Assembly: GCA_964544275.1 (NCBI GenBank)
Contig: CAZIZX010000001.1
Location: forward strand, 196,342-260,341
Origin: an uncultured Gammaproteobacteria bacterium
Lineage (GTDB): Bacteria > Patescibacteriota > Microgenomatia > UBA12405
Length of the DNA: 64,000 bases
Direction: 5' to 3'
Shown here: positions 1-64,000 of the stretch, piece by piece
Layout of the letters: each line of letters opens with the position of its first letter
Position numbering within the stretch: the stretch's first letter is position 1
Program-made: the position numbers and the translations under genes
The notes under the pieces: generated by a model
The model's input: the letters and a program-made list of their open reading frames with translations, nothing else
Told to the model about the DNA's origin: nothing
Databases searched by the model: none

Positions 1-523
1 CCTTGGTCTTAATGGTTTACAAACCTTACTATCCCGATATTTTCCTAAATTAAAAAATATAAATCGGATCGAAGCCTATGACATATCAAATCTCGGATCC
101 AAATATTTTGTCGGTTCTATGGTTGTATTTTTCGAAAATCATATTGATATAAATCAATATAGAAAATTTAAAATATATTCCAAAAACACTCCCGATGATC
201 AATTCATGATCAAAGAAATTATCTGGCGCCGGCTCAAACATTTTGATTGGACTTACCCTGACATCATCCTTGTTGATGGTGGTAAACCTCAGGTTAGCGC
301 CGCTAACTCAGTTTTATCTCTCCAATCTCAGAAAAACATTGCCCTCATTGGTTTAGCTAAAAAACAGGAAACCGTCGTTATCAAAACCCTGGAATCTTTT
401 ATCGAGGTCAATCTTCCACCTAATTCCGAAACGCTAAAACTGCTTCAAAAACTCAGAGACGAAGCCCACCGTTTTGCCAATAATTACCGGCGCCAACTCC
501 AAAACAAAGTCTTACGAAGCTAA
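1..523 (+). CDS. uvrC: Excinuclease ABC subunit C (UvrC), C-terminal portion; 5' end lies upstream of the window.
   Basis: The frame is open from base 2 to the stop at 523. It carries the UvrC endonuclease-domain motifs IILVDGGKPQ, IALIGLAKK and RDEAHRFANNYRR. The protein ends right after this motif, with no helix-hairpin-helix tail. Confidence 0.7.
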   Translation, partial: LGLNGLQTLLSRYFPKLKNINRIEAYDISNLGSKYFVGSMVVFFENHIDINQYRKFKIYSKNTPDDQFMIKEIIWRRLKHFDWTYPDIILVDGGKPQVSAANSVLSLQSQKNIALIGLAKKQETVVIKTLESFIEVNLPPNSETLKLLQKLRDEAHRFANNYRRQLQNKVLRS

Positions 524-1660
524 CCAGTCACTCATCTGCCTTAACCCCTCTCTGGCCTGGGTATTTTCATCAAAGTACTTTCTGGCCGGTTCCAGTTTTT
601 CTATCAACCAATCCATCAGCGCATTTTTTAAATCTAAAGGAAACAACTTTCCGTTTTTATAATCAGTTATTAGAGAATCAGTCTCGGTGTAAACAATACT
701 ACCTCCGTACCGCTCTGGCCTGTTAACAATAAAGTTACCGCCTTTTTCGCCCCAAAATACCAAAGTTTCCACCCAGTTAATCAAAGGGTTTAACACAATA
801 TCCTCCGGAGGTCCATAGGCCTTTTTTATTTTCTCTCTTATCATGTCTGGCGTGTCGTGTACAAATATAGCACTGCCCGGCTTTGACTTACTCATCTTCA
901 AATCAACGGCTGCCTCCTCTGTATTTTGGCTCTTATCTACTTTTTCCGGTCCACTCAAACCCGCTATCAAATTATGATGGACAGCCACAGGAGAAATTAT
1001 CTCTCCCTTACCGTTCTTCAAAGGATTAATTTTTAATTTAGAAGCCACCTGTCTGGCCACCACATGGGCTTTTCTCTGGTCCATACCTGCATGTGCCAGA
1101 TTAACTTTCATGGTAAAAATATCGGCCACCTGGAGTGGGGGATAAAATAACGTTGCCATCTCCACGTCAGTTCCTTTATTTTTACCCATTATGGAAATCG
1201 ATCTCATATTTCTTGACAAAGTAACATGCTTACCCACTTCCATAAACGTTTCCCAATGAGTCAAGTTATTTTCGTATAAATCTTTACCGTTAATAAATTC
1301 TATTTGATTGCTGTCAACCCCCCAGCATTTTAGGGACGCAATCAATCCTTCCTTGAAATAATTTTCCGTTGCCCACCGGATTCTTTCCCAATCACCGCCC
1401 AGTTTGTTATTCAAATAGGAATGAAAATCGGCCAAAAATATTCTACACTTAACACCGGCTAATAAAAAATCACGAATTTTCCCCATCGATACCAGCCCTG
1501 TTCCTAAATGCACCATCCCCGAAATCTCAAAACCTATATAATGGCTCAGTTGAGTACCACTGTCTATCAACTGCCCTAAATCTTCTTCTGTTAATATTTC
1601 CTGGCAATTTCTGGAAATTAGTTTGATTTTTTCTTCTTTAGACAAGAGCTTTTTATCCAT
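512..1660 (-). CDS. tyrS: Tyrosine--tRNA ligase, archaeal/eukaryal type.
   Basis: Class I aaRS motifs HLGTG (HIGH-like) and KMSKS are present. The N-terminus GFEISGMVHLG...RIFLADFHSYLN matches the archaeal-type TyrRS pattern GFEPSG.IHLGH...LLADLHAYLN. Confidence 0.75.
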   Translation of the reverse strand: MDKKLLSKEEKIKLISRNCQEILTEEDLGQLIDSGTQLSHYIGFEISGMVHLGTGLVSMGKIRDFLLAGVKCRIFLADFHSYLNNKLGGDWERIRWATENYFKEGLIASLKCWGVDSNQIEFINGKDLYENNLTHWETFMEVGKHVTLSRNMRSISIMGKNKGTDVEMATLFYPPLQVADIFTMKVNLAHAGMDQRKAHVVARQVASKLKINPLKNGKGEIISPVAVHHNLIAGLSGPEKVDKSQNTEEAAVDLKMSKSKPGSAIFVHDTPDMIREKIKKAYGPPEDIVLNPLINWVETLVFWGEKGGNFIVNRPERYGGSIVYTETDSLITDYKNGKLFPLDLKNALMDWLIEKLEPARKYFDENTQAREGLRQMSDWLAS

Positions 1661-1672
1661 AAACCCATTATA

Positions 1673-3121
1673 TCAACTAAGTAATTCCTTGGCGTAGACA
1701 ACCTTTCGGATATGTTCCTTCGCCCATTGCGTCTTGACCAGATCCAACCAGTTTTTGTTGACATTCAGTCTTTTGCTCAGAAGAATCTCAATCATATCCC
1801 CGGTAACCAAGACCGTATCAATTTTTTTCATTTTTTTGTTAATAATTACCCCGTTACACCGGTCCCCGATATCAGTATGAATTCTGTAGGCAAAATCTAA
1901 TGCCGTACTCCCGGCTGGCAGTTGTATTGTGTCTCCTTTGGGCGTGAACACATAAATATAGTTTTTTAATACATTTATTTGATAGTTCTTAACCTCATCA
2001 TCCTTTATTTGCCATTTGATCAAATCTTTTACCCAGGATAATGACATGTTCTCATACGTGCCTTTGTTCAACTTATAAACTATATGTGAAGCCGGACCAA
2101 ATTCATTAAATTCGTGCATTTCTTTCGTCCGAATTTGAACTTCCACCGTCAACCTATCCTTCCAAATTAATGTTGTCTGAATCGATCTGTAACCGTTGGG
2201 TTTTGGTGCTGAAATATAATCATCGAACTCATCAGCCAAATATTTATACCTGGAATGAAGCAATCCCAATATCGTATAACAATCCTCTACTTTTTCCGCA
2301 ATTACTCTGATACCTACCCGGTCTTTTACTCTGTCATAACCCTTTCTTTTTGCCTTAAGGTAAGTACTGTATAAACTTTTTATCCTGCCCTCAACCAGAC
2401 AATCATTAATTTTATTTGCTCTAAGCATTCTCCCCAAATCAGCCTTTACCATAGCCAGAGCTTTTAGTTCGTACCTCTTTCTTCCCCTGAGTTCTACCTC
2501 TAGCTTTAAAGCTTCTTCTGGATAAAGAATTTTAAAGGCGATGTCTTCCAGAAGCCTTTTAAAATAATGCAATCCCACATATTCAGCAATCGGACTATAT
2601 ATCCCAAAAACCCTTTTGGCATACTTAATCTGCCTTTCTTTAGGTAAAGATTCTATTGTCAATCCGTTATGTAGCTTATCCACGATTCTGACAATTAGAA
2701 CCCGAACATCATCTACTGAAGAAAACAAAAATTTTCTAAATACTTCAATGCTGGTCTGATGTACTTCTATTCCTCGAGTTCTGTTTCTAACTTCCGTCAA
2801 ACCATTAACCAATAAGCCCACTTCATCTCCAAATTCTTTGGCTACATCGTCCAGTGTAGTATTTGTATCCTCAATAACATCATGCAGCAATGCCGCAAAT
2901 ACAGCTTTATGCCCTATCCCTAATTGAGTCACCACCTTGGCTACCCAAAAAGGATGGCAGAAAAAGTCTTCTCCTGACACTCTTTTTTGGCCCTCATGTG
3001 CTTTTTTGGCAAAGTCATAGCATTTTTTTACATCTTCAACCACTAATCCGGTATCTTTGGAATACTTTTCCAATGTCCGCCAATCATAATTTCCTTTATC
3101 TAGCGACAAATCTAGTGCCAT
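1673..3121 (-). CDS. rel: Bifunctional (p)ppGpp synthetase/hydrolase of the Rel/SpoT (RSH) family; short form with HD, synthetase and TGS domains only.
   Basis: The HD hydrolase motif AALLHDVIEDT, the synthetase motifs RVKDRVGIRVI and EVQIRTKEMHEFNEFG, and the TGS motif IYVFTPKGDTIQLPAGSTALDFAYRIHTDIGDRC are all present. The protein ends about 30 aa after the TGS domain. Confidence 0.85.
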   Translation of the reverse strand: MALDLSLDKGNYDWRTLEKYSKDTGLVVEDVKKCYDFAKKAHEGQKRVSGEDFFCHPFWVAKVVTQLGIGHKAVFAALLHDVIEDTNTTLDDVAKEFGDEVGLLVNGLTEVRNRTRGIEVHQTSIEVFRKFLFSSVDDVRVLIVRIVDKLHNGLTIESLPKERQIKYAKRVFGIYSPIAEYVGLHYFKRLLEDIAFKILYPEEALKLEVELRGRKRYELKALAMVKADLGRMLRANKINDCLVEGRIKSLYSTYLKAKRKGYDRVKDRVGIRVIAEKVEDCYTILGLLHSRYKYLADEFDDYISAPKPNGYRSIQTTLIWKDRLTVEVQIRTKEMHEFNEFGPASHIVYKLNKGTYENMSLSWVKDLIKWQIKDDEVKNYQINVLKNYIYVFTPKGDTIQLPAGSTALDFAYRIHTDIGDRCNGVIINKKMKKIDTVLVTGDMIEILLSKRLNVNKNWLDLVKTQWAKEHIRKVVYAKELLS

Positions 3122-3123
3122 AA

Positions 3124-3834
3124 TCAGTTAAGTAATTTACCAAAAACCAGCAGTCTTTTCCAGTCCGTACCTATCGGCCAACACGTTTGTAATATCAGCA
3201 TCTCCTTGTCTGCTTCTCTGTATTCTAAATATTTTATTTCAGAAGCGGCAACTACCTTTTTGCTAAATACCTCATAAATAAAAACCCGCCCTCCATACTT
3301 AACATGCACCTTGTCTCCAGGCGCCAGTTCCCCCAGTAAATAGAAGACTGAATTTTTCCTTGCCATATTAATACCTTGTTCAGTTGAATGAGCAAATATA
3401 TAAACAGAATTACCTGGCCCTGAACCGGGCTTATCTGACAATTCAGAATGTGCCACCCTGTTGTCAGACAGAATACTTAAATACTCATTCGGGTTATATG
3501 GCGATACGTCAGCCGCGATATCAGCAGCCGCTAATATTTTTGGTATTTGAATTCGAAACTCTTTATCCTGTTCTTCTTCCTCAACTTCTTCCAAAAATAC
3601 TTCAGCTGTTTCAGCCGAAACATTTTCCGTCGGAGCTTTAAGCTTGTAGTTAACAATAGCCAAAGACAACGGATAATACAAATAAACTAAATAAACCAAA
3701 CATCCCACCAACACTCCATTGCCAAAATAAAATATCTTTCTTCTAAAACCAGCCGGATTACTGAACAGCACCCCCTTTTTTCTCTTTAATTTTATACTCC
3801 TTTTTCTGGGTGTTATTCTAAAAAATTCAAACAT
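3124..3834 (-). CDS. Sortase-family transpeptidase with an N-terminal membrane anchor.
   Basis: It has an N-terminal TM segment, a catalytic His context (IFAHS), the conserved LQTCWP (TLxTC-like) Cys motif and a downstream Arg, in the typical sortase order. Confidence 0.65.
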   Translation of the reverse strand: MFEFFRITPRKRSIKLKRKKGVLFSNPAGFRRKIFYFGNGVLVGCLVYLVYLYYPLSLAIVNYKLKAPTENVSAETAEVFLEEVEEEEQDKEFRIQIPKILAAADIAADVSPYNPNEYLSILSDNRVAHSELSDKPGSGPGNSVYIFAHSTEQGINMARKNSVFYLLGELAPGDKVHVKYGGRVFIYEVFSKKVVAASEIKYLEYREADKEMLILQTCWPIGTDWKRLLVFGKLLN

Positions 3835-3868
3835 TTATTAATTTTACTTGAAATTTATAAATTATTGG

Positions 3869-3897
3869 TTGACAAAAAATTATTATTGCTATATAAA
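3869..3897 (+). promoter_or_regulatory. Sigma70-like promoter candidate, TTGACA-17 nt-TATAAA, in the divergent sortase/greA intergenic region.
   Basis: TTGACA at 3869-3874 and TATAAA at 3892-3897 are separated by a 17-nt spacer. This is the only consensus -35 in a 222-bp AT-rich intergenic region. Confidence 0.3.
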
Positions 3898-4056
3898 TAC
3901 AAAACCATGGCAACAATAAATGATAAATATACCGTAAACTTTGCCATAATCAAGCGCCTCTCCATTAAGTATTGATCGGGTATTTATCCGTTACATACCC
4001 CATCAACTCATTCGAGAGGTCTTTTTATATATAAAGTTAATATTATTAAAAAATAT

Positions 4057-4518
4057 ATGAACAACAAAGTATTGATGACCCAGGAGGGTTACAATCGTCT
4101 GGCCACCGAGCTTTATGAACTCAAAGTCAGACGTGATCGGTTAGTTACCCAAATTGAAGAAGTCGCCCAGCCTGACGAGTCGGGTGAAGATGGCTTAGCT
4201 ACTCAGCTCAAAGAAGAGCTTGAAGTGGTTAGCGAAAAAATTGACCATCTTGAAGAAGCCCTGGAAACTTCCGAAATAATTTCCGGTAAGCAAACTTTTG
4301 ATTCAGTTCAGGTTGGCTCCAAAGTTACCATCAATATCTCCGGCAACACCAAAAAAGAATTTTTCATCGTTAGCCACCTGGAAGCCAACCCTCTGGAAAA
4401 CAAAATATCTGACAAATCACCTTTGGGGGTGGCGCTTTTAGGTAAGAAAATAAATGACGAAGTTGAAGTCCAGGCTCCGGTGGGCAAACTTGCCTACAAA
4501 ATCGTCTCTATTGTCTAG
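4057..4518 (+). CDS. greA: Transcription elongation factor GreA.
   Basis: N-terminal coiled-coil and C-terminal FKBP-like domain. The motifs SPLGVALLGKKINDEVEV and FFIVSHLEA are characteristic of GreA. Confidence 0.85.
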   Translation: MNNKVLMTQEGYNRLATELYELKVRRDRLVTQIEEVAQPDESGEDGLATQLKEELEVVSEKIDHLEEALETSEIISGKQTFDSVQVGSKVTINISGNTKKEFFIVSHLEANPLENKISDKSPLGVALLGKKINDEVEVQAPVGKLAYKIVSIV

Positions 4519-4536
4519 TCTGATGTAAAATAAACC

Positions 4537-6039
4537 ATGACCAACACCCAATCTTTAAGCACTTTAAGTCAGCAAAGGCTGGACAAATTAATAAAGCTTA
4601 AATCTCTCAAAGGGATTTCCTATCCCCAACCTAATCTCAAAGATAAAAACACTATCAATGAAGCTCTTTCCCTTCTGGACAAAAACGTAGTTATCGCTGG
4701 TCGTCTTATGTCTCTTCGGGGTCACGGTCGTATTCTGTTTGCTGATATTGTCGACAGAACCGGCAGGATCCAAATATTCTTTCAGGAAAAAATTTTAGGC
4801 AAAGAACTGATGAAAGAAACTAAGTTATTAGATATTGGCGATATCGTTGCCGTCAGCGGGACGGTTTTTACCACTCAAGCCGGTGAAATTACTATCAACG
4901 TCTCCTCTTTTCAAATTCTGGCCAAAAATCTTCGCCCCTTACCCGAAAAATGGCACGGCCTTAGGGATGTCGAAGATCGATATCGACAACGTTATGTTGA
5001 TTTAATCGTTAATCCTGACGTCAAAAAAGTCTTTGAAACCAGGACCAAAGTCCTATCCGAAATGAGAAAATTTTTGGATGATCACGGCTTCCTGGAAGTC
5101 GAAACCCCCATTCTCCAATCTATCTATGGCGGCGCCTCCGCCAAGCCCTTTGTCACCCGCCACAATACTCTCGATATGGATATGTACCTAAGGATTTCTG
5201 ACGAACTTTATCTCAAAAGGTTGATAGTTGGCGGCTTAGAGAAAGTTTACGAAGTCAGTCGTGACTTCAGAAACGAAGGTGTTTCTCGCTTTCACAACCC
5301 AGAATTTACCCAGATTGAGTTTTATTGGGCTTACGTTGATTACGATCAGTTAATGAAATTCACCGAAAAGCTTGTTACCCACATTATCAAACTCGTCAAA
5401 GGTTCTTTCTTATTTAATTTCCAAGGGACACGATTAGATTTTACTCCACCGTTTAAAAGAGTTACTTTCCGTGATGTCATCCTGGAACAAACTCAAATTG
5501 ACATCGATAACATCAAAACTGAAGACCAGTTTGACTCTGTCATCAAAGCCCAAAAAATAAAATTAGACATGAGCGGTGTTTATGGTTTGGGTCCGCGCTT
5601 TGACGCTCTTTACAAACAACATGTCCGCGCTTCCATCATTCAACCCACCTTTGTTACTGACTATCCGGCCTCAATGATTGCCTTGGCCAAAAGAAAAGAA
5701 GACAACCCGGAACAAATAGCCTCATTTCAATTACTTGCTGCCGGTACTGAGCTACTCAAAGCCTACAACGAGCTCAATGACCCCCACGATCAGTATCAAC
5801 GTTGGCTGGAAGAAGAAACTTTAGCTGAAAAAGGATTGGAAGATGCCATGCAGCTAGACAAAGATTACATTCGTGCCCTGGAATACGGTATGCCTCCAAC
5901 TGCCGGCTGGGGCATGGGTATTGACCGATTTACTCAATTCCTGACTGATCAACCTACCGTCAAAGACACTATTCTATTTCCAGCCATGCGTCATGAAGAA
6001 ATTGATTTAATTGTTGATAAGTTCAGCGATGCCAAATAG
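4537..6039 (+). CDS. lysS: Lysine--tRNA ligase (class II).
   Basis: N-terminal OB anticodon-binding fold (RLMSLRGHGRILFADI). Class II motifs ETPILQ...GGASAKPF, YLRISDELYLKRL and RDFRNEGVS..HNPEFT are present. Confidence 0.9.
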   Translation: MTNTQSLSTLSQQRLDKLIKLKSLKGISYPQPNLKDKNTINEALSLLDKNVVIAGRLMSLRGHGRILFADIVDRTGRIQIFFQEKILGKELMKETKLLDIGDIVAVSGTVFTTQAGEITINVSSFQILAKNLRPLPEKWHGLRDVEDRYRQRYVDLIVNPDVKKVFETRTKVLSEMRKFLDDHGFLEVETPILQSIYGGASAKPFVTRHNTLDMDMYLRISDELYLKRLIVGGLEKVYEVSRDFRNEGVSRFHNPEFTQIEFYWAYVDYDQLMKFTEKLVTHIIKLVKGSFLFNFQGTRLDFTPPFKRVTFRDVILEQTQIDIDNIKTEDQFDSVIKAQKIKLDMSGVYGLGPRFDALYKQHVRASIIQPTFVTDYPASMIALAKRKEDNPEQIASFQLLAAGTELLKAYNELNDPHDQYQRWLEEETLAEKGLEDAMQLDKDYIRALEYGMPPTAGWGMGIDRFTQFLTDQPTVKDTILFPAMRHEEIDLIVDKFSDAK

Positions 6040-6622
6040 GCAGGATTACCTTGAGGTTGTCAAGTTTTCCTTGGAGAAAAATATTTTCTATCACTCTTTG
6101 GCCCTCGAAGCCTGTATGCTGGGTATCTACGACTATCTTCAATCTCAAAACCAATTAAAAGCTAACCAGCCCAACCGCCAAGAGTGGGGCCTGGCCGGTC
6201 TGATTCACGATATCGACTATACCGCTGAGTTCAAGCAAGACCACCCCAACAAAACTCGTCAAGCTTTAGCCAAATATGACCTGGATCTTTCTGACACTGT
6301 CGATCAAATCGTCAAGGCCCACGCACCCGAATTGACAGGAGTGCCCACCCAATCCCAAGCTCAATGGGCCATATTCTGTGCCGACAGCCTTACAGGTCTT
6401 ATTGTTGCTACCGCGCTCGTCTACCCCAGCAAGAAACTGTCCGATGTCAAAACTTCCTCAATACTAAAACGCTTTCTCAAAGAACCCCGTTTTGCTGCTG
6501 GCACCAGACGTCAGGATGTAATTCTTTGTCAAAAACCTGAAGGTCTTAACATCCCCCTTCCAGATTTTATCGAAATTTGTCTAAACTCGATGAAGTCAAT
6601 AGCCAAAAATATTGAACTTTAA
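6029..6622 (+). CDS. HD-domain phosphohydrolase.
   Basis: H...LA. ...GLIHDIDY is an HD metal-binding motif. The start is assigned to the internal Met at 6029, which overlaps the lysS stop by 11 nt. Confidence 0.55.
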   Translation: MPNRQDYLEVVKFSLEKNIFYHSLALEACMLGIYDYLQSQNQLKANQPNRQEWGLAGLIHDIDYTAEFKQDHPNKTRQALAKYDLDLSDTVDQIVKAHAPELTGVPTQSQAQWAIFCADSLTGLIVATALVYPSKKLSDVKTSSILKRFLKEPRFAAGTRRQDVILCQKPEGLNIPLPDFIEICLNSMKSIAKNIEL

Positions 6623-6663
6623 TCAATTTGCGGCAATATTTCGATAATAAATAATTTTTAATT

Positions 6664-6672
6664 TGATAAAAT
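6664..6672 (+). promoter_or_regulatory. Extended -10 promoter element (TGaTAAAAT) for serS; implies a leaderless or near-leaderless transcript.
   Basis: TG at 6664-6665 and the hexamer TAAAAT at 6667-6672. Only 9 nt lie between the hexamer and the serS ATG at 6682, and there is no SD motif. Confidence 0.3.
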
Positions 6673-6681
6673 AGACCAACG

Positions 6682-7944
6682 ATGATTGATATTAATCTTT
6701 TGCGCAACCAGCCTGACGTGGTCAAACAAAGCCTCGAAAATAGACAAAAAGATCCTTATTTAGTCGATAAAATAATCGCAATTGACAGTGACAGAAAAGC
6801 AGTTATCGCTCAGGTCGAAACACTAAGAGCTCAACAGAACAACATTAGTCGACAAATAAAAAACAAACCCACCCCTGACCAGATTAAAGCAGCTTCCCAA
6901 ATCAAAGACCAACTCAAACTTCTCGAAGGCCAACTTAATAATCACCAGGTCTCATTAGATACGCTTCTCGAAGAAATTCCCAACATTCCTTCTGATGATA
7001 CACCGATTGGCAAAGATGACCGCGACAATATCGTTATCAAAACCGTTGGTAATCCTACTAAATTTGATTTTCAGCCTTTAGATCACATTGATTTGGGCGA
7101 AAATCTTGATCTTATTGACACCAAACGTGCCGCCAAAGTTTCCGGATCCCGCTTTGGTTACTTCAAAAACCAGGCTGCAATCCTGGAAATGGCTATTATG
7201 TTTTATGCCTTCCAGAAACTAGCCCACAAAGGCTGGCACGGCATGATTCCTCCGGCCATGATCAAAGGTGAAAGCGAGTGGAAAATGGGTTATAACAGCA
7301 ATAAAAACCTTTTTAATGCCTACTATTCTATTCCGGAAGACGATTTAATTTTCATTTCCAGTTCTGAACATTCTGTGGTCCCATATCACATGGACGAGAT
7401 TTTAGAAGCGTCGGACTTACCTCTCAAATATGTCAACTTCTCTCCCTGCTTCCGTCGCGAAGCCGGTACTTACGGCAAAGATACCCGGGGATTATTTCGG
7501 GTTCATTTCTTCAACAAAGTTGAAATGAACGTTTTTACCCTTCCTGACCTAGAAATTTCCGACAATATGGCTCTGGAAATGCTCCAAAACGAAGAAGAAT
7601 TAATGCAGGAATTGGAATTGCCTTATCAAGTCGTCAAATGTTGCACCGGCGATCTGCCTCAACCAAACCGTCGGATGTACGATGTCAATACCTGGTTCCC
7701 GGGTCAAAATACCTACCGCGAGACCCAATCCTGTAGTAACTGCACCGACTACCAAGCCAGACGTCTTAATACTAAAGTCAAGATAGACGGTAAAAACGAA
7801 TTTGTTCATATCCTCAACGCCACCTTGATTACCGATCGTGCTGTTTTGGCTATTATGGAAAACCAACAACAAGCTGATGGCAGTATCAAAATCCCCAAGG
7901 TCCTTCATCCTTTTACTAATTTCACTTCCATTACCAAACCCTAA
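6682..7944 (+). CDS. serS: Serine--tRNA ligase.
   Basis: N-terminal tRNA-binding coiled coil (MIDINLLRNQPD...). Class II core motifs LGENLDLID, AAKVSGSRFGYF and PCFRREAG..G.DTRGLFRVHFFNKVEM are present. Confidence 0.9.
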   Translation: MIDINLLRNQPDVVKQSLENRQKDPYLVDKIIAIDSDRKAVIAQVETLRAQQNNISRQIKNKPTPDQIKAASQIKDQLKLLEGQLNNHQVSLDTLLEEIPNIPSDDTPIGKDDRDNIVIKTVGNPTKFDFQPLDHIDLGENLDLIDTKRAAKVSGSRFGYFKNQAAILEMAIMFYAFQKLAHKGWHGMIPPAMIKGESEWKMGYNSNKNLFNAYYSIPEDDLIFISSSEHSVVPYHMDEILEASDLPLKYVNFSPCFRREAGTYGKDTRGLFRVHFFNKVEMNVFTLPDLEISDNMALEMLQNEEELMQELELPYQVVKCCTGDLPQPNRRMYDVNTWFPGQNTYRETQSCSNCTDYQARRLNTKVKIDGKNEFVHILNATLITDRAVLAIMENQQQADGSIKIPKVLHPFTNFTSITKP

Positions 7945-7963
7945 AAAGCTTAGAGGAGCCACC

Positions 7964-8009
7964 CCATGCCCCGTACTCTTTACTGAGTATCGGGGCATGG
8001 TCTTTTTTT
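7964..8009 (+). terminator. Rho-independent terminator after serS.
   Basis: A GC-rich inverted repeat, CCATGCCCCGTACTC...GAGTATCGGGGCATGG (~15 bp stem with one bulge), is followed by TCTTTTTTT at 8001-8009. Confidence 0.6.
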
Positions 8010-8016
8010 GTATAAT
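8009..8016 (+). promoter_or_regulatory. -10 element TGTATAAT immediately downstream of the serS terminator; candidate secA promoter giving a leaderless mRNA.
   Basis: Consensus TATAAT at 8011-8016 is preceded by TG. The secA ATG at 8025 is only 8 nt downstream and has no SD. Confidence 0.35.
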
Positions 8017-8024
8017 ATACCGAT

Positions 8025-10709
8025 ATGTTCAATGCTTTAAAAAATTTTTTTGACGAAAACCAAAAGAAACTTAAGTCCTATCAAAAAATTGTCACCAGTA
8101 TCAACAGTCTTGAATCTGAAATAAGCAAACTTTCCGACAAGAAACTCAAAGAAAAAACCGGTTATTTTAAAAAATTACTTAACGACGGTAAAACTGTTGA
8201 CGAGATATTGCCACAAGCATTTGCTGTCGTTCGCGAGGCCATCAAAAGGACTGTCGGTGAAAGGGCCTATGACGTTCAATTATTAGCCGCCATTACTCTC
8301 CATTACGGATCTATTGCCGAGCAAAGAACCGGAGAGGGCAAGACTCATTCAGTAATTTTTCCTGCTTATCTTAATGCTTTATCCGGCCAGGGCGTACACA
8401 TTATTACCCCCAACGACTATCTAACCCGAGTAGGTACCGGCTGGTACCCTAAGGCTCTTCATTTTTTAGGTGTTTCCACTGCCTCTATCGTTCACGAACA
8501 ATCATTTATCCTCGACCCGGAATATACCGATACTACAGAAAAATTTGATGATCGTCTAGCCCACCTTCGCCCTATTTCTCGAAAAGAAGCTTATTTGGCC
8601 GATGTTACTTACGGCACCAATAATGAGTTTGGTTTTGACTACCTTCGTGACCACATGGTTTCCGAAGCCCAAAATATGGTTCAACGGCCCCATCATTATG
8701 CCATTGTTGATGAAGTCGACTTTGTTTTGATTGATGAAGCCCGAACCCCTCTTATCATCTCCTCTCCGAACAACCAACCTGTCGACAAGTATTACAAATT
8801 TGCTCAAATCGCCGCCCAGCTCCAAGAAAACGACTATATAATTGATGAAAAGTCTCGCTCCGCCACACTCACTGAATACGGCATTCGCAAAGTCGAAAGA
8901 GTTTTGAATGTCAAAAATCTCTACGAAGAGTCATTTGAGACCATTCATTATATCGAAAATGCCATCAAAGCTAGAGCTCTTTTTCACAAGGACAAAGATT
9001 ATGTCATCAAAGACAACCAAATCATCATTGTCGATGAGTTTACCGGTCGCCTTATGAATGGCCGGCGCTGGTCGGATGGTCTTCATCAGGCGGTTGAAGC
9101 CAAAGAAAATGTCCCTGTCCAACGGGAATCCCAAACTTGGGCCACCATTACTTTCCAAAACTATTTTCGTCTCTACCAAAAATTAGCCGGCATGACCGGC
9201 ACAGCCATCACCGAATCGGAAGAATTCAAGAAAATTTACAATCTTGACGTTTTATCTATTCCCACTCACCGAGACATCCAAAGAACTGACAGTAACGATT
9301 TAATTTTCAAAACCCAGAGAGCTAAATACACAGCTATTGCCGCCAAGGTGGAAGAATTACACCAAAAAGGCCAACCCGTCTTGATTGGTACCACTTCAAT
9401 TGAAAAAAATCAGATATTGTCATCTCTTCTTCGCAAAACCGGCATTCCATACCAAATGCTTAACGCCAAAAACCACCAATCAGAGGCTGAAATTATTGCT
9501 AAAGCTGGTATGAAAGGTTCCGTCACCGTGGCTACCAACATGGCTGGTAGGGGAGTCGATATCATCCTGGGCGGACCTAAAGACGGTGTTGACCCCAAAA
9601 AGTGGGAAAAAGACCATCAGGAAGTTGTCGATCTTGGTGGTTTATTCGTCATTGGTACCGAACGTCACGAATCCAGGAGAATAGACAACCAGCTTCGGGG
9701 CCGGGCCGGAAGGCAGGGTGATCCTGGTTCCAGTCAATTTTATGTAGCCCTGGATGATGACTTAATGAGAATTTTTGGCGGCGAAAAAATAAGTAATCTA
9801 ATGACTAATTTCAATATGCCAGACGATACCCCCCTGACTCACCCCATAGTTTCTCGGGTTCTCGAACAAATTCAAGTCAAGGTTGAAGGTTATAACTTCG
9901 ATGTCAGAAAAAGTTTGGTCGAGTATGACGATGTTATCAACAAACAAAGAACTATCGTCTACAACTTGCGCGACAATGTTCTTCGAAACTATCTGGCCCA
10001 ACCCGACAAAAACAAGCAGGAGGTATTTAAATATCTTCAAAACCAAATCACCTCATTAATTGCACTCAATACTAATTACGACACCGGAAAACTAGATACC
10101 AAAAAATCCATCCTTGAATTTTCTGAAATTCTTCCTATGGACGATCGGTCTCGGGACCAAATCGAGGAAGATCTAAAAAAATCTAACAATCCTTCAGACT
10201 TTCTTTTGGCGATACTTGAAAAACAATGGCAGCAAAGAGTTGATTATTTTACTTCAGAAATTGCCAATAATATTCTTGTTTTTGCCATAATTACCACACT
10301 CGACCCACTCTGGGTCGAACACCTGACTTCCCTCGACGATCTTCGTGAAGGCGTCAGACTTCGAGGTTACGCCCAAAAGGACCCTCTAATCGAATACCGC
10401 AAAGAAGGTTTTGACATGTTCCAAAAATTGATGAACCAATTTGAGTACAATCTTGCCCGAAAACTTTTCCGCCTTGAGCCGATTACCATCCCCCAGGCCC
10501 AAACAGTTCCTGAAAATGCCAGTGAAACCCGTGGAGAAATACTTAACCTGTCTGAATCCTCCAACGATATTGATCTTAATAATCCTCAGATAGTTAATAC
10601 CAAAAATCAACCCGCCGCCGCTGTTACCAGAGCTCCTTCAAGAAACGGGCCTTGTCCCTGCGGTTCAGGTAAAAAATATAAAAAATGCTGTTACCCTAAA
10701 TTTGGTTAA
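8025..10709 (+). CDS. secA: Preprotein translocase ATPase SecA.
   Basis: DEAD-like motor motifs RAYDVQLLAAITLH, TGEGKT and LIDEARTPLIIS, plus an intramolecular regulator region. The C-terminal CPCGSGKKYKKCC is the SecA zinc-finger tail. Confidence 0.95.
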   Translation: MFNALKNFFDENQKKLKSYQKIVTSINSLESEISKLSDKKLKEKTGYFKKLLNDGKTVDEILPQAFAVVREAIKRTVGERAYDVQLLAAITLHYGSIAEQRTGEGKTHSVIFPAYLNALSGQGVHIITPNDYLTRVGTGWYPKALHFLGVSTASIVHEQSFILDPEYTDTTEKFDDRLAHLRPISRKEAYLADVTYGTNNEFGFDYLRDHMVSEAQNMVQRPHHYAIVDEVDFVLIDEARTPLIISSPNNQPVDKYYKFAQIAAQLQENDYIIDEKSRSATLTEYGIRKVERVLNVKNLYEESFETIHYIENAIKARALFHKDKDYVIKDNQIIIVDEFTGRLMNGRRWSDGLHQAVEAKENVPVQRESQTWATITFQNYFRLYQKLAGMTGTAITESEEFKKIYNLDVLSIPTHRDIQRTDSNDLIFKTQRAKYTAIAAKVEELHQKGQPVLIGTTSIEKNQILSSLLRKTGIPYQMLNAKNHQSEAEIIAKAGMKGSVTVATNMAGRGVDIILGGPKDGVDPKKWEKDHQEVVDLGGLFVIGTERHESRRIDNQLRGRAGRQGDPGSSQFYVALDDDLMRIFGGEKISNLMTNFNMPDDTPLTHPIVSRVLEQIQVKVEGYNFDVRKSLVEYDDVINKQRTIVYNLRDNVLRNYLAQPDKNKQEVFKYLQNQITSLIALNTNYDTGKLDTKKSILEFSEILPMDDRSRDQIEEDLKKSNNPSDFLLAILEKQWQQRVDYFTSEIANNILVFAIITTLDPLWVEHLTSLDDLREGVRLRGYAQKDPLIEYRKEGFDMFQKLMNQFEYNLARKLFRLEPITIPQAQTVPENASETRGEILNLSESSNDIDLNNPQIVNTKNQPAAAVTRAPSRNGPCPCGSGKKYKKCCYPKFG

Positions 10710-10724
10710 TAATACAATCAACCA

Positions 10725-11747
10725 ATGCCACCTTTAATCAAAACGTCAGCTCCCCAAATTCTAAATCGGATAAATCAGTCCCGAAACATTCTTCTTCATT
10801 GCCATCCCGCTCCCGACGGAGATAGTTTAGGTAGCGTATTAGCCATGGCAATCTATCTCATTAGTCTCCGCAAAAACGTAACGGTAATAAAAGGAGATTC
10901 AGAACTACCGCGCAATTTCGATCATCTCCCAGGTTTTTCGCTTATCGAAGAAAAAACGTTTTTTGATATTGATATAAACCAATATGACCTTTTTTTAATT
11001 CTTGATACTGCCGATTTAAACCAAATAAGTAAAATTGACAAAGTCTCTTTTCCACCCCATCTTGACACCATCACTATCGACCACCATGCCAGCAATCCCG
11101 GCTTTTCCAAATTCAACCTTATCGACCATAACTCACCTTCAACTTGTCAGATAATCGCTCAATTGTTTGACCATTGGGGAGTAATTCTTAATCATGATAT
11201 CGCCATTAATCTATTTGTTGGTATCTACACCGACACAGGCGGTTTCAAATATCCCAAAACAACCAGTCAGACTTTTGAAATAATCTCCAAACTTGTAAAA
11301 CACGCCCCAGACTTCCCTGACTATATTTTCCAGATAGAAAACCAAAGCGAATCTGGACAAATTAGATTTAGAGCCGCTGCCTTAAATAACATCACGGAAT
11401 ACTTTAATGGTCGGGTAGTTTTTTCCACAGTTTCTTTCAAAACCCTCCAAAAATATCGGGTATCACGAAGTCACACCGAAAAATCAGACATCGCCAATTT
11501 ACTCAAGTCGGTAATTGGTTGGGATATCACTGCCAGCATCGTCGAAATAGAACCCGAAACCTGTGCCATTAGTTTCCGTACTCGAGATGCCCAAAAATAT
11601 GACCTTTCACTGATTGCTTCCGCTACCGGTAGTGGCGGGGGGCATCCAGCTGCTGCTGGCGCTACAGTAAAAAATACACCCAAGTCCACTGAAAAGTATT
11701 TAATTAAGATAATAAAAAGCTTACATCCTGAACTCGGCGAGCCTTAA
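10725..11747 (+). CDS. DHH/DHHA1-family phosphoesterase (NrnA-like bifunctional oligoribonuclease/pAp phosphatase).
   Basis: LLHCHPAPDGDSLGS is the DHH motif I region. The DHH motif TIDHHASN and the DHHA1 motif GGGHPAAAGA are present. Confidence 0.75.
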   Translation: MPPLIKTSAPQILNRINQSRNILLHCHPAPDGDSLGSVLAMAIYLISLRKNVTVIKGDSELPRNFDHLPGFSLIEEKTFFDIDINQYDLFLILDTADLNQISKIDKVSFPPHLDTITIDHHASNPGFSKFNLIDHNSPSTCQIIAQLFDHWGVILNHDIAINLFVGIYTDTGGFKYPKTTSQTFEIISKLVKHAPDFPDYIFQIENQSESGQIRFRAAALNNITEYFNGRVVFSTVSFKTLQKYRVSRSHTEKSDIANLLKSVIGWDITASIVEIEPETCAISFRTRDAQKYDLSLIASATGSGGGHPAAAGATVKNTPKSTEKYLIKIIKSLHPELGEP

Positions 11748-11763
11748 GTGATATTATTTAGTC

Positions 11764-12168
11764 ATGGACCCAAATTGTGTTTTCTGTAAAATTGTGAAAG
11801 GTAGTTTAAGCAAGTACGTTACTTACGAAGACAATGATTTCTTGGGTTTCCTAGATATCCATCCGCTTACCAAAGGCAATTCTTTACTTGTTCCCAAAAA
11901 TCATTACCGTTGGGTCTATGATGTTCCCAAATTTGGTAAATATTGGCAAATAGCCCAAAAGATCGCCCTGTCTTCCATAGAAACACTTTCTGCTCAATCG
12001 GTTTCATTCCTGACCTTGGGCTACGAAGTTCCCCACGCCCACATTCGGATCATTCCCCGTTTCCCCAATGATGCCCACCAAAACGGAGTTAACGTCCACC
12101 ATCAGGAAACATTTTCCGAAAACGATATGCTAAAAATAGCCCAATCCATAAAGGAAAATATAAAATGA
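11764..12168 (+). CDS. HIT-family (histidine triad) nucleotide hydrolase.
   Basis: N-terminal CVFCKI. A histidine triad-like motif VPHAHIRIIPR sits in the expected C-terminal position. Confidence 0.75.
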   Translation: MDPNCVFCKIVKGSLSKYVTYEDNDFLGFLDIHPLTKGNSLLVPKNHYRWVYDVPKFGKYWQIAQKIALSSIETLSAQSVSFLTLGYEVPHAHIRIIPRFPNDAHQNGVNVHHQETFSENDMLKIAQSIKENIK

Positions 12169-12446
12169 AAAACACTAAATTGCTTCGACTTGAAATAAAG
12201 AGACTAAACAGCAAGCTAGATCAGATTAGCCATCAAAGTCGCTTTATGGTTTACAATGCCAACCCTTGGAAATTTGCCCTTTATAACTTTATCGCCGGCA
12301 TTTTTCATTCTCTCGGCTCTCTGGTTGGTACCGCCGTTATCGCCGCCGCCATTGTTTATTTTCTTCGTGAAATTAATTTAGCCGAAATTATTATGAATTT
12401 CTTCAACCAGATACTTGAGCAGAACGCTGCTTTCTTTCGGCCCTGA
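12165..12446 (+). CDS. Small membrane protein, function unknown.
   Basis: 93-aa ORF whose ATG overlaps the HIT stop (ATGA). It has one strongly hydrophobic segment (FALYNFIAGIFHSLGSLVGTAVIAAAIVYF). Its 3' end overlaps the convergent typA stop. Confidence 0.4.
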   Translation: MKNTKLLRLEIKRLNSKLDQISHQSRFMVYNANPWKFALYNFIAGIFHSLGSLVGTAVIAAAIVYFLREINLAEIIMNFFNQILEQNAAFFRP

Positions 12447-14259
12447 CTCGATCTATTTTTGACAGATATTTTTTCCTTAATCGGATATTCTTTGGTGTTA
12501 CATCAATCAGCTCGTCAGCCTCAATAAAGTCCAGGCACTCCTCAAGGCTATATTTAACTGCCGGTGACAAAATTATTGAATCATCGTTTCCTGAAGATCT
12601 CATATTTGTCAACTGTTTACCTTTACAAACATTAACCTCCAAGTCACCCACAATTGGCCTGATTCCCACAATTTGACCTTCATATATGTCTTCACCTGGT
12701 TCAACAAAAATAATTCCTCTTTTCTGAGCTAAGTCCAAACCATAAGATACAGCTTTTCCCGATTCTGAGGCAACCAACACGCCATTTCTCTCTTTTTTGC
12801 TACCTTCTTTTATTTCTTCATATCCCAAAAATAAAAAATTCAAAGATACCGACCCCCTGGTTTCCGTCATCAATACACTTCTTAACCCCAAAGCGTTCTT
12901 CTCACTAATTTTATAAACAGCCTTTATCCCATTACCTTCATTGACCATATCCAACATCTCAGCCTTCCTTTTCCCCAGTTCCGCGCTAATTACTCCAAAA
13001 TACTCTTCCGAAGTCAAAATCGTTAGTTCATTAACCGGTTCGCATATTTTACCCTCAATGGTTTTCAAAATTACTTCCGGCTTACCAATTTCCATAGCAT
13101 AACCTTCCCGCCTTAATCTTTCGATCAAAATAGCCAAATGTAACTCACCTCTACCAGACACCAGCACCCTGATACTATCAGTTGGGTCTTCTGCCACTTT
13201 TATCCCCAGATCAGTCAACGCTTCCTCGTACAGTCGGCTTTTTAATTCTCTACTGGTTAAATATTTTGACTCTTCCCTGGCAAATTTAGCTGTATTTGGT
13301 CCGAAACTCGACTTTAAGGTTGGCTGGCCTATCTCCATATCCGCCAGCGCCACTTGAAAATTTATATCTGTTATTGTCTGACCGATTTTTATATCAGGAA
13401 TTCCGGCCAGGTATATGATTTCACCACTACCAGCCTCGTCCACCTCCACCTTATTAATTCCTTCATTAACATAAAGTTTTTCAATTTTAAAATTGTTACT
13501 TACTTTTTGGTCCGAATTTATCAAAGAAACATATTGTCCTTTCTTAACCACTCCCTGACTAACTCTTCCCACGGCCAATCTACCCAAATATTCATTCCGC
13601 TCAAAAGCCGATACCAGCAACTGAAAAGGTTCATTCGGGTTCTTATTGGCACTTGGAATATATCTCAATATCGTTTCAAATAGGGGAGAGGTGTCACCGG
13701 TATTATCACCTCTCTCCGGTATTTCATAAAAAGTTTTCCCTTCCTTTCCTATTGCGTATATTACCGGAAAGTCCAAAAGATCCAGATTGTTAGCCAACGA
13801 CAAAAATAAGTTTTCTGTGTCCGAAATCACTTCTTTTATTCGAGAATCACTCCGGTCAATTTTGTTAATCACTAAAATTATTTTCAGGCCATATTCCAAC
13901 GCCCTTTTCAAGACAAATTTTGTTTGAGACAACGGCCCTTCAGCTGCGTCAACGATCAGCAAGGCTCCATCAGCCATATTCAGAACCCTCTCCACTTCTC
14001 CGCCAAAATCGGCATGACCCGGAGTATCGATGATATTAATTTTGCAATTTTTATAAAACACCGACGTGTTTTTGGATAATATGGTAATCCCTTTTTCTCT
14101 TTCCAAATCATTGCTGTCCATAATCCGTTCTTTCTGCATTTCTTCCTGGTTTTCACGGAAAGTATGGGTCTGTTTCAAAAGAGCATCAACCAGTGTAGTC
14201 TTGCCATGATCAACATGAGCAATCACCGCCACATTTTTAATATCGCTAAAATTCGGCAT
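12403..14259 (-). CDS. typA: Translational GTPase TypA/BipA.
   Basis: G1-G4 motifs AHVDHGKTTL, DTPGHADF and NKIDR. EF-G-like domains and the TypA-specific C-terminal domain are present. Confidence 0.95.
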   Translation of the reverse strand: MPNFSDIKNVAVIAHVDHGKTTLVDALLKQTHTFRENQEEMQKERIMDSNDLEREKGITILSKNTSVFYKNCKINIIDTPGHADFGGEVERVLNMADGALLIVDAAEGPLSQTKFVLKRALEYGLKIILVINKIDRSDSRIKEVISDTENLFLSLANNLDLLDFPVIYAIGKEGKTFYEIPERGDNTGDTSPLFETILRYIPSANKNPNEPFQLLVSAFERNEYLGRLAVGRVSQGVVKKGQYVSLINSDQKVSNNFKIEKLYVNEGINKVEVDEAGSGEIIYLAGIPDIKIGQTITDINFQVALADMEIGQPTLKSSFGPNTAKFAREESKYLTSRELKSRLYEEALTDLGIKVAEDPTDSIRVLVSGRGELHLAILIERLRREGYAMEIGKPEVILKTIEGKICEPVNELTILTSEEYFGVISAELGKRKAEMLDMVNEGNGIKAVYKISEKNALGLRSVLMTETRGSVSLNFLFLGYEEIKEGSKKERNGVLVASESGKAVSYGLDLAQKRGIIFVEPGEDIYEGQIVGIRPIVGDLEVNVCKGKQLTNMRSSGNDDSIILSPAVKYSLEECLDFIEADELIDVTPKNIRLRKKYLSKIDRVRAERKQRSAQVSG

Positions 14260-14293
14260 CCGAGCATTATACCCTATATACAGTCAATTTATC

Positions 14294-15076
14294 TTGGTAA
14301 AATTCATGATAATGAAAAAAATTAGACCCTCTATTGTCTTGTTGACCATCTTTATCGTCCTTGGTCTGGTTTTATCTTTTTTTTCCAAAGCCAAGAATAA
14401 AATTGTCGATACTGGTGAAAAAGTTCAAAAACAAGTTGAAACCATAACCGAAACTATTATCCCAAAACCAACGGTGATCCTAGAATCAGGTATACCCGAT
14501 AAACACCTTATCGAAACCTCATTTGTACCCCAAGCACCCGAAAAAAATTGGGACCAACCCTGGCAGGATGCTTGTGAAGAAGCCGCCCTGCTTACTGCCT
14601 ATTATTATCTTGAAAACAAAACACCCAGTCTCTCCGAAGTCAAAAACGATCTTTTGTCAATTATTAACCATCAGGAATCAGTCGGGCTCTCAAAAGATGT
14701 CAATCTGGCTCAGTTGTCAAAAACCGCCAACGATCATTTAAATTATCAATCTCACATTTTAGATAATCCCACTCTGGACGATATCAAAAAACTAATCGCC
14801 CAAGACATTCCTGTAATAGTTCCAGCCAGTGGCAAAAAATTATTCAAAGAAAATCGGCATTTTAACTCCGGCGGCCCTTATTACCACGCTCTAACTATTT
14901 TAGGTTACGACGATAATAGGCAAAAGTTTACTGTTCACGATGTCGGTACCCAGTATGGAGCCTATTTTAATTATTCATACACTCTACTAATGGATAGTAT
15001 TCACGATTTTCCAACTAGCGGTCACAAAGAAGATATTGCTCAAGGCCAGAGTCGGATTATGTATCTGATAAAATAG
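14294..15076 (+). CDS. Secreted or membrane-anchored papain-like (peptidase C39-like) domain protein.
   Basis: N-terminal TM anchor. The conserved QAPEKNWDQPWQDACEEAAL carries a candidate catalytic Cys, and HALTILGYDD carries a candidate His, in the order typical of C39-like/BtrH-type domains. Confidence 0.45.
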   Translation: MVKFMIMKKIRPSIVLLTIFIVLGLVLSFFSKAKNKIVDTGEKVQKQVETITETIIPKPTVILESGIPDKHLIETSFVPQAPEKNWDQPWQDACEEAALLTAYYYLENKTPSLSEVKNDLLSIINHQESVGLSKDVNLAQLSKTANDHLNYQSHILDNPTLDDIKKLIAQDIPVIVPASGKKLFKENRHFNSGGPYYHALTILGYDDNRQKFTVHDVGTQYGAYFNYSYTLLMDSIHDFPTSGHKEDIAQGQSRIMYLIK

Positions 15077-15079
15077 ATC

Positions 15080-15685
15080 ATGAAATCAAATTACCTGGCA
15101 TTTTTATTCATTCTCATCTTCTCGTTTTTCTTATCAGCCTGTTCTCTGGGCAGCAATAACGACAGCAACCTTGATTTAAGTGGTAGCTTCAACAATGAAA
15201 CCCTCATTACTGAATCTCAACCGTCCTTATCTCCAAACACCTTAACCGAAGATGACACCATCGTCGCTCTGAAAACTCAAAATGGCCAAATAGTTATCAG
15301 GCTTTTCCCTCAACATTCGCCCAACACCGTCAAAAATTTTTTAAACAAAGTCAACTCAGGCTTCTATGACGGATTGACCTTTCACCGTGTTGAACCTAAT
15401 TTCGTTGTCCAAGGGGGAGATCCAAGGGGTGATGGCACCGGTGGTGGCACTATTTCCTCCGAAATAAATTCCCTACCGTTTACTCAAACTTCTGTCGGTA
15501 TGGCCCGGGGCAACAACAGACAACTGTCAAATGACAGCCAATTTTTCATCTGCCTTAGTACCGAAAGTTGTCAACATTTAACTGGTGAATACGTCAATTT
15601 CGGTCAAGTTATTTCCGGCTTTGAATTTGTTGAAAACATCAAAGTTGGTGACCAAATATTAGAAATTACTACTCAAACTAAATGA
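15080..15685 (+). CDS. Cyclophilin-type peptidyl-prolyl cis-trans isomerase, lipoprotein.
   Basis: Signal peptide with lipobox LSAC. Cyclophilin core motifs FHRVEPNFVVQGGDPRGDGTGG and SQFFICL are present. Confidence 0.85.
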   Translation: MKSNYLAFLFILIFSFFLSACSLGSNNDSNLDLSGSFNNETLITESQPSLSPNTLTEDDTIVALKTQNGQIVIRLFPQHSPNTVKNFLNKVNSGFYDGLTFHRVEPNFVVQGGDPRGDGTGGGTISSEINSLPFTQTSVGMARGNNRQLSNDSQFFICLSTESCQHLTGEYVNFGQVISGFEFVENIKVGDQILEITTQTK

Positions 15686-16056
15686 AAAAATTCCTTCCGC
15701 TTATCTTAATTATTGTCATCCCTTTATTTTTTATTTTCCGATCTTCAACCGGAAATATTAAGGGTTCGATTGACAATAAACTGGACTATAGCCACTTAAC
15801 TATTTTTTCCACCCTCACTTGTCCTCACTGTAAAGTTGTCAAAGATTATATCAATCAAAATAATATCAATATTAATGTTATTGATATCACTTCCATAAAC
15901 GAACAAAATCAGTTTCAGCAGGCAGTCAGCAGCTGCTCTCCTCCGCAAAAACTGGAAGAGACCGGAGTTCCATTCCTTTTTAACCCGAATGACAATTCTT
16001 GTATTATGGGTGACACGCCTATAATTGATTACTTGGAAAACAATAAACCCCAATAA
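15682..16056 (+). CDS. Membrane-anchored glutaredoxin/thioredoxin-fold protein (CPHC active site).
   Basis: N-terminal TM helix, followed by IFSTLTCPHCKVVKDY (CxxC redox motif in a glutaredoxin-like context) and a C-terminal GVPFLF. Confidence 0.55.
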   Translation: MKKFLPLILIIVIPLFFIFRSSTGNIKGSIDNKLDYSHLTIFSTLTCPHCKVVKDYINQNNININVIDITSINEQNQFQQAVSSCSPPQKLEETGVPFLFNPNDNSCIMGDTPIIDYLENNKPQ

Positions 16057-16072
16057 ATTGCTAAAATAAATT

Positions 16073-16459
16073 GTGTCTCCAACGGTAAAAACCAAAGAGA
16101 AAGAGTTCAAATTATCTCCAAAAGTGATCTTCCGTCTTATTATCTTTTTCGCTTTAATCTACTTTCTTATAAATTATCTATCCAAAGGCGCGCCCATCAC
16201 CCAGACAACATCAAATCCAGATCCGACAGTCTTAGGCGAAGAAATTACCTTGGATCACTTTTATTCCTCACTGCCAGAAAACACCAAGGTTTTTTTAGAT
16301 AATTCTTCAAACCATCCTGTTATAATTGAAATTCAGGAAAAGCTCAACGATTTAAAGAGCCTAACCAAAGATTTCCCTCAAAAACAGATTAAAGAATTCA
16401 AAAAAACTCTAGTCAAAAACATATCGGAAGAAATATTAAGAAGTATTGACGAAGAATAA
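16073..16459 (+). CDS. Hypothetical membrane-anchored protein.
   Basis: 128-aa ORF with one N-terminal TM helix and an acidic C-terminus. I recognise no domain. Confidence 0.35.
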   Translation: MSPTVKTKEKEFKLSPKVIFRLIIFFALIYFLINYLSKGAPITQTTSNPDPTVLGEEITLDHFYSSLPENTKVFLDNSSNHPVIIEIQEKLNDLKSLTKDFPQKQIKEFKKTLVKNISEEILRSIDEE

Positions 16460-16462
16460 GAC

Positions 16463-17536
16463 ATGACCTATTTCCAAGATCTAAAAACCAAGCTCGATTT
16501 TCTAAAAGAAAAACTAGCTTACCCCGATAATCTCCAAAAACTTTCAGACCTTAAATCTGAAACTGAAAACCCCGGCTTTTGGGACAACGCTCTTGTTGCC
16601 CAAGAAAAAATGCAACAGTTGTCAGATCTCCAAAAGCAGATTGATGACATCCAAACTATCGAAAGCGATATTACTTCAGCCCAAGAATTCTCTCAGCTTC
16701 TTTCCTCTGAACCCGATTCTGGCCTCCAAAAAGAGTTTGACTTATCTCTCAAAGAGCTGGAGCGGAAAATATCTGTACTTGAAAACAAAATATTTCTATC
16801 AGGCAGATATGATTCCAATTTTGCCATACTCTCGATTCATTCCGGACAGGGAGGCACCGAAGCCATGGATTGGGCTTCCATGCTCCAGCGCATGTATATG
16901 CGCTATTTTGAAAGACAAAGTTGGTCCCACCAGCTGATCGACATCACTCCCGGTGATGAAGCCGGTATCAAAGCCGTCCATTTTAAAATCAACCAACCCT
17001 GGGCCTATGGTTATCTTCGGCGTGAATCAGGAGTCCACCGGCTGGTTCGCCTGTCTCCTTTTAATGCCGATCAGCTTCGCCAAACGTCTTTTGCCAAAGT
17101 CGAAGTTACTCCAGTATTTGAAAATAACTCGGAAATTGAAGTTAATCCTCAGGATATAGAATTCTCAGCCTATCGGGCTGGTGGCCACGGCGGACAAAAC
17201 GTCAATAAGGTCAGCACTGCCGTTAGGTTAGTCCACAAACCTACCGGGATCACCGTCTCTTCCCAGAGCCAAAGATCTCAGGATCAAAATCGCCAGTTGG
17301 CCATGGAAATGCTTTCTTCAAAGTTATGGGCTATAGCAGAAGAAAAAAAGCAGACCGAAAAACATGAAGCCAAAGGAGACAATATTATTGCCGGATGGGG
17401 CCGTCAGATCCGATCTTATGTCCTCCATCCCTACAAAATGGTCAAAGACCTTCGGACCCGACATGAAACTTCAGATACCGCTTCCGTGCTGGACGGTGAT
17501 CTTGATGCCTTTATTGAAAGTGAGTTAAGATTGTAA
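16463..17536 (+). CDS. prfB: Peptide chain release factor 2, encoded in a single frame with no programmed frameshift.
   Basis: RF2-specific SPF motif ([10 protein letters not shown]...RQTSFA) and the GGQ motif ([13 protein letters not shown]). The RF-1/RF-2 core is present, and the N-terminal region has no in-frame stop. Confidence 0.9.
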
Positions 17537-18601
17537 TTGCAAATGAAAATAAAACCCCTTTACCAAATAACTGCTATATCCTGCCTTGCCACTTTATTAT
17601 TAACTTTTCTGATTTACACGCCTCTATATTCTGTCGGCAGCCGTCTCTCTGCCAAATTCGGACAGCCCCTAAGATATTTTCCTGATACTATTCTGGAAGC
17701 AGTTAGCAACCATCTCAAACAACCGGTCAAAAAAATAAACTTTATTATCCTTGGTACCGATAAACGGGATGATTCCTTCGAAAAAAATGAAATGACCGAC
17801 ACTATCATCTTTGCCTCCTTTGACACTGCCAGTAAACGTATCAGCCTGGTATCTTTACCTCGTGACCTTTGGTATGAACCAACTCAGTCCAAGATCAATG
17901 CTTTTTATGAAAACTCCAAAGAAAGCAACAGTTCCGCCGACTTTGATCAAATTAAGGGCCACTATTCAGACCTTACAGGACAAAAAGTTGATCGATTACT
18001 CGTCATCGACACCAACGATCTGGTTGACTTTGTCAATCTGATTGGTGGCGTCGATGTTTATCTGGAAAGTGGATTTGTCGATCAGCAATACCCTAACCCC
18101 GAATACATCGAAAACCCCTCTCCTCAAATACCCATATACAAAACAATTGAGTTTCCCTCAGGGTATTCTCACTTGGACTCAACTAACATTACTGAATTTG
18201 TTCGGTCCCGAAAAGGCTCCGATGATCCTCAAACAGGCGGTACCGATCTAGGCCGTATCCAGCGACAGCAGTTACTTATTAATGCCATTATTGCCAAACT
18301 GTCTTCTGGTCAACTTAATGATTTGGACAACATCACCAGTCTCTATCAATTTTTTCATCACAATTTGGAAACAGATATTACCGACCTAGACCTTTTTCAA
18401 ATCATTCTGGCCATCAACGGCCAGTTTAATCAAGTTAAATTAGAAAAATTTGAAATACCCATTTCTGCCACTTATTCCAAAAGTGCTCTCATCTATCACC
18501 CCAACCGATTCAAAAATAATCAATGGGTTTTTCTACCTGCCGATCCCAGCTTAGACCAACTACATCAATTTATGACCGACTCTTTAAAAAATGACAACTG
18601 A
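17537..18601 (+). CDS. LytR-CpsA-Psr (LCP) family cell-envelope glycopolymer ligase.
   Basis: N-terminal TM helix. LCP core motifs ILGTDKRDD, DTIIFASFD and ISLVSLPRDLW are present. Confidence 0.8.
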   Translation: MQMKIKPLYQITAISCLATLLLTFLIYTPLYSVGSRLSAKFGQPLRYFPDTILEAVSNHLKQPVKKINFIILGTDKRDDSFEKNEMTDTIIFASFDTASKRISLVSLPRDLWYEPTQSKINAFYENSKESNSSADFDQIKGHYSDLTGQKVDRLLVIDTNDLVDFVNLIGGVDVYLESGFVDQQYPNPEYIENPSPQIPIYKTIEFPSGYSHLDSTNITEFVRSRKGSDDPQTGGTDLGRIQRQQLLINAIIAKLSSGQLNDLDNITSLYQFFHHNLETDITDLDLFQIILAINGQFNQVKLEKFEIPISATYSKSALIYHPNRFKNNQWVFLPADPSLDQLHQFMTDSLKNDN

Positions 18602-19325
18602 CAAGATTCTTCAGTCAGTTAGGCAATTAGAACCAAAATACTTCGATATTCACGTCGACCGCTATCGCTTCATTTTAAAACAAGTCTCGCTTCTTAATCT
18701 GCCAAAGTCTGCCAAAATACTCGATGTTGGCTGTTTTCCTCCCCATCTTTCTGCTGCCCTGACCAAACTTGGCTATCTTGTTTACGGAATTTCTTTTTTT
18801 AATGAACAAAAAACTTTGCCTCGTGTATCGAAAATAAATATTGAAAACCAGAAGCTGCCTTATCAGGACAACTCCTTCGATCTGATACTATTTTCTGAAG
18901 TTTTAGAACATCTTATTGAATATCCGGATAATTTCTTCTCAGAAGTCTATCGTCTGCTAAAAAAAGAAGCTTATTTTTTTATCACCACTCCCAACGCCGC
19001 CCGGCTTCAAAACATCGCCCTCCTTTTATTAAATAAGAATATCTACCCGCCACTTCCTCAATTTCAATCTACTCATATACAGGATGGCACCATTTATCAC
19101 CGCCACAACCGCGAATACACCCTGCCGGAACTAAATACCATTTTCAGCAAATACCCGGCAATGAAAACTATTGCTTCTGGATACTTCATATCTTTCTCTC
19201 CTTTTCGCCCCAAAAATAGACAAGATACTTTTTTGTTAAAAATAATAAAAACCCTAAACCATCTTCTGATGTTGCTTTTCCCCAACAAGAAAGATACTCT
19301 TTTTATGATCTACCAAAAACTTTAA
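18591..19325 (+). CDS. Class I SAM-dependent methyltransferase.
   Basis: Motif I ILDVGCFPP and motif II/III FDLILFSEVLEHL. Confidence 0.7.
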   Translation: MTTDKILQSVRQLEPKYFDIHVDRYRFILKQVSLLNLPKSAKILDVGCFPPHLSAALTKLGYLVYGISFFNEQKTLPRVSKINIENQKLPYQDNSFDLILFSEVLEHLIEYPDNFFSEVYRLLKKEAYFFITTPNAARLQNIALLLLNKNIYPPLPQFQSTHIQDGTIYHRHNREYTLPELNTIFSKYPAMKTIASGYFISFSPFRPKNRQDTFLLKIIKTLNHLLMLLFPNKKDTLFMIYQKL

Positions 19326-19378
19326 GGAACATCATAGCCTTTATTTGCTATACTGAATTATTAAAAACAAATTAAACT

Positions 19379-19843
19379 ATGGATATACCTAATCTATCCC
19401 CAACCAATCCTAGTGTTCCGGCTACCCCCCAAAACCTCAAAAAAGCGCTACCCTTGGTTCTTATATTATTTTTATCGGTAGCCAGTGGTTTTATTCTATC
19501 TCGACTTACTCCATCCACACCCGGTTCTTCCTCCAGTAATCCCATACCTTTTACCAATGGAGCAGTTAACAAGGAAGACATTGTTCCCGGAGTAGTTTAT
19601 GGTGACCAAAACAAAAATTATAATGACTCGGCTACTGGCCTGCTCAAGTCTGGTTCTGTCAACGGTGAGGGTACTCATTTTCTCGAACGTGAAGGTGGCG
19701 AGACCCAAAAAGTCACCCTAACCTCCTCCAGCATTGATCTTGATCTTTTTGTTGACAAAATGGTAGAAATTAAAGGTCAAACCAATTCATCTACCAAAGC
19801 TGGTTGGTTTGTTGATGTTTTTACAATCAAGCAACTTCAATAA
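19379..19843 (+). CDS. Hypothetical secreted or membrane-anchored protein; translationally coupled to ftsE through a TAATG overlap.
   Basis: N-terminal TM/signal segment (ALPLVLILFLSVASGFILS) and a Ser/Thr/Pro-rich linker. The stop shares one nucleotide with the ftsE start. Confidence 0.4.
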   Translation: MDIPNLSPTNPSVPATPQNLKKALPLVLILFLSVASGFILSRLTPSTPGSSSSNPIPFTNGAVNKEDIVPGVVYGDQNKNYNDSATGLLKSGSVNGEGTHFLEREGGETQKVTLTSSSIDLDLFVDKMVEIKGQTNSSTKAGWFVDVFTIKQLQ

Positions 19844-20568
19844 TGAAAATTGTTTTCGACAACGTTAGCAAAAGCTATGGGCTTACTAACGCCATTACTA
19901 ACGTAAATTTAAAGGTCAAACAGGGTGATTTTATATTTATTGCCGGCCCTTCTGGCGCCGGAAAATCTACCCTTTTAAAATTAATTCTCGGCCAAATTAA
20001 ACCCAGCTCCGGTCATATATTATTAGATGATGATGATTTGTCCAAGACTAAAAAAAGCCAACTGGATAAGTATAGAAAAAAAATAGGTGTCATCTTTCAG
20101 GATTACCAGCTGATAGCTGACAAAAATATCGAGGAAAATATTGCTCTGGCACTGGACATTATTAACTTTCCCAAAGACGAAATTCTTCCCAAGATTGACG
20201 AAGTCACCAAAAAAGTAAATTTAAGCAGTAAACGCCTACTTTTCCCTTCGCAGCTTTCTGGCGGAGAACTCCAAAGAACTTCCTTGGCCCGCGCCATTGC
20301 TGTTGAACCAACGCTGATTTTGGCCGACGAGCCCACTGGTAATCTCGATCCGGAGAATTCCTGGAACCTGATAAAACTGCTTCAGGACATCAACCAGACC
20401 ACCAACGCCACTGTTATCATGACATCCCACAACATGGACATTGTCGAATCCCTGGGTAAGAGAGTAATTTACCTCAAAAACGGTGAAATTATCAAAGACA
20501 CCGCCACTCCAAAAATCAAAAAAAATATAAAAGTTAAAACGAAAAACAAAGAAAATGTCAGCGCTTAG
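19843..20568 (+). CDS. ftsE: Cell-division ABC transporter ATP-binding protein FtsE.
   Basis: Walker A GPSGAGKST, ABC signature LSGGELQR and Walker B ILADEPTGNLD. It lies immediately upstream of an FtsX-like permease. Confidence 0.85.
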   Translation: MKIVFDNVSKSYGLTNAITNVNLKVKQGDFIFIAGPSGAGKSTLLKLILGQIKPSSGHILLDDDDLSKTKKSQLDKYRKKIGVIFQDYQLIADKNIEENIALALDIINFPKDEILPKIDEVTKKVNLSSKRLLFPSQLSGGELQRTSLARAIAVEPTLILADEPTGNLDPENSWNLIKLLQDINQTTNATVIMTSHNMDIVESLGKRVIYLKNGEIIKDTATPKIKKNIKVKTKNKENVSA

Positions 20569-21427
20569 AAACTCTTGGCACCATATCAGCCGATCACCCC
20601 TCCAAAGCTTTACCGCTATATTCGTCATGTTCCTAAGTTTCTTTGTCATCACTTCTTTTCTCATCATATCCAACGGATTTTCATCTGTCCTCAAACATTT
20701 TGAGACCAAGCCCGAAATTACCATATACCTCAAAGACGGATTAAGTCTCGAAAAAGTTGAAGGTATCCAAAAAAATTTATCCGCTTACCCCGGTGTCAAA
20801 GAAATAAGGTTTATTTCCAAAGAAAAAGCTCTTGTTCTTTATAAGGAACAGAATCAGGACAACCCTATGCTTACCGAAATGGTTACCGCCAACATCTTGC
20901 CCGCCTCTTTTGAAGTCTCAGTCGAAGACCCTCTGATACTGGAAAAAATTGCCACCGACTTTAACCCTCAGAACGAAGTTGTTGATGAAATAATATATCA
21001 AAAAGACATTATCAACTCCCTTCTCTCCTGGACGAAAATAATCCGACAATCGGGCCTAATTATTATTGGTGTCAGTAGCCTGGTGTCGTTCTTTGTCATT
21101 TTTGTGATTATCGGTATGAAAATTACCAATCGCAAAGATGAAATCCGCATCAGCCGTCTACTGGGTGCCTCCAAATACTATGTCAAGAAGTCCTTTATTC
21201 TCGAAGGTTTATTCTATGGACTGGTTGGCAGTATCATTGGGGCTTTTCTTAGCTCCTTTATTTTTTATTACTTCGGTCAAAATATAAATACCTTTTTTCA
21301 GCCCATCCCATTCGTAATTTTTGATATTTATTTTTATCTCAAAATTTTATTGGCCGCTGTTGTTTCAGGTATCCTTATCGGTTTTACCGCCAGTTGGGTT
21401 GGTGTTAAAAGATATATAAAATTTTAA
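20555..21427 (+). CDS. ftsX: Cell-division permease FtsX.
   Basis: Four-TM topology with a large extracytoplasmic loop after TM1 and a C-terminal FtsX-type TM bundle. Synteny with ftsE. Confidence 0.8.
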   Translation: MSALRNSWHHISRSPLQSFTAIFVMFLSFFVITSFLIISNGFSSVLKHFETKPEITIYLKDGLSLEKVEGIQKNLSAYPGVKEIRFISKEKALVLYKEQNQDNPMLTEMVTANILPASFEVSVEDPLILEKIATDFNPQNEVVDEIIYQKDIINSLLSWTKIIRQSGLIIIGVSSLVSFFVIFVIIGMKITNRKDEIRISRLLGASKYYVKKSFILEGLFYGLVGSIIGAFLSSFIFYYFGQNINTFFQPIPFVIFDIYFYLKILLAAVVSGILIGFTASWVGVKRYIKF

Positions 21428-21431
21428 CTCG

Positions 21432-22535
21432 ATGATAAAAAAGTTAGTTTTGTTTTTATCATTAATTTTTCTATCCTTCTCTTTCTTCCATCCCACCCTC
21501 AACAGTCAGGAAGAGACTCAACCGGTCACCGAATTACAGGACAAAATTAACGAATATACTGAAAAATTAGTCGAATTATCCAAGGCTAAAGATACTCTAA
21601 CCAACCAAATCAAAATTCTTGATTCCCAAATTAGTCTGACCCAACTGAAAATTACCCAAACAGAAAACACCATCTCCATTCTAGAAAACGAAATTGACAA
21701 TTTAGCCATCAAAATAAACGATCTTGACCGTTTCTTGGATCAACTCACTTTTGCTCTGATCCAGCAAATAAACCAAAACTATCGTCTGGCTAAGCGCATT
21801 CCCGCCGTCGCCCTGCTACTATCCAACAATTTCAACGGCTTTTTAGAGCAACAGAAATATATTACTTTAGTCCAGAAGAATAGCCAAAATACCATCATTA
21901 ACATGGAAACAGTTCGGACTAATTACGATCTCCAAAAACAGGAAAAAGAAAAAAAACAGGAAGAACTCAAAAACCTTCGGCTTCAGCTGGACGAACAAAA
22001 ACTGACTCTAGCCAAACAAAAAGATTCTAAGGCTAATCTTCTTTCGGTCACCAAAAACGATGAAGCTCGCTATCAACAACTCAAAAAAGCTGCCGAAAAC
22101 GAACTCAGTTCATTGCTCAGGGCCAAATTTGTCGGCAAAAGAGATGTCAAAAAAGGCGAAGCACTTGGACTGATGGGCAATACCGGCTATTCCTTCGGTG
22201 ACCATCTTCATTTTGGCCTCTACCAACTGGCCGAAGCCGATTTAAGCTCTTGGACCTACTATAACGATATCGATGCCTCCTCCTACCTCAGTACCCATCG
22301 TTGGCCCATGAACGAACCCATTACCATCACTCAGGAACGTGGAGTCACCAAATATGCCTACCTCTACGCCAACCGCTTCCACAACGGTATCGACATGGTC
22401 TCTCCCAACAAAACTATTGTCGCCGTCAATGACGGTGTTGCTTACTTCTTTAGAAATACCGGCAGCAGTCTCGGCAACCACGTCAAGCTTTTTCATCCTG
22501 ATGGCAAAATGTCACTCTATCTTCACATGCAGTAA
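21432..22535 (+). CDS. M23-family metallopeptidase with an N-terminal coiled coil (EnvC/PcsB-like FtsEX partner).
   Basis: Signal peptide, ~200 aa of heptad-rich coiled coil, then the M23 motifs GLMGNTGYSFGDHLHFGL and HNGIDM. Gene order ftsE-ftsX-M23. Confidence 0.8.
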   Translation: MIKKLVLFLSLIFLSFSFFHPTLNSQEETQPVTELQDKINEYTEKLVELSKAKDTLTNQIKILDSQISLTQLKITQTENTISILENEIDNLAIKINDLDRFLDQLTFALIQQINQNYRLAKRIPAVALLLSNNFNGFLEQQKYITLVQKNSQNTIINMETVRTNYDLQKQEKEKKQEELKNLRLQLDEQKLTLAKQKDSKANLLSVTKNDEARYQQLKKAAENELSSLLRAKFVGKRDVKKGEALGLMGNTGYSFGDHLHFGLYQLAEADLSSWTYYNDIDASSYLSTHRWPMNEPITITQERGVTKYAYLYANRFHNGIDMVSPNKTIVAVNDGVAYFFRNTGSSLGNHVKLFHPDGKMSLYLHMQ

Positions 22536-22536
22536 G

Positions 22537-23169
22537 TTAGTAGCCTCTGGATACTTTTCTCAAACCCAAACCAGCCACTGTTCCCATTACCACCATAACT
22601 GTTTTCAAAATAATGGTAGGATCACCGGTTTTAGGCACTGACTTAACTCCGATAAAGTAACTGGCATCATCTTTGTCGCTCAATCCGTCGGCACTCACAT
22701 TGGCAACATTTGTCCTTTTATTCAAATTTACAAGCTTGTTTGCCTCCGATATCCTGGCTCTAATCAAAAAATTCTTTACTTCACCCACCTCAAGTTTATC
22801 TATTGTCCAGGTAATAACATTATTAACCTTGTTTAATTCACCCGGGTAGAATACCAAAGCTAAATTAGCTGGCAACTGATCCTCAACTTTAATATTGCTT
22901 AAAGTTTCATTACCGATGTTTTCCACACTTACTTTAAACTCCAGAGTATCACCGTCAAAAAATATGGCCACGTCACTGGAAATATTGTCGTAATAATTTT
23001 CCGAATCAATAGGTCTGATTTTTTTATCAACTGAAATGGCTCTCTTGTCTTCTTTAGGCACATAATACTGTGCATCAACTCTACTGGCGTTAAGCAGTGA
23101 AATCATCAAAACACCAAAAGCCGCCAACACCAATCCCGCTTTAGTTACTCTCATTTTATTAAAAATCAT
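22537..23169 (-). CDS. Surface protein with a DUF11/CARDB-like beta-sandwich repeat and a C-terminal sortase sorting signal (VPKTG, TM helix, basic tail).
   Basis: Signal peptide (MRVTKAGLVLAAFGVLMISLLNA). The C-terminus is VPKTGDPTIILKTVMVVMGTVAGLGLRKVSRGY, which is an LPxTG-like motif, then a hydrophobic stretch, then a positively charged tail. An upstream in-frame Met at 23229 is also possible. Confidence 0.6.
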   Translation of the reverse strand: MIFNKMRVTKAGLVLAAFGVLMISLLNASRVDAQYYVPKEDKRAISVDKKIRPIDSENYYDNISSDVAIFFDGDTLEFKVSVENIGNETLSNIKVEDQLPANLALVFYPGELNKVNNVITWTIDKLEVGEVKNFLIRARISEANKLVNLNKRTNVANVSADGLSDKDDASYFIGVKSVPKTGDPTIILKTVMVVMGTVAGLGLRKVSRGY

Positions 23170-23229
23170 ATTTAAATTTATATAATTTATTATACAGGAT
23201 ATTATATCACTATTTTCTTTTATTGTCAA

Positions 23230-23452
23230 TATTTACAAAAGAACGGAACCACCAGCTTATATTTTTTTAGAAAATACCTATATTAATACTTATTTATACA
23301 ATAATATAAAAGAATATTAATATTATAAAAAAATTTTGTATTAATATGGTATTTTATATACCAAAGTATATGTAATAATTATAACCTATAATCTTATTAT
23401 TTGCAACATTGACAACATTTTTTAAAATCTCCGCTTTTGATATACTCATTTT
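23230..23452. promoter_or_regulatory. AT-rich divergent intergenic region, the longest in the window, separating the sortase-substrate gene from the start of the glycosylation island. It contains the palindrome AATATTAATATT and an extended -10 (TGaTATACT, 23438-23446) 6 nt upstream of the GT2 start codon.
   Basis: 223 bp, mostly A/T, with a self-complementary 12-mer at ~23312-23323. TG at 23438-23439 and TATACT at 23441-23446 precede an ATG at 23453 with no SD. Confidence 0.4.
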
Positions 23453-24184
23453 ATGAAAAAACCAATCATCGACGAAATCTCAGTCTTTTTCCCCGCTTAC
23501 AACGAAGAAAAGAACCTCAAAACTACGGTATCCAAATCCATAGAAGTACTCAAATCTATTTCCCGCAAATGGGAAGTTATTATTATCAACGACGGTTCCA
23601 AGGATAAGACCCAACAGGTTGCCGAAAATATTAAATCCGACTATCCCGACAACATCAGCATCATCACCCACAGTCCCAATAGGGGATACGGTGCTGCCCT
23701 AAAAAGCGGTCTTTATAACTCAAAATATCAATGGATCGCCTTTATTGATTCCGATGGCCAATTTGATTTCGCCGAAATCAATCACCTTATAAAAAAACAA
23801 AAAGAAACCAAAGCCGATCTTGTTATCGGCTACTACCTTGGCAGAAAAGTGCCTTTTTATCGAAAATTTGGCTCACAGCTTTGGCAATTGGCTGTTTTCA
23901 CTCTATTTGGCCTTAAAGTCAGGGATATAGACTGTGGTTTCAAGCTGATCAATAAAAAGGTTGTCGACGCTATCCCCAGGTTGGAATCAGAACGGGGCCC
24001 GTTCATCTCTTCTGAATTCCTTATTCATTCCAAAAAAGCTGGTTTCAAAATTGTTGAAATTGGCGTTAACCATTACCCTCGCACAGCCGGAGAAGCCACT
24101 GGTGCCAAACTAAGCGTTGTTCTCGCCGGTTTCAAAGATTTATTCACTCTCTGGAAAAAAATTAACCTGGCTCATGCTAAGTAA
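23453..24184 (+). CDS. GT2 polyprenyl-phosphate monosaccharide synthase (DPM1/GtrB/ArnC-like).
   Basis: ISVFFPAYNEE, IIINDGSKDKT, RGYGAALKSG, FIDSDGQFD and DCGFKLI are motifs of the soluble-domain DPM1-like GT2 fold. Confidence 0.8.
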   Translation: MKKPIIDEISVFFPAYNEEKNLKTTVSKSIEVLKSISRKWEVIIINDGSKDKTQQVAENIKSDYPDNISIITHSPNRGYGAALKSGLYNSKYQWIAFIDSDGQFDFAEINHLIKKQKETKADLVIGYYLGRKVPFYRKFGSQLWQLAVFTLFGLKVRDIDCGFKLINKKVVDAIPRLESERGPFISSEFLIHSKKAGFKIVEIGVNHYPRTAGEATGAKLSVVLAGFKDLFTLWKKINLAHAK

Positions 24185-25676
24185 AATCTTCCATCACAGA
24201 GGGTTAATTGTTTTAATCCTTCTTCTAGCTGCCTTCCTTCGTCTCTATCGCCTCCCTGAATACATGGAATTTTTGGGTGATCAAGGCCGAGATATGTTAA
24301 TTATTCGGGACTTGCTCAAAAACGGGAACCTGTTTTTTATCGGGCCCACCACCAGCATGGGACACATGTACCTTGGGCCTTACTATTATTACTTGATCGC
24401 CCCGTTTTTACTTATTTTCAACTTCAATCCAATCGGCCCTTCTGTTTTTGTTGCTCTCTTAAGCGTCTTGACCTGCTATTTAATCTACAAAATAAGCTGT
24501 GCTTGGTTTAATAAACCAATTGCTTTTTTGTCCTCTCTCCTTTTTGCCATATCGCCGGTAGTAATCAAATACTCAAATTTTTCCTGGAATCCAAACGTCA
24601 TGCCTCTGTTTTCGCTCCTGTTTATTTACTTTGTTTCCCAGGCTGTTTTCAAAAACAAACCCCGAGACTTGCTTTTCGCTACCCTCGCCTTTATTATGGC
24701 AATTAATTCTCATTATCTTGCTGTCTTATTGCTACCTCCCGCCTTTTTACTTTTACTTTACAAATTTTTAAAAGTCAAAAAAGACAGTAAAAACCCAAAT
24801 AAATCATTCAGTTTATATCTACTGCTCTCTTTCTTACTTTTTCTAGTCTCTTTAACGCCACAGATACTCTTTGACATCAGGCACAACGGCCAAAATATTA
24901 ACGCTTTTATCAGTTTCTTTTTTGACAGGCAATCAGGTACGGGATTCAATCTTATAAAGTATTTCCAGTCAATTCCTCAAATTACGTTCCTGATTTTCGG
25001 ACGTCTGATAACGGCAAAATACTTAAATATTGGCTTATTGTTCACTATATTTTCATCTTTATTTGTTTTGGTAAAAATTATAAATATCCTAAAGACCAAA
25101 TCCTATTCACAAAATAAGTATTTTATTTTACTCGTCACCTGGATTGCGTCTGGGATCCTCGGCCTTAGTCTTTATAATTTACAACTTGATCACTATTTTG
25201 GCTTCTTATATCCTGCAGTCTTTATCTTAACAGCTTTTTTTATTCATCAAGTTTACAAATCCTTTTCAATCTTGCGGATTACGTCGTTCATCATCACCCT
25301 TACCCTAATTATTTTATCTTTTCTCCAAAATCCCTTCCGTTTCTCTCCGCCCCGACAGCTTATTTACACTCGAAACATTGTCGACTTTATTATCAATCAA
25401 TCCAGCGACGAACCCTTTAATTTTGCCCTATTATCCAAGAACAACTATGACCCTTCATATCGCTATTTTTTTTATGAGAATGACTCACCCATCTTTGATC
25501 TTCACAACAAACTAACTGAACAGTTATTTGTCGTCTGCGAACCTTGGCAAAATGATTGCCAGCCCATAAACCACCCCCAATGGGAAATCGCCGCTTTCGG
25601 TTGGTCAAAAATTGACAAAGAATGGTCCGTTGAAGGAACGACGGTTTTTAGGCTAGTCCACAACAAGCAACCTTAA
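24174..25676 (+). CDS. Polytopic membrane protein, putative GT-C-type glycosyltransferase; paralog of 28046-29362.
   Basis: About 12 predicted TM segments. The N-terminal LRLYRL...GDQGRD...GPTTSMGHMYLGPYYYY is shared with the ORF at 28046. It follows a DPM1-like GT2, as in ArnC/ArnT-type pairs. Confidence 0.45.
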   Translation: MLSKIFHHRGLIVLILLLAAFLRLYRLPEYMEFLGDQGRDMLIIRDLLKNGNLFFIGPTTSMGHMYLGPYYYYLIAPFLLIFNFNPIGPSVFVALLSVLTCYLIYKISCAWFNKPIAFLSSLLFAISPVVIKYSNFSWNPNVMPLFSLLFIYFVSQAVFKNKPRDLLFATLAFIMAINSHYLAVLLLPPAFLLLLYKFLKVKKDSKNPNKSFSLYLLLSFLLFLVSLTPQILFDIRHNGQNINAFISFFFDRQSGTGFNLIKYFQSIPQITFLIFGRLITAKYLNIGLLFTIFSSLFVLVKIINILKTKSYSQNKYFILLVTWIASGILGLSLYNLQLDHYFGFLYPAVFILTAFFIHQVYKSFSILRITSFIITLTLIILSFLQNPFRFSPPRQLIYTRNIVDFIINQSSDEPFNFALLSKNNYDPSYRYFFYENDSPIFDLHNKLTEQLFVVCEPWQNDCQPINHPQWEIAAFGWSKIDKEWSVEGTTVFRLVHNKQP

Positions 25677-27346
25677 AGCTTTGTTTTCAAAACTCTATAA
25701 GCGAGAGGTCCATTCGGCAGAAATATGTCTTTCACCAAAACCAGATTATGGTCTTCAATTTGCTGGTCAGATAGGGCCAAAGCATCACATATTAAATACT
25801 GCTCAACCCCGCTGGTATCTTTCCCAAACTCAATGTTTTTGACCGTTACTTTACCCAGATATTTTTCGTTTACTCTGCTTAGGTTTTCATAATAATCCTG
25901 GGGGAGTACCTCGATATTATCGGCCTGATATAAATCCGGACTATACTTCAACCAAAACAAAGCCTGAATATATGGTTCAGCCCTGGAGTTATCAATAATA
26001 ATCGGCAAATCAGAATCATCCTCGATTACCGTCTTTATAGCTTCTTCTATTCCATAACCCCAATAAGAAGCCCGAAAATATTCGTTTAATTTAAAAACAC
26101 TGCTGTTCAATTTAATAACGGAATAAGACACTCCTAACAGAACAACTGCAACCATAATTTGATACTTCGCCCGATTCTTTACAAGCCAATCGAGACCCAA
26201 ACTCATTACCATTACCAATGGTATCAATTGTGGCAAAGCTCTGATTGTTGAATATGGGTCGCGTGTCAAAGACGCTGGTATTGGGGATACTAGCAACATA
26301 CAAACGACAAAATACCTTAATTTCCCTAGATTCTTACATCTAAACAGAACAATTAGTCCTAAAACATAAAAAGGAAATTGCCAGGCAAAAAAAGCGGAAA
26401 CATCGGGATATGAACTTCTAGGTTCAGCGTCACCCAGATTAAATAAAAATCTGGGTGAATAATAAGAAGAATATAACGATAAAAATTCTCTGGCCATTAA
26501 AGTAACTTTCTCGTTAATCAGAAAAGAAATTTGTCCGCTAGCCTGAAAGTCGTGACCGTATGGCATATTTCTCTGGGTTGAAAATATATTCAACACACTC
26601 GCTCTGGCCGAAAATCCGGGAGTTCTGGCAATCAACACTGTCGGCAAAACCATTATCACTCCCAAAATAACAGAAATTGTCAACGGCAATACGCTTTTTC
26701 TTAGGTTGTCCCACATTATTTTTCTATGATGAAAAACCAACAAGATTAAAATAACTGGGGCCACAATTCTTTCGGAATGATAAGTCAAAAAAGACAAAGC
26801 CCAAAAAATCGCCGACACCACCAGCAACCATTGTTTTTTAAACGACTTGTAAAACAACAATATAGCAACCATTAAAAACAACAAAGCCAGGTTAGTTTCA
26901 TAGGTAGTCCGAGACATTACTATATGCCAGGGTGAAACAGCCAACAAAAAGGCAGACAGCAACGGTAGGGTTCTTTTATATTTTTTTGGGCTGATTTCTT
27001 TGACCAAAAGATACAATATAACTACACTAAATAATCCAGCAACAGCAGACGGCAATCTGGTTACTCTTGGACCCAACTCGGCAAAGTTCAACACCAATGC
27101 CAATATGTAACCATAAACGGGAGCCTTAAAATCACCGAAAGACCGAAACACTACCGGTAGTGTTTTTCCAAACTCATCCTTACCCGTAACCTTCAAAGAA
27201 TAGGCATTATATCCTATCGCTGCTTCATCCAAATAAAATCCCTTTGGTACCTCGCCTAATTTATAAAACCGAAAATATCCACCAATTAATAAAACAATTA
27301 TGAATAATAAATATTTCATATTACTCTTATCAATTCCATCAAACAA
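25673..27346 (-). CDS. GT-C glycosyltransferase of the ArnT/PMT (GT39/GT83-like) family.
   Basis: N-terminal YLDEAAIGYNAYSLKVTGKDEFGKTLPVVFRSFGDFKAPVYGY matches the DE..Y...A......G.DE.G..P...RS.GD.K.P.Y signature of polyprenyl-P-sugar-dependent GT-C enzymes. Polytopic. Confidence 0.75.
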   Translation of the reverse strand: MFDGIDKSNMKYLLFIIVLLIGGYFRFYKLGEVPKGFYLDEAAIGYNAYSLKVTGKDEFGKTLPVVFRSFGDFKAPVYGYILALVLNFAELGPRVTRLPSAVAGLFSVVILYLLVKEISPKKYKRTLPLLSAFLLAVSPWHIVMSRTTYETNLALLFLMVAILLFYKSFKKQWLLVVSAIFWALSFLTYHSERIVAPVILILLVFHHRKIMWDNLRKSVLPLTISVILGVIMVLPTVLIARTPGFSARASVLNIFSTQRNMPYGHDFQASGQISFLINEKVTLMAREFLSLYSSYYSPRFLFNLGDAEPRSSYPDVSAFFAWQFPFYVLGLIVLFRCKNLGKLRYFVVCMLLVSPIPASLTRDPYSTIRALPQLIPLVMVMSLGLDWLVKNRAKYQIMVAVVLLGVSYSVIKLNSSVFKLNEYFRASYWGYGIEEAIKTVIEDDSDLPIIIDNSRAEPYIQALFWLKYSPDLYQADNIEVLPQDYYENLSRVNEKYLGKVTVKNIEFGKDTSGVEQYLICDALALSDQQIEDHNLVLVKDIFLPNGPLAYRVLKTKL

Positions 27347-28041
27347 AAAATTAAATAAAACCCAAAAAGCAACCTTGCCTGTTTAAATCTGGCCATAATT
27401 CCAAGTCCATAAATTATCATTAACCCCAACGGAAACCACAAGACAAAATCATACCTGTCCGGGTTTTTCAACAAAGCCAGCAAAATAATCAGGCTTGAAC
27501 TTAAAGCCACCCACCAGGTTCTATTTTTATATTTTTTTATGTTTATGACTCCAACGAAAAATGGAATTATCGCCAAAAAAGGGAACTTCATTAAATTCTG
27601 GTTGTCGCCCACCAACTCTCTTGGGTGTAGCCCAAAAAAATAATTGTTCGGGTCAATCAACAAAAATAAATTTTTATTATATTTATCAATCACCTCAACA
27701 TACTTGTTTTGTAACAGCAGTGCTTCAATTCTGTTGTCATAAAGAGATCTTTTTGTGTTCAAATAATGCCAGTCCAGTTCATTTCTGCCCAATATTGTCA
27801 ATCTATCAATCCGATTTTTACCGCCAAAAAATATTCCCAAAAAAAGGACACCCAAAACCAAAATGAAACTTTTTAATTTCCCTTTTTTGAAACAATAAAA
27901 ACTCGTACCAATAATCAAAATTGAGGCAATTAATCCAAGGCACAACAAATTAATTCCATTGTATTTCCAAAACAAATATGGCCAAAATACTAATGATATT
28001 ATTGAAGCAATAAATACCTTTTTACAAACAACCAATCTCAT
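27316..28041 (-). CDS. Polytopic membrane protein, unknown function; the start codon is uncertain and the ORF extends to 28122.
   Basis: 7-8 hydrophobic segments and no recognisable catalytic motif. Its 3' end overlaps the ArnT-like gene. The 5' end would collide with the divergent gene at 28046 unless the internal Met at 28041 is used. Confidence 0.35.
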   Translation of the reverse strand: MRLVVCKKVFIASIISLVFWPYLFWKYNGINLLCLGLIASILIIGTSFYCFKKGKLKSFILVLGVLFLGIFFGGKNRIDRLTILGRNELDWHYLNTKRSLYDNRIEALLLQNKYVEVIDKYNKNLFLLIDPNNYFFGLHPRELVGDNQNLMKFPFLAIIPFFVGVINIKKYKNRTWWVALSSSLIILLALLKNPDRYDFVLWFPLGLMIIYGLGIMARFKQARLLFGFYLIFCLMELIRVI

Positions 28042-28045
28042 TAAT

Positions 28046-29362
28046 ATGAGTATTATTACACAACCAAACAAGGCTTTTTTATTACTAATTATCATTTTGG
28101 CCCTGTTTTTTCGGTTATACAATTTAGAAAACCGCTACTCTTTTGACTGGGACCAGGAAGACGACGCCGTCAAAGTCACCCAAATGATAAAGACTAAACA
28201 CCCCCGGCTTTTGGGTCCCCGTGTTGCCGGCGAAGAAGGATTTTTCGTCGGCCCTCAACACTATTATTTTTTGATTCCATTTTATCTTTTGACCAAACAA
28301 GATCCGATTGCTGGTGCCTACGCCTCAGTGTTTATCGGTATCTTAACTACCATTGTTTACTACTTAATCAGCCAAAAATTATTCAACCGAAAAATTGGCC
28401 TTTTTGCCTCTTTTATCTTTGCCATCAACCCCATCTTAACTAGCTGGAATGTCATGTATGCTCCCTTAATTTCCTTATTAATCTTTTTTTTATGTCTCCA
28501 AATCTTGAATGGCCAAACCAAATATTATCCTTTTTTATTCTTTGCTTTTTCATTTTCCGCCACCACTCACTTAGTTCCGGCATCTCTTATTATTCCTGTT
28601 ATTTTTAGTCTTTTAGTATCCCCAAAACCAAACAAAAAAACCTTCTTTATTTCTCTTTTCGTCTTTTTCATACCCCTTCTCCCTCTTATTATTTTCGATT
28701 TTAGAAATGATTTTCTCAACCTCAAAACAATTTTCACCTTTATCCAGTCCAGGTCAGTATCACAGTCTGTTCCAAATTATTTTCTAAGAAGCTTTTTTAG
28801 AAGCTTAAATATCTTTTTGCCTTTTGTTCCAGACTTTATCGGCCGCCTTTTGGCATTAATATTACTCCCACTATCAATCACCCTCTTTACCACCAAAAAA
28901 ACAAAACTTTTTTACCTTATCTGGATTCTTACTCCTCTCGTTTTATTGTCTCAATACCACGCCAGTATACCCGAATATTATTACGGGATGGTTACAGCCC
29001 TTCTGCCCCTGCTTATCTCATTTTTCGTAGTCAAACTCAAACAGCCCTTACTGATAATAACAATAATTTTAATATTTCTTCTGGAATTACCTGGTCTTTT
29101 TACAAAAAAAGCTAGCATATCGTTAAAAGTCAAAAAAGACACTGTTCAATACCTCAGCTACCAAACCCGAGACCAGCCATACAATGTATCATTTGACCTT
29201 CCCCTCGGCTGGCACACCGGTTACAACTACCTTTTTTCTTATTACCGAAACCCGCCTCAGGAAATTCCTCAGGCCCATCTTTATTCCATTTACTTACTGT
29301 CAGAACCTGCCACCGGCGAATTAGTTTACGAAAATAATCCACTCGGTGTTGTTAGAAAATAG
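28046..29362 (+). CDS. Polytopic membrane protein, putative GT-C-type glycosyltransferase; paralog of 24174-25676.
   Basis: FRLYNLENRYSFDWDQEDD...GPRVAGEEGFFVGPQHYYFLIPFYLL aligns with the N-terminus of the ORF at 24174. About 12 TM segments. The ORF track begins at 27959; I prefer the internal Met just before TM1. Confidence 0.45.
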   Translation: MSIITQPNKAFLLLIIILALFFRLYNLENRYSFDWDQEDDAVKVTQMIKTKHPRLLGPRVAGEEGFFVGPQHYYFLIPFYLLTKQDPIAGAYASVFIGILTTIVYYLISQKLFNRKIGLFASFIFAINPILTSWNVMYAPLISLLIFFLCLQILNGQTKYYPFLFFAFSFSATTHLVPASLIIPVIFSLLVSPKPNKKTFFISLFVFFIPLLPLIIFDFRNDFLNLKTIFTFIQSRSVSQSVPNYFLRSFFRSLNIFLPFVPDFIGRLLALILLPLSITLFTTKKTKLFYLIWILTPLVLLSQYHASIPEYYYGMVTALLPLLISFFVVKLKQPLLIITIILIFLLELPGLFTKKASISLKVKKDTVQYLSYQTRDQPYNVSFDLPLGWHTGYNYLFSYYRNPPQEIPQAHLYSIYLLSEPATGELVYENNPLGVVRK

Positions 29363-29370
29363 CTACTATT

Positions 29371-30159
29371 ATGTATAATCATCTTATGCAAAACAAAGTT
29401 TCCATTGTTATTCCCTGTTTTAACGAAGAGGACAATATTAAAAGAGGTGTTCTGGAACAAGTTTATCAATTTTTGCGCCGACAAAAATACGATTGGGAAG
29501 TATTAATCTGCAATGACGAGTCCACCGACAATAGCCTACGTCTTGCTCGCCAGTTTGCCTCAAAACACGATAATTTCTCAGTACTTAACCTGCCTCATGG
29601 CGGCAAACCTTCGGCTGTTTGGGGAGGAATTCAAAAAGCAAAATATCCGCTAGTTCTTTTTACCGACATGGATCAATCAACTCCGCTCGAAGAACTAAAC
29701 AAATTACTGCCGTTTTTCCAAAAAAATTACGATGTTGTTATTGGTTCCCGCGGCGTTCAGCGTCAAGGCAATTCCAATATCAGAAAATTAATGTCTCGAG
29801 TTTTTTTGCTTTTCAGAAGATCAATTTTATTGTCAGATATCACCGACACTCAATGTGGTTTTAAAGCATTCAAAACAGACGTCGCCAAGAAACTTTTTCC
29901 CCGACTTCAATTTTTTCAGGACAAAGATAATAAATCAGGCTGGAGAGTTTCTGCCTTCGATGTCGAATTATTGTTTATGGCCCAAAAGGCTGGCTACAAA
30001 ATCAAAGAAGTTCTGGTTGAATGGAAAAACGAAGATATCAGTACCACCAAAGGTGACGATTCAGCCAGATTCAAAAAAGAATCAAAACAAATGCTTCAGG
30101 AAATCTGGCGTGTCAAAAAAAATGATTTAATGGGAACTTATGACTCTGTCAAAAAATAA
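29371..30159 (+). CDS. GT2 polyprenyl-phosphate monosaccharide synthase (DPM1-like).
   Basis: VSIVIPCFNEEDNI, LICNDESTDNS, TDMDQSTP and TQCGFKAF. The C-terminal amphipathic region is as in DPM1/ArnC. Confidence 0.8.
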   Translation: MYNHLMQNKVSIVIPCFNEEDNIKRGVLEQVYQFLRRQKYDWEVLICNDESTDNSLRLARQFASKHDNFSVLNLPHGGKPSAVWGGIQKAKYPLVLFTDMDQSTPLEELNKLLPFFQKNYDVVIGSRGVQRQGNSNIRKLMSRVFLLFRRSILLSDITDTQCGFKAFKTDVAKKLFPRLQFFQDKDNKSGWRVSAFDVELLFMAQKAGYKIKEVLVEWKNEDISTTKGDDSARFKKESKQMLQEIWRVKKNDLMGTYDSVKK

Positions 30160-31666
30160 ATTAATTCCACTCTCCCTCCTTTTAGCTTGCCTGACTTATC
30201 TTTTTTCCAGAATTCAAAACCTCACCAGCCTACCCGTCTTTGGCGACGAGGCCATATATATTCGCTGGTCCCAGGTTATAAAAAACGTCGAAACCCTTCG
30301 CTTCATCCCTCTAACCGACGGCAAACAACCACTTTTTATGTGGCTGACCATTCCTTTCTTCAAACTATCCTCAGACCCGTTATTTTCCGCCCGACTCGTT
30401 TCCGTACTTTCCGGCTTGGGTATAACCCTTTTACTCTTCCTTGCCTCCTGTCTCATTTTTAATTACCAGTCAAAAGACAAAAATATCAAAACGTTTTTTA
30501 CGGACTCCCTTTCTTCAAATTTTCCCGCCACCCTAATTGCCCCAACAATCTACCTTTTACTGCCCTTCTCGTTCTTCTTTGACAGACTAGCGCTGGCCGA
30601 TACTCTTCTTAGTTTTTTTGGACTTTCAGCCCTCCTGCTCAGTTTTCTTCTCGGCAAATTTCACCGACTTGATCTTTCTTTTATCCTCGGTCTTGTTCTT
30701 GGTCTAGCCTGGATAACCAAATCACCGGCCATATACTTTATCGTTCTCTCCCTGCTTACTTTTCTAATTTTAAATTACAAAAAACCACTGACTTTAATTT
30801 ATCCCCTGGTATCCGTCTTTATGTCCTTCTTAATTTATAACCTGCTCCGGCTCGGTCCTCAATTCCACATGATCTCCCTCCGCAACCAAGATTATGTGTT
30901 TTCCCTCTCTGAAATATTGTCTCATCCTCTCGACCCGTTTATTCCACACCTATCCGATATTTACGCTATATTTTCACACTATATTTCCTTGCCCCTAATC
31001 GCTTTTTTTTACTTTCTGATTTCAGCTCTAAAAAACAAAAAAGTATCCTGGGTTCACCTCACACTTTTTCTCTGGTTCATATCCCCCTTACTTTCCAATG
31101 CCGTTTTTGCCAAGACTTTTACCGCCCGTTACATACTCTACATTCTGCCTTCTTTTATTCTCCTATTCTCTCTCTTAATCTCCCGGTCAGCACTGTTAAT
31201 CAAACATAAACATTGGCGGTTTGTTCTTGCCCTCTTGTTCATCCCTGGATTCTTGTGGGTAATCGGTATCTCCCGCTCTCCTTTTACCCAAAAATTACCA
31301 CCCACCGACGCCGGCTATTTGACCGATTGGACCTCGGGGTGGGGAATCAAGGAAAGTGCTTCTTTCCTGATTGACAGATCAAGACAAAATAACGTTATTG
31401 TTGGTACCGAAGGCGCTTTCGGAACTCTTCCCAACGGACTCCAAATCTATACTGATGGCACCAATAATTTAACAGTTATTGGTCTGGGATTAGGTTTTGA
31501 CACCATTCCTTCGAACCTCGTCGATGCCAAAAACCATGGCGACGAGGTCTATATGCTGATAAACCAGTCCCGCCTGGTATTATTACCCGACGAAATTGCC
31601 AAACTAAAAACAATTCACCAATACCTCAAACCTGACGGAGACAAGCTCTTACTCCTACAAATATAA
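30140..31666 (+). CDS. GT-C glycosyltransferase, ArnT/PMT-like.
   Basis: N-terminal LPVFGDEAIYIRWSQVI...GKQPLFMWL (DEA.Y motif). Polytopic. It sits directly downstream of, and overlaps, a DPM1-like GT2. Confidence 0.65.
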   Translation: MTLSKNKLIPLSLLLACLTYLFSRIQNLTSLPVFGDEAIYIRWSQVIKNVETLRFIPLTDGKQPLFMWLTIPFFKLSSDPLFSARLVSVLSGLGITLLLFLASCLIFNYQSKDKNIKTFFTDSLSSNFPATLIAPTIYLLLPFSFFFDRLALADTLLSFFGLSALLLSFLLGKFHRLDLSFILGLVLGLAWITKSPAIYFIVLSLLTFLILNYKKPLTLIYPLVSVFMSFLIYNLLRLGPQFHMISLRNQDYVFSLSEILSHPLDPFIPHLSDIYAIFSHYISLPLIAFFYFLISALKNKKVSWVHLTLFLWFISPLLSNAVFAKTFTARYILYILPSFILLFSLLISRSALLIKHKHWRFVLALLFIPGFLWVIGISRSPFTQKLPPTDAGYLTDWTSGWGIKESASFLIDRSRQNNVIVGTEGAFGTLPNGLQIYTDGTNNLTVIGLGLGFDTIPSNLVDAKNHGDEVYMLINQSRLVLLPDEIAKLKTIHQYLKPDGDKLLLLQI

Positions 31667-31684
31667 ATCATGTAGAATACAAGA

Positions 31685-33427
31685 ATGCTCAAAGCCTTAA
31701 TTCCCAAGAACAAGCTCGGTTGGTTGTTCTATGTCGTTTTATTCACTGTTCCCACCTATTTTTTTCTCATCTCTCACCCCGGACAATATTACAACATGCA
31801 CGACGACATGCAAATGATTCGTCAATTGGAATTTGAGAACTGCATCCAGGATGGTCAAATCCCTTGCCGTTGGAACTCAAACATGGGCCATGGTTATGGT
31901 TATCCTTTGTTTAATTTCTACCCTCCGCTGCCCTACATTGTTGGCCAAGTTTTCAGGACATTTCAACTATCTTTTGTTGAAACAGCCAAGTTAGTCGCCG
32001 TTTCTCACTTTGTTTTAACTTCGATTTTCATGTTTATTTTGGCCTCCTCTATATTTGGTAACATTGGCGGTTTTATCTCGGCTTTATTTTTCTCATATGC
32101 CCCGTACCACGCACTAAATATTTACGTTCGTGGTGCCTACAACGAAGCCTGGGCCGCTGCTTTTTTCCCTCTCGTTTTTTATTTTTCCAGAAACATTATT
32201 CTTCATCAAAAAAACCGTCATTTGTCCGTTATTGGGCTGGCTCTAGCCTATGCCGGCATCTTTCTTTCCCATAACCCCATGGCCATGACTTTTGCTCCGG
32301 CGCTGTTAGTCTGGATAATCTTTTGGCTATTCCAAAAGCACAAACAAAACCTTAAAGCCTACATCAAACCACTCCTCCGGTTACTTTCAGCTGGGGCGAT
32401 ATCTTTGGGCTTATCCGCCTTCTTTACCTTGCCTGTCATCTTCGAATCATCTTTGGTCCAAATAGAAACCATGTTTCAAAACTACTATAGTTTTCAAACC
32501 CATTTTACCACCATCAGGCAACTCTTTTTCAGCAACTATTGGGGAGACGGCGCCTCTATTTGGGGACCGGGAGATGGGATGTCTTTTATGATTGGGTTCT
32601 TACAATGGATGGTCCCATCACTAACCTTGATTTTTTTTGGTTTCAATTATCTAAAACACAAAAAAATCAACAAATACTTCTATCTAACAATAATGCTGGT
32701 AATTCTGTCGTTTTTCTACAGTTTTTTGACCCACGAAAGATCAGCCTTTATTTGGACCCAACTATCCATACTTCAAAAAATTCAATTCCCCTGGCGGTTG
32801 CTAAATCAAGCAGTCTTCTTGTTCTCACTAGCAGCTGGATCGGCTTATTACGCATTATCGAAATTAACAACAAATAAACTAGTTAGATCTACCGTAATTA
32901 CACTGCTTCTTCTTTCTCTCTACCTTACCAACATCTCCTTTTTTAAACCCTTTGTCTATGCTCCACTAACCGACCAAGATAAATTCTCAGGTTTTGCTTG
33001 GACCACCCAAATTACCTCGAATATTTATGATTATCTGCCTAAAACAGCCTCAAAAGCACCCGATGGTCCAGCTGGCGAATATATTGATCAAGTCAGTTCA
33101 CCGGACTACGAACTATATGGTCAAAAAAAGGGGACCGACTGGATGTTTTTTAACATCAAACTTGCAAACCAATCCTCTGTTACTATAGCCAGGTTCGCTT
33201 TCCCCGAACTAAAAGTATTTGTCAACAACGCCCAAGTAGACTACAAAATCGAACCCGTATTGGGTAGGGTGGTACTTGATCTGGAACCCGGGAATCACGT
33301 TGTCTACCTCAAACTTTACAATACACCCATAAGAACCATCTCTAATTACATTTCCCTCATAACTTGGTCAGGAATTGTCATCTATTGCCTCAAACCCCTA
33401 TGGAAAAAACCAATATCCAGGAACTAA
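31685..33427 (+). CDS. Large polytopic membrane protein of unknown family, with a periplasmic-loop acidic motif (MHDDMQMIRQLEF...GQIPCRW); candidate GT-C or oligosaccharide polymerase/transferase.
   Basis: 580 aa with about 13 TM segments. A conserved-looking DD motif lies in the first extracytoplasmic loop, and the soluble C-terminal domain is ~150 aa. It lies immediately upstream of the flippase. Confidence 0.35.
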   Translation: MLKALIPKNKLGWLFYVVLFTVPTYFFLISHPGQYYNMHDDMQMIRQLEFENCIQDGQIPCRWNSNMGHGYGYPLFNFYPPLPYIVGQVFRTFQLSFVETAKLVAVSHFVLTSIFMFILASSIFGNIGGFISALFFSYAPYHALNIYVRGAYNEAWAAAFFPLVFYFSRNIILHQKNRHLSVIGLALAYAGIFLSHNPMAMTFAPALLVWIIFWLFQKHKQNLKAYIKPLLRLLSAGAISLGLSAFFTLPVIFESSLVQIETMFQNYYSFQTHFTTIRQLFFSNYWGDGASIWGPGDGMSFMIGFLQWMVPSLTLIFFGFNYLKHKKINKYFYLTIMLVILSFFYSFLTHERSAFIWTQLSILQKIQFPWRLLNQAVFLFSLAAGSAYYALSKLTTNKLVRSTVITLLLLSLYLTNISFFKPFVYAPLTDQDKFSGFAWTTQITSNIYDYLPKTASKAPDGPAGEYIDQVSSPDYELYGQKKGTDWMFFNIKLANQSSVTIARFAFPELKVFVNNAQVDYKIEPVLGRVVLDLEPGNHVVYLKLYNTPIRTISNYISLITWSGIVIYCLKPLWKKPISRN

Positions 33428-34875
33428 AGCAAAAAACAACCACCAGTATCTTTTTCCTCTCACTGAGAAATATTGGAATTCAGGCTATATCAACTGTTGG
33501 TTTTTTTCTGCTCACCATTCTACTTGGCACAGGTGAAGTTGGCTTATTTGCTATCGTGGCTGAATCTATCGGTATCTTGGGCTATTTTTCAGATGTAGGT
33601 CTGGCTTCAGCCCTTATCCAGCAAAAAGAGAAAATCAAAAAGATTGAACTGCAAACCACTTTCCTTATTCAACAAACACTTGTGGCGTTATCTCTTACAG
33701 CAGTAGCCTTGTTTTACTCCCGCTTCAGTGCTGCCAGAGGTTACGGGCCAAAAGAATTCTGGATTCTTATCTCACTTTGCTACTCTTTTGCAGCCGCTTC
33801 ACTCAAGACCATTCCATCTGTCCAGCTGGAAAGAAATCTCAACTTTAAACTCTTTTCCATCATCGATGTTTCCGAAAATATCACTTTTTACTTCTTTGCC
33901 GTCCTTTTCGCCTTTTTAGGTTTCGAGGGCTATTCCTATGCTATCGCCATTTTTATCCGAAGCACTCTAGGACTGATCCTCATGTATCGCTTCAGTCCTT
34001 GGCCCATCGGTTTTGCTTTCTCAAAAGAATCAGCCAAAAAACTATTTAAGTTTGGCATACCTTTTCAACTCAACTCTTTTATCGCCCTGGCCAAAGACCG
34101 CCTGTCAAATTTACTGGTTGCCGGCATTATCGGTCGGGAAGCCTTTGGCATTTTATCCTGGGCCCAAAAAGGACCCAGAATACCCCTAAGTTTCATGGAC
34201 GCCGTTATGAAAGTTACCTTCCCAACCTTCTCCCGTATCCAGGATCAAACCGATATTCTCAAACGTTCCATCGAAAAGAGCATTTTCTTCATATCTTTAT
34301 TGGTTTTCCCTTCGCTTGTCGGTATCTCCCTTTTAGCGCCCGACATAATTAACTTTATCCCACGATACTCCAAATGGGCTCCGGCTATCTTACCCCTATA
34401 TTTATATGCCATCAATGCTGCCGTTGCTTCTATTACCACTCCTCTAACTAACGCTTTCAATGCCGTCGGCAAAATCACCACTACCACCAAACTCATGATC
34501 ATGTGGACCGTCCTAACCTGGATTTTTTACCCCATACTAAGTTCCCGTTACGGTTACATTGGTACCGCTATCGCTTCATTGATCGTCGGCAGCAGCTCGA
34601 TTGTCGTCTGGATTTTGGCCGCCAAAATTTTCAAAGTTAATGTCCTTAGTAACATCAAAAATTCACTCATCGGCTCTTTTTTCATGTCCATATTTCTAAT
34701 AGCCTTAAATTACACCAACTTACCTCTAATTTTTCTGATCCCGGCCAAAATTATTTTCGGGGCTGTCACCTATTTACTGGTACAACTATTAATCTCTTCC
34801 AGTCAAATTAATTGGTTTTTGGCCCAAATTAAAATTATCAAAAATAGAAAACAAGTCCCGATTTCCACTCCATGA
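33400..34875 (+). CDS. wzx: Wzx-type oligosaccharide flippase (polysaccharide biosynthesis protein, MOP superfamily).
   Basis: About 14 TM segments. The N-terminal SLRNIGIQAISTVGFFLLTILLGTGEVGLFAIVAESIGILGYFSDVGLASALIQ is typical of Wzx/RfbX flippases. Confidence 0.75.
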   Translation: MEKTNIQELKQKTTTSIFFLSLRNIGIQAISTVGFFLLTILLGTGEVGLFAIVAESIGILGYFSDVGLASALIQQKEKIKKIELQTTFLIQQTLVALSLTAVALFYSRFSAARGYGPKEFWILISLCYSFAAASLKTIPSVQLERNLNFKLFSIIDVSENITFYFFAVLFAFLGFEGYSYAIAIFIRSTLGLILMYRFSPWPIGFAFSKESAKKLFKFGIPFQLNSFIALAKDRLSNLLVAGIIGREAFGILSWAQKGPRIPLSFMDAVMKVTFPTFSRIQDQTDILKRSIEKSIFFISLLVFPSLVGISLLAPDIINFIPRYSKWAPAILPLYLYAINAAVASITTPLTNAFNAVGKITTTTKLMIMWTVLTWIFYPILSSRYGYIGTAIASLIVGSSSIVVWILAAKIFKVNVLSNIKNSLIGSFFMSIFLIALNYTNLPLIFLIPAKIIFGAVTYLLVQLLISSSQINWFLAQIKIIKNRKQVPISTP

Positions 34876-36575
34876 AAAAAACAGGCTTTTTTGGCCCGAT
34901 CCTCCTCATCCTTCTTTCTTCGGCCATAATTTCCATGACCATGGTCAGAAGCGGACTTTTATATGACTTTGGCATCGGCTTCTGGGGCCCAAATGGTCAC
35001 GATGCCATCTGGCACCTGAGCCTTATCAACCAACTAAAACAAAACATTCCACCCCTAAATCCCGTCTTCTCCAGCTCAATTTTAAAGAACTACCACTGGG
35101 GGTTTAATCTCCTTACCGCCATTATTTCCAAAATTACTTCTATTAATCCATCAACACTCTACTTCCAAATTTTACCCATAATCTTTGCCCTGCTTTTGGG
35201 AACTCTTTCTTTTTATCTGGCTTATAAATTAACTCGAAGCCATCGACAAGCTCTGATTTTCACTTTTCTTAATTATTTCGCCGGTTCGTTCGGTTTCTTG
35301 TATACCCTGGCAACTACATCTTCCATCGGCGGTGAATCGTTGTTTTGGTCGATGCAATCATCTTCAATTCTACTCAATCCACCTTATGCCCTATCCATAC
35401 TCATACTGCTTTTGGGATTTATATTATATTTTAACCAAAAAATAAATTACAAAAAGGCCTTCTTTATCGGATTTTTCTTCAGTTTACTCACACTCACAAA
35501 AATTTACGCCGCCATCATATTTGGCGGTACTCTGGCAACTTACATTGTCATCCAATACCTAACCACCAAAAAAATTATCAAAACAGACCTTGTCCTCCTC
35601 CTCTCCTTCTCTTCTTTTTTCCTACTTTTTGGTTATTCCCTCGGAGTTTTCTCTTCTCAATCTCTTATTGTTTTCCACCCCCTCTGGTTTGCTCACACCA
35701 TGATCGAATCAACGGACAAATTTTACTTACCCCGTCTCGCCTCCTACCGCTTCAACCTCTCCCAAAATCTTAATCTTATCAAACTGCCAGTTTTCTTCTT
35801 CATCGAATTTGTCCTCACGCTTATTTTCATTGTCGGCAACACCGGTATCCGCCTGTTTGGGCTATCAGAAATTGTCCGTCACCTAAAATCAAACAAAGTA
35901 ATCACCAAGTCAACGTTATTTTTACTTCTGTTCCTGACACTCTCTCTCCTCTTTCCTCTTTTGTTTATTCAAAAAGGAACCCCTTGGAACACCATCCAAT
36001 TTTTTTACTACTTTCTACTTATTCTAAATTTCTTTACCGCCGCCTATCTATCAAAATTGTTTGAAAAATCCAAAGTATTGGTTGTCATAATTTTACTTCT
36101 TTCCTCTACTACCTCATTTTCCTCCCTCAAAGATTACTTTGGCTTTCCCCCCCCCAGCGCAATTCCCACCTCGGAAGTCAAAGCTCTCTCTTTTCTCTCA
36201 ACCCAAAAACCTGGTATCATTCTTACCTTTCCTTTTGATAAATACAAGAAAAATGAACTAAAGTTACCCACACCTCTTCCGCTCTATCTTTATGAAACAA
36301 CAGCCTATGTTTCTGCTTTCACTCAAATGCCCACCTTTATCGATGACGAAATGAACCTAGACATAACCGGATTTAACTGGCAGGACAGAAAGAACCAGGT
36401 AACTAATTTCTACCAATCAACCGATCCGATCACTTCCCGGGGTTTATTGATAAACAACGATATTTCATACATATATCTAGTTAATCATCAGAATCTCAGC
36501 CTGAGCACCATCCAGCTCGGTCTTGACCTGATATATAATCAGGACAACGTTAGGATATACCGCGTCCAAAGGTGA
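34872..36575 (+). CDS. Large polytopic membrane protein, unknown family; candidate Wzy-like polymerase or en-bloc glycan transferase.
   Basis: 567 aa. The N-terminal 400 aa are multi-TM (WGPNGHDAIWHLSLI motif in loop 1), and the C-terminal ~150 aa are soluble. It is translationally coupled to wzx by an ATGA overlap. Confidence 0.3.
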   Translation: MKKTGFFGPILLILLSSAIISMTMVRSGLLYDFGIGFWGPNGHDAIWHLSLINQLKQNIPPLNPVFSSSILKNYHWGFNLLTAIISKITSINPSTLYFQILPIIFALLLGTLSFYLAYKLTRSHRQALIFTFLNYFAGSFGFLYTLATTSSIGGESLFWSMQSSSILLNPPYALSILILLLGFILYFNQKINYKKAFFIGFFFSLLTLTKIYAAIIFGGTLATYIVIQYLTTKKIIKTDLVLLLSFSSFFLLFGYSLGVFSSQSLIVFHPLWFAHTMIESTDKFYLPRLASYRFNLSQNLNLIKLPVFFFIEFVLTLIFIVGNTGIRLFGLSEIVRHLKSNKVITKSTLFLLLFLTLSLLFPLLFIQKGTPWNTIQFFYYFLLILNFFTAAYLSKLFEKSKVLVVIILLLSSTTSFSSLKDYFGFPPPSAIPTSEVKALSFLSTQKPGIILTFPFDKYKKNELKLPTPLPLYLYETTAYVSAFTQMPTFIDDEMNLDITGFNWQDRKNQVTNFYQSTDPITSRGLLINNDISYIYLVNHQNLSLSTIQLGLDLIYNQDNVRIYRVQR

Positions 36576-36591
36576 TAAACTATAGACAACC

Positions 36592-37527
36592 ATGAAAAAC
36601 CAACCCCTTATTTCGGCGGTAATTAATGTCCGAAACGAAGCTGATGTTTTAAATAAATGTCTCCAATCTTTAACCAATTTTGCCGACGAAATCATTGTTG
36701 TTGACATGCATTCAATTGACGGTTCTGCCCAAATAGCCCAAAAGTATGGTGCCAAAGTTTTTCCTTATCGGCCCATGAAAGTAGTCGAACCCGCCCGCAA
36801 CTTCGCTCTTTCCAAAGCTACCGGTAAATGGATAATTCTGCTTGATCCCGACGAGTATCTAAACAAAACCCTAAAAAAAGAACTCAAAAAAATAACTCAA
36901 AGATCGGATGTTGATTTCGTCAAAATCCCTCGCAAGAATATTATCTTCGGCAAATGGATCCGTCATAGCAACAGTTGGCCGGATTACCTCATCCGTTTTT
37001 TCAAAAAAAATCACGTCACCTGGAAAAAAGAAATTCACAGTCAGCCAGCCACCAAAGGTGTCGGCTTGACTCTACTGGATTCAGAAAAACTCGCCATCCG
37101 CCACCTTAATTATCGATCAGTCACCTCATTCATCCAAAGGGCCATCAGATACAGCGGAGTTCAGGCTGATGAACTCAAATCGCTAGATTATAAACTCAAA
37201 ACCAGTGACTTCATCCTCAAACCGGCCCAAGAATTCAACAGCCGCTTTTTTTCTGCTGAAGGTTACAAAGACGGCTGGCACGGTCTGGTTTTCTCTCTTC
37301 TCCAGGCATTCGCTGTCTGCCTGGTCTACATCCGTCTCTGGGAAAAACAAGGCTCCCGCGACAAACCGCTATCCAAAGAATCTTTTGTCTCTGCCAGCCA
37401 GGAAACAGTCTACGAATATAGTTATTGGTTTACCAGATATTTTAGCCAGGAATATACCCTAAATTATTTCAAAATATTTTTTATAAAATTCAGACATCTG
37501 CTGGACCGCTTCACCAAAAACTTTTAA
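36592..37527 (+). CDS. GT2 glycosyltransferase (WaaE/KdtX-like subfamily).
   Basis: ISAVINVRNEADVL...ADEIIVVDMHSIDGSAQIA and ILLDPDE (DxD). The C-terminal amphipathic W..G..G motif is shared with the ORFs at 38437 and 47519. Confidence 0.75.
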   Translation: MKNQPLISAVINVRNEADVLNKCLQSLTNFADEIIVVDMHSIDGSAQIAQKYGAKVFPYRPMKVVEPARNFALSKATGKWIILLDPDEYLNKTLKKELKKITQRSDVDFVKIPRKNIIFGKWIRHSNSWPDYLIRFFKKNHVTWKKEIHSQPATKGVGLTLLDSEKLAIRHLNYRSVTSFIQRAIRYSGVQADELKSLDYKLKTSDFILKPAQEFNSRFFSAEGYKDGWHGLVFSLLQAFAVCLVYIRLWEKQGSRDKPLSKESFVSASQETVYEYSYWFTRYFSQEYTLNYFKIFFIKFRHLLDRFTKNF

Positions 37528-37528
37528 T

Positions 37529-38443
37529 ATGGACCAAATCGCCATAGTCGTTTTAAATTGGAAAAAACCCCAGTTAACCATCGATACCGTCAATTCCTTA
37601 CTTCAAGTTACCACCAAAACTTTCCATTATCAAATAATCCTAGTCGACAATCATTCCCCCGACAACTCCCTCCAACTGTTTAAACAAACTTATTCTGACA
37701 ACAAACTCGTCACTATCCTCCAAACCCCTTCCAATCAAGGCTATGTTGGCGGCAATAACTTTGGTATTGAATACTCCCTCAAGCACAAATACACTTTTAC
37801 TCTCCTGATCAATAACGACGTCATCGTCGATCCCGACTTTTTGATTCATCTTTATCTTCAATCCCGAAAAAACAACTACCACCTGCTTGGGCCCAAAATC
37901 TATTTTGCCCCCGGCTTTGAATTCCATAAAACCAGATATCACCCAAACCAACTGGGTAAAGTAATCTGGTCAGCCGGTGGCCAAATGGACTGGAATAATA
38001 TCTTGGGATCAAATATTGGCATTGATCAAGTTGACACGGGCCAATTTGACCAAATTCTAGAAAACCCCGACTTCCTGAGCGGCTGTTGTTTGTTAATCAA
38101 AAATTCTGTCTTTCAAAAAATCGGACTTCTTGACCCTGTTTATTTTATGTATCTCGAAGACGTTGATTTCTGTCAAAAAGCCAAAATAAATAACTTTAAA
38201 CTTGCTTATATCCCCAAATCGGTTATTTGGCACATTAACGCCGGGTCATCTGCCTCAGGCAGTAGTCTTTTTGATTACTTTATTACCCGAAACCGCCTCA
38301 TTTTTGCTTCCCGATACGCCCGACCCAAAACCAAATTCGCCCTCACTCGCGAAGCTCTAAAATTCGTTTTTTCATCAAATTCCTGGAAAAGAAAAGCTGT
38401 TTTTGATTATTATTTCCATAATTGGGGCAGGGGATCATGGTAA
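37529..38443 (+). CDS. GT2 glycosyltransferase (rhamnosyltransferase-like).
   Basis: IAIVVLNWKKPQLT, IILVDNHSPDNS, GYVGGNNFG, INNDVIVDPDF and GCCLLIK. Confidence 0.75.
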   Translation: MDQIAIVVLNWKKPQLTIDTVNSLLQVTTKTFHYQIILVDNHSPDNSLQLFKQTYSDNKLVTILQTPSNQGYVGGNNFGIEYSLKHKYTFTLLINNDVIVDPDFLIHLYLQSRKNNYHLLGPKIYFAPGFEFHKTRYHPNQLGKVIWSAGGQMDWNNILGSNIGIDQVDTGQFDQILENPDFLSGCCLLIKNSVFQKIGLLDPVYFMYLEDVDFCQKAKINNFKLAYIPKSVIWHINAGSSASGSSLFDYFITRNRLIFASRYARPKTKFALTREALKFVFSSNSWKRKAVFDYYFHNWGRGSW

Positions 38444-39225
38444 AGAAAAGTCCGCTTTTGACCATCATAATTTTGGCTGGCAACGAAGAACTAATGATAA
38501 AAGACTGTCTTTTAACCTGTACTTTCGCCCAAGAAGTTATCCTGGTAGCTGCCAATTCATCCGACAATACGGTAAAAATTGCCAAATCTATCCTGCCTTC
38601 AATCAAAATATTCAAAACCACCGACGAATACAACAAAAACTTCTCCAAATGGCGTAATATCGGTTATCGCCACGCTACTGGCAAATGGGTACTCTATGTC
38701 GATGCCGACGAAAGGATAACCCCAAAATTAAGGCAAGAAATTGAAAACATCACCACCTCCCCCCCCCAACACTCTTACTATGTTATACCCAGAGCCAACC
38801 ACTATCTGGGCCAAAGAGTCCGCTACGGCGGTTCCTATCCCGATTACGTTAAGCGTTTATATCTTAAATCAAAGTTTAAAGGTTATCGTGGTGTCCTCCA
38901 CGAAGAACCAATTGTCGACGACAATTTTGATTACTTAAAATCGGATTTACTCCATTATACTCACCGGGATCTCACTTCTATGTTAAATAAAACCATTGTC
39001 TGGACAGACATGGAAGCTCAAGCCTTATTTGCTGCCAATCATCCTCCGGTTGTTTGGTGGCGTTTTATCAGAATGATGTTTACCAAATTTTTCGAAAGAT
39101 TAATTCGTCAACAAATGTACCGTGACGGCACCATTGGCTGGATTTCGGTTATCTTCGAATCTTTCAACACTTTTATCATTTATGCCCGGCTTTGGGAATT
39201 ACAACAAAGAAGCGACAGTTCGTAA
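38437..39225 (+). CDS. GT2 glycosyltransferase (WaaE/KdtX-like subfamily).
   Basis: LTIIILAGNEELMIKDCLL...QEVILVAANSSDNT and YVDADE. The C-terminal W.R motifs are as in the ORF at 36592. Confidence 0.7.
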   Translation: MVKKSPLLTIIILAGNEELMIKDCLLTCTFAQEVILVAANSSDNTVKIAKSILPSIKIFKTTDEYNKNFSKWRNIGYRHATGKWVLYVDADERITPKLRQEIENITTSPPQHSYYVIPRANHYLGQRVRYGGSYPDYVKRLYLKSKFKGYRGVLHEEPIVDDNFDYLKSDLLHYTHRDLTSMLNKTIVWTDMEAQALFAANHPPVVWWRFIRMMFTKFFERLIRQQMYRDGTIGWISVIFESFNTFIIYARLWELQQRSDSS

Positions 39226-39236
39226 TATAATAAAAC

Positions 39237-40424
39237 ATGCAACCAAAAGCCGCCATCTATGATCCCTACCTCGACACCTTGGGAGGAGGGGAAAGATACT
39301 GCCTTACTGTAGCCGAAATTCTTCTCAATAACAATTATCAGGTGGATCTATTTTGGTCGGGTGATCCTGATTTAATCCAAAAGGCCCAAAAACGATTCTC
39401 GCTTGATCTCAGAAAACTAAACATCCAACCTGATATCTTCCACATTCACCCCCGTAATATTGACTTTATCGAAGATAATCAGACGCTGGTTAAGCTATCC
39501 AAAACCACGTCTACTCCCCAAAAATTTATCTCCAAATTCAAAGATTTAGTCTCAAAGTATCTCATCAGCAAAAATTACGATTTATTTTTTATCCTAAGTG
39601 ATGGCAGTGTTCCGCTCGTTTTTTCCAAGAATAACTTCCTTCACATCCAAGTTCCCTTTGCCCACAAAACAGATTTTATCAAAACCACTGGAAACTTGGC
39701 TAAATTAAAACTTTATAACCAAATTATTTGTAATTCTCACTTCACCCAAAAGTTTACTCAAAAACTCTTCCCCAAAGCTCCGTCCACCGTCCTCTATCCC
39801 CCCGTCGACGTCGAAAAATTTGGTTCAACCACCCCAAAAGAAAATATTATTCTTTCGGTCGGACGGTTTGATAATATTCTTAATGCCAAGAAGCAGGAAG
39901 TTTTGATAACTGCCTTTAAAAAACTATATCCTAAGATCAAATCACCCAAATGGAAACTTATCCTGGCCGGTGGTAGTCTGACTGATCCTCAAAACAACTC
40001 CTATCTTCAATTACTCCAACAACAAGCCAAAGATTATCCCGTTGAATTCTTGATAAATCCAGACTTCAAAACCCTATGCTCAACTTACGCCGCTTCTAAA
40101 ATATACTGGCATGCTGCCGGATTTGGTGTCAACGAAAACAAAGAACCCCAATATACGGAGCATTTTGGAATTACCATTGTCGAAGCTATGTCCTCCGGCC
40201 TCGTCCCTATCGTCGTCAACAAAGGCGGGCTCAAAGAAATAATAAGGCCCAGCCAAAACGGCTATCTTTGGGACACACCAACTCAATTAATCAATCAAAC
40301 GCTCAGATTGATCAACAACCCCAAAATCCTAAAGAAACTCTCTCTGTCCAGTCTCAAAGACTCCTGTCAGTATTCAAAGGAAAATTTCGAAAATAAGTTC
40401 TTAACTCTTATAGCTAAACCATGA
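39237..40424 (+). CDS. GT4 (GT-B fold) glycosyltransferase.
   Basis: N-terminal GGGERY. C-terminal EHFGITIVEAMSSGLVPIVVNKGGLKEII carries the E-x7-E donor-binding motif. Confidence 0.8.
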   Translation: MQPKAAIYDPYLDTLGGGERYCLTVAEILLNNNYQVDLFWSGDPDLIQKAQKRFSLDLRKLNIQPDIFHIHPRNIDFIEDNQTLVKLSKTTSTPQKFISKFKDLVSKYLISKNYDLFFILSDGSVPLVFSKNNFLHIQVPFAHKTDFIKTTGNLAKLKLYNQIICNSHFTQKFTQKLFPKAPSTVLYPPVDVEKFGSTTPKENIILSVGRFDNILNAKKQEVLITAFKKLYPKIKSPKWKLILAGGSLTDPQNNSYLQLLQQQAKDYPVEFLINPDFKTLCSTYAASKIYWHAAGFGVNENKEPQYTEHFGITIVEAMSSGLVPIVVNKGGLKEIIRPSQNGYLWDTPTQLINQTLRLINNPKILKKLSLSSLKDSCQYSKENFENKFLTLIAKP

Positions 40425-41293
40425 ACATCTCCGTCATCGTCACTAATTGGAATGGGGTCAAACTTCTCCAGAAAAATCTTGAAACTATCATAAGTACTTG
40501 CCCCCAAGCCCAAGAAGTCATCTTGGCCGATGATGCTTCCACCGACAACTCAGTTGCCTATGCCAAAACTCTCCAAAAAAAATATCCTCAGCTAAAAATT
40601 ATCAAAAATAAAACTAATCTTGGCTTTGGAGAAAACACCAATAACGCCGTCAACAAAAGCAAGGGAGATTTTGTTGTTTTACTCAATAATGACATCTTAC
40701 CCGAACCTGATTTTCTTATCCCTTCCCTTAAACACTTTTCCGACCCTCTAGTCCTTGGTGTTGGCTTTGCCGAAAAAGGTCACGAAAATTGGGCCAGAAT
40801 CTTTTGGAGTGACGGTTACCTCCAACATGAACCCGGCAATGATATTTCCAAAACTCACATCAGTGCCTGGATCTCCGGCGGCAGCTCGATCATTAGAAAA
40901 AGTCTGTTTCAAAAACTCAAAGGCTTTGATCCCGTTTACGCCCCTTTCTACTCAGAAGATCTCGACTTGGGGTTCCGTGCCTGGAAATCCGGCTATAAAC
41001 TTCTCTGGGAACCAAAATCAATCATCACCCACAAACACGAAGCCACCATTTCCCGGTTTCCCAAGAAATTTCTTGATTATGTCAAGGAAAGAAACCGGCT
41101 CCTTACCGTCTGGCGCAATATTTCAGACCGCAATCTTCTGACCAAAAACAAAATTGCCGTTATCAGTCGTGTTCTCTTTGGCCCCAATTACATAAAAATT
41201 ATCCGGGCTGCCAACAGACAAATAAAATTAAACCCACCTCCAACGGTCTTCCCTAAATTAACCGATAGGGAAGTTTTTGACATGTTTTCATGA
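40421..41293 (+). CDS. GT2 glycosyltransferase.
   Basis: ISVIVTNWNG, ILADDASTDNS, LLNNDILPEPDF and EDLDLGFRAW. Confidence 0.8.
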   Translation: MNISVIVTNWNGVKLLQKNLETIISTCPQAQEVILADDASTDNSVAYAKTLQKKYPQLKIIKNKTNLGFGENTNNAVNKSKGDFVVLLNNDILPEPDFLIPSLKHFSDPLVLGVGFAEKGHENWARIFWSDGYLQHEPGNDISKTHISAWISGGSSIIRKSLFQKLKGFDPVYAPFYSEDLDLGFRAWKSGYKLLWEPKSIITHKHEATISRFPKKFLDYVKERNRLLTVWRNISDRNLLTKNKIAVISRVLFGPNYIKIIRAANRQIKLNPPPTVFPKLTDREVFDMFS

Positions 41294-42096
41294 AAACCAA
41301 ACTATCCGTTATTATTTTAACCTGGAATACCGCCCAAATTACCAAAAAATGTGTTCTATCTGTCATAAAACACCTAAAAAATGTTGACTACGAAATAATT
41401 CTTGTTGACAACAACTCCACTGACAACACCATAAGTGTAATCAAGCAAATAAAAGATCCTCGCATTAAAATAATCAAAAATACCGCCAATCTGGGCTTCT
41501 CCAAAGGAAATAATATCGGAGCTTCCAAAGCCAAGGGGGAATTTTTATTCTTCCTTAACTCAGATATGGTACTAATTGACAATAGCATCAATCTCATGCT
41601 TGAGTTTTTAAGCAATCATCCAAATATCGGAGCCATTGGACCACAGTTTCTCCATCCCGATTCATCACCCCAAGCGTCAGTTTTTCCTCCCCAAACCCCT
41701 CTCAACGCCTTCAAAGAGTTTTTCTTAAATAAGCCCCGTTATTCCAAATATTTACCTAACACCGCCAGTCCCTCTCCCGTCTGGGCCATATCCGGCGGTG
41801 CCCTTTTAATAAAAAAAACGTTATTCTCCAAAATTAACGGCTGGAATGAAAAATATTTCTTCTATTTTGAAGACTTAGATATTTGTCGAAGATTAAGAAA
41901 AATGGATAAGTTAATATTTTACTTCCCCAAAACCCAAGTTATTCACTACCACGGAATCAGCGGTAAAAATATCACCTCATCTGAAAATCAATGGCGTCGA
42001 CTCATCCCAAGCAGTATCATTTATCACGGTTTCCTGGGTCATTATCTTATTAACTCGATTATCTGGTCAGGTCAAAAATTCAAAAAACTGATTTAA
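41290..42096 (+). CDS. GT2 glycosyltransferase.
   Basis: LSVIILTWNT, IILVDNNSTDNT, FLNSDMVL and FEDLDICRRL. Confidence 0.8.
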   Translation: MKTKLSVIILTWNTAQITKKCVLSVIKHLKNVDYEIILVDNNSTDNTISVIKQIKDPRIKIIKNTANLGFSKGNNIGASKAKGEFLFFLNSDMVLIDNSINLMLEFLSNHPNIGAIGPQFLHPDSSPQASVFPPQTPLNAFKEFFLNKPRYSKYLPNTASPSPVWAISGGALLIKKTLFSKINGWNEKYFFYFEDLDICRRLRKMDKLIFYFPKTQVIHYHGISGKNITSSENQWRRLIPSSIIYHGFLGHYLINSIIWSGQKFKKLI

Positions 42097-43574
42097 AACC
42101 AGGGTCTATTTTCTTTTAGCATTCCTTCCGATGACCTCAGAACCATAAACCGCCAAAAAAACGGTATTTTTATCGTCGATAATTTTGTACTCGGCCCGAT
42201 GGGACAATTAACATGCTCGCACTTGAGTTCGAATGCGTTATATATATATTTACTGTTAAACCACATTCCCATCGCCAAAAATACTATAAATACCACCCCT
42301 GACAATCTCTTGGCCCATTTTTTTTGCCAAGCCAAATAAACAAGCGAAGGCACCAAAGCCAATAAATACGTCAGCCTAAAAACATTCGCCGGAGTCGTGG
42401 GCCGATGGGCATTGGACAGATAATACCGGGAACTCACTATCAACCCAATAGCCAAGGCTAAATTAAAAAACGTCGGATTTTTGTAAATTTCCCTTACACC
42501 CATAGCTCCAAAAATGGCCATTATCGGAAACATCGTATATCGGTACCACGGTAATAAATCCTGTTCCGACCCGGAAAATACCGCCACCATCAACCAATAA
42601 AAGAAAAACAACGACAATAACCAAACTTCCCGGCTTTTATTTTTCTTCAAACTGAAATACAAAGAGAATACTAAACAAAAAATGTACCAGCCATCAAACA
42701 ACAAGAATATGTCATAAGCGGGAGAGGTCAATACATGGCCCAACCCACTCCACCCGGCAAATCTTTGGCCTTGTATGCTAACAATAGTATTAAATAACTC
42801 CCAATTATAATAATAACCATAAGCCACAAAAGCAGCCACCCCGGCCAAAGTCAACAAAAGTATCACCAGTGAATCTCGCCACCTCTTTTGCCTCATACAA
42901 ATAAATATACCCAAAGGTGCCAAGAAAAATCCGGTCGGTTTCATCAAACCCAAAACAAATGAGGCCACGCCAAATACTACTGCGATCGAAAGTCTCGGTT
43001 TTTTCATATAACTCCTCGCCAACAGTAAACTACCCACCGACACCATGGCTATCATATTTTCGGGAACCGACAATCTCGACCCAAACACAAAAACCGGGGT
43101 CAATCCATATACCAGCATCGACAACAATCCTATTTTATAACCAAAAAACTTATATCCCACCCAAAACACCAATAATGACGTAATCAAAGAAGCCACCACT
43201 GACGGTATTCTCGAACGGGATGCCGGGATCACATCGTCTCTATTGTCACCATACAAATGAGCTACGCCTCCCGACATCAAACTATAAAGTGGCGGTTCGT
43301 CAAGCCAAGGTTTGTATAACTTGGCCGGTAAAAATACATTATCAATATCGCCTACAATCCCATCATAAACCAAATTCTCTTCCGGATAATCCAGGGTAGA
43401 CCACGATACCGGAACGCCAGTCTCAATCAAGTGAATCCCTGACCAACTATAAAGCAACTCTTCCGCATGATTTACCTCCGGCACCCTGTCGTAGTTATGA
43501 AGTTTAACTACGGATATAAACATAAACAAACAAAAGAAAACCAAATATCCAACCAATTTCTTATATCTATTCAT
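42093..43574 (-). CDS. GT-C-type membrane glycosyltransferase (ArnT/PMT-like, divergent).
   Basis: Polytopic. The first periplasmic loop carries LYKPWLDEPPLYSLMSGG, which resembles the KPPL and DE loop motifs of ArnT-family enzymes. Its orientation is opposite to the flanking operon. Confidence 0.5.
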   Translation of the reverse strand: MNRYKKLVGYLVFFCLFMFISVVKLHNYDRVPEVNHAEELLYSWSGIHLIETGVPVSWSTLDYPEENLVYDGIVGDIDNVFLPAKLYKPWLDEPPLYSLMSGGVAHLYGDNRDDVIPASRSRIPSVVASLITSLLVFWVGYKFFGYKIGLLSMLVYGLTPVFVFGSRLSVPENMIAMVSVGSLLLARSYMKKPRLSIAVVFGVASFVLGLMKPTGFFLAPLGIFICMRQKRWRDSLVILLLTLAGVAAFVAYGYYYNWELFNTIVSIQGQRFAGWSGLGHVLTSPAYDIFLLFDGWYIFCLVFSLYFSLKKNKSREVWLLSLFFFYWLMVAVFSGSEQDLLPWYRYTMFPIMAIFGAMGVREIYKNPTFFNLALAIGLIVSSRYYLSNAHRPTTPANVFRLTYLLALVPSLVYLAWQKKWAKRLSGVVFIVFLAMGMWFNSKYIYNAFELKCEHVNCPIGPSTKLSTIKIPFFWRFMVLRSSEGMLKENRPWF

Positions 43575-43603
43575 ACGATAGTATATAATTTTCTCAGCTT
43601 ATA

Positions 43604-45181
43604 ATGATAAAGATAAAACCAATCCTTCTCTTATTTTTAGTCTCCCTCATTCCCAGATTATTATTTCTTGACCACCTTCCTCCCAGTCTAAATTGGGACG
43701 AAGTATCTCACGGCTACAATGCCTACTCCATCCTCAAAACCGCCAAAGACGAGTGGGGGAGTACCTTGCCTCTAATTTTTCGGGCCTACGGAGATTACAA
43801 GCTGCCTTTGTACATTTACCTGACAATTCCCTTTGTTTATCTTTTTGGCCTGAATACCCTGTCGGTCAAACTGGTCTCAATCATTGCCGGTTCGCTTATC
43901 CCTGTTGTCGTTTATTTTATCAGCAAAAAATATTTACAGTCCAGAACCGCTTTTCTGACCGCCCTTATTACCTCATTCTCTCCCTGGGCTATATTTACCT
44001 CGCGAATTGCTCTCGAAGCCAACCTTTTTGTCTTATTACTTTTGTTTTCATTCTACCTCATTCTCCAAAAAAAATACGTTTTAAGCACCGTAATCTACTC
44101 TTTTAGTCTCTTCACCTACAACAGCAGCCGGGTTTATCTGCCTTTTTACCTGCTACTCCTCATCTTCTCCATTGTTAGCAACAAGTTTCCCCTCAAAAAA
44201 AACTTCTTTTATTTTTCGTTCTTTTTTATGTCTCTTCTGCTTGTTCTCACCCAAACCCTAAACCCCGAAGGTCAAGCCCGTTACAAATGGGTTTCTATCC
44301 TGGACTCAGGGGCCATCAATCAAATCAACGAACTCAGGAGTGAATACCCCCGCATTTTTGTAAATAAAGTTACCTATTTTATCTACAAAGCCGGCGGCAA
44401 CTACCTGTCTCATTTTCACCCCAAATATATATTTTCAGAAGGTTCCAGTAATTACCAGTTTAACATTCCTAACTTTTACCTTATTCACCCCCTATTCTTC
44501 CCCCTCTTAATTTTAGGTCTTTATCGATTACTCAAAACCAGGTCTGTCAACCACAAAGTCTTACTCCTGTTTTTATTAATTGCTCCCATCCCCTCAGCCA
44601 TCACCCGCGACGCCCCGCACATTCTCAGAAGTCTGGCCTTTTTACCCGTAACTACACTAATCATTGGTTTGGGCATTGATTTTGTCTCCCAAAAAACCAA
44701 ACTCCATCCGCCCCTCATCTTCCTCATCCTCGCCACCCTTGCTTTTTCTCAATTTCAATTTTGGAAATCTTACAAAACTTACCGGCATAATTACTCCCAA
44801 AGCTGGCAATACGGCTACCAACAAGCCATAGAATTCGCCAAACCCCTTTACCACGATTATGACGAAATCATCATCACCAAAAATTACGGAGAACCTCACG
44901 AATTTGTATTATTTTATTTTCCCTGGCCACCTCAGAAATATCAATCGGAGGATAAAAACTGGTCTTATCACACCGACTGGTATTGGGTGGATTCTTTCGA
45001 CAAATTTACTTTCTTAAACGATTGGGAAATCCCTGATAAATTAGATGGTTTTCACGTGAAAAATACTCTCTTAATTACCACCCCCTCAAACTACAATCCG
45101 GAATTTTATACCCTCCTCTCAACCATAAATTTCCTCGACGGCACTCCGGCCTTCGACATCCTAAAAAGCAATGAAAACTAA
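43604..45181 (+). CDS. GT-C glycosyltransferase, ArnT/PMT (GT39/83-like); paralog of 25673-27346 and 45929-47515.
   Basis: WDEVSHGYNAYSILKTAKDEWGSTLPLIFRAYGDYKLPLYIY is the same N-terminal signature as the other two paralogs. Confidence 0.75.
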   Translation: MIKIKPILLLFLVSLIPRLLFLDHLPPSLNWDEVSHGYNAYSILKTAKDEWGSTLPLIFRAYGDYKLPLYIYLTIPFVYLFGLNTLSVKLVSIIAGSLIPVVVYFISKKYLQSRTAFLTALITSFSPWAIFTSRIALEANLFVLLLLFSFYLILQKKYVLSTVIYSFSLFTYNSSRVYLPFYLLLLIFSIVSNKFPLKKNFFYFSFFFMSLLLVLTQTLNPEGQARYKWVSILDSGAINQINELRSEYPRIFVNKVTYFIYKAGGNYLSHFHPKYIFSEGSSNYQFNIPNFYLIHPLFFPLLILGLYRLLKTRSVNHKVLLLFLLIAPIPSAITRDAPHILRSLAFLPVTTLIIGLGIDFVSQKTKLHPPLIFLILATLAFSQFQFWKSYKTYRHNYSQSWQYGYQQAIEFAKPLYHDYDEIIITKNYGEPHEFVLFYFPWPPQKYQSEDKNWSYHTDWYWVDSFDKFTFLNDWEIPDKLDGFHVKNTLLITTPSNYNPEFYTLLSTINFLDGTPAFDILKSNEN

Positions 45182-45932
45182 TATTAAATTTCTATCGTTA
45201 CTTCTAATAACCGGTCTTATAATCAGACTCCTGCTTTTCCCCACAGGAAATATCGTCAACTGTATCCAGTTTTTAGCCATTACTTCAGCCTTTTATCTTC
45301 TGATACTAAAATTTACCCAAAAACCACCACTCGCCCTTGTTAGCGCTGCCATTTATGCTACCAGCCCTCTGAGCACCCAATCTTTTGTGTTCGTCCCCCT
45401 GCAAACCATTATCCTCGTTTTCTTTCCGCTAATATTTTTTGCTACATCCTATGTTGTTCCAAAAATAAAAATATCCGCCGCAATAATATTATTGACCATC
45501 CTCTTCTTCTTTCAATTCCCACCCTCAACACTTTCACTCATCCACCCCCACTTTCTGTTTTTCCAGTCCAATTGGGACTCGTTTAATTTTCTTGCTCCCT
45601 ACACCGGCTATCTCCTCCTGCCCTCAATTCTTTTCCTCCCCCTGGGCCTATATTATTTTTTCAAAAAACCAACCCCGCTGGGAATTACTTTTCTTGCTCT
45701 CCTCTTTTTAGCTCCCATATTCAAAACAATGGAAATTGTCATCATCCTCCCGCTTTCATACTTTACCGCGCTGGGAATATATCAAACCGCCAATCTTTTT
45801 AACCCGAAATATCGCCAATGTTACTACACCGCCGTCTTTCTGCTTCTTTTACTTTTTTTTCTCTATTCCTCAGATCTATATCTTTTCCACGCCCCCAAAC
45901 TTACCCCTTATTTCCTCCAAAATAGTCTATGA
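45171..45932 (+). CDS. Polytopic membrane protein, unknown function.
   Basis: 253 aa that are almost entirely hydrophobic. It sits between two ArnT-like genes, with overlapping start and stop codons. Confidence 0.35.
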   Translation: MKTNIKFLSLLLITGLIIRLLLFPTGNIVNCIQFLAITSAFYLLILKFTQKPPLALVSAAIYATSPLSTQSFVFVPLQTIILVFFPLIFFATSYVVPKIKISAAIILLTILFFFQFPPSTLSLIHPHFLFFQSNWDSFNFLAPYTGYLLLPSILFLPLGLYYFFKKPTPLGITFLALLFLAPIFKTMEIVIILPLSYFTALGIYQTANLFNPKYRQCYYTAVFLLLLLFFLYSSDLYLFHAPKLTPYFLQNSL

Positions 45933-47515
45933 ACCTCAAACTATTGCTCATACTAACCCTGGCTCTTCTCGTCCGATCGGTAAACATCTCCTCCTATCCG
46001 CCTCTCAATCCCGACGAAGCTGCCATCGGTTACAACGCCTACTCCTTGCTTCTAACCGGCAAAGACGAGCATGGCACATCTTGGCCACTTCACTTCAAGT
46101 CCTTCGGCGATTACAAACCCGGCGGTTACATCTACCTAAGTCTGCCTTTCATTGCCCTAAACGGCCTTAATCCTTTATCCGTCAGACTGCCCAACATTTT
46201 CCTGTCCCTAATCGCCCTGTATTATTTGTACCAAATCATTCAAATCTTAACTCACAATCAGCGTCTGAGTCTGATTACTGTTTCTTTAGCCTCAATTAAT
46301 CCCTGGTTGATCCATTTTAATCGGGGAGGATGGGAATCATCGGTCGCCCTGTCGTTGATAGTAATTGGAACTTTTTATTTCCTCAAATCCCTTAAGCAAA
46401 AAATTTCCTTAAATTTCTTTCTTTTTACCTTATTTTTTGTTCTGTCACTCTACGTTTATCACTCAGCCAGGATTATCGCCCCATTATTAGCCCTTTCCTA
46501 CGTCCTCCTCAATGCCCGATATCTTTTGTCCAACTTCAAAAAAATAATCATACCCACCCTCATCGCCTTTCTATTATGTCTTCCGGTCCTCTTCTCGTTT
46601 TTAAATAGTGGCGGATCTGTCAGATTTAGCGGAGTTGGTATAACTGCCGACCCCGGTCCGCTCTGGCGTGCCAATGAATTAATTGGCCACCATTCACCAG
46701 ACTCATTCTACTCCAAGATTATTCACAGCAGCAAAGTCCATTACTTACTTTCCTGGGCCGACAAATACCTTTCTCATTTCAACCCTTCCTTTCTTTTTAC
46801 CACCGGCGATGAAGTTCCTCGGTCAAAAATACCTTACTTCGGCCAATTTTACTTGATTGAATTGCTCTTTTTACTCTTCGGCCTTCATCTTTTATTCTCC
46901 GCCCAAAAGTACCGCTCGCTCAAAACTATAATCATCCCTTGGCTTTTAGTATCCCCTCTGGCTTCATCTTTGACCTTTCAGGCACCCTCAGCTCTCCGCT
47001 CTCTTCCCCTCGTCATTCCGATATTGATTATCATCTCCTTGGGATTCGATTTTATTTTATCCAGAACCCATAAGCTATTACGGCTCATCCCTCCTCTACT
47101 ATATGTTCTCACCTTTGTTTTTTATCTTCACTCATATTTTATATCCTATCCGCGAATTTACCCCACCGCCTGGAATTACGGCTTCAACCAGCTAGTCAAC
47201 ACCATCAATTCCGATTTTCCCCAATATGACCGGGTTTTCGTCACTAACAAATATGATCAGCCCTATATTTACTTTTTATTTTTCAACCAATACCTCCCCG
47301 ATTCTCTTCACCCTCAAATAACTCTCACCCCTCCAGACCAGTTTGGCTTCCAGACCGTACCTTCTTTTGACCGCTATCATTTTGGCGCCATCAACTGGGA
47401 TACAATTCCACCCGACTCTCTGGTCATAACCGCCGACGAAACCCTACCCTCCAATCCCGTAAAAACTATAAATTTTGATAATAACCAACCGGCGTTTAAA
47501 ATATATACTAAGTAA
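45929..47515 (+). CDS. GT-C glycosyltransferase, ArnT/PMT (GT39/83-like).
   Basis: PDEAAIGYNAYSLLLTGKDEHGTSWPLHFKSFGDYKPGGYIY. Polytopic, with a C-terminal soluble domain. Confidence 0.75.
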   Translation: MNLKLLLILTLALLVRSVNISSYPPLNPDEAAIGYNAYSLLLTGKDEHGTSWPLHFKSFGDYKPGGYIYLSLPFIALNGLNPLSVRLPNIFLSLIALYYLYQIIQILTHNQRLSLITVSLASINPWLIHFNRGGWESSVALSLIVIGTFYFLKSLKQKISLNFFLFTLFFVLSLYVYHSARIIAPLLALSYVLLNARYLLSNFKKIIIPTLIAFLLCLPVLFSFLNSGGSVRFSGVGITADPGPLWRANELIGHHSPDSFYSKIIHSSKVHYLLSWADKYLSHFNPSFLFTTGDEVPRSKIPYFGQFYLIELLFLLFGLHLLFSAQKYRSLKTIIIPWLLVSPLASSLTFQAPSALRSLPLVIPILIIISLGFDFILSRTHKLLRLIPPLLYVLTFVFYLHSYFISYPRIYPTAWNYGFNQLVNTINSDFPQYDRVFVTNKYDQPYIYFLFFNQYLPDSLHPQITLTPPDQFGFQTVPSFDRYHFGAINWDTIPPDSLVITADETLPSNPVKTINFDNNQPAFKIYTK

Positions 47516-47518
47516 ATC

Positions 47519-48337
47519 ATGAAAACATCAAACATCTCCGTCGCCATTGCCACCTTCAACGAAGAAAATAACATCAAGACCTGTCTTGACTCGGTCCACT
47601 CCTGGGTTGACGAAATTATTGTTGTTGACGGTTCATCTACCGACAACACTCCCAAAATTATCAAACAATTCCCCAAAGCCAAACTCATCTCCACCACCAA
47701 CAAACCCATGTTCCACATCAATAAGCAAATCGCCATCGATGCTTGTCGAAAAAACTGGGTTTTGCAATTGGACGCCGATGAAGTAGTCAGCCCTGCTCTC
47801 AAAAAGGAACTTCTTTCAATTTCAACCAAAAATCCAGACCAAGTTCCCCGCAGCGGCTTCTGGATCAATCGCCAGAATTATTTTTTGACTTCATTCCTCA
47901 AAAAAGGTGGTGTTTATCCTGACCCGACCATTCGCTTCTACAAAAACGGCCAGGCCCACTTACCCTGCCAGTCCGTTCACGAACAGGCAACTGTCAGCGG
48001 GTCTGTCGGTCATCTCAAAAACGATCTATTGCATTTTGCTGATCCCACTTTCTCCCGTTACCTCAGTCGCAACAATCGCTACACCACTCTCATGGCCAAC
48101 GAACTCCAGCAGCAAAAACTACCCCTTAATTTTATTAATTTATTCAATTATTTTCTTATCAAACCAGTTTCCTGGTTTCTATCAACTTACTTTCGCCACA
48201 AAGGTTTTACCGACGGATTCCCCGGTTTTGTCTTCTCTTTCTACTCATCTCTCCGTTTTCCCATAGCCTATATCAAATACTGGGAACTGAAACATAGTCA
48301 TCGCCAAGTTAACATATCAACAGACTGGGACGCATGA
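47519..48337 (+). CDS. GT2 glycosyltransferase (WaaE/KdtX-like subfamily).
   Basis: ISVAIATFNEENNI...VDEIIVVDGSSTDNT and LQLDADE. Confidence 0.75.
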   Translation: MKTSNISVAIATFNEENNIKTCLDSVHSWVDEIIVVDGSSTDNTPKIIKQFPKAKLISTTNKPMFHINKQIAIDACRKNWVLQLDADEVVSPALKKELLSISTKNPDQVPRSGFWINRQNYFLTSFLKKGGVYPDPTIRFYKNGQAHLPCQSVHEQATVSGSVGHLKNDLLHFADPTFSRYLSRNNRYTTLMANELQQQKLPLNFINLFNYFLIKPVSWFLSTYFRHKGFTDGFPGFVFSFYSSLRFPIAYIKYWELKHSHRQVNISTDWDA

Positions 48338-49404
48338 AAAAACAAAAAATAGCCATTGACATCTCACCCACTTTCGATGGCAATTCGCTTCGTGGCATTG
48401 GCTATTTTACCTCCCGACTGGTCGAGTCAATTAAAACTGAACTAAAAACCAATCCTGAATTCAAAAACTATCAGGTCGATTTCCTCACTCGAATTGATCA
48501 AAACCAATCAGGCTATGACTTAATTCACTATCCTTTTTTCGATCCGTTCAAGCTAACACTCCCCTCCAAAAAAAACATTCCTACCATTGTTACCGTCTAC
48601 GACCTCATCCCTCGACAATTTAAACAATTTTTTCCCGTTGGCATAAAAGGGGAATTATCCTGGCAAATCCAAAAAGCTCGCCTCCGCCATTCCGATTATC
48701 TAATAACTTGCTCCCACTATTCAAAACATATCATTAGCGATCTGACCGGCTATCCTGCTGACAGAATTTACGTCACCTACGCTGCTGCCGACGACAATTT
48801 TCGTCCCATCAAAAATCAGACAAAACTAAATTCCGTTAGCCAAAAATACCATCTTCCCGATAAATTTGTCCTTTATCTTGGTGATATTAATTGGAACAAA
48901 AACATCCCCTCCCTAGTCAAAGCTTGCCAAAAATTAAAATATCCTCTGGTAATAGTCGGATCGGCCGCCACTGAAAAAGACATCCCCGTTCATCCCTGGA
49001 CCCAAGACCTTCGCTGGCTCCAATCCCAAGCAAAAAAATCCCAGCTCATCCAATTAACTGGTTTCGTCCCCGACGAAGACCTTCCCGCCATCTTTAACCT
49101 GGCCACCATCTATTGTCAACCATCCTTTGCCGAAGGCTTCGGCGTACCTGTCGTCCAAGCTATGCAGTCAGGTTGTACCGTAGCCTACAGTACCGAAACC
49201 AGCCTTCCGGAAGTGATGGATTTTAACGGTGAATTTTTTGATCCCTATTCAACAAGCGAAATTCAAACTGCCTTGTCTAAACTGTGGAATGATCCCAAAT
49301 TGAGAAATCATTACCAAAAAAGCGGCCTCAAAAGGGCTCGGTTTTTCGACTGGAAACTAACAGCTATCCAAACATTATCCGTCTACCAACTAGCTCTTTT
49401 ATGA
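48334..49404 (+). CDS. GT4 (GT-B) glycosyltransferase.
   Basis: C-terminal EGFGVPVVQAMQSGCTVAYS, the GT4 E-x7-E region. Rossmann halves are present. Confidence 0.75.
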   Translation: MKKQKIAIDISPTFDGNSLRGIGYFTSRLVESIKTELKTNPEFKNYQVDFLTRIDQNQSGYDLIHYPFFDPFKLTLPSKKNIPTIVTVYDLIPRQFKQFFPVGIKGELSWQIQKARLRHSDYLITCSHYSKHIISDLTGYPADRIYVTYAAADDNFRPIKNQTKLNSVSQKYHLPDKFVLYLGDINWNKNIPSLVKACQKLKYPLVIVGSAATEKDIPVHPWTQDLRWLQSQAKKSQLIQLTGFVPDEDLPAIFNLATIYCQPSFAEGFGVPVVQAMQSGCTVAYSTETSLPEVMDFNGEFFDPYSTSEIQTALSKLWNDPKLRNHYQKSGLKRARFFDWKLTAIQTLSVYQLALL

Positions 49405-50210
49405 AAAAATCCACCCATTTCCTTTCCGTTATCATCCCTGTCTACAAACAGGAAAAAACCATCAAAAACGATCTCCTGTCAATTATCTCCACACTTGATC
49501 GTATCCGCTACGACTACGAAATAATCGCTATCGTTGATGGCATCAAAGTCGACAACTCCTACGAAATTATCGAATCCATAAAACATCCCAAAACCAAAGT
49601 TTTTGGTTACTATACCAACCGCGGCAAAGGCTACGCTGTCCGCTACGGTATGGCCAAAACTACTGGAGATTACGTTGCTTTTATTGATGCTGGCATGGAA
49701 ATTGACCCCAATGGAATTTCCATGCTCATCGAACACTTGGAGTGGTACAACGCTGATATTATTGTTGCCTCGAAAAGACATCCGGCTTCCCATGTCAATT
49801 ATCCCCTCCAACGTCGTCTGATCAGCCTTGGAGCCCAGATCATTTCCAAGGTTCTTTTAAGCATTAATGTCAAAGACACTCAAGCTGGTCTCAAAATTTT
49901 CAAACGTAAAGTCCTGGAAAAAGTCTTACCCCGATTATTAGTCAAAACTTACGCTTTTGACCTGGAAATACTTTCCGTTGCCAAACATCTTGGATTCAAC
50001 CGTATTTTTGAAGCACCCATCAAACTTAATTATGACTTCGACAGTCTGACTCACGCCCAAGGACTTCATACAATACTAAAGTGTCTTCAGGATACTCTTG
50101 CTGTCTTTTATCGACTCAAAATCATCCGCTACTACGATGACGACAACAAAAGAAAATGGATCTATGACCCGGATTTGGAAATGAGAATTAATACCGGAGA
50201 AGTCGCATGA
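49401..50210 (+). CDS. GT2 polyprenyl-phosphate monosaccharide synthase (DPM1-like).
   Basis: LSVIIPVYKQEKTI, GKGYAVRYG, FIDAGMEIDP and TQAGLKIF. Confidence 0.7.
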   Translation: MKKSTHFLSVIIPVYKQEKTIKNDLLSIISTLDRIRYDYEIIAIVDGIKVDNSYEIIESIKHPKTKVFGYYTNRGKGYAVRYGMAKTTGDYVAFIDAGMEIDPNGISMLIEHLEWYNADIIVASKRHPASHVNYPLQRRLISLGAQIISKVLLSINVKDTQAGLKIFKRKVLEKVLPRLLVKTYAFDLEILSVAKHLGFNRIFEAPIKLNYDFDSLTHAQGLHTILKCLQDTLAVFYRLKIIRYYDDDNKRKWIYDPDLEMRINTGEVA

Positions 50211-51205
50211 GCCAAATTCTCTTTTCTATCATTATTCCTGTCCGGCATACTACTAAATATCTTCGTCAAACTCTAAAGTTTATTAAAAAACAAACACTTC
50301 CCCAATATGAAGTTCTAGTCATCGACGATAAGCTCTCGACCAAATATTCAAAAAACCCAAACCACACCGGCCCGGCTTTCAAACGTAACCTTGGAGCTAA
50401 ACTCGCCCAAGGTCAATACTTAGCCTTTCTCGATGACGATTCGTATCCTGACAAAAATTGGTTAAAAAACACCTTAACCCTCTTCCAAGCTGACAAAGAC
50501 ATTGCCGCCATCTGCGGGCCCTGTCTCACCCCTCCGGATGACAACCGCTATCAGCAAGCTTCCGGCCTGGTCTGGTCGTCTTTTTTTGGCAGTGGGGGAG
50601 CTGGTTGTTATCGCAATTCCATCCACAAAAGTCGTTTTGTTGACGACTTTCCTTCAGTCAACTTGATAGTCAAAAAAAATATTTTCTTGAAAGCTGGCAG
50701 TTTTGATCATAATTATTGGCCCGGTGAAGACACTGTCTTGTGTCTGAAAATTACCAAAGAATTAAATAAAAAAATTCTCTATCATCCAACCATCCAAGTC
50801 TTCCATCATCGCCGACCGGTAATCTGGCCCCACCTTCAACAACTCAAACGTTACGCTATTCAACGGGGTTATTTCGTCAAAGTATTTCCTCAAACCAGCT
50901 TTCGACTTGGTTATTTTCTCCCGTCTTTCTTTTTTTTATACATCATCCTGCTTCCATTTTTACTATTTTTTCATCATTTTTTACCCTTAATTCCATTATA
51001 TTTGTATACATCAATACTAGTTCTTACCTTCATTAATTTTATTATCAAAGGCCACCACGCTATTACCTCGTTACTGGCATCAGCCACCATCCCCATCACC
51101 CACCTCTATTACGGCATGCTATTCTTATTTGGCTTATCCAAAAAGAACAATCTTTTTGTTCCTCATCAAATAAATATTAAAACTGGAGAATATGTCGGCG
51201 GCTAA
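50207..51205 (+). CDS. GT2 glycosyltransferase with a C-terminal multi-TM extension.
   Basis: FSIIIPVRHT, VLVIDD and FLDDDS (DxD). The last ~100 aa are hydrophobic (2-3 TM segments). Confidence 0.7.
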   Translation: MSQILFSIIIPVRHTTKYLRQTLKFIKKQTLPQYEVLVIDDKLSTKYSKNPNHTGPAFKRNLGAKLAQGQYLAFLDDDSYPDKNWLKNTLTLFQADKDIAAICGPCLTPPDDNRYQQASGLVWSSFFGSGGAGCYRNSIHKSRFVDDFPSVNLIVKKNIFLKAGSFDHNYWPGEDTVLCLKITKELNKKILYHPTIQVFHHRRPVIWPHLQQLKRYAIQRGYFVKVFPQTSFRLGYFLPSFFFLYIILLPFLLFFHHFLPLIPLYLYTSILVLTFINFIIKGHHAITSLLASATIPITHLYYGMLFLFGLSKKNNLFVPHQINIKTGEYVGG

Positions 51206-52679
51206 ACCATTTTCCATTTCTATTTCCTACCCTCCCCTGGAGTCTTCCAAGGGCAGCCCTTTTTTAAGCCAAAACCGTCAATTCCAATGGACTCATACCG
51301 GCAATGTTATTTATCCGGTTGTTCCCGCCTCCGCCGCCACCCTGCTTCAACAAAATAATTACCCCGTTTTTTGGGACGACGCTCTGGCCCAAAAACTAAA
51401 CTACCAAGATTGGCTAAAAAGAATAATTAAAAATAAGCCCAATCTGATCGTCATCGAAACCAAAACCCCTGTCATCAAAAAACATTGGCAAATTATTAAT
51501 CACCTCAAAAAATGCCACCCCAAATGGAAACCCATAATCGTTCTGATGGGGGATCATGTTACTGCCCTACCCCAAGAATCGCTCAACAATTCTCAGGTTG
51601 ATTACATTCTCACCGGTGGTGACTACGACTTTATGCTCTTAAATCTGGCCAACCACCTTACCCAAAACGAAAAATTAAAACCGGGATTCTATTATCGTAC
51701 CCCAAACACCATCGTCAACTCAGGCAAATTTGCTCTTAAGCACCACCATCTTGACAGCCTTCCCGTTATTGACCGCCAACTTACTCAATGGCACCTGTAC
51801 GCTTATAATAACTCTAATTACAAATACAAGCCCGGTGCCTATATTATGTCCTCCCGTGATTGCTGGTGGGGAAGATGCACCTTTTGTTCCTGGACTACCC
51901 TTTATCCCGGCAATCAATACCGTTCATTTTCTCCGGACTTCGTCATCAAAGAAATTGAAAATTTAGTTCACAACTTCAACGTCAAAGAAGTTTTTGATGA
52001 CGCCGGCACTTTTCCCGGTGGTAAATGGTTGGAAGAATTTTGCCAAAAGATGATTGACAGGGGACTAAACAAAAAAATAAAAATCAGTTGCAATATGCGC
52101 TTCGGTGCTTTAAATCTAAAGCAGTATCAACTGATGGCCAAAGCCGGTTTTCGCTTCATTCTTTACGGACTGGAATCTATCAACCAAAACACTCTCGATA
52201 AAATCAATAAAAACTTAAAGTTAAAAGAGATCAAAAAAACTTTAACCATGGCCAAATCAGTTGGTTTGGAGCCCCATTTAACTGTCATGATCGGTTACCC
52301 CTGGGAAACCCAAAAACAAGCCCAAAACACTCTAAATTTTGCCCGCTTCCTCTTCAAACAGGGGTTGGCCGACAGCCTCCAGGCCACCATCGTTATTCCG
52401 TATCCGGGTACCCCTTTGTTTGATTTCTGCCAAAAAAACAAACTTTTAATTACCCATAATTGGGAAGATTATGACATGCAAAATCCGGTTATCAAATCTC
52501 CCATATCCCCCAATCGCCAAAAACAACTGGTTCAGGATATTTTCAAAGGCATAATTTCACCCCAATTTATCCTACGAAAAATTACCTCAATCAGGAACAT
52601 CGAAGATATTAAATTCCTATCTACTTATGCCATCAAGTATCTTAAAAAATTAAAAGATTTTTCTTTTCATGACAGTTGA
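51192..52679 (+). CDS. B12-binding-domain radical SAM enzyme (class B-like) with non-canonical Cx4Cx2C cluster spacing.
   Basis: The N-terminal ~150 aa have a Rossmann-like cobalamin-binding-domain architecture. The radical SAM core is SRDCWWGRCTFCSW followed by a TIM-barrel region with conserved Gly/Asp positions. It aligns to the ORF at 56956 (TRGCPFNCYYCS). Confidence 0.65.
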   Translation: MSAAKPFSISISYPPLESSKGSPFLSQNRQFQWTHTGNVIYPVVPASAATLLQQNNYPVFWDDALAQKLNYQDWLKRIIKNKPNLIVIETKTPVIKKHWQIINHLKKCHPKWKPIIVLMGDHVTALPQESLNNSQVDYILTGGDYDFMLLNLANHLTQNEKLKPGFYYRTPNTIVNSGKFALKHHHLDSLPVIDRQLTQWHLYAYNNSNYKYKPGAYIMSSRDCWWGRCTFCSWTTLYPGNQYRSFSPDFVIKEIENLVHNFNVKEVFDDAGTFPGGKWLEEFCQKMIDRGLNKKIKISCNMRFGALNLKQYQLMAKAGFRFILYGLESINQNTLDKINKNLKLKEIKKTLTMAKSVGLEPHLTVMIGYPWETQKQAQNTLNFARFLFKQGLADSLQATIVIPYPGTPLFDFCQKNKLLITHNWEDYDMQNPVIKSPISPNRQKQLVQDIFKGIISPQFILRKITSIRNIEDIKFLSTYAIKYLKKLKDFSFHDS

Positions 52680-53688
52680 TATATCAATTATTATCCCCAC
52701 CCTTAACTCCGAAAAAGTCCTGCCTCATTGCCTTGAATCAATCAAGCGCCAAAACTTCCCTTCAAACAACTACGAAATCATCATCTCCGATGGCGGTTCA
52801 ATCGACAACACTATTTCCATCGCCAAAAAATACCATGCCAAGATTGTCAAAAATCCTCTCAAAACTGCCGAAGCCGGAAAAGCAGTTGCCCTCAAGCATT
52901 CTACTGGCAAGTATATAGCTCTGATTGACTCCGACAATATTCTGCCTCACCCGGATTGGATTTCCCAAATGTTAAAGCCGTTCCAGCAAAACCCTAAAAT
53001 TATTGGCATCGAACCCATCGAGTTCACTTACCAGACCAACGCTGGCTTTATCGAGAGGTATTCGGCCCTAATCGGCGCCAACGACCCATACGCCTTTATA
53101 TCCGGTGTCTCTGATCGCAAAAATTACATTAATCACCGCTGGACCGCCCTTGACCTAAAAACCAAAAGGTTCAAGAACTTTACTCTAATCAAACTTTACC
53201 CAAAAAAACCCATTCCCACCATCGGCGCCAACGGTACCGTTTTTCGCACTGACTTCCTCAAAAAAAATCTCCATTCCGACTACCTTTTCGACATTGACAT
53301 TATCACTCAGGTTTTAAATAAATACCAAAAACCGCTCCTTTTTGCCAAAGTTCACACCGGTATCATTCATACATATTGCGAGTCATCAATATCAAAATTC
53401 TACCGAAAACAAAAACGCCGGCTGACAGATTACTACACCTACCGACATCTTAGAAACTACGACTGGGATTCTTCCAACAAAACCGGTATCATCAAGTTTT
53501 CACTCTATACTCTCTCCTTTATTTTTCCCCTGATAGACTCTTTCAGAGGATTTTTCAACCAGCCGGACGCAGCCTGGTTCTTTCATCCTCTCGCCTGTCT
53601 GCTTACGCTTTTTGTCTACTCAAAAGTTCATCTTGCCTTTATACTTAACCAACTCAAACCAGTTAGCCGTCAAACCTGGCAACAATGA
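52669..53688 (+). CDS. GT2 glycosyltransferase.
   Basis: ISIIIPTLNSEKVL, IIISDGGSIDNT and LIDSDN. Confidence 0.75.
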   Translation: MTVDISIIIPTLNSEKVLPHCLESIKRQNFPSNNYEIIISDGGSIDNTISIAKKYHAKIVKNPLKTAEAGKAVALKHSTGKYIALIDSDNILPHPDWISQMLKPFQQNPKIIGIEPIEFTYQTNAGFIERYSALIGANDPYAFISGVSDRKNYINHRWTALDLKTKRFKNFTLIKLYPKKPIPTIGANGTVFRTDFLKKNLHSDYLFDIDIITQVLNKYQKPLLFAKVHTGIIHTYCESSISKFYRKQKRRLTDYYTYRHLRNYDWDSSNKTGIIKFSLYTLSFIFPLIDSFRGFFNQPDAAWFFHPLACLLTLFVYSKVHLAFILNQLKPVSRQTWQQ

Positions 53689-54695
53689 CCAACCTCCTTC
53701 TTCCCCAACTTCTCTACCACCAAAATATCAAAAAAACTGCTAATTTCCTCTTAAACCAGCCGTTATTTTTTCAAAATCGGCTATATCTATACTTACAACA
53801 ACAACGAATCACTCGCGTCATTGAAAAATTTAAACAATCTCCCTTTGCCCTTCGTATCGAAAACACCAACTTTTGTAACGGCCGCTGTTTTATGTGTCCC
53901 CACTCGTCGATGAAAAGAAAACAGGGGACTATGTCAAAAAAACTTTATCAAAAAATCATCAACCAGGCTGTCTCTTTGGGTATAAATTTTATCAACCTGC
54001 ACAACTTCGGAGAACCTCTGCTTGATCAGGATTTTATCTGGAGAATAAAATTTGCCAAATCCCAAGGTATCGAAAAAATCTCAACCAACACCAACGGTCT
54101 CCTTTTAACACCCAAATTATCAAAAGAAATTATTAAATCCGGGTTAGATGAAATTTACTTCAGTCTTGACGCTGCCTCTTCTCCTACCTACAAAAAAATT
54201 CGCCTTGGCCTTAATTATAAAATTGTCCACCAAAACCTGAATAACCTGATAAAGATCAAACAACAACTCAAATCATCTACACCCATAATAATTGTTGATT
54301 TCCTCGAATCAAGCTTAAACAAACACGAAACCAAATTGTTTGTCCAAAAATGGCAACCAAAAGTTGACCATGTCTGCATTTCCCAACTCCATGATTGGTC
54401 AGAAAAAATAACTTCTTCCGTCGACAACAGGTTTTCAAATTATGTTTCCTACAGCCAATCTCCCTGTCGTTTACCTTTTACCGAAATGACTATCAATTGG
54501 GACGGATCGGTTTCTCTATGCTGCCAGGATATAGAAGGAGAAGTCATCATTGGTAATATCAACCATCAAACCATTTCTCAGGTTTGGCAAAGCAAAAAAC
54601 TGGAGTCGATCCGCCAAAAACATTTATCCCTAACAACCGATCAGCTAATGTTATGTTCCAAATGCAAGCTTAGAACTTTTTGGTGGACTTTTTAA
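53685..54695 (+). CDS. Radical SAM enzyme with a C-terminal SPASM domain.
   Basis: CNGRCFMCPH (Cx3Cx2C) and GEPLL. C-terminal SPCRLP...SLCCQD...CSKCKL, a Cys-rich SPASM auxiliary-cluster motif. Confidence 0.75.
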   Translation: MTNLLLPQLLYHQNIKKTANFLLNQPLFFQNRLYLYLQQQRITRVIEKFKQSPFALRIENTNFCNGRCFMCPHSSMKRKQGTMSKKLYQKIINQAVSLGINFINLHNFGEPLLDQDFIWRIKFAKSQGIEKISTNTNGLLLTPKLSKEIIKSGLDEIYFSLDAASSPTYKKIRLGLNYKIVHQNLNNLIKIKQQLKSSTPIIIVDFLESSLNKHETKLFVQKWQPKVDHVCISQLHDWSEKITSSVDNRFSNYVSYSQSPCRLPFTEMTINWDGSVSLCCQDIEGEVIIGNINHQTISQVWQSKKLESIRQKHLSLTTDQLMLCSKCKLRTFWWTF

Positions 54696-54696
54696 T

Positions 54697-55854
54697 ATGA
54701 CCAAGCCTAAAATTCTTATAATTTGTCCCTTTTATCCCCCCAACTTAGGCGGAGTCGAAACCCATCTCCAGCTATTAACCAATCATCTTTCAAAAAATCA
54801 ATATCCCACCACCGTCCTCAGCTATAAACCCATTACCACCAAAGTTGATGGCTACATCAAACATGAAAAACAAGGCTATATCGATATTCATCGATATTGG
54901 TGGCCCGGATTCGGCTTGTTCGACAAAACTACGCCTTACCCGATTTTACAGTTTCTCTATATTGTCCCCGGCTTACTTTTTCACAGCCTATCCTATGCAC
55001 TAAAAAACAACCAAAACATTGACGTCATCCACACCCACGGCTTTGCCGCCGCCTTCATCGGCAGAATCATCAGCCTCTTCTTTCCCCACAAACGCTTGGT
55101 TGTCAGCACTCATTTCATTTACCAGAAACTGTCAAAAGATAGCTTCTCAGCCAAAATATTCAAATGGACTTTCGACCGCTATGACAAAATTCTTCTTGTC
55201 AGCCAAAAATCCGGCGCCGAACTAAAACACATCGGTCTCAGATCCGAAAAGATGGAAATATTTCACCATTGGCTAGATCAAGATATTTTTAAACCAGCCA
55301 GCAAATCCAAAACCAGAACCTCACTCCAACTTCCCATCAACACTCCTATCGTTCTTTTCGTCGGACGTATTATTAGAATGAAAGGTGTCTTTGAACTGTT
55401 GAAAGCCGCCGCCAAATTACCTCAAGTCCAGTTTATCTGCATCGGTGATGGCCCGGATATGCCCCAACTCAAAACAGCCGCCCGACTAATCAAGAACTTT
55501 AAATTGATAGGCAAAATCAGTCATGTCGACACTATTAAATATTACAATTCGGCTGATATTTTTATCCTGCCTTCACAAAGTGACGAAGCCCAACCCGTAA
55601 CCATCATGGAAGCCCTTTCCTGCGCCTGTCCGGTCATCTCTACCAACAAAGGCGCTGTAGCCAGCATGTTCAGTCCAAAATGTGGCATCTCCATCAGCCC
55701 GACTGTTTCTAATATCAAAAACGCTATCTCCAATTTACTAAGCGACCAAGCCCGACTACACAGCATGTCTCTTGCCGCCAGAAAATATGCTCTAAAACAT
55801 TATTCTGCCGCCAACGCTGATATTATTACCAAAAGTTACCATGCCCAATATTGA
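54697..55854 (+). CDS. GT4 (GT-B) glycosyltransferase.
   Basis: ILIICPFYPPNLGGVETH, and the C-terminal DEAQPVTIMEALSCACPVIST. Confidence 0.8.
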   Translation: MTKPKILIICPFYPPNLGGVETHLQLLTNHLSKNQYPTTVLSYKPITTKVDGYIKHEKQGYIDIHRYWWPGFGLFDKTTPYPILQFLYIVPGLLFHSLSYALKNNQNIDVIHTHGFAAAFIGRIISLFFPHKRLVVSTHFIYQKLSKDSFSAKIFKWTFDRYDKILLVSQKSGAELKHIGLRSEKMEIFHHWLDQDIFKPASKSKTRTSLQLPINTPIVLFVGRIIRMKGVFELLKAAAKLPQVQFICIGDGPDMPQLKTAARLIKNFKLIGKISHVDTIKYYNSADIFILPSQSDEAQPVTIMEALSCACPVISTNKGAVASMFSPKCGISISPTVSNIKNAISNLLSDQARLHSMSLAARKYALKHYSAANADIITKSYHAQY

Positions 55855-56959
55855 TCTAAAAAAGAAATTCGTTTTGGCCCGAAAATCTCCTTTAACCGCC
55901 CTAAACACCGTTCTCGATCCAGTCCTATACCACCGCCACCCAACTCCTTTTCCTCGCCTTATCAATCTCTTTGTTACCGAAAGCTGTAACTTCAACTGCC
56001 CCATGTGCCACGTCAAATCATCCCGTCTCCAAAGAAAAAAAACTCAAATTTCTCTCGATAATCTCAAACCCTTAATTGATGAGTCTTCACCCTTTCAACC
56101 GTCATTTCAACTTGCCGGCGGCGAACCTCTCCTCCATCCTCAAATATTCAAAATAATAAAATATATATCAGACAAAAAAATGATTTCCGGACTGGTTACC
56201 AATGGTCTTCTGCTGGAAAAATACGCTCAAGATATTATTGATTCCGACCTTGATTTCTTGGCTGTTTCCTTGGATGGTCCCGATGAAACCACCCAATACC
56301 AGCGAGGCTTCGTCAAAAATTCTTTCACTCAAATCATCAAGGGTATCAAAAAAATTATCCGTCTCAAAAAAAATAGCCATCTTCCCAATATCCGTCTGGC
56401 CACCGTTATTTCCAAAAACAATTTAAACAACTTTGACCAAATTTTTTCCTTGGCCCAAAACCTTAGGATCGACCAATGGTCCCTTAGCCACCATTTCTTT
56501 TACAACCAAAACATACAAAAAACCCAAAATAAGTTCTCCCGACAACACCACTTAGGCACTGACATTTGGGGAGAATATATTGGTAATAGGAAAGAATTTT
56601 TCACCCTCAAACAAAGGCAAACTCTAAAGCTAAAACTTAAAAAGTTGAACCAAAATATTAAAACAGCCAAAAATATAAAAACCAACATTATTCCACCCGC
56701 AACCGTTGATCCGTATTATACACAAACACCTCCTTCTACTCGATCCTCTTGTCTCTCACCATACCGGCAGGTATTCATCCGCGGTAATGGAGATGTGGAA
56801 ATGTGTCAGGGCTATATTTTGGGTAATATTAAGGGTCAAAAATTAAAAGATATCTGGACCAGCTCTAAAGCCAGTCACTTCCGCCACGTCTTTTCATCCA
56901 ATCCCATTATGCCCTCATGTTTTCGTTGTTGTGCTCTAGATATTAAATTCGATCAATGA
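55841..56959 (+). CDS. Radical SAM enzyme with a C-terminal SPASM domain.
   Basis: TESCNFNCPMCHV (Cx3Cx2C) and AGGEPLLHP. C-terminal SCLSPY...EMCQGY...CFRCCALD. Confidence 0.75.
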   Translation: MPNIDLKKKFVLARKSPLTALNTVLDPVLYHRHPTPFPRLINLFVTESCNFNCPMCHVKSSRLQRKKTQISLDNLKPLIDESSPFQPSFQLAGGEPLLHPQIFKIIKYISDKKMISGLVTNGLLLEKYAQDIIDSDLDFLAVSLDGPDETTQYQRGFVKNSFTQIIKGIKKIIRLKKNSHLPNIRLATVISKNNLNNFDQIFSLAQNLRIDQWSLSHHFFYNQNIQKTQNKFSRQHHLGTDIWGEYIGNRKEFFTLKQRQTLKLKLKKLNQNIKTAKNIKTNIIPPATVDPYYTQTPPSTRSSCLSPYRQVFIRGNGDVEMCQGYILGNIKGQKLKDIWTSSKASHFRHVFSSNPIMPSCFRCCALDIKFDQ

Positions 56960-58353
56960 CCCAAGTTATCCTCATCAATCCGCCCATTTTCTATCACCAG
57001 GGAAACCCTGTCTCCCTCGATACCAGCTTTCCACCACTCGGACTCCTTTATTTGGCTTCGACACTAAAACAGAACAATATTTCAGTCAAAACCCTAGACG
57101 TCGGGGCCCAAAATTTAAACCTAGACGATACCTTATCCTTTATCAAAAACGAAAACGCCGTTATTGTTGGTATCACCTCCATGACACCAACACTCCAAGG
57201 TGCAGTAACATTGGCCAAGTCTATAAGATCCAAATTCAAAAACGTCAACCTCGTCCTGGGCGGATCTCATATCAGTGCTGACCCCGATTTTATCAGGCGC
57301 CTGCCTTTTTTCGACTTCGCTATTCAGGGCGAATCCGAATTAACTTTTTTAAATCTAGTCCAACAGGTCCTTGACGGCAAGAAAATTCGCGGCACCCATC
57401 TGGGCAAACCGGCTCAAAACCTCGACCATCTTCCCTGGCCCGACAGAAACCAATTACCCTCAAACTCATACCTCAAAAAAGCCGATTTAATTGCCACCCG
57501 AGGTTGCCCTTTTAACTGTTATTACTGCAGTCGCCCGGCGGTCAGCAATTGCATCCGCTATCGGTCTCCCAAAGACATTGCCGACGAAATGGATTCTCTC
57601 TATTCTTCTTCTGGCGGTGATTATTTGTTTCAAGATGACTCCCTCACCATCAACAAAGCTCATATAATCGAACTGTCCGAAGAACTCATCAAACGCTCAA
57701 AGCGTTATCACTGGGAAGGATATACCCGAATCGATCTGGTTGACGCAGATGTCCTGTCAGCTATGTCTCAAGCTGGTTGTCACAACTTAACTTTTGGCAT
57801 CGAAACAGGTGATGAAAAACTCAGGCGAGAAGTTGTCAAAAAACCCTTTACCAATTCCCAAATAAAAAATGTTATCAAACTCTGTCAAAAATATCACATT
57901 ACCGCCAGTGGTTTTTTTATCATCGGTCACTATTCGGAAACCAAAACCCAAGTCACCAAAACCATAGACTTTATACTAAAAAACAATTTCGATGTCGTTG
58001 GTGTATCGATCGCCACTCCTTTTCCCGGATCAAAACTTTGGGATTATGCCATCAACGACAAAATAATCGATCTGAAATTTATCGATAATTTTGCTCTCGG
58101 AAAAATGGGGGATGGTTACGCCGGAATCTACCCTGTTTATCACCCCTCCCGCCTTAAGCTGGATTGGCTCTACCAGCAAAGACGCTATGTCATGAGAAAG
58201 TTTTATCTTCGCCCCAAATTTATTCTCAATCGTCTTGCCAAAGACATCTTGTCACCTCAATACCTATACGCCGACATCAAGGAGGGGTTAAATGTCTTAG
58301 TCAAAGGCTCTTCCTCCCGCGCTCCTTACAAAAAACAAACCAAATATCTCTAA
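56956..58353 (+). CDS. B12-binding-domain radical SAM enzyme (class B-like).
   Basis: N-terminal B12-binding-like domain (LGLLYLASTLKQNNISVKTLD.....VIVGITSMT). Canonical RGCPFNCYYCS. C-terminal radical SAM TIM barrel. Confidence 0.75.
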   Translation: MTQVILINPPIFYHQGNPVSLDTSFPPLGLLYLASTLKQNNISVKTLDVGAQNLNLDDTLSFIKNENAVIVGITSMTPTLQGAVTLAKSIRSKFKNVNLVLGGSHISADPDFIRRLPFFDFAIQGESELTFLNLVQQVLDGKKIRGTHLGKPAQNLDHLPWPDRNQLPSNSYLKKADLIATRGCPFNCYYCSRPAVSNCIRYRSPKDIADEMDSLYSSSGGDYLFQDDSLTINKAHIIELSEELIKRSKRYHWEGYTRIDLVDADVLSAMSQAGCHNLTFGIETGDEKLRREVVKKPFTNSQIKNVIKLCQKYHITASGFFIIGHYSETKTQVTKTIDFILKNNFDVVGVSIATPFPGSKLWDYAINDKIIDLKFIDNFALGKMGDGYAGIYPVYHPSRLKLDWLYQQRRYVMRKFYLRPKFILNRLAKDILSPQYLYADIKEGLNVLVKGSSSRAPYKKQTKYL

Positions 58354-58354
58354 A

Positions 58355-59554
58355 ATGACAAAAAAAATTGTCTTTATTTTCAACCAACTTAACGGTACTG
58401 AAATTGCTACCGGCGGCGACTTTAAATCAAAGACCATCCTTGATCACTTTTCAAAAGATAAGGGCTATTTTGCTGTCGTCATCGCTCCCGGAAGTTTCAA
58501 AAATCACTTTACCAAATTTACTTTCTATCCAACCGGAATTAATTTTCTGGAAAGGTTAAATAAATCTCAAAATCCCTTTTTTGTTACGGTTCTCTTCAGT
58601 ATTAGAGCTATATGTGTATTTTTCATATTACTAAAAATCAAACCTCAAATAATATATTCCACTGGGGACTTTTTTTGCAACGTCATTCCCGCATCCATAT
58701 TCAAACGTATTTTCCCCAAAACTATCTTCACTTCCTGTGTTTTTCACCTAAATCAACCGCCCCACAAAAGACAATCGAACTCCTTAGTCAGAAATATCTT
58801 TTCTTACACATTCCAACAACTTAGCCTCCTCTTCCTTAAATATTCAGCCGACAAAATTTTTCTCCTTAACAACCAAGTTCTTCACTATCTTCTAAATGCC
58901 AAACATATACCCGACAACAAATTGGTAGTTTCATGTGCCGGAGTTGATTCAAATAATATTCAAAAAACAATTTCTAAAACCAACAAAAAAAAGGATCAGT
59001 TGGTATATTTCGGCCGCCTCAACTCCACTAAAGGAGTTTTTGACCTACCGCCAATATTGTCACATATCTTAAAAGAATGCCCAAACTACCGCCTCCACTT
59101 AATCGGCTTCGTCGACGAGAGCACGAAAAAACATTTATTAAATGAGTTTAAAAAATATAACTGCCATAAATCAATAATCTTCCATGGCTTTATAAAGTCC
59201 AAAACCGATGTCTACAAAATTATTGCCTCATCTAAAGTCGCCATTTTCCCCTCATACGAAGAGGGCTGGAACATCGCCCTTTTTGAAGCTATTGCTTGCG
59301 GTTGTCCGGTGGTCACTTATAAATTACCTGTTTATACAGAAATTTTTAAGGACTCTCTATTATCTGCGCCTATCGGTGACACAAAAGCACTATCATCCCT
59401 AATAGTTTCATTATTAACAGAGTACAATGAAAATAAAATTAAAAGGTATGTAGGCAAAACCCTATCAGTCATTAGGCAATACAACTGGTCAAATGTCTAT
59501 AACATTGAAAAAAAATCAATCGAAAATCAACTCCAGGGTAATCTGGGAAAATGA
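58355..59554 (+). CDS. GT4 (GT-B) glycosyltransferase.
   Basis: LVYFGRLNSTKGV, and EEGWNIALFEAIACGCPVVTY (E-x7-E). Confidence 0.75.
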   Translation: MTKKIVFIFNQLNGTEIATGGDFKSKTILDHFSKDKGYFAVVIAPGSFKNHFTKFTFYPTGINFLERLNKSQNPFFVTVLFSIRAICVFFILLKIKPQIIYSTGDFFCNVIPASIFKRIFPKTIFTSCVFHLNQPPHKRQSNSLVRNIFSYTFQQLSLLFLKYSADKIFLLNNQVLHYLLNAKHIPDNKLVVSCAGVDSNNIQKTISKTNKKKDQLVYFGRLNSTKGVFDLPPILSHILKECPNYRLHLIGFVDESTKKHLLNEFKKYNCHKSIIFHGFIKSKTDVYKIIASSKVAIFPSYEEGWNIALFEAIACGCPVVTYKLPVYTEIFKDSLLSAPIGDTKALSSLIVSLLTEYNENKIKRYVGKTLSVIRQYNWSNVYNIEKKSIENQLQGNLGK

Positions 59555-60284
59555 ATGGCTTCAATTTTCCCAAAATGCCTATTTCAGGCCAAACTATAGT
59601 TTTGTAAATCAAATTTCAAATCTATATTCAAACCACATGAGTGGAATAAAAACACTTGAAGTAGGAGCTGGATCCGGCAGCGACTCTATCTATCTAGCCA
59701 AAAAAGGCACCGACACTTCACTTGTCGATTTTTCTTCTCACTCAATTGCTGTGTCACAGAAAATTGCCAAAGCCAATCATGTCAAAGTCCACACCTATCA
59801 AGCCGACTGTCGTCACCTTCCCTTTAAATCCCAAACATTTGATCTTGTCTTTTCCGTAGGTCTCGTCGAACACTTTTCCAACCCTATTCCAGTTCTAAAG
59901 GAACAGCTCCGTGTTCTTCGAAACGGCGGCATTCTCATTATTGATGTTCCCCAAAAGTTTAACCCCTATACACTCGTAAAAAAACTCCGCATGTTAACTG
60001 GCACCTATCCTTTTGGATGGGAAACGGAATATTCACTTTTTGATTTAAAAAGGCTTGCCCGTAAGCTAAAAATTGCTCCTCTCAAATTCTATGGCAGAAA
60101 CAGCTCTCTAACATTAAAACTCCACCCCAAACTACAACCCCACTATTCCAAAATTTTTGCTATTATCGAGTCATCTCCGATCGCTCCTTTTCTTTGCCTT
60201 TGCATAGGAGGAATATTTAAAAAAATACATGTCAGAAAAAGTTTCTGTCGTGATGCCTGCCAAAAACGAAACCACATCCTTTAA
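59493..60284 (+). CDS. Class I SAM-dependent methyltransferase.
   Basis: Motif I LEVGAGSGSDSIYLA, motif II LVDFS and motif post-I/III FDLVFSVGLVEHF. The 5' end overlaps the upstream GT4 by ~60 nt, and the start is not certain. Confidence 0.65.
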   Translation: MSITLKKNQSKINSRVIWENEWLQFSQNAYFRPNYSFVNQISNLYSNHMSGIKTLEVGAGSGSDSIYLAKKGTDTSLVDFSSHSIAVSQKIAKANHVKVHTYQADCRHLPFKSQTFDLVFSVGLVEHFSNPIPVLKEQLRVLRNGGILIIDVPQKFNPYTLVKKLRMLTGTYPFGWETEYSLFDLKRLARKLKIAPLKFYGRNSSLTLKLHPKLQPHYSKIFAIIESSPIAPFLCLCIGGIFKKIHVRKSFCRDACQKRNHIL

Positions 60285-61032
60285 AAATGGACTTCTGGAT
60301 AGTGTTTTATCAACAATTCCTTCCCGATTTGAACCCCACCTTGTTGTTTCTATTGGCGGCAATTCCAACCTGGAATTCACTGATCTTGTCCAGGAAATAT
60401 CGGGAAGAAATCCAAACATTCACCCACTCCTTCTCGGTAATCCACCCTTGGCCACAGCTTATCTAACAGGTCTTCAATACGCCCAAAAAGAACTAGGCGC
60501 CAATTATATTGTTGAGATGGATGCCAGCGGTGCTCACCATCCAAAATATATTCCTGACTTTATTAGATCCCTAGCCGAGGAAGGTTTCGACGCTGCCTTT
60601 TCATCCCGCTTCTCCAAAGGTTCCGCCATTGACCGTTACCCTCTTCAACGCCGTCTTGTTAGCCGACTTGGTACCGTGTCGGCCAATCTAACCTTTGGTT
60701 TTTGGCCTCACTGGCCCGATCTTACCAGTGGCTTTGAGTCCTTTTCCAACACCACTCTTCAACAAATTCTCTGCCATAAACCTGTCGGGACCTGGATTTC
60801 GGAAACCAAAGGACCTGGCCATTTCTATCAAACAGAAATGAGGGTCAGAATACTAAAAAATAATTTTCAAGTCCAAACCATTCCTATTATCTGGGGGACT
60901 GATCGAGCCCAACCTCCAACTAAACTTCCTACCAGAACTGTCCTTCAAGCCTTAACCAGCTTACTTGTACTCAAACAAGAACTCAACTCTTCACCATTAT
61001 CTCGACAAACCAACACACCCCATGAAAGCTAA
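60229..61032 (+). CDS. GT2 polyprenyl-phosphate monosaccharide synthase (DPM1-like).
   Basis: VSVVMPAKNE, VEMDASGAHHP, SSRFSKGS and TSGFESF. Confidence 0.65.
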   Translation: MSEKVSVVMPAKNETTSFKNGLLDSVLSTIPSRFEPHLVVSIGGNSNLEFTDLVQEISGRNPNIHPLLLGNPPLATAYLTGLQYAQKELGANYIVEMDASGAHHPKYIPDFIRSLAEEGFDAAFSSRFSKGSAIDRYPLQRRLVSRLGTVSANLTFGFWPHWPDLTSGFESFSNTTLQQILCHKPVGTWISETKGPGHFYQTEMRVRILKNNFQVQTIPIIWGTDRAQPPTKLPTRTVLQALTSLLVLKQELNSSPLSRQTNTPHES

Positions 61033-62050
61033 TTCTCCTTCAGTATCCGCCATCGTTCTCAACTACAATGGTAAACATCTATTAGAAGAATCTCTCAACT
61101 CGCTTCATCATCAAACTTACTCCAATTTTAAAATTTACGTCCTCGACGCTTCTTCGTCCGACGGCAGTTCTGAATATATAAGAAAAAATTACCCAAAAGT
61201 TACCATCATCAATGCCCCGTCAACCCTTGGTATCGCCGGATCCAGCAATACTGCCGCCCACACCACTACTGAAAGCTACCTGGTTTTTTTGAGTAATGAC
61301 ATGAAGTTCGACAAAAACTGTATTTCTCAATTGGTAGAAACAATCACCAAAGACCCACGCTGCGGTATATGTTCAGCTGTCCTCCTCAAGCACGACAAGG
61401 ACCCGATCACCGGCAAATATCACATTGATAATGCTGGAATTGACGTTGACCTTTTTGGTTTTATCTCCCCTCATGCTAACTCAAAAACTCTTGATGACCT
61501 CCCCGACCAACCCTTTGAAACCTTTGCTTCCTGCGGAGGCTGTTTTATTATCAAACGCAATATATTCGAAAAAATTGGCGGCTTTGATACCGCCTTTTGG
61601 GGTCTTTCAGAAGACGTCGATCTCTCCTGGCGAACACGCCTTTTAGGTTTAAAAGTTACTGTTAACCCCAAATCCTATCTTTATCACCATATTTCTCCCT
61701 CTTTGGGCAAGTTAACCATAAAAAGAACCAGATTTCTCAGCGAAAGAAACAACCTCCGGATGCTTTTGAAAAATTATTCCTCACCCAACCTGTTTTTGCT
61801 CCTCCCTCTCTATGCCGTCCTTGAAATTGGCGAAGTATCCTTTTATCTTCTCCGACGTCGTCCTGAATTATCTATCTCTATCATAAAAGCCGTACTTTGG
61901 AATATGATCCATTTGCCCGATACGCTCAAACAAAGACGCAAAATCCAAAAAATCAGAAAAGTTACTGACCAAAAAATTATGCAATTACTAAGTCATTCAA
62001 GCTTTAAACTAAAAATATTTCCTCAAGTCCTAAAAACAAAAGCTATATAG
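61022..62050 (+). CDS. GT2 glycosyltransferase.
   Basis: VSAIVLNYNGKHLL, IYVLDASSSDGS, FLSNDM and SEDVDLSWR. The ORF opens at 60965, but the Met at 61022 gives the canonical GT2 N-terminus. Confidence 0.75.
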   Translation: MKANSPSVSAIVLNYNGKHLLEESLNSLHHQTYSNFKIYVLDASSSDGSSEYIRKNYPKVTIINAPSTLGIAGSSNTAAHTTTESYLVFLSNDMKFDKNCISQLVETITKDPRCGICSAVLLKHDKDPITGKYHIDNAGIDVDLFGFISPHANSKTLDDLPDQPFETFASCGGCFIIKRNIFEKIGGFDTAFWGLSEDVDLSWRTRLLGLKVTVNPKSYLYHHISPSLGKLTIKRTRFLSERNNLRMLLKNYSSPNLFLLLPLYAVLEIGEVSFYLLRRRPELSISIIKAVLWNMIHLPDTLKQRRKIQKIRKVTDQKIMQLLSHSSFKLKIFPQVLKTKAI

Positions 62051-63755
62051 TCGACAGTTGTTTAATCCCCTCTATGGCTGGAGTGAATTGTGGCGATATT
62101 TTCAAAGCTTCTTTAAACAGTTTGCTTGCTTCCTCTTTATTTTTCATTTCCGCATAAACCACACCCACAACATAGTATGATTGCGGGTTATTTGGTTGTA
62201 ATTCAATTAATTTTTTACCATGCTCCTCAGCCAGTTTTAAGTTTCCCTCCATTATATCAATCTGTATCAGGCTTATATAAGTTTGAAATAGTTCCGGAGA
62301 ATAATATAAAGCAATATTGTAACTCTCTCTGGCCAAATCCAATCTGCCAATTTTAAAAAATATATTGGCCCGGTTATGGTAAGCATCAGCATAATTTTCC
62401 TTCATCAAAGTCGACTGAGTAAAACCTTTGATCGAATTTTCATAATCTTCCAGCTTGTCATAATCATCCCCGATATTATTCCAAGCATTATGACTGTTAG
62501 GTGACACCTGGACCGTATTCACCCACAGCTTATGGTTAGTACTCCAATCATTATTCCTCAAAATTACTCTGACCCCATAGAGCGCACATAACAAAACCAG
62601 CACCACATAACTTACTTCCTTAAATTTTTTAGCTAAATTTTCAAACAATATTCCCAGTAATAATGTAAATCCAAACGACCCTAAAAACACATATCTCTCA
62701 GCCACTAACCAACTTACCTTAAGTGGTGCCATCGACGGAGCGGTTGCCAGAAAAATAAATACCAAAGCATAAAATATTACTCTATTTTTTACGAAAAAGT
62801 AACCGACGGCACCCAAATAGGTTAGTAACACTATCCAATTTAACCAACTAGGTAACACATACATCGTATGGTATAACGTCAAATCTGTCGGAACCAGCAT
62901 TAACTGCAAATACTTTGTTATTGCTGTCGGGTACTGAAAAAAGGGATTATAAAAAATGCTTTCAGACATATTGTAGCCCGAGTTTACGCTATCCAACCTG
63001 CTCATTATTGCCGGCCACATAATAACACTCATTACAACACCTCCAACAAGCAGCCCACCCATTATCTTACCCATATCAATCCTGACTTTAATTCTTCCCT
63101 TATATGCAACCAAATAAGCCAAAAATAGGGGGATAAGAGCAAATGATCTCACCCTGTCCGAAAAAAATGCCAACATAAAAAATAATCCAGCCATCATCAG
63201 GCTTTTTATTCTTCCATCCTTTGAATATATTGATAGATATATCAACGACAACAATGTAAACAGTGACACCAGAAGATAAGGGACTCCGGATATCCAGGAA
63301 ACCGCTTCCACATGTATTGGCAGCACTACAAATATAATCGTTGTCAAAAATGCCACATGCTTGTTAGTCAGTAACTTTGCATATACGAAAACCAAGCAAC
63401 ATATAACAAGATACAAAAACAGGCTATATACATGGAAAGCAACCGGACTTTCCACTCCAAATATTACTGCGATTAAATATTTAGAAAATCCAACTAAATT
63501 AAATCCTGGAAACAAAACCAGGAACCTTTTGATATCCGGGTTTTGTGTAATTGAAGCATAGTCGTCGGATACAAAATTTCCACCCAAAGAATTAGCATAT
63601 AACAAAATAACCCCGATAACGATTCCTACCAAAAATCTCCAATGCTCTTTGATAATCTTTGTAAACCCAACTGTTTCGCCCGAGTTCATCTTCTCGTTTA
63701 TACCAACCTCTTCCTGCTTGACTCTTCTTTGCTGTTTTACTTTCTTTTGAGACAT
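62043..63755 (-). CDS. GT-C-type membrane protein with C-terminal tetratricopeptide (TPR) repeats (PMT/TMTC-like architecture).
   Basis: The N-terminal ~400 aa are polytopic. The C-terminal ~160 aa contain at least four TPR-like 34-mers (AWNNIGDDYDKLEDYENSIKGF..., AYHNRANIFFKIGRLDLARESYNIAL..., SYYVVGVVYAEMKNKEEASKLFKEALKISP). Confidence 0.6.
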   Translation of the reverse strand: MSQKKVKQQRRVKQEEVGINEKMNSGETVGFTKIIKEHWRFLVGIVIGVILLYANSLGGNFVSDDYASITQNPDIKRFLVLFPGFNLVGFSKYLIAVIFGVESPVAFHVYSLFLYLVICCLVFVYAKLLTNKHVAFLTTIIFVVLPIHVEAVSWISGVPYLLVSLFTLLSLIYLSIYSKDGRIKSLMMAGLFFMLAFFSDRVRSFALIPLFLAYLVAYKGRIKVRIDMGKIMGGLLVGGVVMSVIMWPAIMSRLDSVNSGYNMSESIFYNPFFQYPTAITKYLQLMLVPTDLTLYHTMYVLPSWLNWIVLLTYLGAVGYFFVKNRVIFYALVFIFLATAPSMAPLKVSWLVAERYVFLGSFGFTLLLGILFENLAKKFKEVSYVVLVLLCALYGVRVILRNNDWSTNHKLWVNTVQVSPNSHNAWNNIGDDYDKLEDYENSIKGFTQSTLMKENYADAYHNRANIFFKIGRLDLARESYNIALYYSPELFQTYISLIQIDIMEGNLKLAEEHGKKLIELQPNNPQSYYVVGVVYAEMKNKEEASKLFKEALKISPQFTPAIEGIKQLSTI

Positions 63756-63762
63756 AAACCCA

Positions 63763-63978
63763 TTATATATTTAAATTCAAAAATAATTTTGACAATTTTT
63801 GATCATCATGCCTCAATCTGTAATTTTTCTTTTCAATCAAAGCAATATCCTCAACCATCGTTTTAACTTTTTCCTCTTTGTTGTATTTAATTGGAAAAGA
63901 TCCCTCCATCTCATAATTTTCCAAACTCTTTCTCAACATCTTTCGGTTTAACTTACTCATATCGGCCATCACCACCAA
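63763..63978 (-). CDS. Hypothetical protein (possibly 5'-truncated by the window edge).
   Basis: 71-aa ORF upstream of the TPR GT-C on the same strand. I recognise no motif. Confidence 0.25.
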   Translation of the reverse strand: MVVMADMSKLNRKMLRKSLENYEMEGSFPIKYNKEEKVKTMVEDIALIEKKNYRLRHDDQKLSKLFLNLNI

Positions 63979-64000
63979 ATCAAAACATTTTCTGCAATTT

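Follow-up and report, generated by a model that had tools for sequence, protein, structure and literature searches.

What would a CPR bacterium with a tiny genome do with 35 back-to-back genes for assembling a surface sugar coat and modifying it chemically? Such a run of genes occupies positions 23453-63755 of the window, i.e. the whole 64-kb stretch of DNA analyzed here. In our judgement the locus probably specifies a two-compartment, polyprenol-linked glycan assembly line with radical-SAM tailoring.

Gene content and source of the locus

The interval contains 35 tightly packed ORFs, 31 on the plus and four on the minus strand (Table 1). Intergenic gaps reach 29 bp at most, and at 24 of the 34 junctions the ORFs overlap, in many cases by 4 bp; the initial annotation had described about the same number of genes and the same arrangement. 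Glycan-related enzyme or transporter families cover 33 of the 35 consecutive ORFs, so the locus is not a chance feature, and Pfam searches left these family calls standing. Four GT4 enzymes, one Wzx flippase (Polysacc_synt_3, 3e-40) and four radical SAM enzymes (two B12-type and two SPASM) were found, in exactly the numbers annotated. The GT2 enzymes number 13 (PF00535 matches above the Pfam gathering cut-off) instead of at least 14, and the polytopic GT-C-type membrane proteins ten instead of six to nine. The latter count combines Pfam, paralogy and orthologues, profile comparison and, for 31685 and 34872 (genes are denoted by their first coordinate), predicted structure. All ten have an acidic dyad after TM1, and five (24117, 25673, 27959, 42093 and 43604) pass the PMT_2 cut-off. 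Of two methyltransferases claimed, one (59493) lies in the interval, while the second is probably 18591-19325, upstream of it. The remaining two ORFs encode small membrane proteins of unassigned family. In line with the reported lack of nucleotide-sugar synthesis genes, the 59 ORFs of the window yielded no match to a nucleotidyltransferase, epimerase, dehydratase or aminotransferase family.

Table 1. Features of the glycan locus and its upstream neighbours.
Feature	Position	Strand	Evidence or remark
LytR-CpsA-Psr (LCP) glycopolymer ligase	17537..18601	+	PF03816 8.8e-23
DUF11/CLIPPER surface protein	22537..23229	-	PF01345; signal peptide, VPKTG sorting signal
GT2, 243 aa, soluble	23453..24184	+	PF00535 5.8e-29
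GT-C (PMT_2), ~12 TM	24117..25676	+	PF13231 2.8e-16; kept in relatives
GT-C (PMT_2), YLDE loop-1 motif	25673..27346	-	PF13231 2.6e-12
Small polytopic membrane protein, 268 aa, ~7 TM	27316..28122	-	unassigned
GT-C (PMT_2)	27959..29362	+	PF13231 2.5e-6, above cut-off
GT2, 262 aa, soluble	29371..30159	+	PF00535 2.2e-26
Probable GT-C, 508 aa, ~10 TM, FGDE loop motif	30140..31666	+	profile comparison
GT-C, distinct Shapirobacteria-wide family	31685..33427	+	directly upstream of Wzx; predicted structure
Wzx/MOP-family flippase	33364..34875	+	PF13440 3.2e-40, PF01943 1.2e-19
GT-C without Pfam coverage	34872..36575	+	predicted structure; 4-bp overlap with Wzx
Conserved block of five Leloir GTs	36592..41293	+	Pfam
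GT2 (block of five)	36592..37527	+	
GT2 (block of five)	37529..38443	+	
GT2 (block of five)	38422..39225	+	
GT4 (block of five)	39237..40424	+	
GT2 (block of five)	40421..41293	+	
GT2 opening variable middle region	41290..42096	+	PF00535 7e-27
GT-C (PMT_2), variable cassette	42093..43574	-	PF13231 1.3e-9
GT-C (PMT_2), WDE loop motif	43604..45181	+	PF13231 2.6e-7
Small polytopic membrane protein, 253 aa, ~8 TM, near-orphan	45171..45932	+	precedes GT-C 45929
GT-C, PMT-like, PDE loop motif	45929..47515	+	paralogy and orthologues
Block of four Leloir GTs	47519..51205	+	Pfam
GT2 (block of four)	47519..48337	+	
GT4 (block of four)	48334..49404	+	
GT2, synthase-like (block of four)	49401..50210	+	
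GT2, 2 C-terminal TM (block of four)	50207..51205	+	
Radical SAM, class-B-like, B12-type	51192..52679	+	PF04055 3.9e-16; Cx4Cx2C at C224/C229/C232
GT2 between radical SAM genes	52669..53688	+	PF00535 1.2e-25; kept in L036, L040, L116
Radical SAM/SPASM, variable tailoring slot	53685..54695	+	PF04055, PF13186; CNGRCFMC motif
GT4	54697..55854	+	PF00534 2.6e-29
Radical SAM/SPASM, conserved	55841..56959	+	PF04055, PF13186
Class B (B12-binding) radical SAM	56956..58353	+	PF02310 3.5e-21, PF04055 1.4e-18
GT4	58355..59554	+	PF00534 2e-25
SAM-dependent methyltransferase	59493..60284	+	PF08241 3e-20
GT2	60229..61032	+	PF00535 2.4e-11
GT2	60965..62050	+	PF00535 2.2e-21
Probable GT-C membrane domain, ~12 TM, SDDY loop, C-terminal TPR repeats	62043..63755	-	TPR families

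FtsE and its neighbours have their nearest relatives in Patescibacteria and Candidatus Shapirobacteria MAGs, and homologues carry the latter name. The Rel protein in the window (482 aa) has HD, RelA_SpoT and TGS domains only, bearing out the short Rel and compact housekeeping genes noted before. By sequence affinity, the source is a reduced Patescibacteria/CPR bacterium near Candidatus Shapirobacteria. The very large investment in glycans that had been proposed is evident: 20 glycosyltransferases were reported for one whole CPR genome (PMC5220378), whereas this single locus encodes 17 Leloir GTs and ten GT-C proteins.

Two neighbours outside the interval may bear on the fate of the glycan. The LCP gene is syntenic in related loci L004 and L006-L010. 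The divergently oriented DUF11/CLIPPER gene, with a promoter-like site at 23229-23201 that fits the sigma-70 consensus perfectly, is conserved in position in relatives.

Glycosyltransferases and the flippase

On the cytoplasmic face, about 14 soluble or peripheral GT2 and GT4 enzymes would assemble an oligosaccharide, long and probably without repeats, on a polyprenyl carrier, using common nucleotide sugars produced elsewhere. The window lacks an initiating phosphoglycosyltransferase (WecA/MraY or WbaP type), so the carrier-linked start is assumed. The block of five Leloir GTs occurs in identical order in L033 (55-77% identity), and in the same order in L114 and L115; the block of four is 58-74% identical in L036, L040 and L116.

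The lipid-linked glycan would then be flipped by the Wzx/MOP protein (NCBIfam MOP flippase, 3e-29, sub-cut-off), which lies between two GT-C genes. Protein 31685 has 1316 homologues and an invariant D40-D41 pair; its AF2 model (pLDDT 85.6, pTM 0.90), with a predicted C-terminal beta-sandwich and terminal TM helix, matches STT3, AftA, AglB and ArnT in Foldseek (E 1e-5 to 1e-3). The family of 34872 (~1,600 clusters, D44 invariant) has a predicted AglB/STT3-like fold, C-terminal globular domain included; the WWDXG motif is not present in 34872, and a search for an HMM-level link to STT3 found none. These are two undescribed families, new at the sequence level. Wzx adjoins 34872 in every relative, and in one database protein (P0285) it is fused to a GT-C of this family, a sole fusion that could be a frameshift or gene-calling artefact. 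Fold, adjacency and the fusion suggest that, once flipped, the lipid-linked glycan is acted on outside the membrane by 31685 and 34872, which most likely hand it over en bloc to an acceptor in the envelope; the GT-C fold equally fits an en bloc transferase, a single-sugar transferase or a polymerase. The glycan could end up on surface proteins, sortase-anchored or other, with the DUF11/CLIPPER protein as a candidate, or the LCP enzyme nearby could attach it to peptidoglycan.

A second route would begin with the small ArnC/DPM1/PgfS-like GT2s 23453, 29371 and 49401, which group together by sequence and may make polyprenyl-phosphate monosaccharides. The best NCBIfam matches of 23453 (63-80% identity in relatives) are ArnC, AglJ, PgfS, dolichyl-P hexose transferase and PpgS, and those of 29371 (57-77%) are PgfS and ArnC, all sub-cut-off. 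Both are candidate polyprenyl-phosphate sugar synthases, the former ArnC/DPM1/PgfS-like. The C-terminal TM helices of GtrB/ArnC are missing from these GT2 "synthases", whose scores fall far under every curated cut-off. No flippase of the GtrA type, which would move polyprenyl-P-sugars, was detected, and this counts against the assembly line.

From these donors, the PMT/PMT_2-type GT-Cs and the TPR-containing GT-C would add single-sugar decorations extracytoplasmically. Protein 24117 is the partner of the preceding 23453 and has a paralogue in 27959 (2e-20). Proteins 25673, 43604 and 45929 are also paralogues (blastp of 45929 to the first two: 1e-43 and 1e-45); orthologues of 45929 match PF02366 PMT in L116 and, weakly, PMT_2 in L001 and L002. 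Both small membrane proteins are encoded just before GT-C genes: 27316, which precedes 25673 on the minus strand, has no Pfam, NCBIfam or PDB match, and 45171, with no family match, yielded one homologue (42% identical), in L116 likewise just upstream of the GT-C orthologue. Protein 30140 is sub-threshold for PMT_2 (E 0.015), which its L115 orthologue matches, and aligns in hhalign with the 43604 family (E 1.3e-5) and with 42093 (E 1e-4). The membrane domain of 62043 has no Pfam or PDB match but resembles 24117 (blastp 8e-6, hhalign 1.6e-5); this gene is the conserved end of the locus (51-53% identity in L036, L037 and L040). The PMT/PMT_2-type cassettes are the part that differs between relatives: the one containing 25673 is missing from L008 and L009, the region around 42093 differs in L033, L114 and L115, and in L114 a GT2 resembling 41290 follows YfhO.

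Could the locus instead follow the conventional Wzx/Wzy scheme and make a cell-wall polysaccharide or capsule from repeat units, with 31685, 34872 or 30140 as polymerase? We regard this as rather unlikely, although it is the strongest competitor. The LCP enzyme would ligate the polymer to peptidoglycan and GtrB/GT-C-like pairs would glycosylate its side chains, on the model of streptococcal/lactococcal cell-wall polysaccharides and of mycobacterial arabinogalactan. The presence of Wzx, the syntenic LCP gene a few kb upstream adjoining FtsEX-M23, the YfhO and GT87 cassettes of relatives and, in one of them, a downstream ABC-2 transporter all favour it. However, Pfam and NCBIfam searches of the locus detected no Wzy_C/O-antigen-ligase family, chain-length regulator or phosphoglycosyltransferase, and 17 Leloir GTs far exceed the typical need of a repeat unit. 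The failure of Pfam to detect Wzy_C, Wzz or ABC exporter families in the locus supports the two-compartment assembly line.

Radical SAM enzymes and sugar tailoring

Within that assembly line, the four radical SAM enzymes and the methyltransferase, presumably translationally coupled to GTs, may tailor sugars of the growing glycan by C-methylation, deoxygenation, oxidation/decarboxylation or epimerisation. They would provide a variety of sugars that the locus does not generate in nucleotide-activated form. The best solved relatives of 55841 and 56956 are BlsE (cytosylglucuronate decarboxylase, 2.3e-12) and AprD4 (sugar diol-dehydratase, 1.6e-17); both act on sugars, and the similarity is modest. 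Protein 51192, a paralogue of 56956, has HpnJ and BchE as top NCBIfam matches, far under cut-off, and its orthologue shows a weak B12-binding match. None of the radical SAM enzymes reaches a curated NCBIfam cut-off, and their substrates could be non-glycan. Identities are 64-65% for 51192 (L036, L040), 52-61% for 55841 (15 metagenome loci), 41-45% for 56956 (L037, L039, L040, L044) and 50-53% for the GT4 54697 (L035, L036, L046). The methyltransferase 59493 probably starts later, since gene callers give 215 aa, e.g. in L001.

The slot of 53685 is occupied by a methyltransferase in L036 and by two SDR epimerase/dehydratase genes in L040, and in relatives another variable slot of this region contains a carbamoyltransferase. 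These genes indicate that it is this genome, not the locus type, that lacks sugar-nucleotide genes.

It is improbable that the 40 kb comprises several independent systems side by side (Ppm1/PMT-type protein O-glycosylation, a glycan dependent on Wzx, and a natural-product or RiPP-like module with radical SAM enzymes). SPASM/B12 radical SAMs are typical of RiPP/cofactor maturation, judging from NCBIfam neighbours, and some GT2s are weakly similar to the SunS peptide S-glycosyltransferase; yet the radical SAM region has no precursor-peptide-sized gap, protease or exporter. The four strand switches, the variable middle region and the different sets of related contigs recovered for the first half (L004, L008, L009, L010, L033, L114, L115) and the second half (L036, L037, L039, L040, L116) would also suit separate systems. 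Against this, radical SAM and GT genes alternate one-for-one through overlaps of 4-14 bp or 1-bp gaps and are kept together at 41-65% identity, sugar-tailoring enzymes occupy the variable slots of relatives, and distant SPASM homologues (25-27% identity) lie within GT2/GT4 clusters in L049 and L051.

Conservation and parallels with known pathways

Gene order is preserved in relatives at 40-80% amino-acid identity, beside LCP-FtsEX-M23 and a sortase-substrate gene. At least five relatives keep the order DUF11/GT2/GT-C/.../GT2/GT-C/GT-C/Wzx/GT-C/GT2x3/GT4/GT2, and others GT-C/GT2/GT4/GT2/GT2/rSAM/GT2/.../GT4/rSAM/.../TPR-GT-C. The locus is thus a lineage core with variable cassettes, variation being confined to GT-C cassettes and tailoring slots. 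It is a conserved lineage feature, not a horizontally acquired island; the term "island" of the initial annotation, taken as a variable or acquired block, is not supported. An assembly chimera or recently acquired foreign island, to which the termination of both independently assembled Logan contigs no more than 600 bp from where the window ends and the absence of cassette 25673-29362 from some relatives might point, is refuted for practical purposes by the agreement of three assemblies (the two Logan contigs, spanning by coordinates 1901-64574 and 19305-64044, are 99.82% and 99.98% identical to the window over the 17,045 bp compared, 46956-64000), by GC content (0.36-0.44) and GC skew continuous with the flanks, by the failure to find a tRNA, integrase or flanking repeat at the locus, and by synteny with housekeeping genes in relatives down to ~40% protein identity.

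The proposed assembly line shares its logic with the dolichol/ALG pathway and with the mycobacterial arabinogalactan pathway; compared with both, the putative radical-SAM tailoring is the extra element here.

Gene content and integrity of the locus

The DNA between positions 23453 and 63755 forms a compact locus of 35 ORFs, 31 of which are located on the plus strand of the ORF map. Overlaps were found at 24 of the 34 gene junctions, many of them of the 4-bp ATGA type, and the widest gap is 29 bp. Inside the locus, a promoter scan gave nothing above shuffled expectation and a terminator scan gave weak terminator-like matches only. The distinguished genes are summarized in the table.

Features of the locus and of its upstream flank (ORFs of the locus are named by start coordinate)
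Feature	ORFs or coordinates (strand)	Assignment or description
Housekeeping and envelope genes	upstream 23 kb	UvrC, class I Trp/Tyr-type aminoacyl-tRNA synthetase (PF00579), Rel, sortase, GreA, LysRS, SerRS, SecA, BipA, RF2, LCP, FtsE, FtsX, M23 peptidase, DUF11 protein
Rel	1673-3121 (-)	482 aa; HD, RelA_SpoT and TGS domains only
Sortase	3124-3834 (-)	
ORF overlapping the LysRS end	6011-6622 (+)	203 aa; sub-threshold HD-domain match only
LCP ligase	17537-18601 (+)	
Upstream methyltransferase	18591-19325	after LCP gene
Conserved single-TM protein	19379-19843	154 aa, no family; directly before FtsE-FtsX-M23
DUF11/CLIPPER surface protein	22537-23229 (-)	
GT2 (13)	23453, 29371, 36592, 37529, 38422, 40421, 41290, 47519, 49401, 50207, 52669, 60229, 60965	PF00535
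GT4 (4)	39237, 48334, 54697, 58355	PF00534
Wzx/MOP flippase	33364	PF13440, 138.6 bits; about 9 or more hydrophobic segments
PMT_2 GT-C above cut-off (5)	24117, 25673, 27959, 42093, 43604	PF13231
Radical SAM (4)	51192 (51192-52679)	Pfam
	53685, 55841	Pfam; with SPASM
	56956	Pfam; with B12-binding domain
Methyltransferase within the locus (1)	59493	Pfam
Small polytopic proteins	27316-28122 (-), 45171-45932 (+)	window
	19874-20563 (-)	relative's contig L115
	1100-1870	relative's contig L116

The GT2 proteins score 44-102 bits against PF00535 (gathering cut-off 23.3), and the GT4 proteins 76-102 bits against PF00534 (cut-off 26.4). Assignment of 33364 to the Wzx/MOP flippases is based on the Polysacc_synt_3 profile and polytopic topology; none of the NCBIfam equivalog cut-offs was reached. 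An exact-protein look-up of this ORF with its longest-ORF TTG start gave no match, and the real start is probably located downstream of this codon. Pfam and topology predictions distinguished seven polytopic membrane proteins of the locus that have no Pfam match. Paralogue pairs within the locus share 21-42% identity, i.e. all paralogues are old, so the array does not reflect recent amplification.

The Pfam assignments agree with the glycan-related gene families named in the initial annotation, and the proposed borders hold, with a CofD/YvcK-family gene next downstream of position 63755. The counts of four GT4 proteins and four radical SAM enzymes stand, but there are 13 GT2 proteins, not at least 14, and ten GT-C proteins, not six to nine. 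Of the two methyltransferases that had been counted, one lies within the interval and the second is probably the one upstream. The claim that nucleotide-sugar genes are missing holds for the window, where none of the 59 ORFs matched a Pfam family for nucleotide-sugar synthesis or modification, but this absence is specific to the genome and not a trait of the locus type. Rel is indeed short.

No match to Wzy_C, Wzz, Bac_transf or Glycos_transf_4 was found among the 59 window ORFs, although Wzy proteins easily escape detection; the window lacks parts of the Wzy-dependent pathway. There was likewise no Pfam match to a UbiA-type DPPR synthase, a galactofuranosyl glycosyltransferase or the Emb family, nor to GtrA among the locus ORFs.

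Exact locus proteins are present on the NCBI contig and in two independent Logan assemblies. The genome is contained in the samples SRR27370451 and SRR8925753. By coordinate arithmetic, the Logan contigs span window positions 1901-64574 and 19305-64044, and they share 99.82% and 99.98% identity with the window over the 17,045 bp compared. The GC content (0.36-0.44) and a strongly negative GC skew run unbroken across the locus borders, and neither a tRNA gene nor an integrase was identified by tRNA scan and Pfam search. An assembly chimera was rejected because the independent assemblies agree and there is no compositional break at the borders. Horizontal acquisition was rejected on the basis of the uniform composition, the absence of tRNA and integrase genes and the synteny kept in relatives; the word "island", used in the initial annotation, is therefore inappropriate in its evolutionary sense. 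Both Logan contigs (L001 and L002) end 44-574 bp beyond the window end (about 64044-64574), in or just after the CofD/YvcK-family gene, and this shared end point may represent a repeat or a strain-variable point.

The plus strand of the window (1-64000) contains 25.1% C and 14.9% G, giving a GC skew of about -0.25, locally down to -0.45. Since the skew is the same in plus- and minus-strand genes, it is strand-specific and not transcription-specific. The C-rich strand carries 82% of the coding bases of the window. Leading strands are usually G-rich, and if this rule applied, most window genes would be placed on the lagging strand. Syntenic loci of relatives (contigs L004, L009, L010 and L036) have a skew of the same sign (-0.04 to -0.24).

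In a genome-collection scan, the nearest relatives of FtsE were found in Patescibacteria and Candidatus Shapirobacteria MAGs (60-80% identity). Contigs of three of the closest relatives (L004, L006 and L007) are filed under the name "uncultured Gammaproteobacteria bacterium" and come from binchicken/SRP co-assemblies; these titles look like taxonomic mislabels, because the contigs are syntenic with MAGs of Shapirobacteria, with 60-87% identity between proteins.

Conserved gene order and the GT-C proteins

The first half of the locus is syntenic with contigs L004, L008, L009, L010, L033 (1.12 Mb), L114 and L115 of relatives, at 40-80% protein identity. The conserved order is SecA ... RF2 – LCP – FtsE – FtsX – M23 – DUF11 (minus strand) – GT2 – GT-C, then 0-2 extra GT-C genes, followed by GT2 – 30140 – 31685 – Wzx – 34872 – three GT2 genes – GT4 – GT2. 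Beyond this block the gene content diverges: L114 and L033 encode YfhO, GT2 and GT87, L115 has PMT_2 cassettes together with a small membrane protein, and the window encodes a GT2, two PMT_2 proteins and an 8-TM protein. The methyltransferase gene that follows the LCP gene was found only in the closest relative, L004.

The second half is syntenic with L036, L037, L039, L040 and L116 (41-74% identity). Its order is 45929 – GT2 – GT4 – GT2 – GT2 – radical SAM 51192 – GT2 – slot – GT4 – B12 radical SAM – SPASM radical SAM – slot – TPR-GT-C (minus strand). The slots contain a SPASM radical SAM gene in the window, a methyltransferase gene in L036, two SDR epimerase/dehydratase genes in L040 and a carbamoyltransferase gene in L039; in relatives, the slots also contain methyltransferase genes, a GT4 gene and as many as three extra B12 radical SAM genes. 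Classical sugar-tailoring enzymes occupy the slot of 53685 in relatives. Judged by these comparisons, the locus is a scaffold that belongs to the core of the lineage, whereas its extracytoplasmic GT-C cassettes and its sugar-tailoring genes can be exchanged.

An acidic dyad directly follows the first TM helix in all ten GT-C proteins. The PMT_2 cut-off was not reached by 30140 (15.9 versus 26.1 bits), 45929, 31685, 34872 and 62043. Nevertheless, 25673 (1e-43) and 43604 (1e-45) are evident paralogues of 45929, whose orthologue in L116 matches the true PMT family PF02366. Profile-profile alignment connected 30140 with the families of 43604 (E 1.3e-5) and 42093 (E 1e-4), and its orthologue in L115 matches PMT_2. 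Protein 62043 is composed of a polytopic N-terminal domain and C-terminal TPR repeats; by itself the membrane domain matched nothing in Pfam or, by sequence, in the PDB, but it is connected to the 24117 family by profile alignment (227 columns, E 1.6e-5) and blastp (8e-6). Searches of the PDB with phmmer gave nothing for 30140, 31685, 34872, 45171 and the 62043 membrane domain, and only chance TRIM25 matches for 27316.

The small polytopic proteins (229-268 aa, 7-8 hydrophobic segments) are each encoded directly upstream of a PMT-like GT-C gene. Neither 27316 nor 45171 could be related to a family, structure or profile, and nothing supports a role for either as a Wzy, GtrA, UbiA-type protein or acyltransferase. 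The single detectable homologue of 45171 in 5.8 billion clusters is located just upstream of a GT-C orthologue in L116. These proteins may be fast-evolving GT-C partners, e.g. carrier-sugar flippases.

Proteins 31685 and 34872, encoded on either side of Wzx, have 1316 and 1226 homologues, respectively. Most of these are unnamed, while those with an organism name come nearly all from Candidatus Shapirobacteria and are mostly annotated as "hypothetical protein". An AlphaFold2 model of 31685, built from a 66-sequence alignment (pLDDT 85.6, pTM 0.90), gave Foldseek matches to STT3, AftA, AglB, ArnT and Pmt4. For the 34872 model (pLDDT 92.8, pTM 0.91) the top matches were STT3A, DPY19, AglB and PglB (E 4e-9 to 4e-6, TM about 0.5). 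Thus, for the two proteins modelled, confident predictions find exclusively GT-C folds as top matches. Invariant residues are D40/D41 in the 31685 family and D44 in the 34872 family.

Neither 34872 nor 54 diverse members of its family matched an STT3 profile of Pfam or NCBIfam; 31685 scored 19.6 bits against archaeo_STT3 (cut-off 450). The WWDXG motif is missing from all ten GT-C proteins and from the alignments A1, A2 and A3. At the sequence level, then, 34872 is not an STT3. Profile searches of the PDB with A1 and A2 gave nothing useful, and for 34872 nothing at all. The HMM of the 31685 family recovered only itself among the proteins of the window, and hhalign comparisons of both families with the PMT_2 paralogues were insignificant. 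At the sequence level both are separate families, placed by predicted structures only.

An exhaustive profile search revealed that the 34872 family is closed, with 1595 clusters at 50% identity. The 54 diverse members lack Pfam domains, the sole exception being P0285, which is fused to a Wzx domain (1639 aa: Wzx, soluble domain and GT-C). Many members (P0243, P0249-P0253, P0259 etc.; 13158-16202 of L033) are 1000-1160 aa long and carry an N-terminal signal-anchor and a soluble extension that measures about 430-500 aa and gave no Pfam match; in another group the extension is about 90-100 aa. On the strength of the models, 31685 and 34872 represent two GT-C families that are so far undescribed and whose genes occupy the centre of a conserved envelope locus of CPR bacteria; their roles are putative.

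Radical SAM enzymes and a putative pathway

Protein 56956 is a class B radical SAM enzyme, containing a PF02310 domain (75.7 bits, cut-off 32.1), a PF04055 domain and the motif CPFNCYYC. Placement of 51192 in class B relies on paralogy and the weak B12 match of an orthologue only. Its N-terminal B12-like domain received no Pfam call and is hinted at by similarity to 56956 and HpnJ as well as by the orthologue's match. The cysteines C224/C229/C232 of 51192 form a Cx4Cx2C motif; the other three enzymes have the canonical Cx3Cx2C. Both 53685 and 55841 match PF04055 and the SPASM family PF13186 above cut-off and have 5-6 C-terminal cysteines. None of the four enzymes reached a curated NCBIfam subfamily; among solved structures, 56956 is closest to AprD4 and 55841 to BlsE, both of which act on sugars.

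The radical SAM genes alternate with glycosyltransferase genes, at junctions that overlap by 4-14 bp or leave a 1-bp gap, and they are conserved together with glycosyltransferase genes in relatives. This alternation and co-conservation, the kinship with BlsE and AprD4 and the sugar-tailoring genes found in the 53685 slot lead us to infer that these enzymes tailor sugar residues of the glycan. The conserved alternation suggests radical chemistry on envelope glycans. A RiPP module was rejected as an interpretation, because there is no room for a precursor gene and there are no protease or exporter genes.

In the proposed pathway, Leloir glycosyltransferases would assemble a lipid-linked glycan in the cytoplasm, and the MOP flippase would export it. 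The small GT2 proteins 23453, 29371 and 49401 would make polyprenyl-P-monosaccharide donors, to be used by the GT-C proteins outside the membrane. These three proteins group together, and their best matches, all below cut-off, are ArnC, PgfS, AglJ, dolichyl-P-hexose transferase and PpgS. A long, unpolymerised heteroglycan might then be transferred en bloc, as indicated by the presence of 17 Leloir glycosyltransferases without a detectable Wzy, Wzz or ABC exporter, and by the STT3/AglB-like fold of 34872 and its tight coupling and occasional fusion with Wzx. The part list would fit the logic of two-compartment polyprenol pathways.

The types of GT-C (PMT, PMT_2, AglB-like fold and TPR fusion) and the DUF11 neighbour suggest a protein acceptor, while the syntenic LCP gene and the fold matches to AftA, AftD and Emb suggest a peptidoglycan-linked polymer. 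The DUF11 gene is the divergent neighbour of the first GT2 gene in every relative examined. Its product carries a signal peptide and, at the C-terminus, a sorting signal (VPKTG, hydrophobic helix and RKVSRGY). A promoter-like site at 23229-23201 is a perfect sigma-70-type TTGACA-17-TATAAT with an extended -10 TG, and the true start is probably the ATG near 23154, giving MRVTKAG.

A further scenario, which we consider rather improbable as a whole, concerns Shapirobacteria and possibly other Microgenomatia. Here, proteins would be glycosylated en bloc by an oligosaccharyltransferase of an independent sequence lineage, i.e. the Pfam-less 34872 family with its AglB/STT3-like fold, no WWDXG motif and coupling or occasional fusion to Wzx. 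The targets would be sortase-anchored DUF11 proteins or pilins. Once the glycan is assembled, cobalamin-dependent and SPASM radical SAM enzymes would diversify it by modifying sugars linked to a lipid or bound in a polymer. We know of no envelope-glycan pathway reported to tailor glycans by radical SAM enzymes after assembly.

Significance and comparison with known systems

CPR/Patescibacteria are generally regarded as bacteria that live attached to host cells and, to our knowledge, next to nothing has been learned about the chemistry of their surface beyond type IV pili. The many glycosyltransferases and elaborate surface of CPR genomes have already been published (PMC5220378, PMC8080830), including one whole genome with 20 glycosyltransferases (PMC5220378). 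In the searchable literature, the coverage of which is incomplete, no report was found that links Shapirobacteria with glycosyltransferases or glycan loci, or CPR with oligosaccharyltransferases or radical-SAM tailoring of envelope glycans. Here, one CPR lineage retains a glycan assembly line of about 40 kb, fixed beside cell-division and cell-wall genes, while the extracytoplasmic GT-C cassettes and the tailoring enzymes of this locus are swapped. Such a pattern would be expected if hosts or phages exert diversifying pressure on a surface structure. Handles on the locus, whose function we infer throughout, are two abundant unannotated GT-C families (one of about 1,600 clusters at 50% identity, without a Pfam model) and the conserved GT/radical-SAM alternation.

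The locus resembles dolichol N-glycosylation (ALG, DPM1/ALG5, RFT1-type flipping, STT3/AglB) in its cytoplasmic Leloir glycosyltransferases and flippase, small GT2 enzymes similar to polyprenyl-P-sugar synthases, several outer-face GT-C proteins and an STT3/AglB-fold enzyme adjoining the flippase. It differs in having no sequence-level STT3 member and no WWDXG motif, in its monoderm-like bacterial host and in the embedded radical SAM enzymes, of which the dolichol pathway, as far as we know, has none. With the mycobacterial/corynebacterial arabinogalactan-LAM pathway (Ppm1, Emb/Aft/PimE, Lcp1) it shares many GT-C proteins that would use polyprenyl-P-sugars outside the membrane and a nearby LCP ligase; unlike that pathway, it has a Wzx, and its GT-C proteins belong to PMT_2/PMT or undescribed families.

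The GT2/GT-C pairs 23453+24117 and 29371+30140 are reminiscent of the three-component systems GtrA/GtrB/GtrC, CsbB/YfhO, PgfS/PgfM1/PgfM2 of S. mutans and actinobacterial Ppm1/Pmt. Among NCBIfam families, the locus GT2 proteins match PgfS and ArnC best, YfhO occurs in the variable region of relatives, and the cassette variability recalls serotype-converting gtr clusters, which vary cassette-wise. However, the locus has no GtrA, its GT2 proteins lack the C-terminal TM helices of GtrB, and the scores are below curated cut-offs. Protein 62043, with its PMT_2-paralogue-related polytopic domain and C-terminal TPR, resembles the TMTC-type protein O-mannosyltransferases, which have a GT-C plus TPR architecture.

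Of the sugar-acting radical SAM enzymes known from antibiotic biosynthesis (AprD4, BlsE, GenK/GenD1, BtrN), AprD4 is nearest to 56956 and BlsE to 55841, while of the hopanoid enzymes (HpnJ, HpnH), HpnJ, whose substrate is a lipid-linked sugar, is the best NCBIfam neighbour of 51192 and 56956. In contrast to these enzymes, the locus proteins fall well short of the family cut-offs, the motif of 51192 is Cx4Cx2C and not Cx3Cx2C, and the surrounding genes form a GT/Wzx/GT-C locus for an envelope glycan, unlike clusters for secondary metabolites or hopanoids. By analogy, the locus would be functionally similar to the dolichol/ALG-OST pathway, mycobacterial arabinogalactan/LAM synthesis and Gtr/YfhO/Pgf three-component glycosylation.

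Follow-up and report, generated by a model that had tools for sequence, protein, structure and literature searches.

A surface-sugar locus with two conserved pairs of candidate polyprenyl-phosphate sugar synthases and GT-C membrane enzymes in Candidatus Shapirobacteria

Multi-component transmembrane glycosylation is a known type of system, and GT-A/GT-C pairs, variants with a Wzx-type flippase and variants combining a GT-A enzyme with a separate membrane protein have all been described (PMC8035078). The surface-sugar locus considered here, about 40 kb of tightly packed genes in a window of 64,000 nt (the whole stretch of DNA that was analysed), joins the same class as CsbB/YfhO, GacI/GacL and PpgS/Rv3779, and is greatly and unusually expanded; its host is a groundwater-type member of Candidatus Shapirobacteria (CPR) with a genome of roughly 1 Mb. 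The best overall explanation, which we hold to be probable, is that the locus unites the conserved core of an operon for a cell-surface glycan with a variable extension. Most likely, GT2 enzymes load single sugars on a lipid carrier and the membrane enzymes paired with them attach these sugars extracellularly. Homology, predicted folds and synteny point to both statements; GT2 type, GT-C fold and co-occurrence likewise support the extracytoplasmic glycosylation proposed in the preliminary description. The features are listed in Table 1.

Table 1. Genes of the locus and its surroundings, with positions in the window and the basis of each assignment
Feature	Position	Strand	Basis or remark
LCP-family glycopolymer-peptidoglycan ligase	17537..18601	+	LytR_cpsA_psr; upstream, conserved synteny
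GT2a, candidate polyprenyl-phosphate sugar synthase, DPM1/ArnC/GtrB-like, TM-less	23453..24184	+	PF00535 5.8e-29
GT-C of family M1, partner translationally coupled to GT2a	24174..25676	+	PMT_2 2.8e-16
GT-C (family M2), in variable insert between pairs	25673..27319	-	PMT_2 2.6e-12; 548 aa gene call; loop-1 'LDE'
Small polytopic membrane protein, no known family	27316..28041	-	directly 5' of M2 GT-C, same strand
GT-C (family M1 paralogue)	28046..29362	+	PMT_2 2.5e-6, 28.2 bits vs cut-off 26.1
GT2b, candidate polyprenyl-phosphate sugar synthase, DPM1-like, TM-less	29371..30159	+	PF00535 2.2e-26
GT-C predicted to fold like ArnT, partner translationally coupled to GT2b	30140..31666	+	AlphaFold/Foldseek, synteny
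Further GT-C-type membrane protein, directly 3' of second pair	31685..33427	+	orthologue matches, synteny
Wzx/MOP-family flippase	33364..34875	+	Polysacc_synt_3 3.2e-40
GT-C, STT3/AglB-like predicted fold, beside Wzx	34872..36575	+	AlphaFold/Foldseek
Six cytoplasmic glycosyltransferases (GT2 x5, GT4 x1)	36592..42096	+	Pfam; conserved alongside pairs
GT-C (PMT_2)	42093..43574	-	PMT_2 1.3e-9; loop-1 'AEE'
GT-C (family M2)	43604..45181	+	PMT_2 2.6e-7; loop-1 'WDE'
Second small polytopic membrane protein, no known family	45171..45932	+	directly 5' of M2 GT-C 45929
GT-C (family M2)	45929..47515	+	paralogue of 25673(-) at 2.4e-60; loop-1 'PDE'
Third DPM1-like GT2 (probable), unpaired	49401..50210	+	PF00535 8.6e-24
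Fourth GT2, marginally DPM1-like	60229..61032	+	PF00535 2.4e-11
GT-C-type membrane domain with C-terminal TPR repeats, TMTC-like architecture	62043..63755	-	TPR, homologues

The repeated pairing of short GT2s with membrane transferases, as first proposed, holds for two true pairs; four pairs would be an overstatement, 49401 being unpaired and 60229 doubtful. In the first pair the ATG of the polytopic protein 24174 overlaps the GT2a stop by 11 nt, and in the second the ATG of 30140 overlaps the GT2b stop by 20 nt, so the overlaps originally described are real. Shapirobacteria genomes keep both pairs, with protein identities of 45-67% (about 50%). A GT2b orthologue lies directly 5' of, and overlapping, the 30140 orthologue in 75/75 loci, and a 24174-type GT-C directly 3' of the GT2a orthologue in 60/62, which places the adjacency beyond chance; these counts come from a single lineage, Shapirobacteria and close Microgenomates, and part of the conservation could therefore reflect inheritance rather than selection. 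The conserved array runs GT2a, GT-C, GT2b, GT-C, GT-C, Wzx, GT-C and then the GT2/GT4 block, whose order G36592-G37529-G38422-GT4_39237-G40421-(G41290) is kept in related loci. Upstream, the gene order including the LCP ligase is matched in a related contig of 1.12 Mb. Two further genes lie close by on the upstream side: 22537-23229 (-) encodes a sortase substrate bearing a VPKTG signal, and 19379 a TM protein whose linker is rich in Ser, Thr and Pro.

Ten GT-C-type proteins are encoded in the window: 24174, 25673(-), 28046, 30140, 31685, 34872, 42093(-), 43604, 45929 and 62043(-). The seven listed in the preliminary description are all borne out, and 28046, 31685 and 34872 had been missed. 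Direct PMT_2 matches are found in five, namely 24174, 25673(-), 42093(-) and 43604, each above the gathering score, and 28046, itself paralogous to 24174 (1e-27). Family M2 comprises 25673(-), 43604 and 45929, paralogues at 1e-45 to 1e-60; for 45929, which lacks a direct Pfam match, the link is its paralogy to 25673(-) at 1e-59. The second coupled partner, 30140, has no Pfam or NCBIfam match of its own, and many of its homologues (52-58% identical) carry PF13231 and are named GT39. Its AlphaFold model (pLDDT 85.3, pTM 0.88) retrieves ArnT 5f15 first in Foldseek (E 4e-9, TM 0.58), followed by STT3, PglB, ALG9/12, AftB, Pmt4 and Emb; every one of the best 40 PDB fold matches is a GT-C or GT-C-related membrane protein. 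The confident model supports a GT-C fold for 30140, and the fold comparison proposed in the preliminary description came out positive. Both coupled partners thus fall on the GT-C side, 24174 by PMT_2 and 30140 by its ArnT-like model. For three membrane families, neither profile searches of PDB sequences nor comparing the families with one another by hhalign returned anything, so the GT-C assignments of 30140 and 34872 rest on predicted structures. The acidic residue sought in loop 1 is present, acidic residues after TM1 being invariant in every GT-C family examined: D36 of 24174 is 100% conserved in 80 orthologues, and D36-E37 is invariant in the 30140 family.

The position of 31685 is kept in nearly all loci. 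Its own matches are weak (an STT3-type NCBIfam model at 2.4e-4, DUF6541 at 0.025), and among 41 orthologues PMT_2 is found in 11 (best 5.5e-7), PTPS_related in 13 and YfhO in 1, with D40-D41 after TM1 invariant. Wzx 33364, the only flippase-like gene of the locus, is also conserved in position and matches the NCBIfam MOP flippase model at 3e-29. Beside it, 34872 is a GT-C by predicted fold (pLDDT 91.2, pTM 0.90), with H43, D44, W47 and H48 invariant; its 1226 homologues all lack a name or are labelled hypothetical. In 62043(-), TPR matches span residues 428-560 and are the only Pfam matches, the membrane domain having none. This protein has 14,440 representative homologues; in 30 sampled membrane-domain homologues PMT_2 is found in 10 and TPRs in all 30, and D64-D65 is invariant. 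Set against two to four candidate synthases, ten GT-Cs leave most of the membrane enzymes without a dedicated donor-making partner.

A route through these genes can be proposed from homology. GT2a, GT2b and probably 49401, as monotopic, TM-less enzymes of DPM1/PpgS type, would take one sugar from its nucleotide-linked form and load it on polyprenyl phosphate at the cytoplasmic face. The lipid-linked monosaccharides would then be flipped to the outer face, which is the weakest step of the scheme: no dedicated GtrA-type gene was found among the window genes, and Wzx 33364 is the sole flippase-like candidate. A flipping role of this kind has been proposed for GacK of Streptococcus pyogenes. For transfer, predicted fold and motif suggest that the coupled GT-Cs 24174 and 30140, together with the other eight, use the lipid-sugars outside the membrane, probably through the acidic residue conserved in external loop 1, and that their products decorate or extend an acceptor. 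Gene content (Wzx, the LCP ligase at 68.4 bits against an NCBIfam domain cut-off of 62.3, sortase and an FtsEX/M23 module) makes a wall-linked glycopolymer the most likely acceptor. In this picture the neighbouring cytoplasmic GT2/GT4 enzymes would assemble the lipid-linked oligosaccharide of the polymer, Wzx would export it, the STT3-like 34872 would handle it outside, and the LCP ligase encoded upstream would join it to peptidoglycan. A priming phosphoglycosyltransferase was looked for among the window genes and not found.

The acceptors could instead be proteins that are secreted or displayed at the surface (pilins, sortase substrates and Ser/Thr-rich linkers, for example), the GT-Cs acting as PMT/TMTC-like protein O-glycosyltransferases with GT2-made polyprenyl-P-sugars and 34872 as an oligosaccharyltransferase moving the Wzx-flipped glycan onto protein; we consider this unlikely as a replacement for the wall polymer, and the two readings are compatible and may both hold. 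PMT_2 is a protein O-mannosyltransferase family, and the GT-C plus TPR arrangement of 62043(-) is that of the eukaryotic TMTC O-mannosyltransferases. Foldseek matches 34872 to STT3 (3.6e-8), the protein C-mannosyltransferase DPY19, AglB, PglB, AftA and ArnT, and its C-terminal domain to the AglB C-terminal globular domain 3vu0. However, the family consensus of 34872 lacks a WWDxG-type motif, and neither the protein nor its orthologues match any Pfam family, STT3 included. Wzx matches the NCBIfam O-glycosylation flippase model (1.6e-22), the sortase substrate and linker protein just upstream would be plausible targets, and streptococcal GtrB-type synthases supply GT-C protein O-glycosylation (PMC11092751). 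The LCP ligase and the large cytoplasmic GT2/GT4 block suit a wall polymer equally well.

Four DPM1-type GT2s had been proposed, and all four stand as PF00535 proteins at the positions given; the type is supported for 23453 and 29371, whereas 49401 is a probable and 60229 only a marginal member. In our estimate it is very improbable that the short GT2 proteins act as ordinary glycosyltransferases of the cytoplasm; in that case they would extend a lipid-PP-oligosaccharide or glycolipid and make no polyprenyl-P-monosaccharides, and their adjacency to GT-Cs would reflect a common pathway only, the GT-Cs using other donors, e.g. lipid-PP-oligosaccharides, in a polymerase- or ligase-like manner. 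In its favour, NCBIfam scores of all four lie far below the curated cut-offs for ArnC, PgfS, PpgS and Dol-P-hexose transferase (the best for GT2b being PgfS and ArnC), so donor sugar and lipid acceptor remain at candidate level, and 34872 resembles users of lipid-PP-oligosaccharide donors. No TM segment is predicted in any of the four, and the helices of GtrB, ArnC and PfDPMS (the Pyrococcus Dol-P-Man synthase) are thus absent; yet TM-less synthases of DPM1 type are known in human DPM1 and mycobacterial PpgS and Ppm1, and the PpgS model aligns end to end with the short GT2s. Their best solved relatives by sequence are ArnC (9bhc/8vxh), GtrB (5ekp) and PfDPMS (5mlz). For GT2a the order is ArnC (2.3e-16), GtrB and PfDPMS, aligned over residues 6-216, and for GT2b PfDPMS (1.3e-12), GtrB and ArnC, so that both have only polyprenyl-P glycosyltransferases as top relatives; the alignments span the whole catalytic domain, and DxD and D-x-x-C-G-F-K are kept. 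D99, D101, G102, Q103, D158, D160, C161, F163 and K164 of GT2a are 100% conserved in 62 orthologues, as are D99-M-D101-Q-S-T-P and D159-T-Q-C-G-F-K of GT2b in 80. The processive-synthase motif QxxRW was found in none of the window GT2s. When PfDPMS and ArnC fragments were scored against all 13 GT2s of the window as a control, 29371, 49401 and 23453 stood apart at 47-49 bits with PfDPMS (46.9 for 49401), and 49401 clusters with 23453 (1e-18) and 29371 (1e-15) within the window; both comparisons set the flagged GT2s apart from the nine others, although 60229 (36.5 bits) barely exceeds the ordinary GT2 41290 (32.0 bits). The best PDB relative of 49401 is PfDPMS (1.1e-11), also the sole meaningful one of 60229 (6.1e-8), and both lack the second Asp of DxD, reading 'DAG' and 'DAS', respectively. 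Sequence comparison thus makes 49401 a probable synthase, flanked by GT4 48334 and GT2 50207 with no adjacent GT-C, and 60229 a doubtful one. For 23453 and 29371, the strict coupling to a GT-C argues further for lipid-sugar synthesis.

An ArnC/ArnT-type modification of a membrane lipid for antimicrobial-peptide resistance is scarcely credible, for although 23453 has ArnC as its top match in both NCBIfam and PDB, ArnT is the best fold match of 30140 and some sources call homologues of the latter 'Ara4N transferase-like', the scores fall far short of the ArnC cut-off (70.6 bits against 529), no ArnA-, ArnB-, ArnD-, ArnE- or ArnF-type genes were found in the window, the genes sit inside a Wzx/GT2/GT4 glycan operon, and the CPR envelope is thought to be Gram-positive-like and without lipid A (PMC6744442).

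Within the glycan operon favoured here, the slot between the two pairs is empty in 34/62 loci and holds one to four GT-C genes in 28/62; gain and loss of these genes between species points to a means of diversifying the surface glycan. In the slot, the gene call for 28046 gives 438 aa, and the mechanical ORF begins at 27959. Among the small membrane proteins, 45171 (about 7 predicted TM segments) has no Pfam match and no detectable similarity to 27316(-), which matches no Pfam family even at E 5. All 21 homologues of 27316(-) are named hypothetical; in 3/3 other contigs the homologue directly precedes a PMT_2 protein of ~555 aa, and the segment DPNNYFF..PR..NQNL.K is invariant.

An unbroken island of glycan genes, about 40 kb long, runs from 23453 to the right end of the window. 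The window is densely coding, and from 14 to 64 kb just two gaps between genes exceed 30 nt. Genes are named here by their start in the window, with (-) for the minus strand. Near the start of the island two genes for GT2 glycosyltransferases, GT2a and GT2b, each run into a gene for a large membrane protein of the GT-C type, as the preliminary description had noted. The ATG of 24174 lies upstream of the GT2a stop, giving an overlap of 11 nt, and the ATG of 30140 overlaps the end of GT2b by 20 nt.

This arrangement is kept in related genomes. In a scan of one genome per species a relative of 30140 was present in 358 genomes, and the best 80 of the 358 loci, at 45-67% identity, were analysed. 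A GT2b orthologue lies directly upstream of the GT-C gene and overlaps it in all 75 loci with enough upstream sequence, and a GT2a orthologue is directly followed by a GT-C of the M1 family (that of 24174) in 60 of 62, mostly with overlaps of 8 or 4 nt; all loci compared are of one lineage, and shared ancestry contributes to these counts. The retention of overlapping starts at about 50% protein identity argues for selection on co-expression. The conserved order is GT2a, GT-C, a variable slot, GT2b, GT-C (30140), GT-C (31685), Wzx, GT-C (34872), GT2, GT2, GT2, GT4, GT2, (GT2). In 34 of 62 loci nothing separates the first GT-C from GT2b; in 28 the slot between them is filled by one to four additional GT-C genes of either orientation, and that of the window (25673-29362) contains 25673(-), 27316(-) and 28046. 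Across the compared loci (L005-L084) the slot stands out as a hotspot for the gain and loss of genes. Nearly all orthologues at 50-67% identity belong to MAGs named 'Candidatus Shapirobacteria' or Microgenomates, and from these names the source is inferred to be a Shapirobacteria-type bacterium of the CPR/Patescibacteria; the exact window sequence is present in two Logan assemblies and one NCBI contig of 261,849 bp. A promoter and terminator scan of 22400-36700 gave 43 sites against 37 ± 6 in shuffled sequence, not above expectation, and transcription units were not defined from it.

Features of the window discussed in the text, with the basis of each assignment; (+) and (-) give the strand
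Position	Assignment	Basis or remark
left 23 kb	housekeeping and envelope genes	UvrC, aminoacyl-tRNA synthetases, RelA/SpoT, sortase, SecA, BipA, RF, LCP ligase, FtsE, FtsX, M23 peptidase, DUF11 protein
3124-3834 (-)	sortase
17537-22535 (+)	LCP ligase, methyltransferase, 154-aa TM protein, FtsE, FtsX, M23 peptidase	directly upstream of glycan operon
22537-23229 (-)	DUF11 protein	divergent from glycan operon start
23453 to right end	glycan-gene island	13 GT2, 4 GT4, one Wzx/MOP flippase, four radical-SAM enzymes, a methyltransferase, ten large polytopic membrane proteins
23453-24184 (+)	GT2a	DPM1-like, solid
24174	GT-C, M1 family	PMT_2, 2.8e-16
25673-27319 (-)	GT-C, M2 family	PMT_2 match
27316-28041 (-)	small polytopic membrane protein	directly upstream of 25673(-)
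28046-29362	GT-C, missed earlier	PMT_2, 2.5e-6; paralogue of 24174
29371-30159 (+)	GT2b	DPM1-like, solid
30140	GT-C	predicted fold; homologues
31685-33427	GT-C, missed earlier	orthologues: PMT_2 11/41, PTPS_related (GT-C clan) 13/41; D40-D41 invariant
34872-36575	GT-C, missed earlier	predicted fold
42093 (-)	GT-C	PMT_2 match
43604	GT-C, M2 family	PMT_2 match
45171-45932 (+)	membrane protein, 253 aa, no family	about 7 TM segments; between two M2 GT-Cs, directly upstream of 45929
45929	GT-C, M2 family	paralogue of 25673(-), 2.4e-60
49401-50210	GT2	DPM1-like, probable
51192-58353 (+)	four radical-SAM genes	interleaved with GT2 and GT4 genes
59493	methyltransferase	after the radical-SAM genes
60229-61032	GT2	DPM1-like, weak
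62043-63755 (-)	GT-C-type membrane domain fused to C-terminal TPR repeats	homologues

Four GT2s of the island (23453, 29371, 49401 and 60229) had been assigned to the DPM1/GtrB/ArnC type. All four are GT2s, each matching PF00535 above the gathering score; by sequence, the DPM1-like assignment is solid for the first two, probable for the third (49401) and weak for the last. In sequence searches the closest solved relatives of 23453, aligned over residues 6-216, were ArnC (2.3e-16), GtrB (1.1e-15) and PfDPMS (7.7e-13), those of 29371 were PfDPMS (1.3e-12) followed by GtrB and ArnC, that of 49401 was PfDPMS (1.1e-11), and 60229 found PfDPMS only (6.1e-8). An all-against-all phmmer comparison of the 13 window GT2s gave several groups, with 23453, 29371 and 49401 together and 60229 loosely attached. 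As a control, fragments of PfDPMS and ArnC were scored against all 13. With PfDPMS the three grouped proteins scored 46.7-49.3 bits, 60229 scored 36.5 and the next, ordinary GT2 32.0; with ArnC the corresponding scores were 62.9, 45.3 and 24.9 bits, against 14.4 for an ordinary GT2 and 13.3 for 60229.

The DxD motif reads DSD in 23453 and DMD in 29371, both 100% conserved in the orthologues (62 and 80). The same position is DAG in 49401 and DAS in 60229, where Gly or Ser replaces the second Asp and the downstream Asp...Gly-(Phe/Leu)-(Lys/Glu) segment is retained. D158 and G162 are invariant across the four GT2s, and the segment D-T-Q-C-G-F-K or D-I-D-C-G-F-K, which aligns to 'DPVSGFF' of PfDPMS and 'DYGCMLR' of ArnC, is 79-100% conserved in the two orthologue sets (62 and 80). 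We take this Asp...Gly-Phe-(Lys/Arg) segment to carry the acceptor-side catalytic residues. All four are predicted to lack transmembrane (TM) segments, and the C-terminal TM anchor of the GtrB/ArnC/PfDPMS subtype is absent; the proteins fit the DPM1/PpgS subtype, which relies on a partner or on amphipathic helices. No curated NCBIfam equivalog cut-off (ArnC, PgfS, PpgS, Dol-P-hexose transferase) was reached, the best score being 70.6 bits against 529 for ArnC, and because all scores lie far below these cut-offs no sugar specificity can be assigned. Processive synthases of the cellulose, chitin or PNAG type can be dismissed, since the Q/RxxRW motif occurs in 0 of the 13 window GT2s and the four proteins have no predicted TM segments.

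The membrane proteins listed earlier as GT-Cs, 25673(-), 42093(-), 43604, 45929 and 62043(-), were borne out, as were the two GT2 partners, and three further GT-Cs had been missed. Hydropathy scans gave 8-15 hydrophobic segments in each of the ten proteins, in agreement with the helices of the AlphaFold models of 30140 and 34872. PMT_2 is matched above the gathering score by 24174, 25673(-), 28046, 42093(-) and 43604. The remaining five, 30140, 31685, 34872, 45929 and 62043(-), do not match it directly; it is reached through homologues for 30140, 31685 and 62043(-) and through paralogy for 45929. Searches of PDB sequences with profiles of the 30140, 31685 and 34872 families gave no match, and hhalign probabilities among the three were below 25%. 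Predicted structures and homologue matches were therefore needed, since sequence alone cannot link these families.

The 30140 protein has no match in Pfam or NCBIfam. Among its 2,733 homologues many carry PF13231 and are named 'glycosyltransferase family 39'. Its AlphaFold2 model, built with 47 homologues (pLDDT 85.3, pTM 0.88), retrieved ArnT first from the PDB by Foldseek (5f15, E 4.3e-9, TM-score 0.58), with STT3, PglB, ALG9, ALG12, AftB, Pmt4, EmbA/B/C, AftA and a GPI mannosyltransferase among the later matches. The top 40 matches were all GT-C or GT-C-related, and unrelated folds appeared only from rank 41. A GT-C fold is accordingly predicted for 30140, as for 34872, the two of the ten proteins that were modelled. 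All ten have an acidic pair or residue just after TM1. In the 30140 family F34 and D36-E37 are invariant directly after TM1, where the loop-1 catalytic acidic residues of GT-C enzymes are located. Conserved residues at this place are D40-D41 in 31685, D44 in 34872, D64-D65 in 62043(-) and D36 in 24174, and the other GT-Cs have a DE, EE or DD motif. The 62043(-) protein itself matches only TPR families in Pfam, and its membrane domain has no Pfam match even at E 5. This domain has 14,440 representative homologues at E <= 0.001; of 30 sampled, all carry TPRs and 10 match PMT_2, with D64-D65 invariant. We take its architecture to be that of the eukaryotic TMTC O-mannosyltransferases.

No Pfam domain is present in the 34872 protein or in its 1,226 homologues, and their records carry either no name or the label 'hypothetical protein'. 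The very confident 34872 model (pLDDT 91.2, pTM 0.90) matched STT3 subunits (3.6e-8), the C-mannosyltransferase DPY19, archaeal AglB, PglB, AftA, ArnT and AftD in the PDB; the top 20 Foldseek matches were all GT-C, and the C-terminal domain separately matched the C-terminal globular domain of AglB. With fold matches of the ArnT/STT3 kind, the protein is predicted to be a GT-C and therefore neither a Wzy polymerase nor an O-antigen ligase. STT3, AglB and PglB are its best fold matches, the C-terminal globular domain included, yet the TM-scores are only about 0.5, comparable to those with other GT-C classes. The STT3 Pfam family is matched neither by 34872 nor by its orthologues, and the protein is not an STT3 family member, because the WWDxG motif is absent from the family consensus (54 homologues). 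The gene always stands directly after that of Wzx, as would be expected for a user of flipped lipid-linked oligosaccharide, and this position suggests that 34872 may handle such a substrate.

The gene order and overlaps, the family and fold assignments, the conserved motifs and the cross-genome conservation can be read as a pathway from established knowledge of these families (PMC8035078, PMC5836110, bioRxiv 10.1101/180810). GT2a, GT2b and probably 49401 would make polyprenyl-phosphate monosaccharides at the inner face of the membrane, these would be flipped to the outer face, and outside the membrane an acceptor would receive the sugars from the GT-Cs. Wzx, the LCP ligase upstream and the block of GT2s and GT4s, which are cytoplasmic, suggest a peptidoglycan-linked glycopolymer as the main acceptor. 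Proteins, instead of or besides this wall polymer, are a serious alternative: the GT-Cs belong to the PMT_2 family, 62043(-) resembles TMTC in joining a GT-C to TPRs, the predicted fold of 34872 is STT3/DPY19-like, and a sortase substrate and a Ser/Thr/Pro-rich membrane protein are encoded nearby. The proposed pathway has several weak points. There are ten GT-Cs against two to four synthases; only a Wzx-type flippase was found, and among window ORFs of at least 100 aa there was no GtrA/GtcA-type flippase, which as a smaller ORF could escape; and no priming phosphoglycosyltransferase was found in the window.

A bolder and improbable reading would have most of the surface glycan of Shapirobacteria built outside the membrane by about ten GT-Cs, by analogy with the assembly of mycobacterial arabinogalactan and lipoarabinomannan. 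The TM-less synthases would dock on their coupled GT-C partners, so that synthesis, flipping and transfer of the lipid-linked sugar are channelled within one complex that dispenses with a GtrA-type flippase, and the 34872 family would be a new class of bacterial oligosaccharyltransferase, transferring a flipped oligosaccharide en bloc to protein or wall.

The pathway of lipid-linked monosaccharides and GT-Cs resembles the multi-component (three-component) transmembrane glycosylation systems of Gram-positive bacteria, namely CsbB/GtcA/YfhO, GtlA/GtlB, CsdAB/CD/EF of L. lactis and GacI-GacJ/GacK/GacL (PMC8035078, PMC5836110, bioRxiv 10.1101/180810). Shared features are a GtrB/DPM1-type GT-A/GT2 gene beside a polytopic GT-C gene, several such pairs per genome, a Wzx-type flippase variant, and an LCP ligase in a context that suggests a wall polymer. 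Adjacency of GT-A and GT-C, multiple pairs per genome, a Wzx-type flippase (GacK) and a separate membrane protein for the GT-A (GacJ) are all described variants (PMC8035078). In contrast to those systems, the synthases here lack any TM helix and their genes overlap the GT-C genes, the only flippase is Wzx rather than GtrA-type, a single 40-kb locus contains ten GT-Cs in a genome that measures about 1 Mb, and the host is an uncultured CPR bacterium for which no glycan has been described.

A second known system is mycobacterial: PpgS (Rv3631)/Rv3779 and Ppm1, together with mannosyl- and arabinosyltransferases of the GT-C type (Emb, Aft, PimE). The TM-less architecture is closest to human DPM1 and this PpgS/Ppm1 type, with DPM1-like synthases of about 230-260 aa, and the 226-position PpgS model aligns nearly end to end with 23453, 29371 and 49401, although at only 29-47 bits against a cut-off of 370. 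The multiplicity of GT-Cs recalls mycobacterial wall assembly, where a wall polymer is assembled or decorated on the outer side of the membrane by many GT-Cs, and the fold matches include AftA, AftB, AftD and Emb; the GT-C sequence families differ, however, and the window lacks a decaprenyl-phosphoribose pathway of the UbiA type. ArnC is the best sequence match of GT2a and ArnT the best fold match of 30140 (E 4e-9), and the logic of lipid-phosphate sugar synthase plus GT-C is the same, whereas ArnC has C-terminal TM helices that the GT2s here lack and identity to ArnT is about 15%. An ArnC/ArnT lipid A system is rejected, as the other arn genes are absent from the window and lipid A is not expected in CPR bacteria.

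The principle of a lipid-phosphate sugar synthase working with a GT-C is already well established, so what the locus offers is annotation and a way into the biochemistry of the CPR envelope, not a new mechanism, and the novelty is modest. Three things are less ordinary: a TM-less synthase is strictly coupled to its GT-C in translation, GT-Cs are densely packed although the genome is tiny, and the STT3-like family is unannotated. The original observation is confirmed, with corrections, and its interpretation is supported by homology, predicted fold and synteny. Many homologues are already named GT2 or GT39 at NCBI; putative annotations as GT-C enzymes are gained for 30140, 31685, 34872 and 62043, with 34872 standing for more than 1,200 'hypothetical proteins', and the enzyme pairs are testable candidates for heterologous assay. 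For CPR bacteria, literature searches turned up no publication on GT-C or DPM1-like pairs. CPR/Patescibacteria, whose genomes are about 1 Mb in size, live attached to other cells, and we know of no experimental work on their surface glycans. Judging by related single-contig assemblies of 0.95-1.12 Mb, the locus of about 40 kb would take up some 4% of the genome. It is probably central to envelope biology, since species whose proteins are about 50% identical still share its core order, and the variable GT-C slot is a hint that the surface is diversified in ways that bear on host or phage recognition.

Two small membrane proteins accompany GT-Cs of the island. The 27316(-) family (241-273 aa, no Pfam family, only 21 homologues) has the invariant loop DPNNYFF..PR..NQNL.K. 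In the window, and likewise in 3 of 3 other contigs (L085:5001-7495, L086:5001-7465, L087:5001-7496), the gene immediately downstream of it encodes a PMT_2 GT-C of about 555 aa. This is a second conserved pairing, in which the small protein is a candidate subunit, flippase or acceptor-handling factor. The 45171 gene overlaps both of its neighbours. The two proteins are unrelated by BLASTP, and neither has a Pfam match at E 5.

Among the radical-SAM enzymes, 51192 and 56956 are of the B12-binding class (HpnJ/BchE-like) and 53685 and 55841 of the SPASM/twitch class; together with the methyltransferase they may carry out unusual sugar or glycan modification. The DUF11 protein has a sortase sorting signal at its C-terminus, where VPKTG precedes a hydrophobic stretch and then a basic tail, and a sortase gene lies in the same window. 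The position of the DUF11 gene is kept in a related 1.12-Mb contig (L003). The 154-aa TM protein upstream of the operon carries a Ser/Thr/Pro-rich linker. From LCP ligase to M23 peptidase the order in L003 is identical to that of the window except for the methyltransferase, which is absent from the L003 listing; genes for the control of cell-division hydrolases are therefore syntenic with wall-glycan genes.

Many contigs with the Shapirobacteria-type operon (L005-L084) are titled 'uncultured Gammaproteobacteria bacterium' (binchicken, SRP co-assemblies) and one (L030) 'Candidatus Methanoperedens sp.'; the labels or the binning of these records are probably wrong. All 2-kb bins of the window (1-64000) have a strongly negative GC skew (-0.08 to -0.45), so that C exceeds G on the plus strand even in bins where minus-strand genes dominate. 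An unusual strand disparity is reported for a Microgenomates genome (PMC7143001).

What the first reader, a model, noticed from the sequence alone, without database searches (positions are those of the whole stretch)
51192..62050. Four radical SAM enzymes (2 B12-binding, 2 SPASM) interleaved with glycosyltransferases and a methyltransferase: a candidate novel glycan-tailoring module
Over 11 kb the gene order is B12-rSAM, GT2, SPASM-rSAM, GT4, SPASM-rSAM, B12-rSAM, GT4, SAM-methyltransferase, GT2 (DPM1-like), GT2. Each gene overlaps its neighbour's stop codon, so this reads as one operon. Class B (cobalamin) radical SAM enzymes do C-methylation or other radical rearrangements on unactivated carbons, as in Fom3, GenK and HpnP. 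SPASM/twitch radical SAMs include sugar dehydrogenases and epimerases such as BtrN. Four of them embedded among glycosyltransferases, with no small precursor-peptide ORF nearby, points to radical chemistry on a sugar, a lipid-linked oligosaccharide or the lipid carrier itself. I do not recognise this combination from any characterised pathway. It also implies cobalamin use in an organism whose gene content here looks genome-reduced.
Basis: partly seen in the sequence, partly recalled or inferred. Interest (0 to 1): 0.88.

Follow-up and report, generated by a model that had tools for sequence, protein, structure and literature searches.

The report
Radical-SAM-rich envelope glycan locus in CPR bacterium
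Four iron-sulfur "radical SAM" enzymes really do sit among sugar-transferring enzymes here, as part of a much larger, uncharacterised cell-surface sugar-building locus that is widespread in tiny uncultivated (CPR) bacteria and probably makes chemically unusual surface sugars.

Summary
Ten co-directional, mostly overlapping genes at 51192-62050 encode two class-B-type and two SPASM-Pfam radical SAM (rSAM) enzymes among GT2/GT4 glycosyltransferases and a methyltransferase.

Corrections:
- The two "SPASM" enzymes keep only 4-5 C-terminal Cys. They are BtrN-like twitch enzymes with one auxiliary cluster.
- g1 (51192) misses the Pfam B12 threshold but has the class-B fold and a conserved CX4CX2C motif.
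- The block is not autonomous. It is the end of a ~40-kb envelope-glycan island (23453-63755) with about ten GT-C-like membrane proteins and a Wzx-like flippase.
- Related Patescibacteria share a conserved frame (GT-C, GT2, GT4, GT2, GT2, g1, g2 ... TPR membrane protein). The insert between carries 0-6 further rSAMs.
- g3-g6 recur at ~50% identity in Aureabacteria and Chloroflexi MAGs, and a GT2-g1...g6 core recurs in other phyla.

The closest solved structures all act on carbohydrates (AprD4, BtrN, BlsE). No curated family cut-off is reached, and there is no precursor peptide or RRE.

Best reading: cytoplasmic radical tailoring of sugars in a polyprenyl-phosphate/GT-C pathway. Cobalamin use is plausible for g6 and unproven for g1. 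This is an uncharacterised variant of a known kind of locus, not a rare oddity.

The parts
45929..47515 (+). Polytopic (about 9 TM) GT-C-like membrane protein; first gene of the conserved frame
   Evidence: No Pfam hit in my scan; precomputed weak PMT_2 hit. About 9 TM segments. 49-56% identical orthologs in the same position in L005, L087, L088 and L089.
47519..48337 (+). GT2, constant frame
   Evidence: Pfam GT2 7.4e-21. 61-64% identity in Microgenomates loci.
48334..49404 (+). GT4, constant frame
   Evidence: Glycos_transf_1 9.6e-23. 59-62% identity.
49401..50210 (+). Small soluble GT2, candidate polyprenyl-phosphate sugar synthase (Dpm1/PpgS-like), constant frame
   Evidence: GT2 8.6e-24. 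Full-length alignment to PpgS, ArnC and AglJ models, but below cut-offs. 68-76% identity, the best conserved gene of the frame.
50207..51205 (+). GT2 that always precedes g1 (GT2-g1 pair)
   Evidence: GT2 2e-18. Directly upstream of the g1 ortholog in L004, L005, L008, L009, L016 and L019; upstream of a split g1 in L018. Directly upstream in L087-L089.
51192..52679 (+). g1: class-B-architecture radical SAM enzyme with a CX4CX2C cluster motif (C224, C229, C232); constant frame
52669..53688 (+). g2: GT2, last gene of the constant frame
   Evidence: GT2 1.2e-25. 55-62% identity in Microgenomates loci and 40-47% in Aureabacteria, Chloroflexi and Deltaproteobacteria loci.
53685..54695 (+). g3: BtrN-like twitch radical SAM enzyme (one auxiliary 4Fe-4S cluster: C261, C279, C324, C327)
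   Evidence: Pfam. Gapless alignment of the four Cys to BtrN's C-terminal domain. The four Cys are invariant in 30 homologs and in 130-131 of 131 wider-family sequences. AF2 pLDDT 88.8; Foldseek top hit BtrN 8.6e-15, then BlsE.
54697..55854 (+). g4: GT4, travels with g3, g5 and g6
   Evidence: Glycos_transf_1 2.6e-29 and Glyco_transf_4 1.8e-17. 42-53% orthologs between g3 and g5 in L089, L004 and L007.
55841..56959 (+). g5: second twitch-type radical SAM enzyme (C304, C322, C360, C363, C364)
   Evidence: Pfam. Best PDB sequence match BlsE 2.3e-12. Twitch domain aligns to g3's. Cys conserved in 4 of 4 orthologs.
56956..58353 (+). g6: canonical B12-binding-domain radical SAM enzyme (CX3CX2C at 184-191)
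   Evidence: PF02310 3.5e-21 plus PF04055 1.4e-18. Best NCBIfam hits HpnJ and BchE are far below cut-off. PDB: AprD4 (core only), QCMT/MgmA and the TokK B12 domain. Relatives are fused to, or preceded by, a class I methyltransferase.
58355..59554 (+). g7: GT4, lineage-specific tail
   Evidence: Glycos_transf_1 2e-25. No close ortholog in related loci; at most 32% identity.
59493..60284 (+). g8: class I SAM methyltransferase (start 59493/59505, or 59637 as called elsewhere)
   Evidence: Methyltransf_11 3e-20. Aligns from residue 6 to the methyltransferase domain of the MT-B12-rSAM fusion P0113. Gene call in L001 starts at the equivalent of 59637.
60229..61032 (+). g9: GT2, lineage-specific
   Evidence: GT2 2.4e-11. 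Weak PpgS-like match. No orthologs in compared loci.
60965..62050 (+). g10: GT2 (probable start 61022)
   Evidence: GT2 2.2e-21. Alternative ATG at 61022.
62043..63755 (-). About 9-TM membrane protein with C-terminal TPR repeats; conserved right-hand border of the locus
   Evidence: TPR Pfam hits. About 9 TM segments. 47-54% orthologs in the same convergent position in L005, L008, L087, L088 and L089.
23453..45932 (.). Upstream part of the same glycosylation island: GT2s, a GT4, PMT_2-type and unassigned polytopic proteins, and a Wzx-like flippase (33364-34875)
   Evidence: Pfam. TM scan. The only intergenic gap inside is 29 nt at 43575-43603.

Best explanation
The region is the tailoring end of a large cell-envelope glycoconjugate locus of a Patescibacteria (CPR, Microgenomates-type) bacterium.

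Proposed pathway:
- Soluble GT2/GT4 enzymes build sugars or oligosaccharides on a polyprenyl-phosphate carrier on the cytoplasmic side.
- Small Dpm1-like GT2s charge polyprenyl-phosphate with single sugars.
- A Wzx-like flippase exports the intermediates.
- About ten GT-C-type membrane transferases deliver the sugars to an extracytoplasmic acceptor (wall polymer or surface protein).

The four radical SAM enzymes, which need SAM and reduced Fe-S clusters and so work in the cytoplasm, act on the sugar moieties of these intermediates:
- The two BtrN-like twitch enzymes (g3, g5) abstract a sugar C-H hydrogen. They then oxidise, epimerise or decarboxylate that position.
- The two class-B-type enzymes (g1, g6) perform C-methylation if they are cobalamin-dependent, or an AprD4/HpnJ-type dehydration or rearrangement if not.
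- g8 adds O- or N-methyl groups.

g1 with its GT2 partner is a constant, core step. g3-g10 form a swappable, lineage-variable tailoring set that diversifies the surface glycan.

Shown: domain identities, folds, Cys motifs, synteny and distribution. Inferred: substrates, reaction types, carrier and acceptor.
For: - Domains and folds.
- All closest solved relatives act on carbohydrates: AprD4 on paromamine, BtrN on 2-deoxy-scyllo-inosamine, BlsE on cytosylglucuronate.
- g1's CX4CX2C motif has precedent in the sugar/nucleoside-acting cobalamin enzymes GenD1, Sis14 and OxsB (PMC4340712 and PMC9204698).
- The genes are embedded without gaps among GT2/GT4 genes. They sit in an island with a Wzx-like flippase (3.2e-40) and PMT_2 GT-C proteins. 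An LCP ligase and a sortase lie in the window.
- The glycan context is kept wherever relatives occur: Aureabacteria, Chloroflexi, Woesebacteria, Shapirobacteria, Parcubacteria, a Deltaproteobacteria MAG, and a Bathyarchaeia-labelled contig flanked by RmlA/RmlB-like genes and a sub-threshold AftD-like GT-C match.
- The frame is constant (55-76% identity) and its rSAM content varies from 1 to 7.
- A Rosetta-stone fusion of a g8-like methyltransferase with a g6-like enzyme exists.
Against: - No substrate evidence of any kind exists. Every NCBIfam hit is far below its cut-off, so reaction types are extrapolated from relatives at 14-19% identity.
- No nucleotide-sugar enzymes and no initiating phosphoglycosyltransferase were found among the window proteins I scanned.
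- Cobalamin binding is untested. AprD4, the closest structure of g1 and the closest sequence match of g6, binds none.
- The best NCBIfam matches of g1 and g6 include lipid-acting enzymes (ladderane protein, HpnR). HpnJ, the top match, acts on a hopanoid-linked sugar. g5 also matches GDGT-MAS.
Confidence: 0.6

Rival explanations
1. The class-B-type enzymes (g1 at least) are cobalamin-independent, AprD4-like enzymes. They would dehydrate or deoxygenate or rearrange a sugar diol to make deoxy- or keto-sugars, rather than act as C-methyltransferases. No cobalamin would be needed. This is a variant of the glycan reading that differs in cofactor and chemistry.
For: - AprD4 binds no cobalamin despite its Rossmann-like domain (PMC12931638).
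- g1 fails the PF02310 threshold.
- No cobalamin riboswitch or cobalamin gene lies in the 64 kb.
- CPR genomes are small.
Against: - g6 has a strong PF02310 match (3.5e-21).
- g6's N-domain aligns to TokK's cobalamin domain, while AprD4 aligns only over the rSAM core.
- CX4CX2C is known from the cobalamin enzymes OxsB and GenD1.
- The association and fusion with methyltransferases suggests a methylation theme.
Confidence: 0.3
2. The radical SAM enzymes act on a lipid rather than on a sugar. The target would be the polyprenyl carrier, a glycolipid anchor or scavenged membrane lipids (methylation, cyclisation or cross-linking). The glycosyltransferases would make the head group.
For: - Below-cut-off NCBIfam matches of g1 and g6 include the ladderane-lipid B12 protein and HpnR.
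- g5 matches GDGT-MAS (1.7e-08) and HpnH, and g3 matches Tes.
- Several GT2s carry a C-terminal hydrophobic segment.
Against: - All these scores are far below cut-offs. HpnJ reaches 157 and 142 bits against 577.
- HpnJ, the top match, acts on the glucosamine ring and not on the lipid (PMC9204698).
- The closest structures are sugar enzymes.
- No lipid-biosynthesis genes appear in the island or in the related loci examined.
Confidence: 0.12
3. The twitch/SPASM-type enzymes mature a peptide or protein, as in a RiPP-like or glycoprotein side-chain modification. The GTs would glycosylate that peptide, as in the GG-Bacteroidales peptide system or glycocins.
For: - Most characterised SPASM-family enzymes are peptide maturases.
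- Both GT4s weakly match TIGR04157, the GT of a peptide system.
- The GT2 at 47519 weakly matches SunS.
- A sortase-anchored DUF11 protein is encoded at the island's left edge.
Against: - There is no small ORF or intergenic space from 43604 to 62050. The only gap near the island holds just a 31-aa ORF and a 56-aa ORF that runs into the neighbouring GT2 gene; neither looks like a precursor.
- No RRE/PqqD domain is present. The N-terminal extensions are 40-55 aa with no Pfam hit, and g3's is all-helical in the model.
- TIGR04157 scores are 78 and 53 bits against a cut-off of 400.
- There are only 4-5 auxiliary Cys, and the fold is closest to BtrN and BlsE.
Confidence: 0.07

Closest known systems
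AprD4 (radical SAM 1,2-diol dehydratase of apramycin biosynthesis, PDB 6FD2)
   Different: Only 14-15% identity. AprD4 binds no cobalamin. g6 has a bona fide PF02310 domain. The NCBIfam AprD4 model scores 47 and 80 bits against a cut-off of 500. AprD4 sits in an aminoglycoside antibiotic cluster, not an envelope glycan locus.
[quoted passage not shown]
   Same: Same two-domain architecture. g1 shares the CX4CX2C variant reported for GenD1, Sis14 and OxsB. HpnJ is the best NCBIfam match of g1 and g6, and it follows a GT2 (HpnI) in its pathway (from knowledge of the hopanoid pathway). g1 likewise always follows a GT2.
   Different: Scores are far below every curated cut-off (HpnJ 157 and 142 against 577). 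No hopanoid or aminoglycoside genes are nearby. Cobalamin dependence is untested.
BtrN (2-deoxy-scyllo-inosamine dehydrogenase; twitch-domain rSAM, PDB 4M7T) and BlsE (cytosylglucuronate decarboxylase, 7VOB)
   Same: g3: top Foldseek hits are BtrN (8.6e-15) and then BlsE. Four auxiliary-cluster Cys align without gaps to BtrN's C-terminal domain. One auxiliary cluster is expected. g5: the best PDB sequence hit is BlsE.
   Different: 18-19% identity. g3 has an extra 50-residue helical N-terminus and a conserved CC pair. The context is GT-rich envelope loci rather than antibiotic clusters. The substrate is unknown.
O-antigen/capsule-type loci and the mycobacterial polyprenyl-phosphate sugar / GT-C system (DprE1/E2, Emb/Aft)
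   Same: Works alike at locus level. There is a conserved frame with a variable tailoring insert, a Wzx-like flippase, Dpm1-like GT2s and many GT-C transferases. AftD-like GT-C proteins occur in related loci. Tailoring of a carrier-linked sugar before export is the proposed analogy.
   Different: No initiating phosphoglycosyltransferase, Wzy or Wzz was identified. The tailoring is by radical SAM enzymes instead of NAD- or flavin-dependent ones. The analogy is inferred, not tested.

Membership tests
Class B (cobalamin-binding-domain) radical SAM enzymes | N-terminal Rossmann-type cobalamin-binding domain (PF02310) | tested here: met
Class B (cobalamin-binding-domain) radical SAM enzymes | Three-Cys motif for the SAM-binding 4Fe-4S cluster | tested here: met
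   g6 has CX3CX2C (C184, C188, C191). g1 has CX4CX2C (C224, C229, C232). The Cys are invariant across 38 aligned sequences. The variant is known in OxsB and GenD1.
Class B (cobalamin-binding-domain) radical SAM enzymes | Actually binds and uses cobalamin | not testable with these tools
   The closest structure, AprD4, binds none. No cobalamin riboswitch or cobalamin gene lies in the 64 kb, which is too small a sample to decide.
Characterised class B equivalogs (HpnJ, BchE, HpnR, PhpK, AprD4, BzaD, MgmA, ladderane protein) | Score at or above NCBIfam's curated cut-off | tested here: not met
   The best hit is HpnJ at 157 bits (g1) and 142 bits (g6) against a cut-off of 577.6. All others are lower relative to their cut-offs.
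SPASM-domain radical SAM enzymes (two auxiliary clusters) | Seven or eight conserved C-terminal Cys (definition in PMC9477430) | tested here: not met
   PF13186 matches both enzymes. Only C261, C279, C324 and C327 are invariant in g3, plus C280 in 126 of 131 sequences. g5 has C304, C322, C360, C363 and C364.
Twitch-domain radical SAM enzymes (BtrN type) | Three or four conserved Cys for one auxiliary cluster, in a truncated SPASM-like domain | tested here: met
   g3's four Cys align without gaps to the Cys of BtrN's C-terminal domain. That these are BtrN's cluster ligands is from my knowledge of the BtrN structure. BtrN is the top Foldseek hit. g5's domain aligns to g3's with the same four Cys.
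BtrN / BlsE isofunctional families | Same substrate and reaction (curated equivalog score) | tested here: not met
   The BlsE model TIGR04466 scores 44 bits (g3) and 62 bits (g5) against a cut-off of 400. Identity to BtrN is 19%. This is a resemblance of fold and cofactor only.
RiPP radical SAM maturase systems (including the GG-Bacteroidales peptide system with GT TIGR04157) | Adjacent precursor peptide gene | tested here: not met
   There is no unoccupied DNA from 43604 to 62050. The gaps in the island are 223 nt and 29 nt and hold no plausible precursor.
RiPP radical SAM maturase systems (including the GG-Bacteroidales peptide system with GT TIGR04157) | RRE (PqqD-like) leader-recognition domain; GT reaching the TIGR04157 cut-off | tested here: not met
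   There is no PqqD or other Pfam hit in the 55-aa and 40-aa N-termini, even at E up to 10. g3's N-terminus is all-helical. TIGR04157 scores 77.8 and 52.9 bits against 400.
Polyprenyl-phosphate-dependent envelope glycan pathway | Flippase and GT-C transferases present | tested here: met
   Polysacc_synt_3 3.2e-40 at 33364-34875. PMT_2 hits at 24117, 25673(-), 27959, 42093(-) and 43604. Further 7-9-TM proteins have no Pfam hit.
Polyprenyl-phosphate-dependent envelope glycan pathway | Initiating phosphoglycosyltransferase, or a polyprenyl-phosphate sugar synthase above cut-off | tested here: inconclusive
   No PF02397 or PF00953 protein was found among the scanned ORFs. The protein at 49401-50210 aligns full-length to PpgS, ArnC and AglJ models, but at 33-43 bits against cut-offs of 325-529.

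The most novel reading that the evidence does not exclude
CPR bacteria, and by lateral transfer other uncultivated anaerobes, use dedicated families of class-B-type and twitch radical SAM enzymes to install C-methyl, deoxy, keto or rearranged sugars on carrier-linked envelope glycans. That would be radical carbohydrate chemistry so far known only from antibiotic pathways. The highly conserved CX4CX2C enzyme g1 plus its GT2 partner would perform a core envelope step in Microgenomates. The swappable rSAM insert (0-6 further enzymes) would generate surface-glycan diversity.
Probability: 0.35. Interest if true: 0.8.

Novelty: new variant of a known kind. Interest (0 to 1): 0.6.

Why it matters
- Radical SAM tailoring of sugars is characterised almost only in antibiotic pathways such as aminoglycosides, blasticidin and oxetanocin.
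- Here the same enzyme types are fixtures of the main envelope-glycan locus of a large uncultivated bacterial radiation. One of them (g1) is conserved at 62% identity or more among its 120 closest database relatives.
- If the substrates are sugars, these loci hold new anaerobic carbohydrate chemistry. They would also explain part of the surface diversity of episymbiotic CPR cells, which matters for host attachment and phage recognition.
- The work also sets up a concrete test of whether tiny-genome bacteria depend on scavenged cobalamin for envelope synthesis.

Tried and rejected
- The metagenome-contig scan for g1 neighbourhood statistics failed with a tool error and consumed the cap. I used targeted contig look-ups instead.
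- Rfam gathering scan of the window gave no hits, so no cobalamin riboswitch.
- The promoter/terminator scan of 43500-63400 did not differ from shuffles: 38 against 41.3 promoters and 25 against 17.8 +/- 4.0 terminators. It says nothing about operon structure.
- Literature searches for the cassette (CPR, Patescibacteria or Saccharibacteria with radical SAM, glycosyltransferase or cobalamin) found no relevant description. One search turned up an uncharacterised rSAM + GT block on a Brachyspira plasmid.
- I first took g3 for a rare family, with 80 word-index hits. The exhaustive search corrected this to 1,195 representative clusters at E<=1e-30. Only the close orthologs (44% identity or more) are few.
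- HpnI/HpnJ membership was rejected on scores.
- I checked whether the ORF at 22339-22641 continues the truncated M23 domain. It has no Pfam hit.
- The organism name could not be retrieved.

Full report
OBSERVATION

Pfam confirms the order:
- g1 51192-52679: radical SAM.
- g2: GT2.
- g3 53685-54695: radical SAM + SPASM.
- g4: GT4.
- g5 55841-56959: radical SAM + SPASM.
- g6 56956-58353: B12-binding + radical SAM.
- g7: GT4.
- g8: class I methyltransferase.
- g9 and g10: GT2.

E-values range from 1e-11 to 1e-29, so none of this is chance. Seven of the nine junctions overlap and two have 1-nt gaps. The starts of g8 and g10 are ambiguous. There is no unoccupied DNA between 43604 and 62050.

CORRECTIONS TO THE DOMAIN CALLS

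g1 gets no significant PF02310 hit. The N-terminal 200 residues score 15.3 bits against a cut-off of 32.1. An AlphaFold2 model (pLDDT 87.5, pTM 0.89) shows a five-strand Rossmann domain in front of the rSAM barrel. Structure searches place it squarely in the class-B architecture:
- TokK and OxsB also match.

g1's cluster motif is CX4CX2C (C224, C229, C232). The three Cys are invariant in all aligned orthologs and paralogs. This variant is described for the cobalamin enzymes OxsB and GenD1/Sis14 (PMC9204698 and PMC4340712).

The two 'SPASM' enzymes have too few cysteines for a SPASM domain. That domain needs seven or eight Cys, whereas twitch needs three or four (PMC9477430).
- g3 keeps C261, C279, C324 and C327. 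These are invariant in 30 homologs and present in 130-131 of 131 wider-family sequences. C280 is present in 126 of 131.
- The four Cys align without a gap to the Cys of BtrN's C-terminal domain.
- The g3 model (pLDDT 88.8) hits BtrN first (8.6e-15) and BlsE second.
- g5 has the same pattern (C304, C322, C360, C363, C364). Its best PDB sequence match is BlsE.

Both are therefore twitch-type enzymes with one auxiliary cluster.

CONTEXT IN THE WINDOW

The block is the 3' end of a gene-dense island from 23453 to 63755. The island holds:
- Further GT2s and a GT4.
- Five PMT_2-type GT-C proteins, plus several 7-9-TM proteins without a Pfam hit.
- A Wzx-like flippase at 33364-34875 (3.2e-40).
- A convergent membrane protein of about 9 TM segments with TPR repeats at 62043-63755.

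The rest of the window encodes housekeeping genes (SecA, BipA, aminoacyl-tRNA synthetases, RF, FtsEX). It also encodes an LCP ligase, a sortase and a DUF11 protein with a sortase-type sorting signal. This indicates a Gram-positive-type envelope. No nucleotide-sugar enzymes, initiating phosphoglycosyltransferase or cobalamin genes were seen among the proteins I scanned. Rfam finds nothing.

WHO ELSE HAS IT

Identical proteins occur on metagenome contigs and on an unnamed 262-kb NCBI contig. The nearest named relatives of g1 are a 'Patescibacteria group bacterium' (78% identity) and Candidatus Shapirobacteria (about 66%).

Shapirobacteria and Woesebacteria contigs and three long JGI contigs share a frame: GT-C, GT2, GT4, GT2, GT2, g1, g2 ... 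TPR protein on the opposite strand. Identity across the frame is 47-76%.

Between g2 and the TPR gene the content differs. The counts below are of further rSAM genes:
- L087: none.
- L005: one.
- The window: three.
- L088: two inside the frame and a third just beyond the TPR gene.
- L008: five.
- L089: six, giving seven rSAM genes in all.

g7-g9 have no orthologs in these loci. The finding therefore straddles three parts:
- A constant part (g1, g2).
- A semi-mobile sub-module (g3-g6).
- A lineage-specific tail (g7-g10).

The g3-g4-g5-g6 sub-module recurs at 49-56% identity in an Aureabacteria MAG. A partial version recurs at 42-49% (g3, g4, g6) in a Chloroflexi MAG. Contig lengths suggest that close g3 relatives share contigs with the closest g6 relatives.

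A smaller core (GT2-g1 ... MT, g6, GT2) appears in several other contigs:
- Parcubacteria and Deltaproteobacteria contigs.
- A 'Pseudomonadales'-labelled contig, which lacks the upstream GT2.
- A Bathyarchaeia-labelled contig, next to RmlA/RmlB-like genes and a sub-threshold AftD-like GT-C match.
- An Omnitrophota contig that shows the g6 part and the GT2 but ends before any g1.
Binning of these MAG contigs was not verified.

Family sizes:
- g1: more than 5,900 relatives at E<=1e-20, with the top 120 at least 62% identical.
- g6: more than 4,290 at E<=1e-10.
- g3: few close orthologs, but 1,195 representative clusters at E<=1e-30.

In several phyla a class I methyltransferase directly precedes the g6-like gene. 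In Parcubacteria it is fused to it as Zn-ribbon + MT + B12-rSAM, 768 aa. Its methyltransferase domain is homologous to g8.

WHAT IT MOST LIKELY DOES

All four rSAMs have intact SAM-cluster motifs. None reaches the curated cut-off of any NCBIfam family; the best is HpnJ at 157 and 142 bits against 577. The closest solved relatives are, without exception, carbohydrate-modifying enzymes: AprD4, BtrN and BlsE. The glycan context is retained in every phylum where relatives occur.

I therefore favour cytoplasmic radical tailoring of sugar residues on nucleotide- or polyprenyl-phosphate-linked intermediates. These would then be flipped and transferred by the GT-C proteins. By resemblance only:
- g3 and g5 would do BtrN/BlsE-type C-H abstraction with oxidation, epimerisation or decarboxylation.
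- g1 and g6 would do C-methylation, or an AprD4/HpnJ-type dehydration or rearrangement.
- g8 would do O- or N-methylation.

The constant-frame, variable-insert layout resembles O-antigen and capsule loci. It suggests diversification of a surface glycan. Domain identity, fold, motifs and synteny are shown. Substrates, reactions, carrier and acceptor are inferred.

RIVALS

- Cobalamin-free enzymes. The class-B-type enzymes may be AprD4-like dehydratases. This is a real possibility for g1. It is less likely for g6, which has a strong PF02310 hit and whose N-domain aligns to TokK rather than AprD4.
- Lipid substrate. This is suggested only by sub-threshold matches to the ladderane protein, HpnR, GDGT-MAS and Tes.
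- Peptide or protein substrate. This is disfavoured by the lack of a precursor gene, of an RRE and of a full SPASM domain, and by the BtrN-like fold.

COMPARISON AND NOVELTY

The cassette works like known sugar-tailoring rSAM chemistry from aminoglycoside and nucleoside antibiotic pathways. It is placed in a polyprenyl-phosphate/GT-C envelope pathway. It is not a member of any characterised isofunctional family.

I found no description of it in the searchable literature. The recent B12-rSAM review lists carbohydrates only in the antibiotic context. It is a new variant of a known kind of locus.

It is common in CPR rather than a singular oddity. That lowers the surprise of this particular window but raises the biological weight of the family.

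Noticed in passing
window 1-64000: GC skew is strongly negative along the whole window (-0.08 to -0.45 in 2-kb bins), on stretches with plus-strand and with minus-strand genes alike. The plus strand is markedly C-rich although it carries most genes.
   Followed up: no
window 22537-23229 (-), 3124-3834 (-), 17537-18601 (+): A DUF11 surface protein at the left edge of the glycosylation island ends in VPKTGD plus a hydrophobic stretch and a basic tail, which is a sortase-type sorting signal. A sortase and a LytR-CpsA-Psr ligase are also in the window. Together these point to a Gram-positive-type wall and possible acceptors for the glycan.
   Followed up: partly
L009 9086-11389 (Parcubacteria MAG) = P0113; also P0090: A natural fusion of a Zn-ribbon, a class I methyltransferase (homologous to g8; 25% identity, E 6e-9) and a g6-like B12-radical SAM enzyme (42% identity), 767-768 aa. 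In other loci a separate methyltransferase overlaps the start of the g6-like gene.
   Followed up: partly
L089 (JGI 3300083231, 219-kb contig) 7541-19818; L008 4226-18003: The same conserved frame carries seven (L089) or six (L008) radical SAM genes in a row with GTs. The window's four is mid-range.
   Followed up: partly
L013, L038, L042 (Deltaproteobacteria, Omnitrophota and Endomicrobiaceae MAGs): Tandem arrays of four to eight g6-like B12-radical SAM genes, with no glycosyltransferase hits detected by my window-protein queries. This is a different, unexplained context for the wider family.
   Followed up: no
window 27316-28122 (-), 30140-31666, 31685-33427, 34872-36575, 45171-45932: Polytopic membrane proteins (7-9 predicted TM segments) inside the island with no Pfam hit, and no NCBIfam hit for the four that were scanned. 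They are possibly further GT-C transferases, polymerases or ligases. The 27316-28122 ORF overlaps both of its neighbours.
   Followed up: partly
window 19843-22535: FtsE and FtsX are followed by a coiled-coil protein whose C-terminus matches only the first 53 of 96 positions of the M23 peptidase model. It is either an EnvC-like degenerate activator or a truncation. The overlapping ORF at 22339-22641 has no Pfam hit.
   Followed up: partly
L016 (Bathyarchaeia-labelled contig JBEKBM010000028.1) 1520-17020; also L020, L025, L029 and L075 (DPANN-labelled): A compact version of the cassette (GT2, GT2, g1 at 50%, g6 at 37%, MT, GT2s) sits on a contig binned as archaeal. It lies next to RmlA/RmlB-like genes and a sub-threshold AftD-like GT-C match. 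This suggests cross-domain transfer if the binning is right.
   Followed up: partly
L090 (GCA_040961635.1) 6978-9956 and 10001-14493: In this related locus a g3 ortholog (53%) directly precedes the g1 ortholog (52%) and follows a 992-aa AftD-type GT-C protein. Four B12-rSAM genes and three methyltransferases are nearby.
   Followed up: no
   Followed up: no
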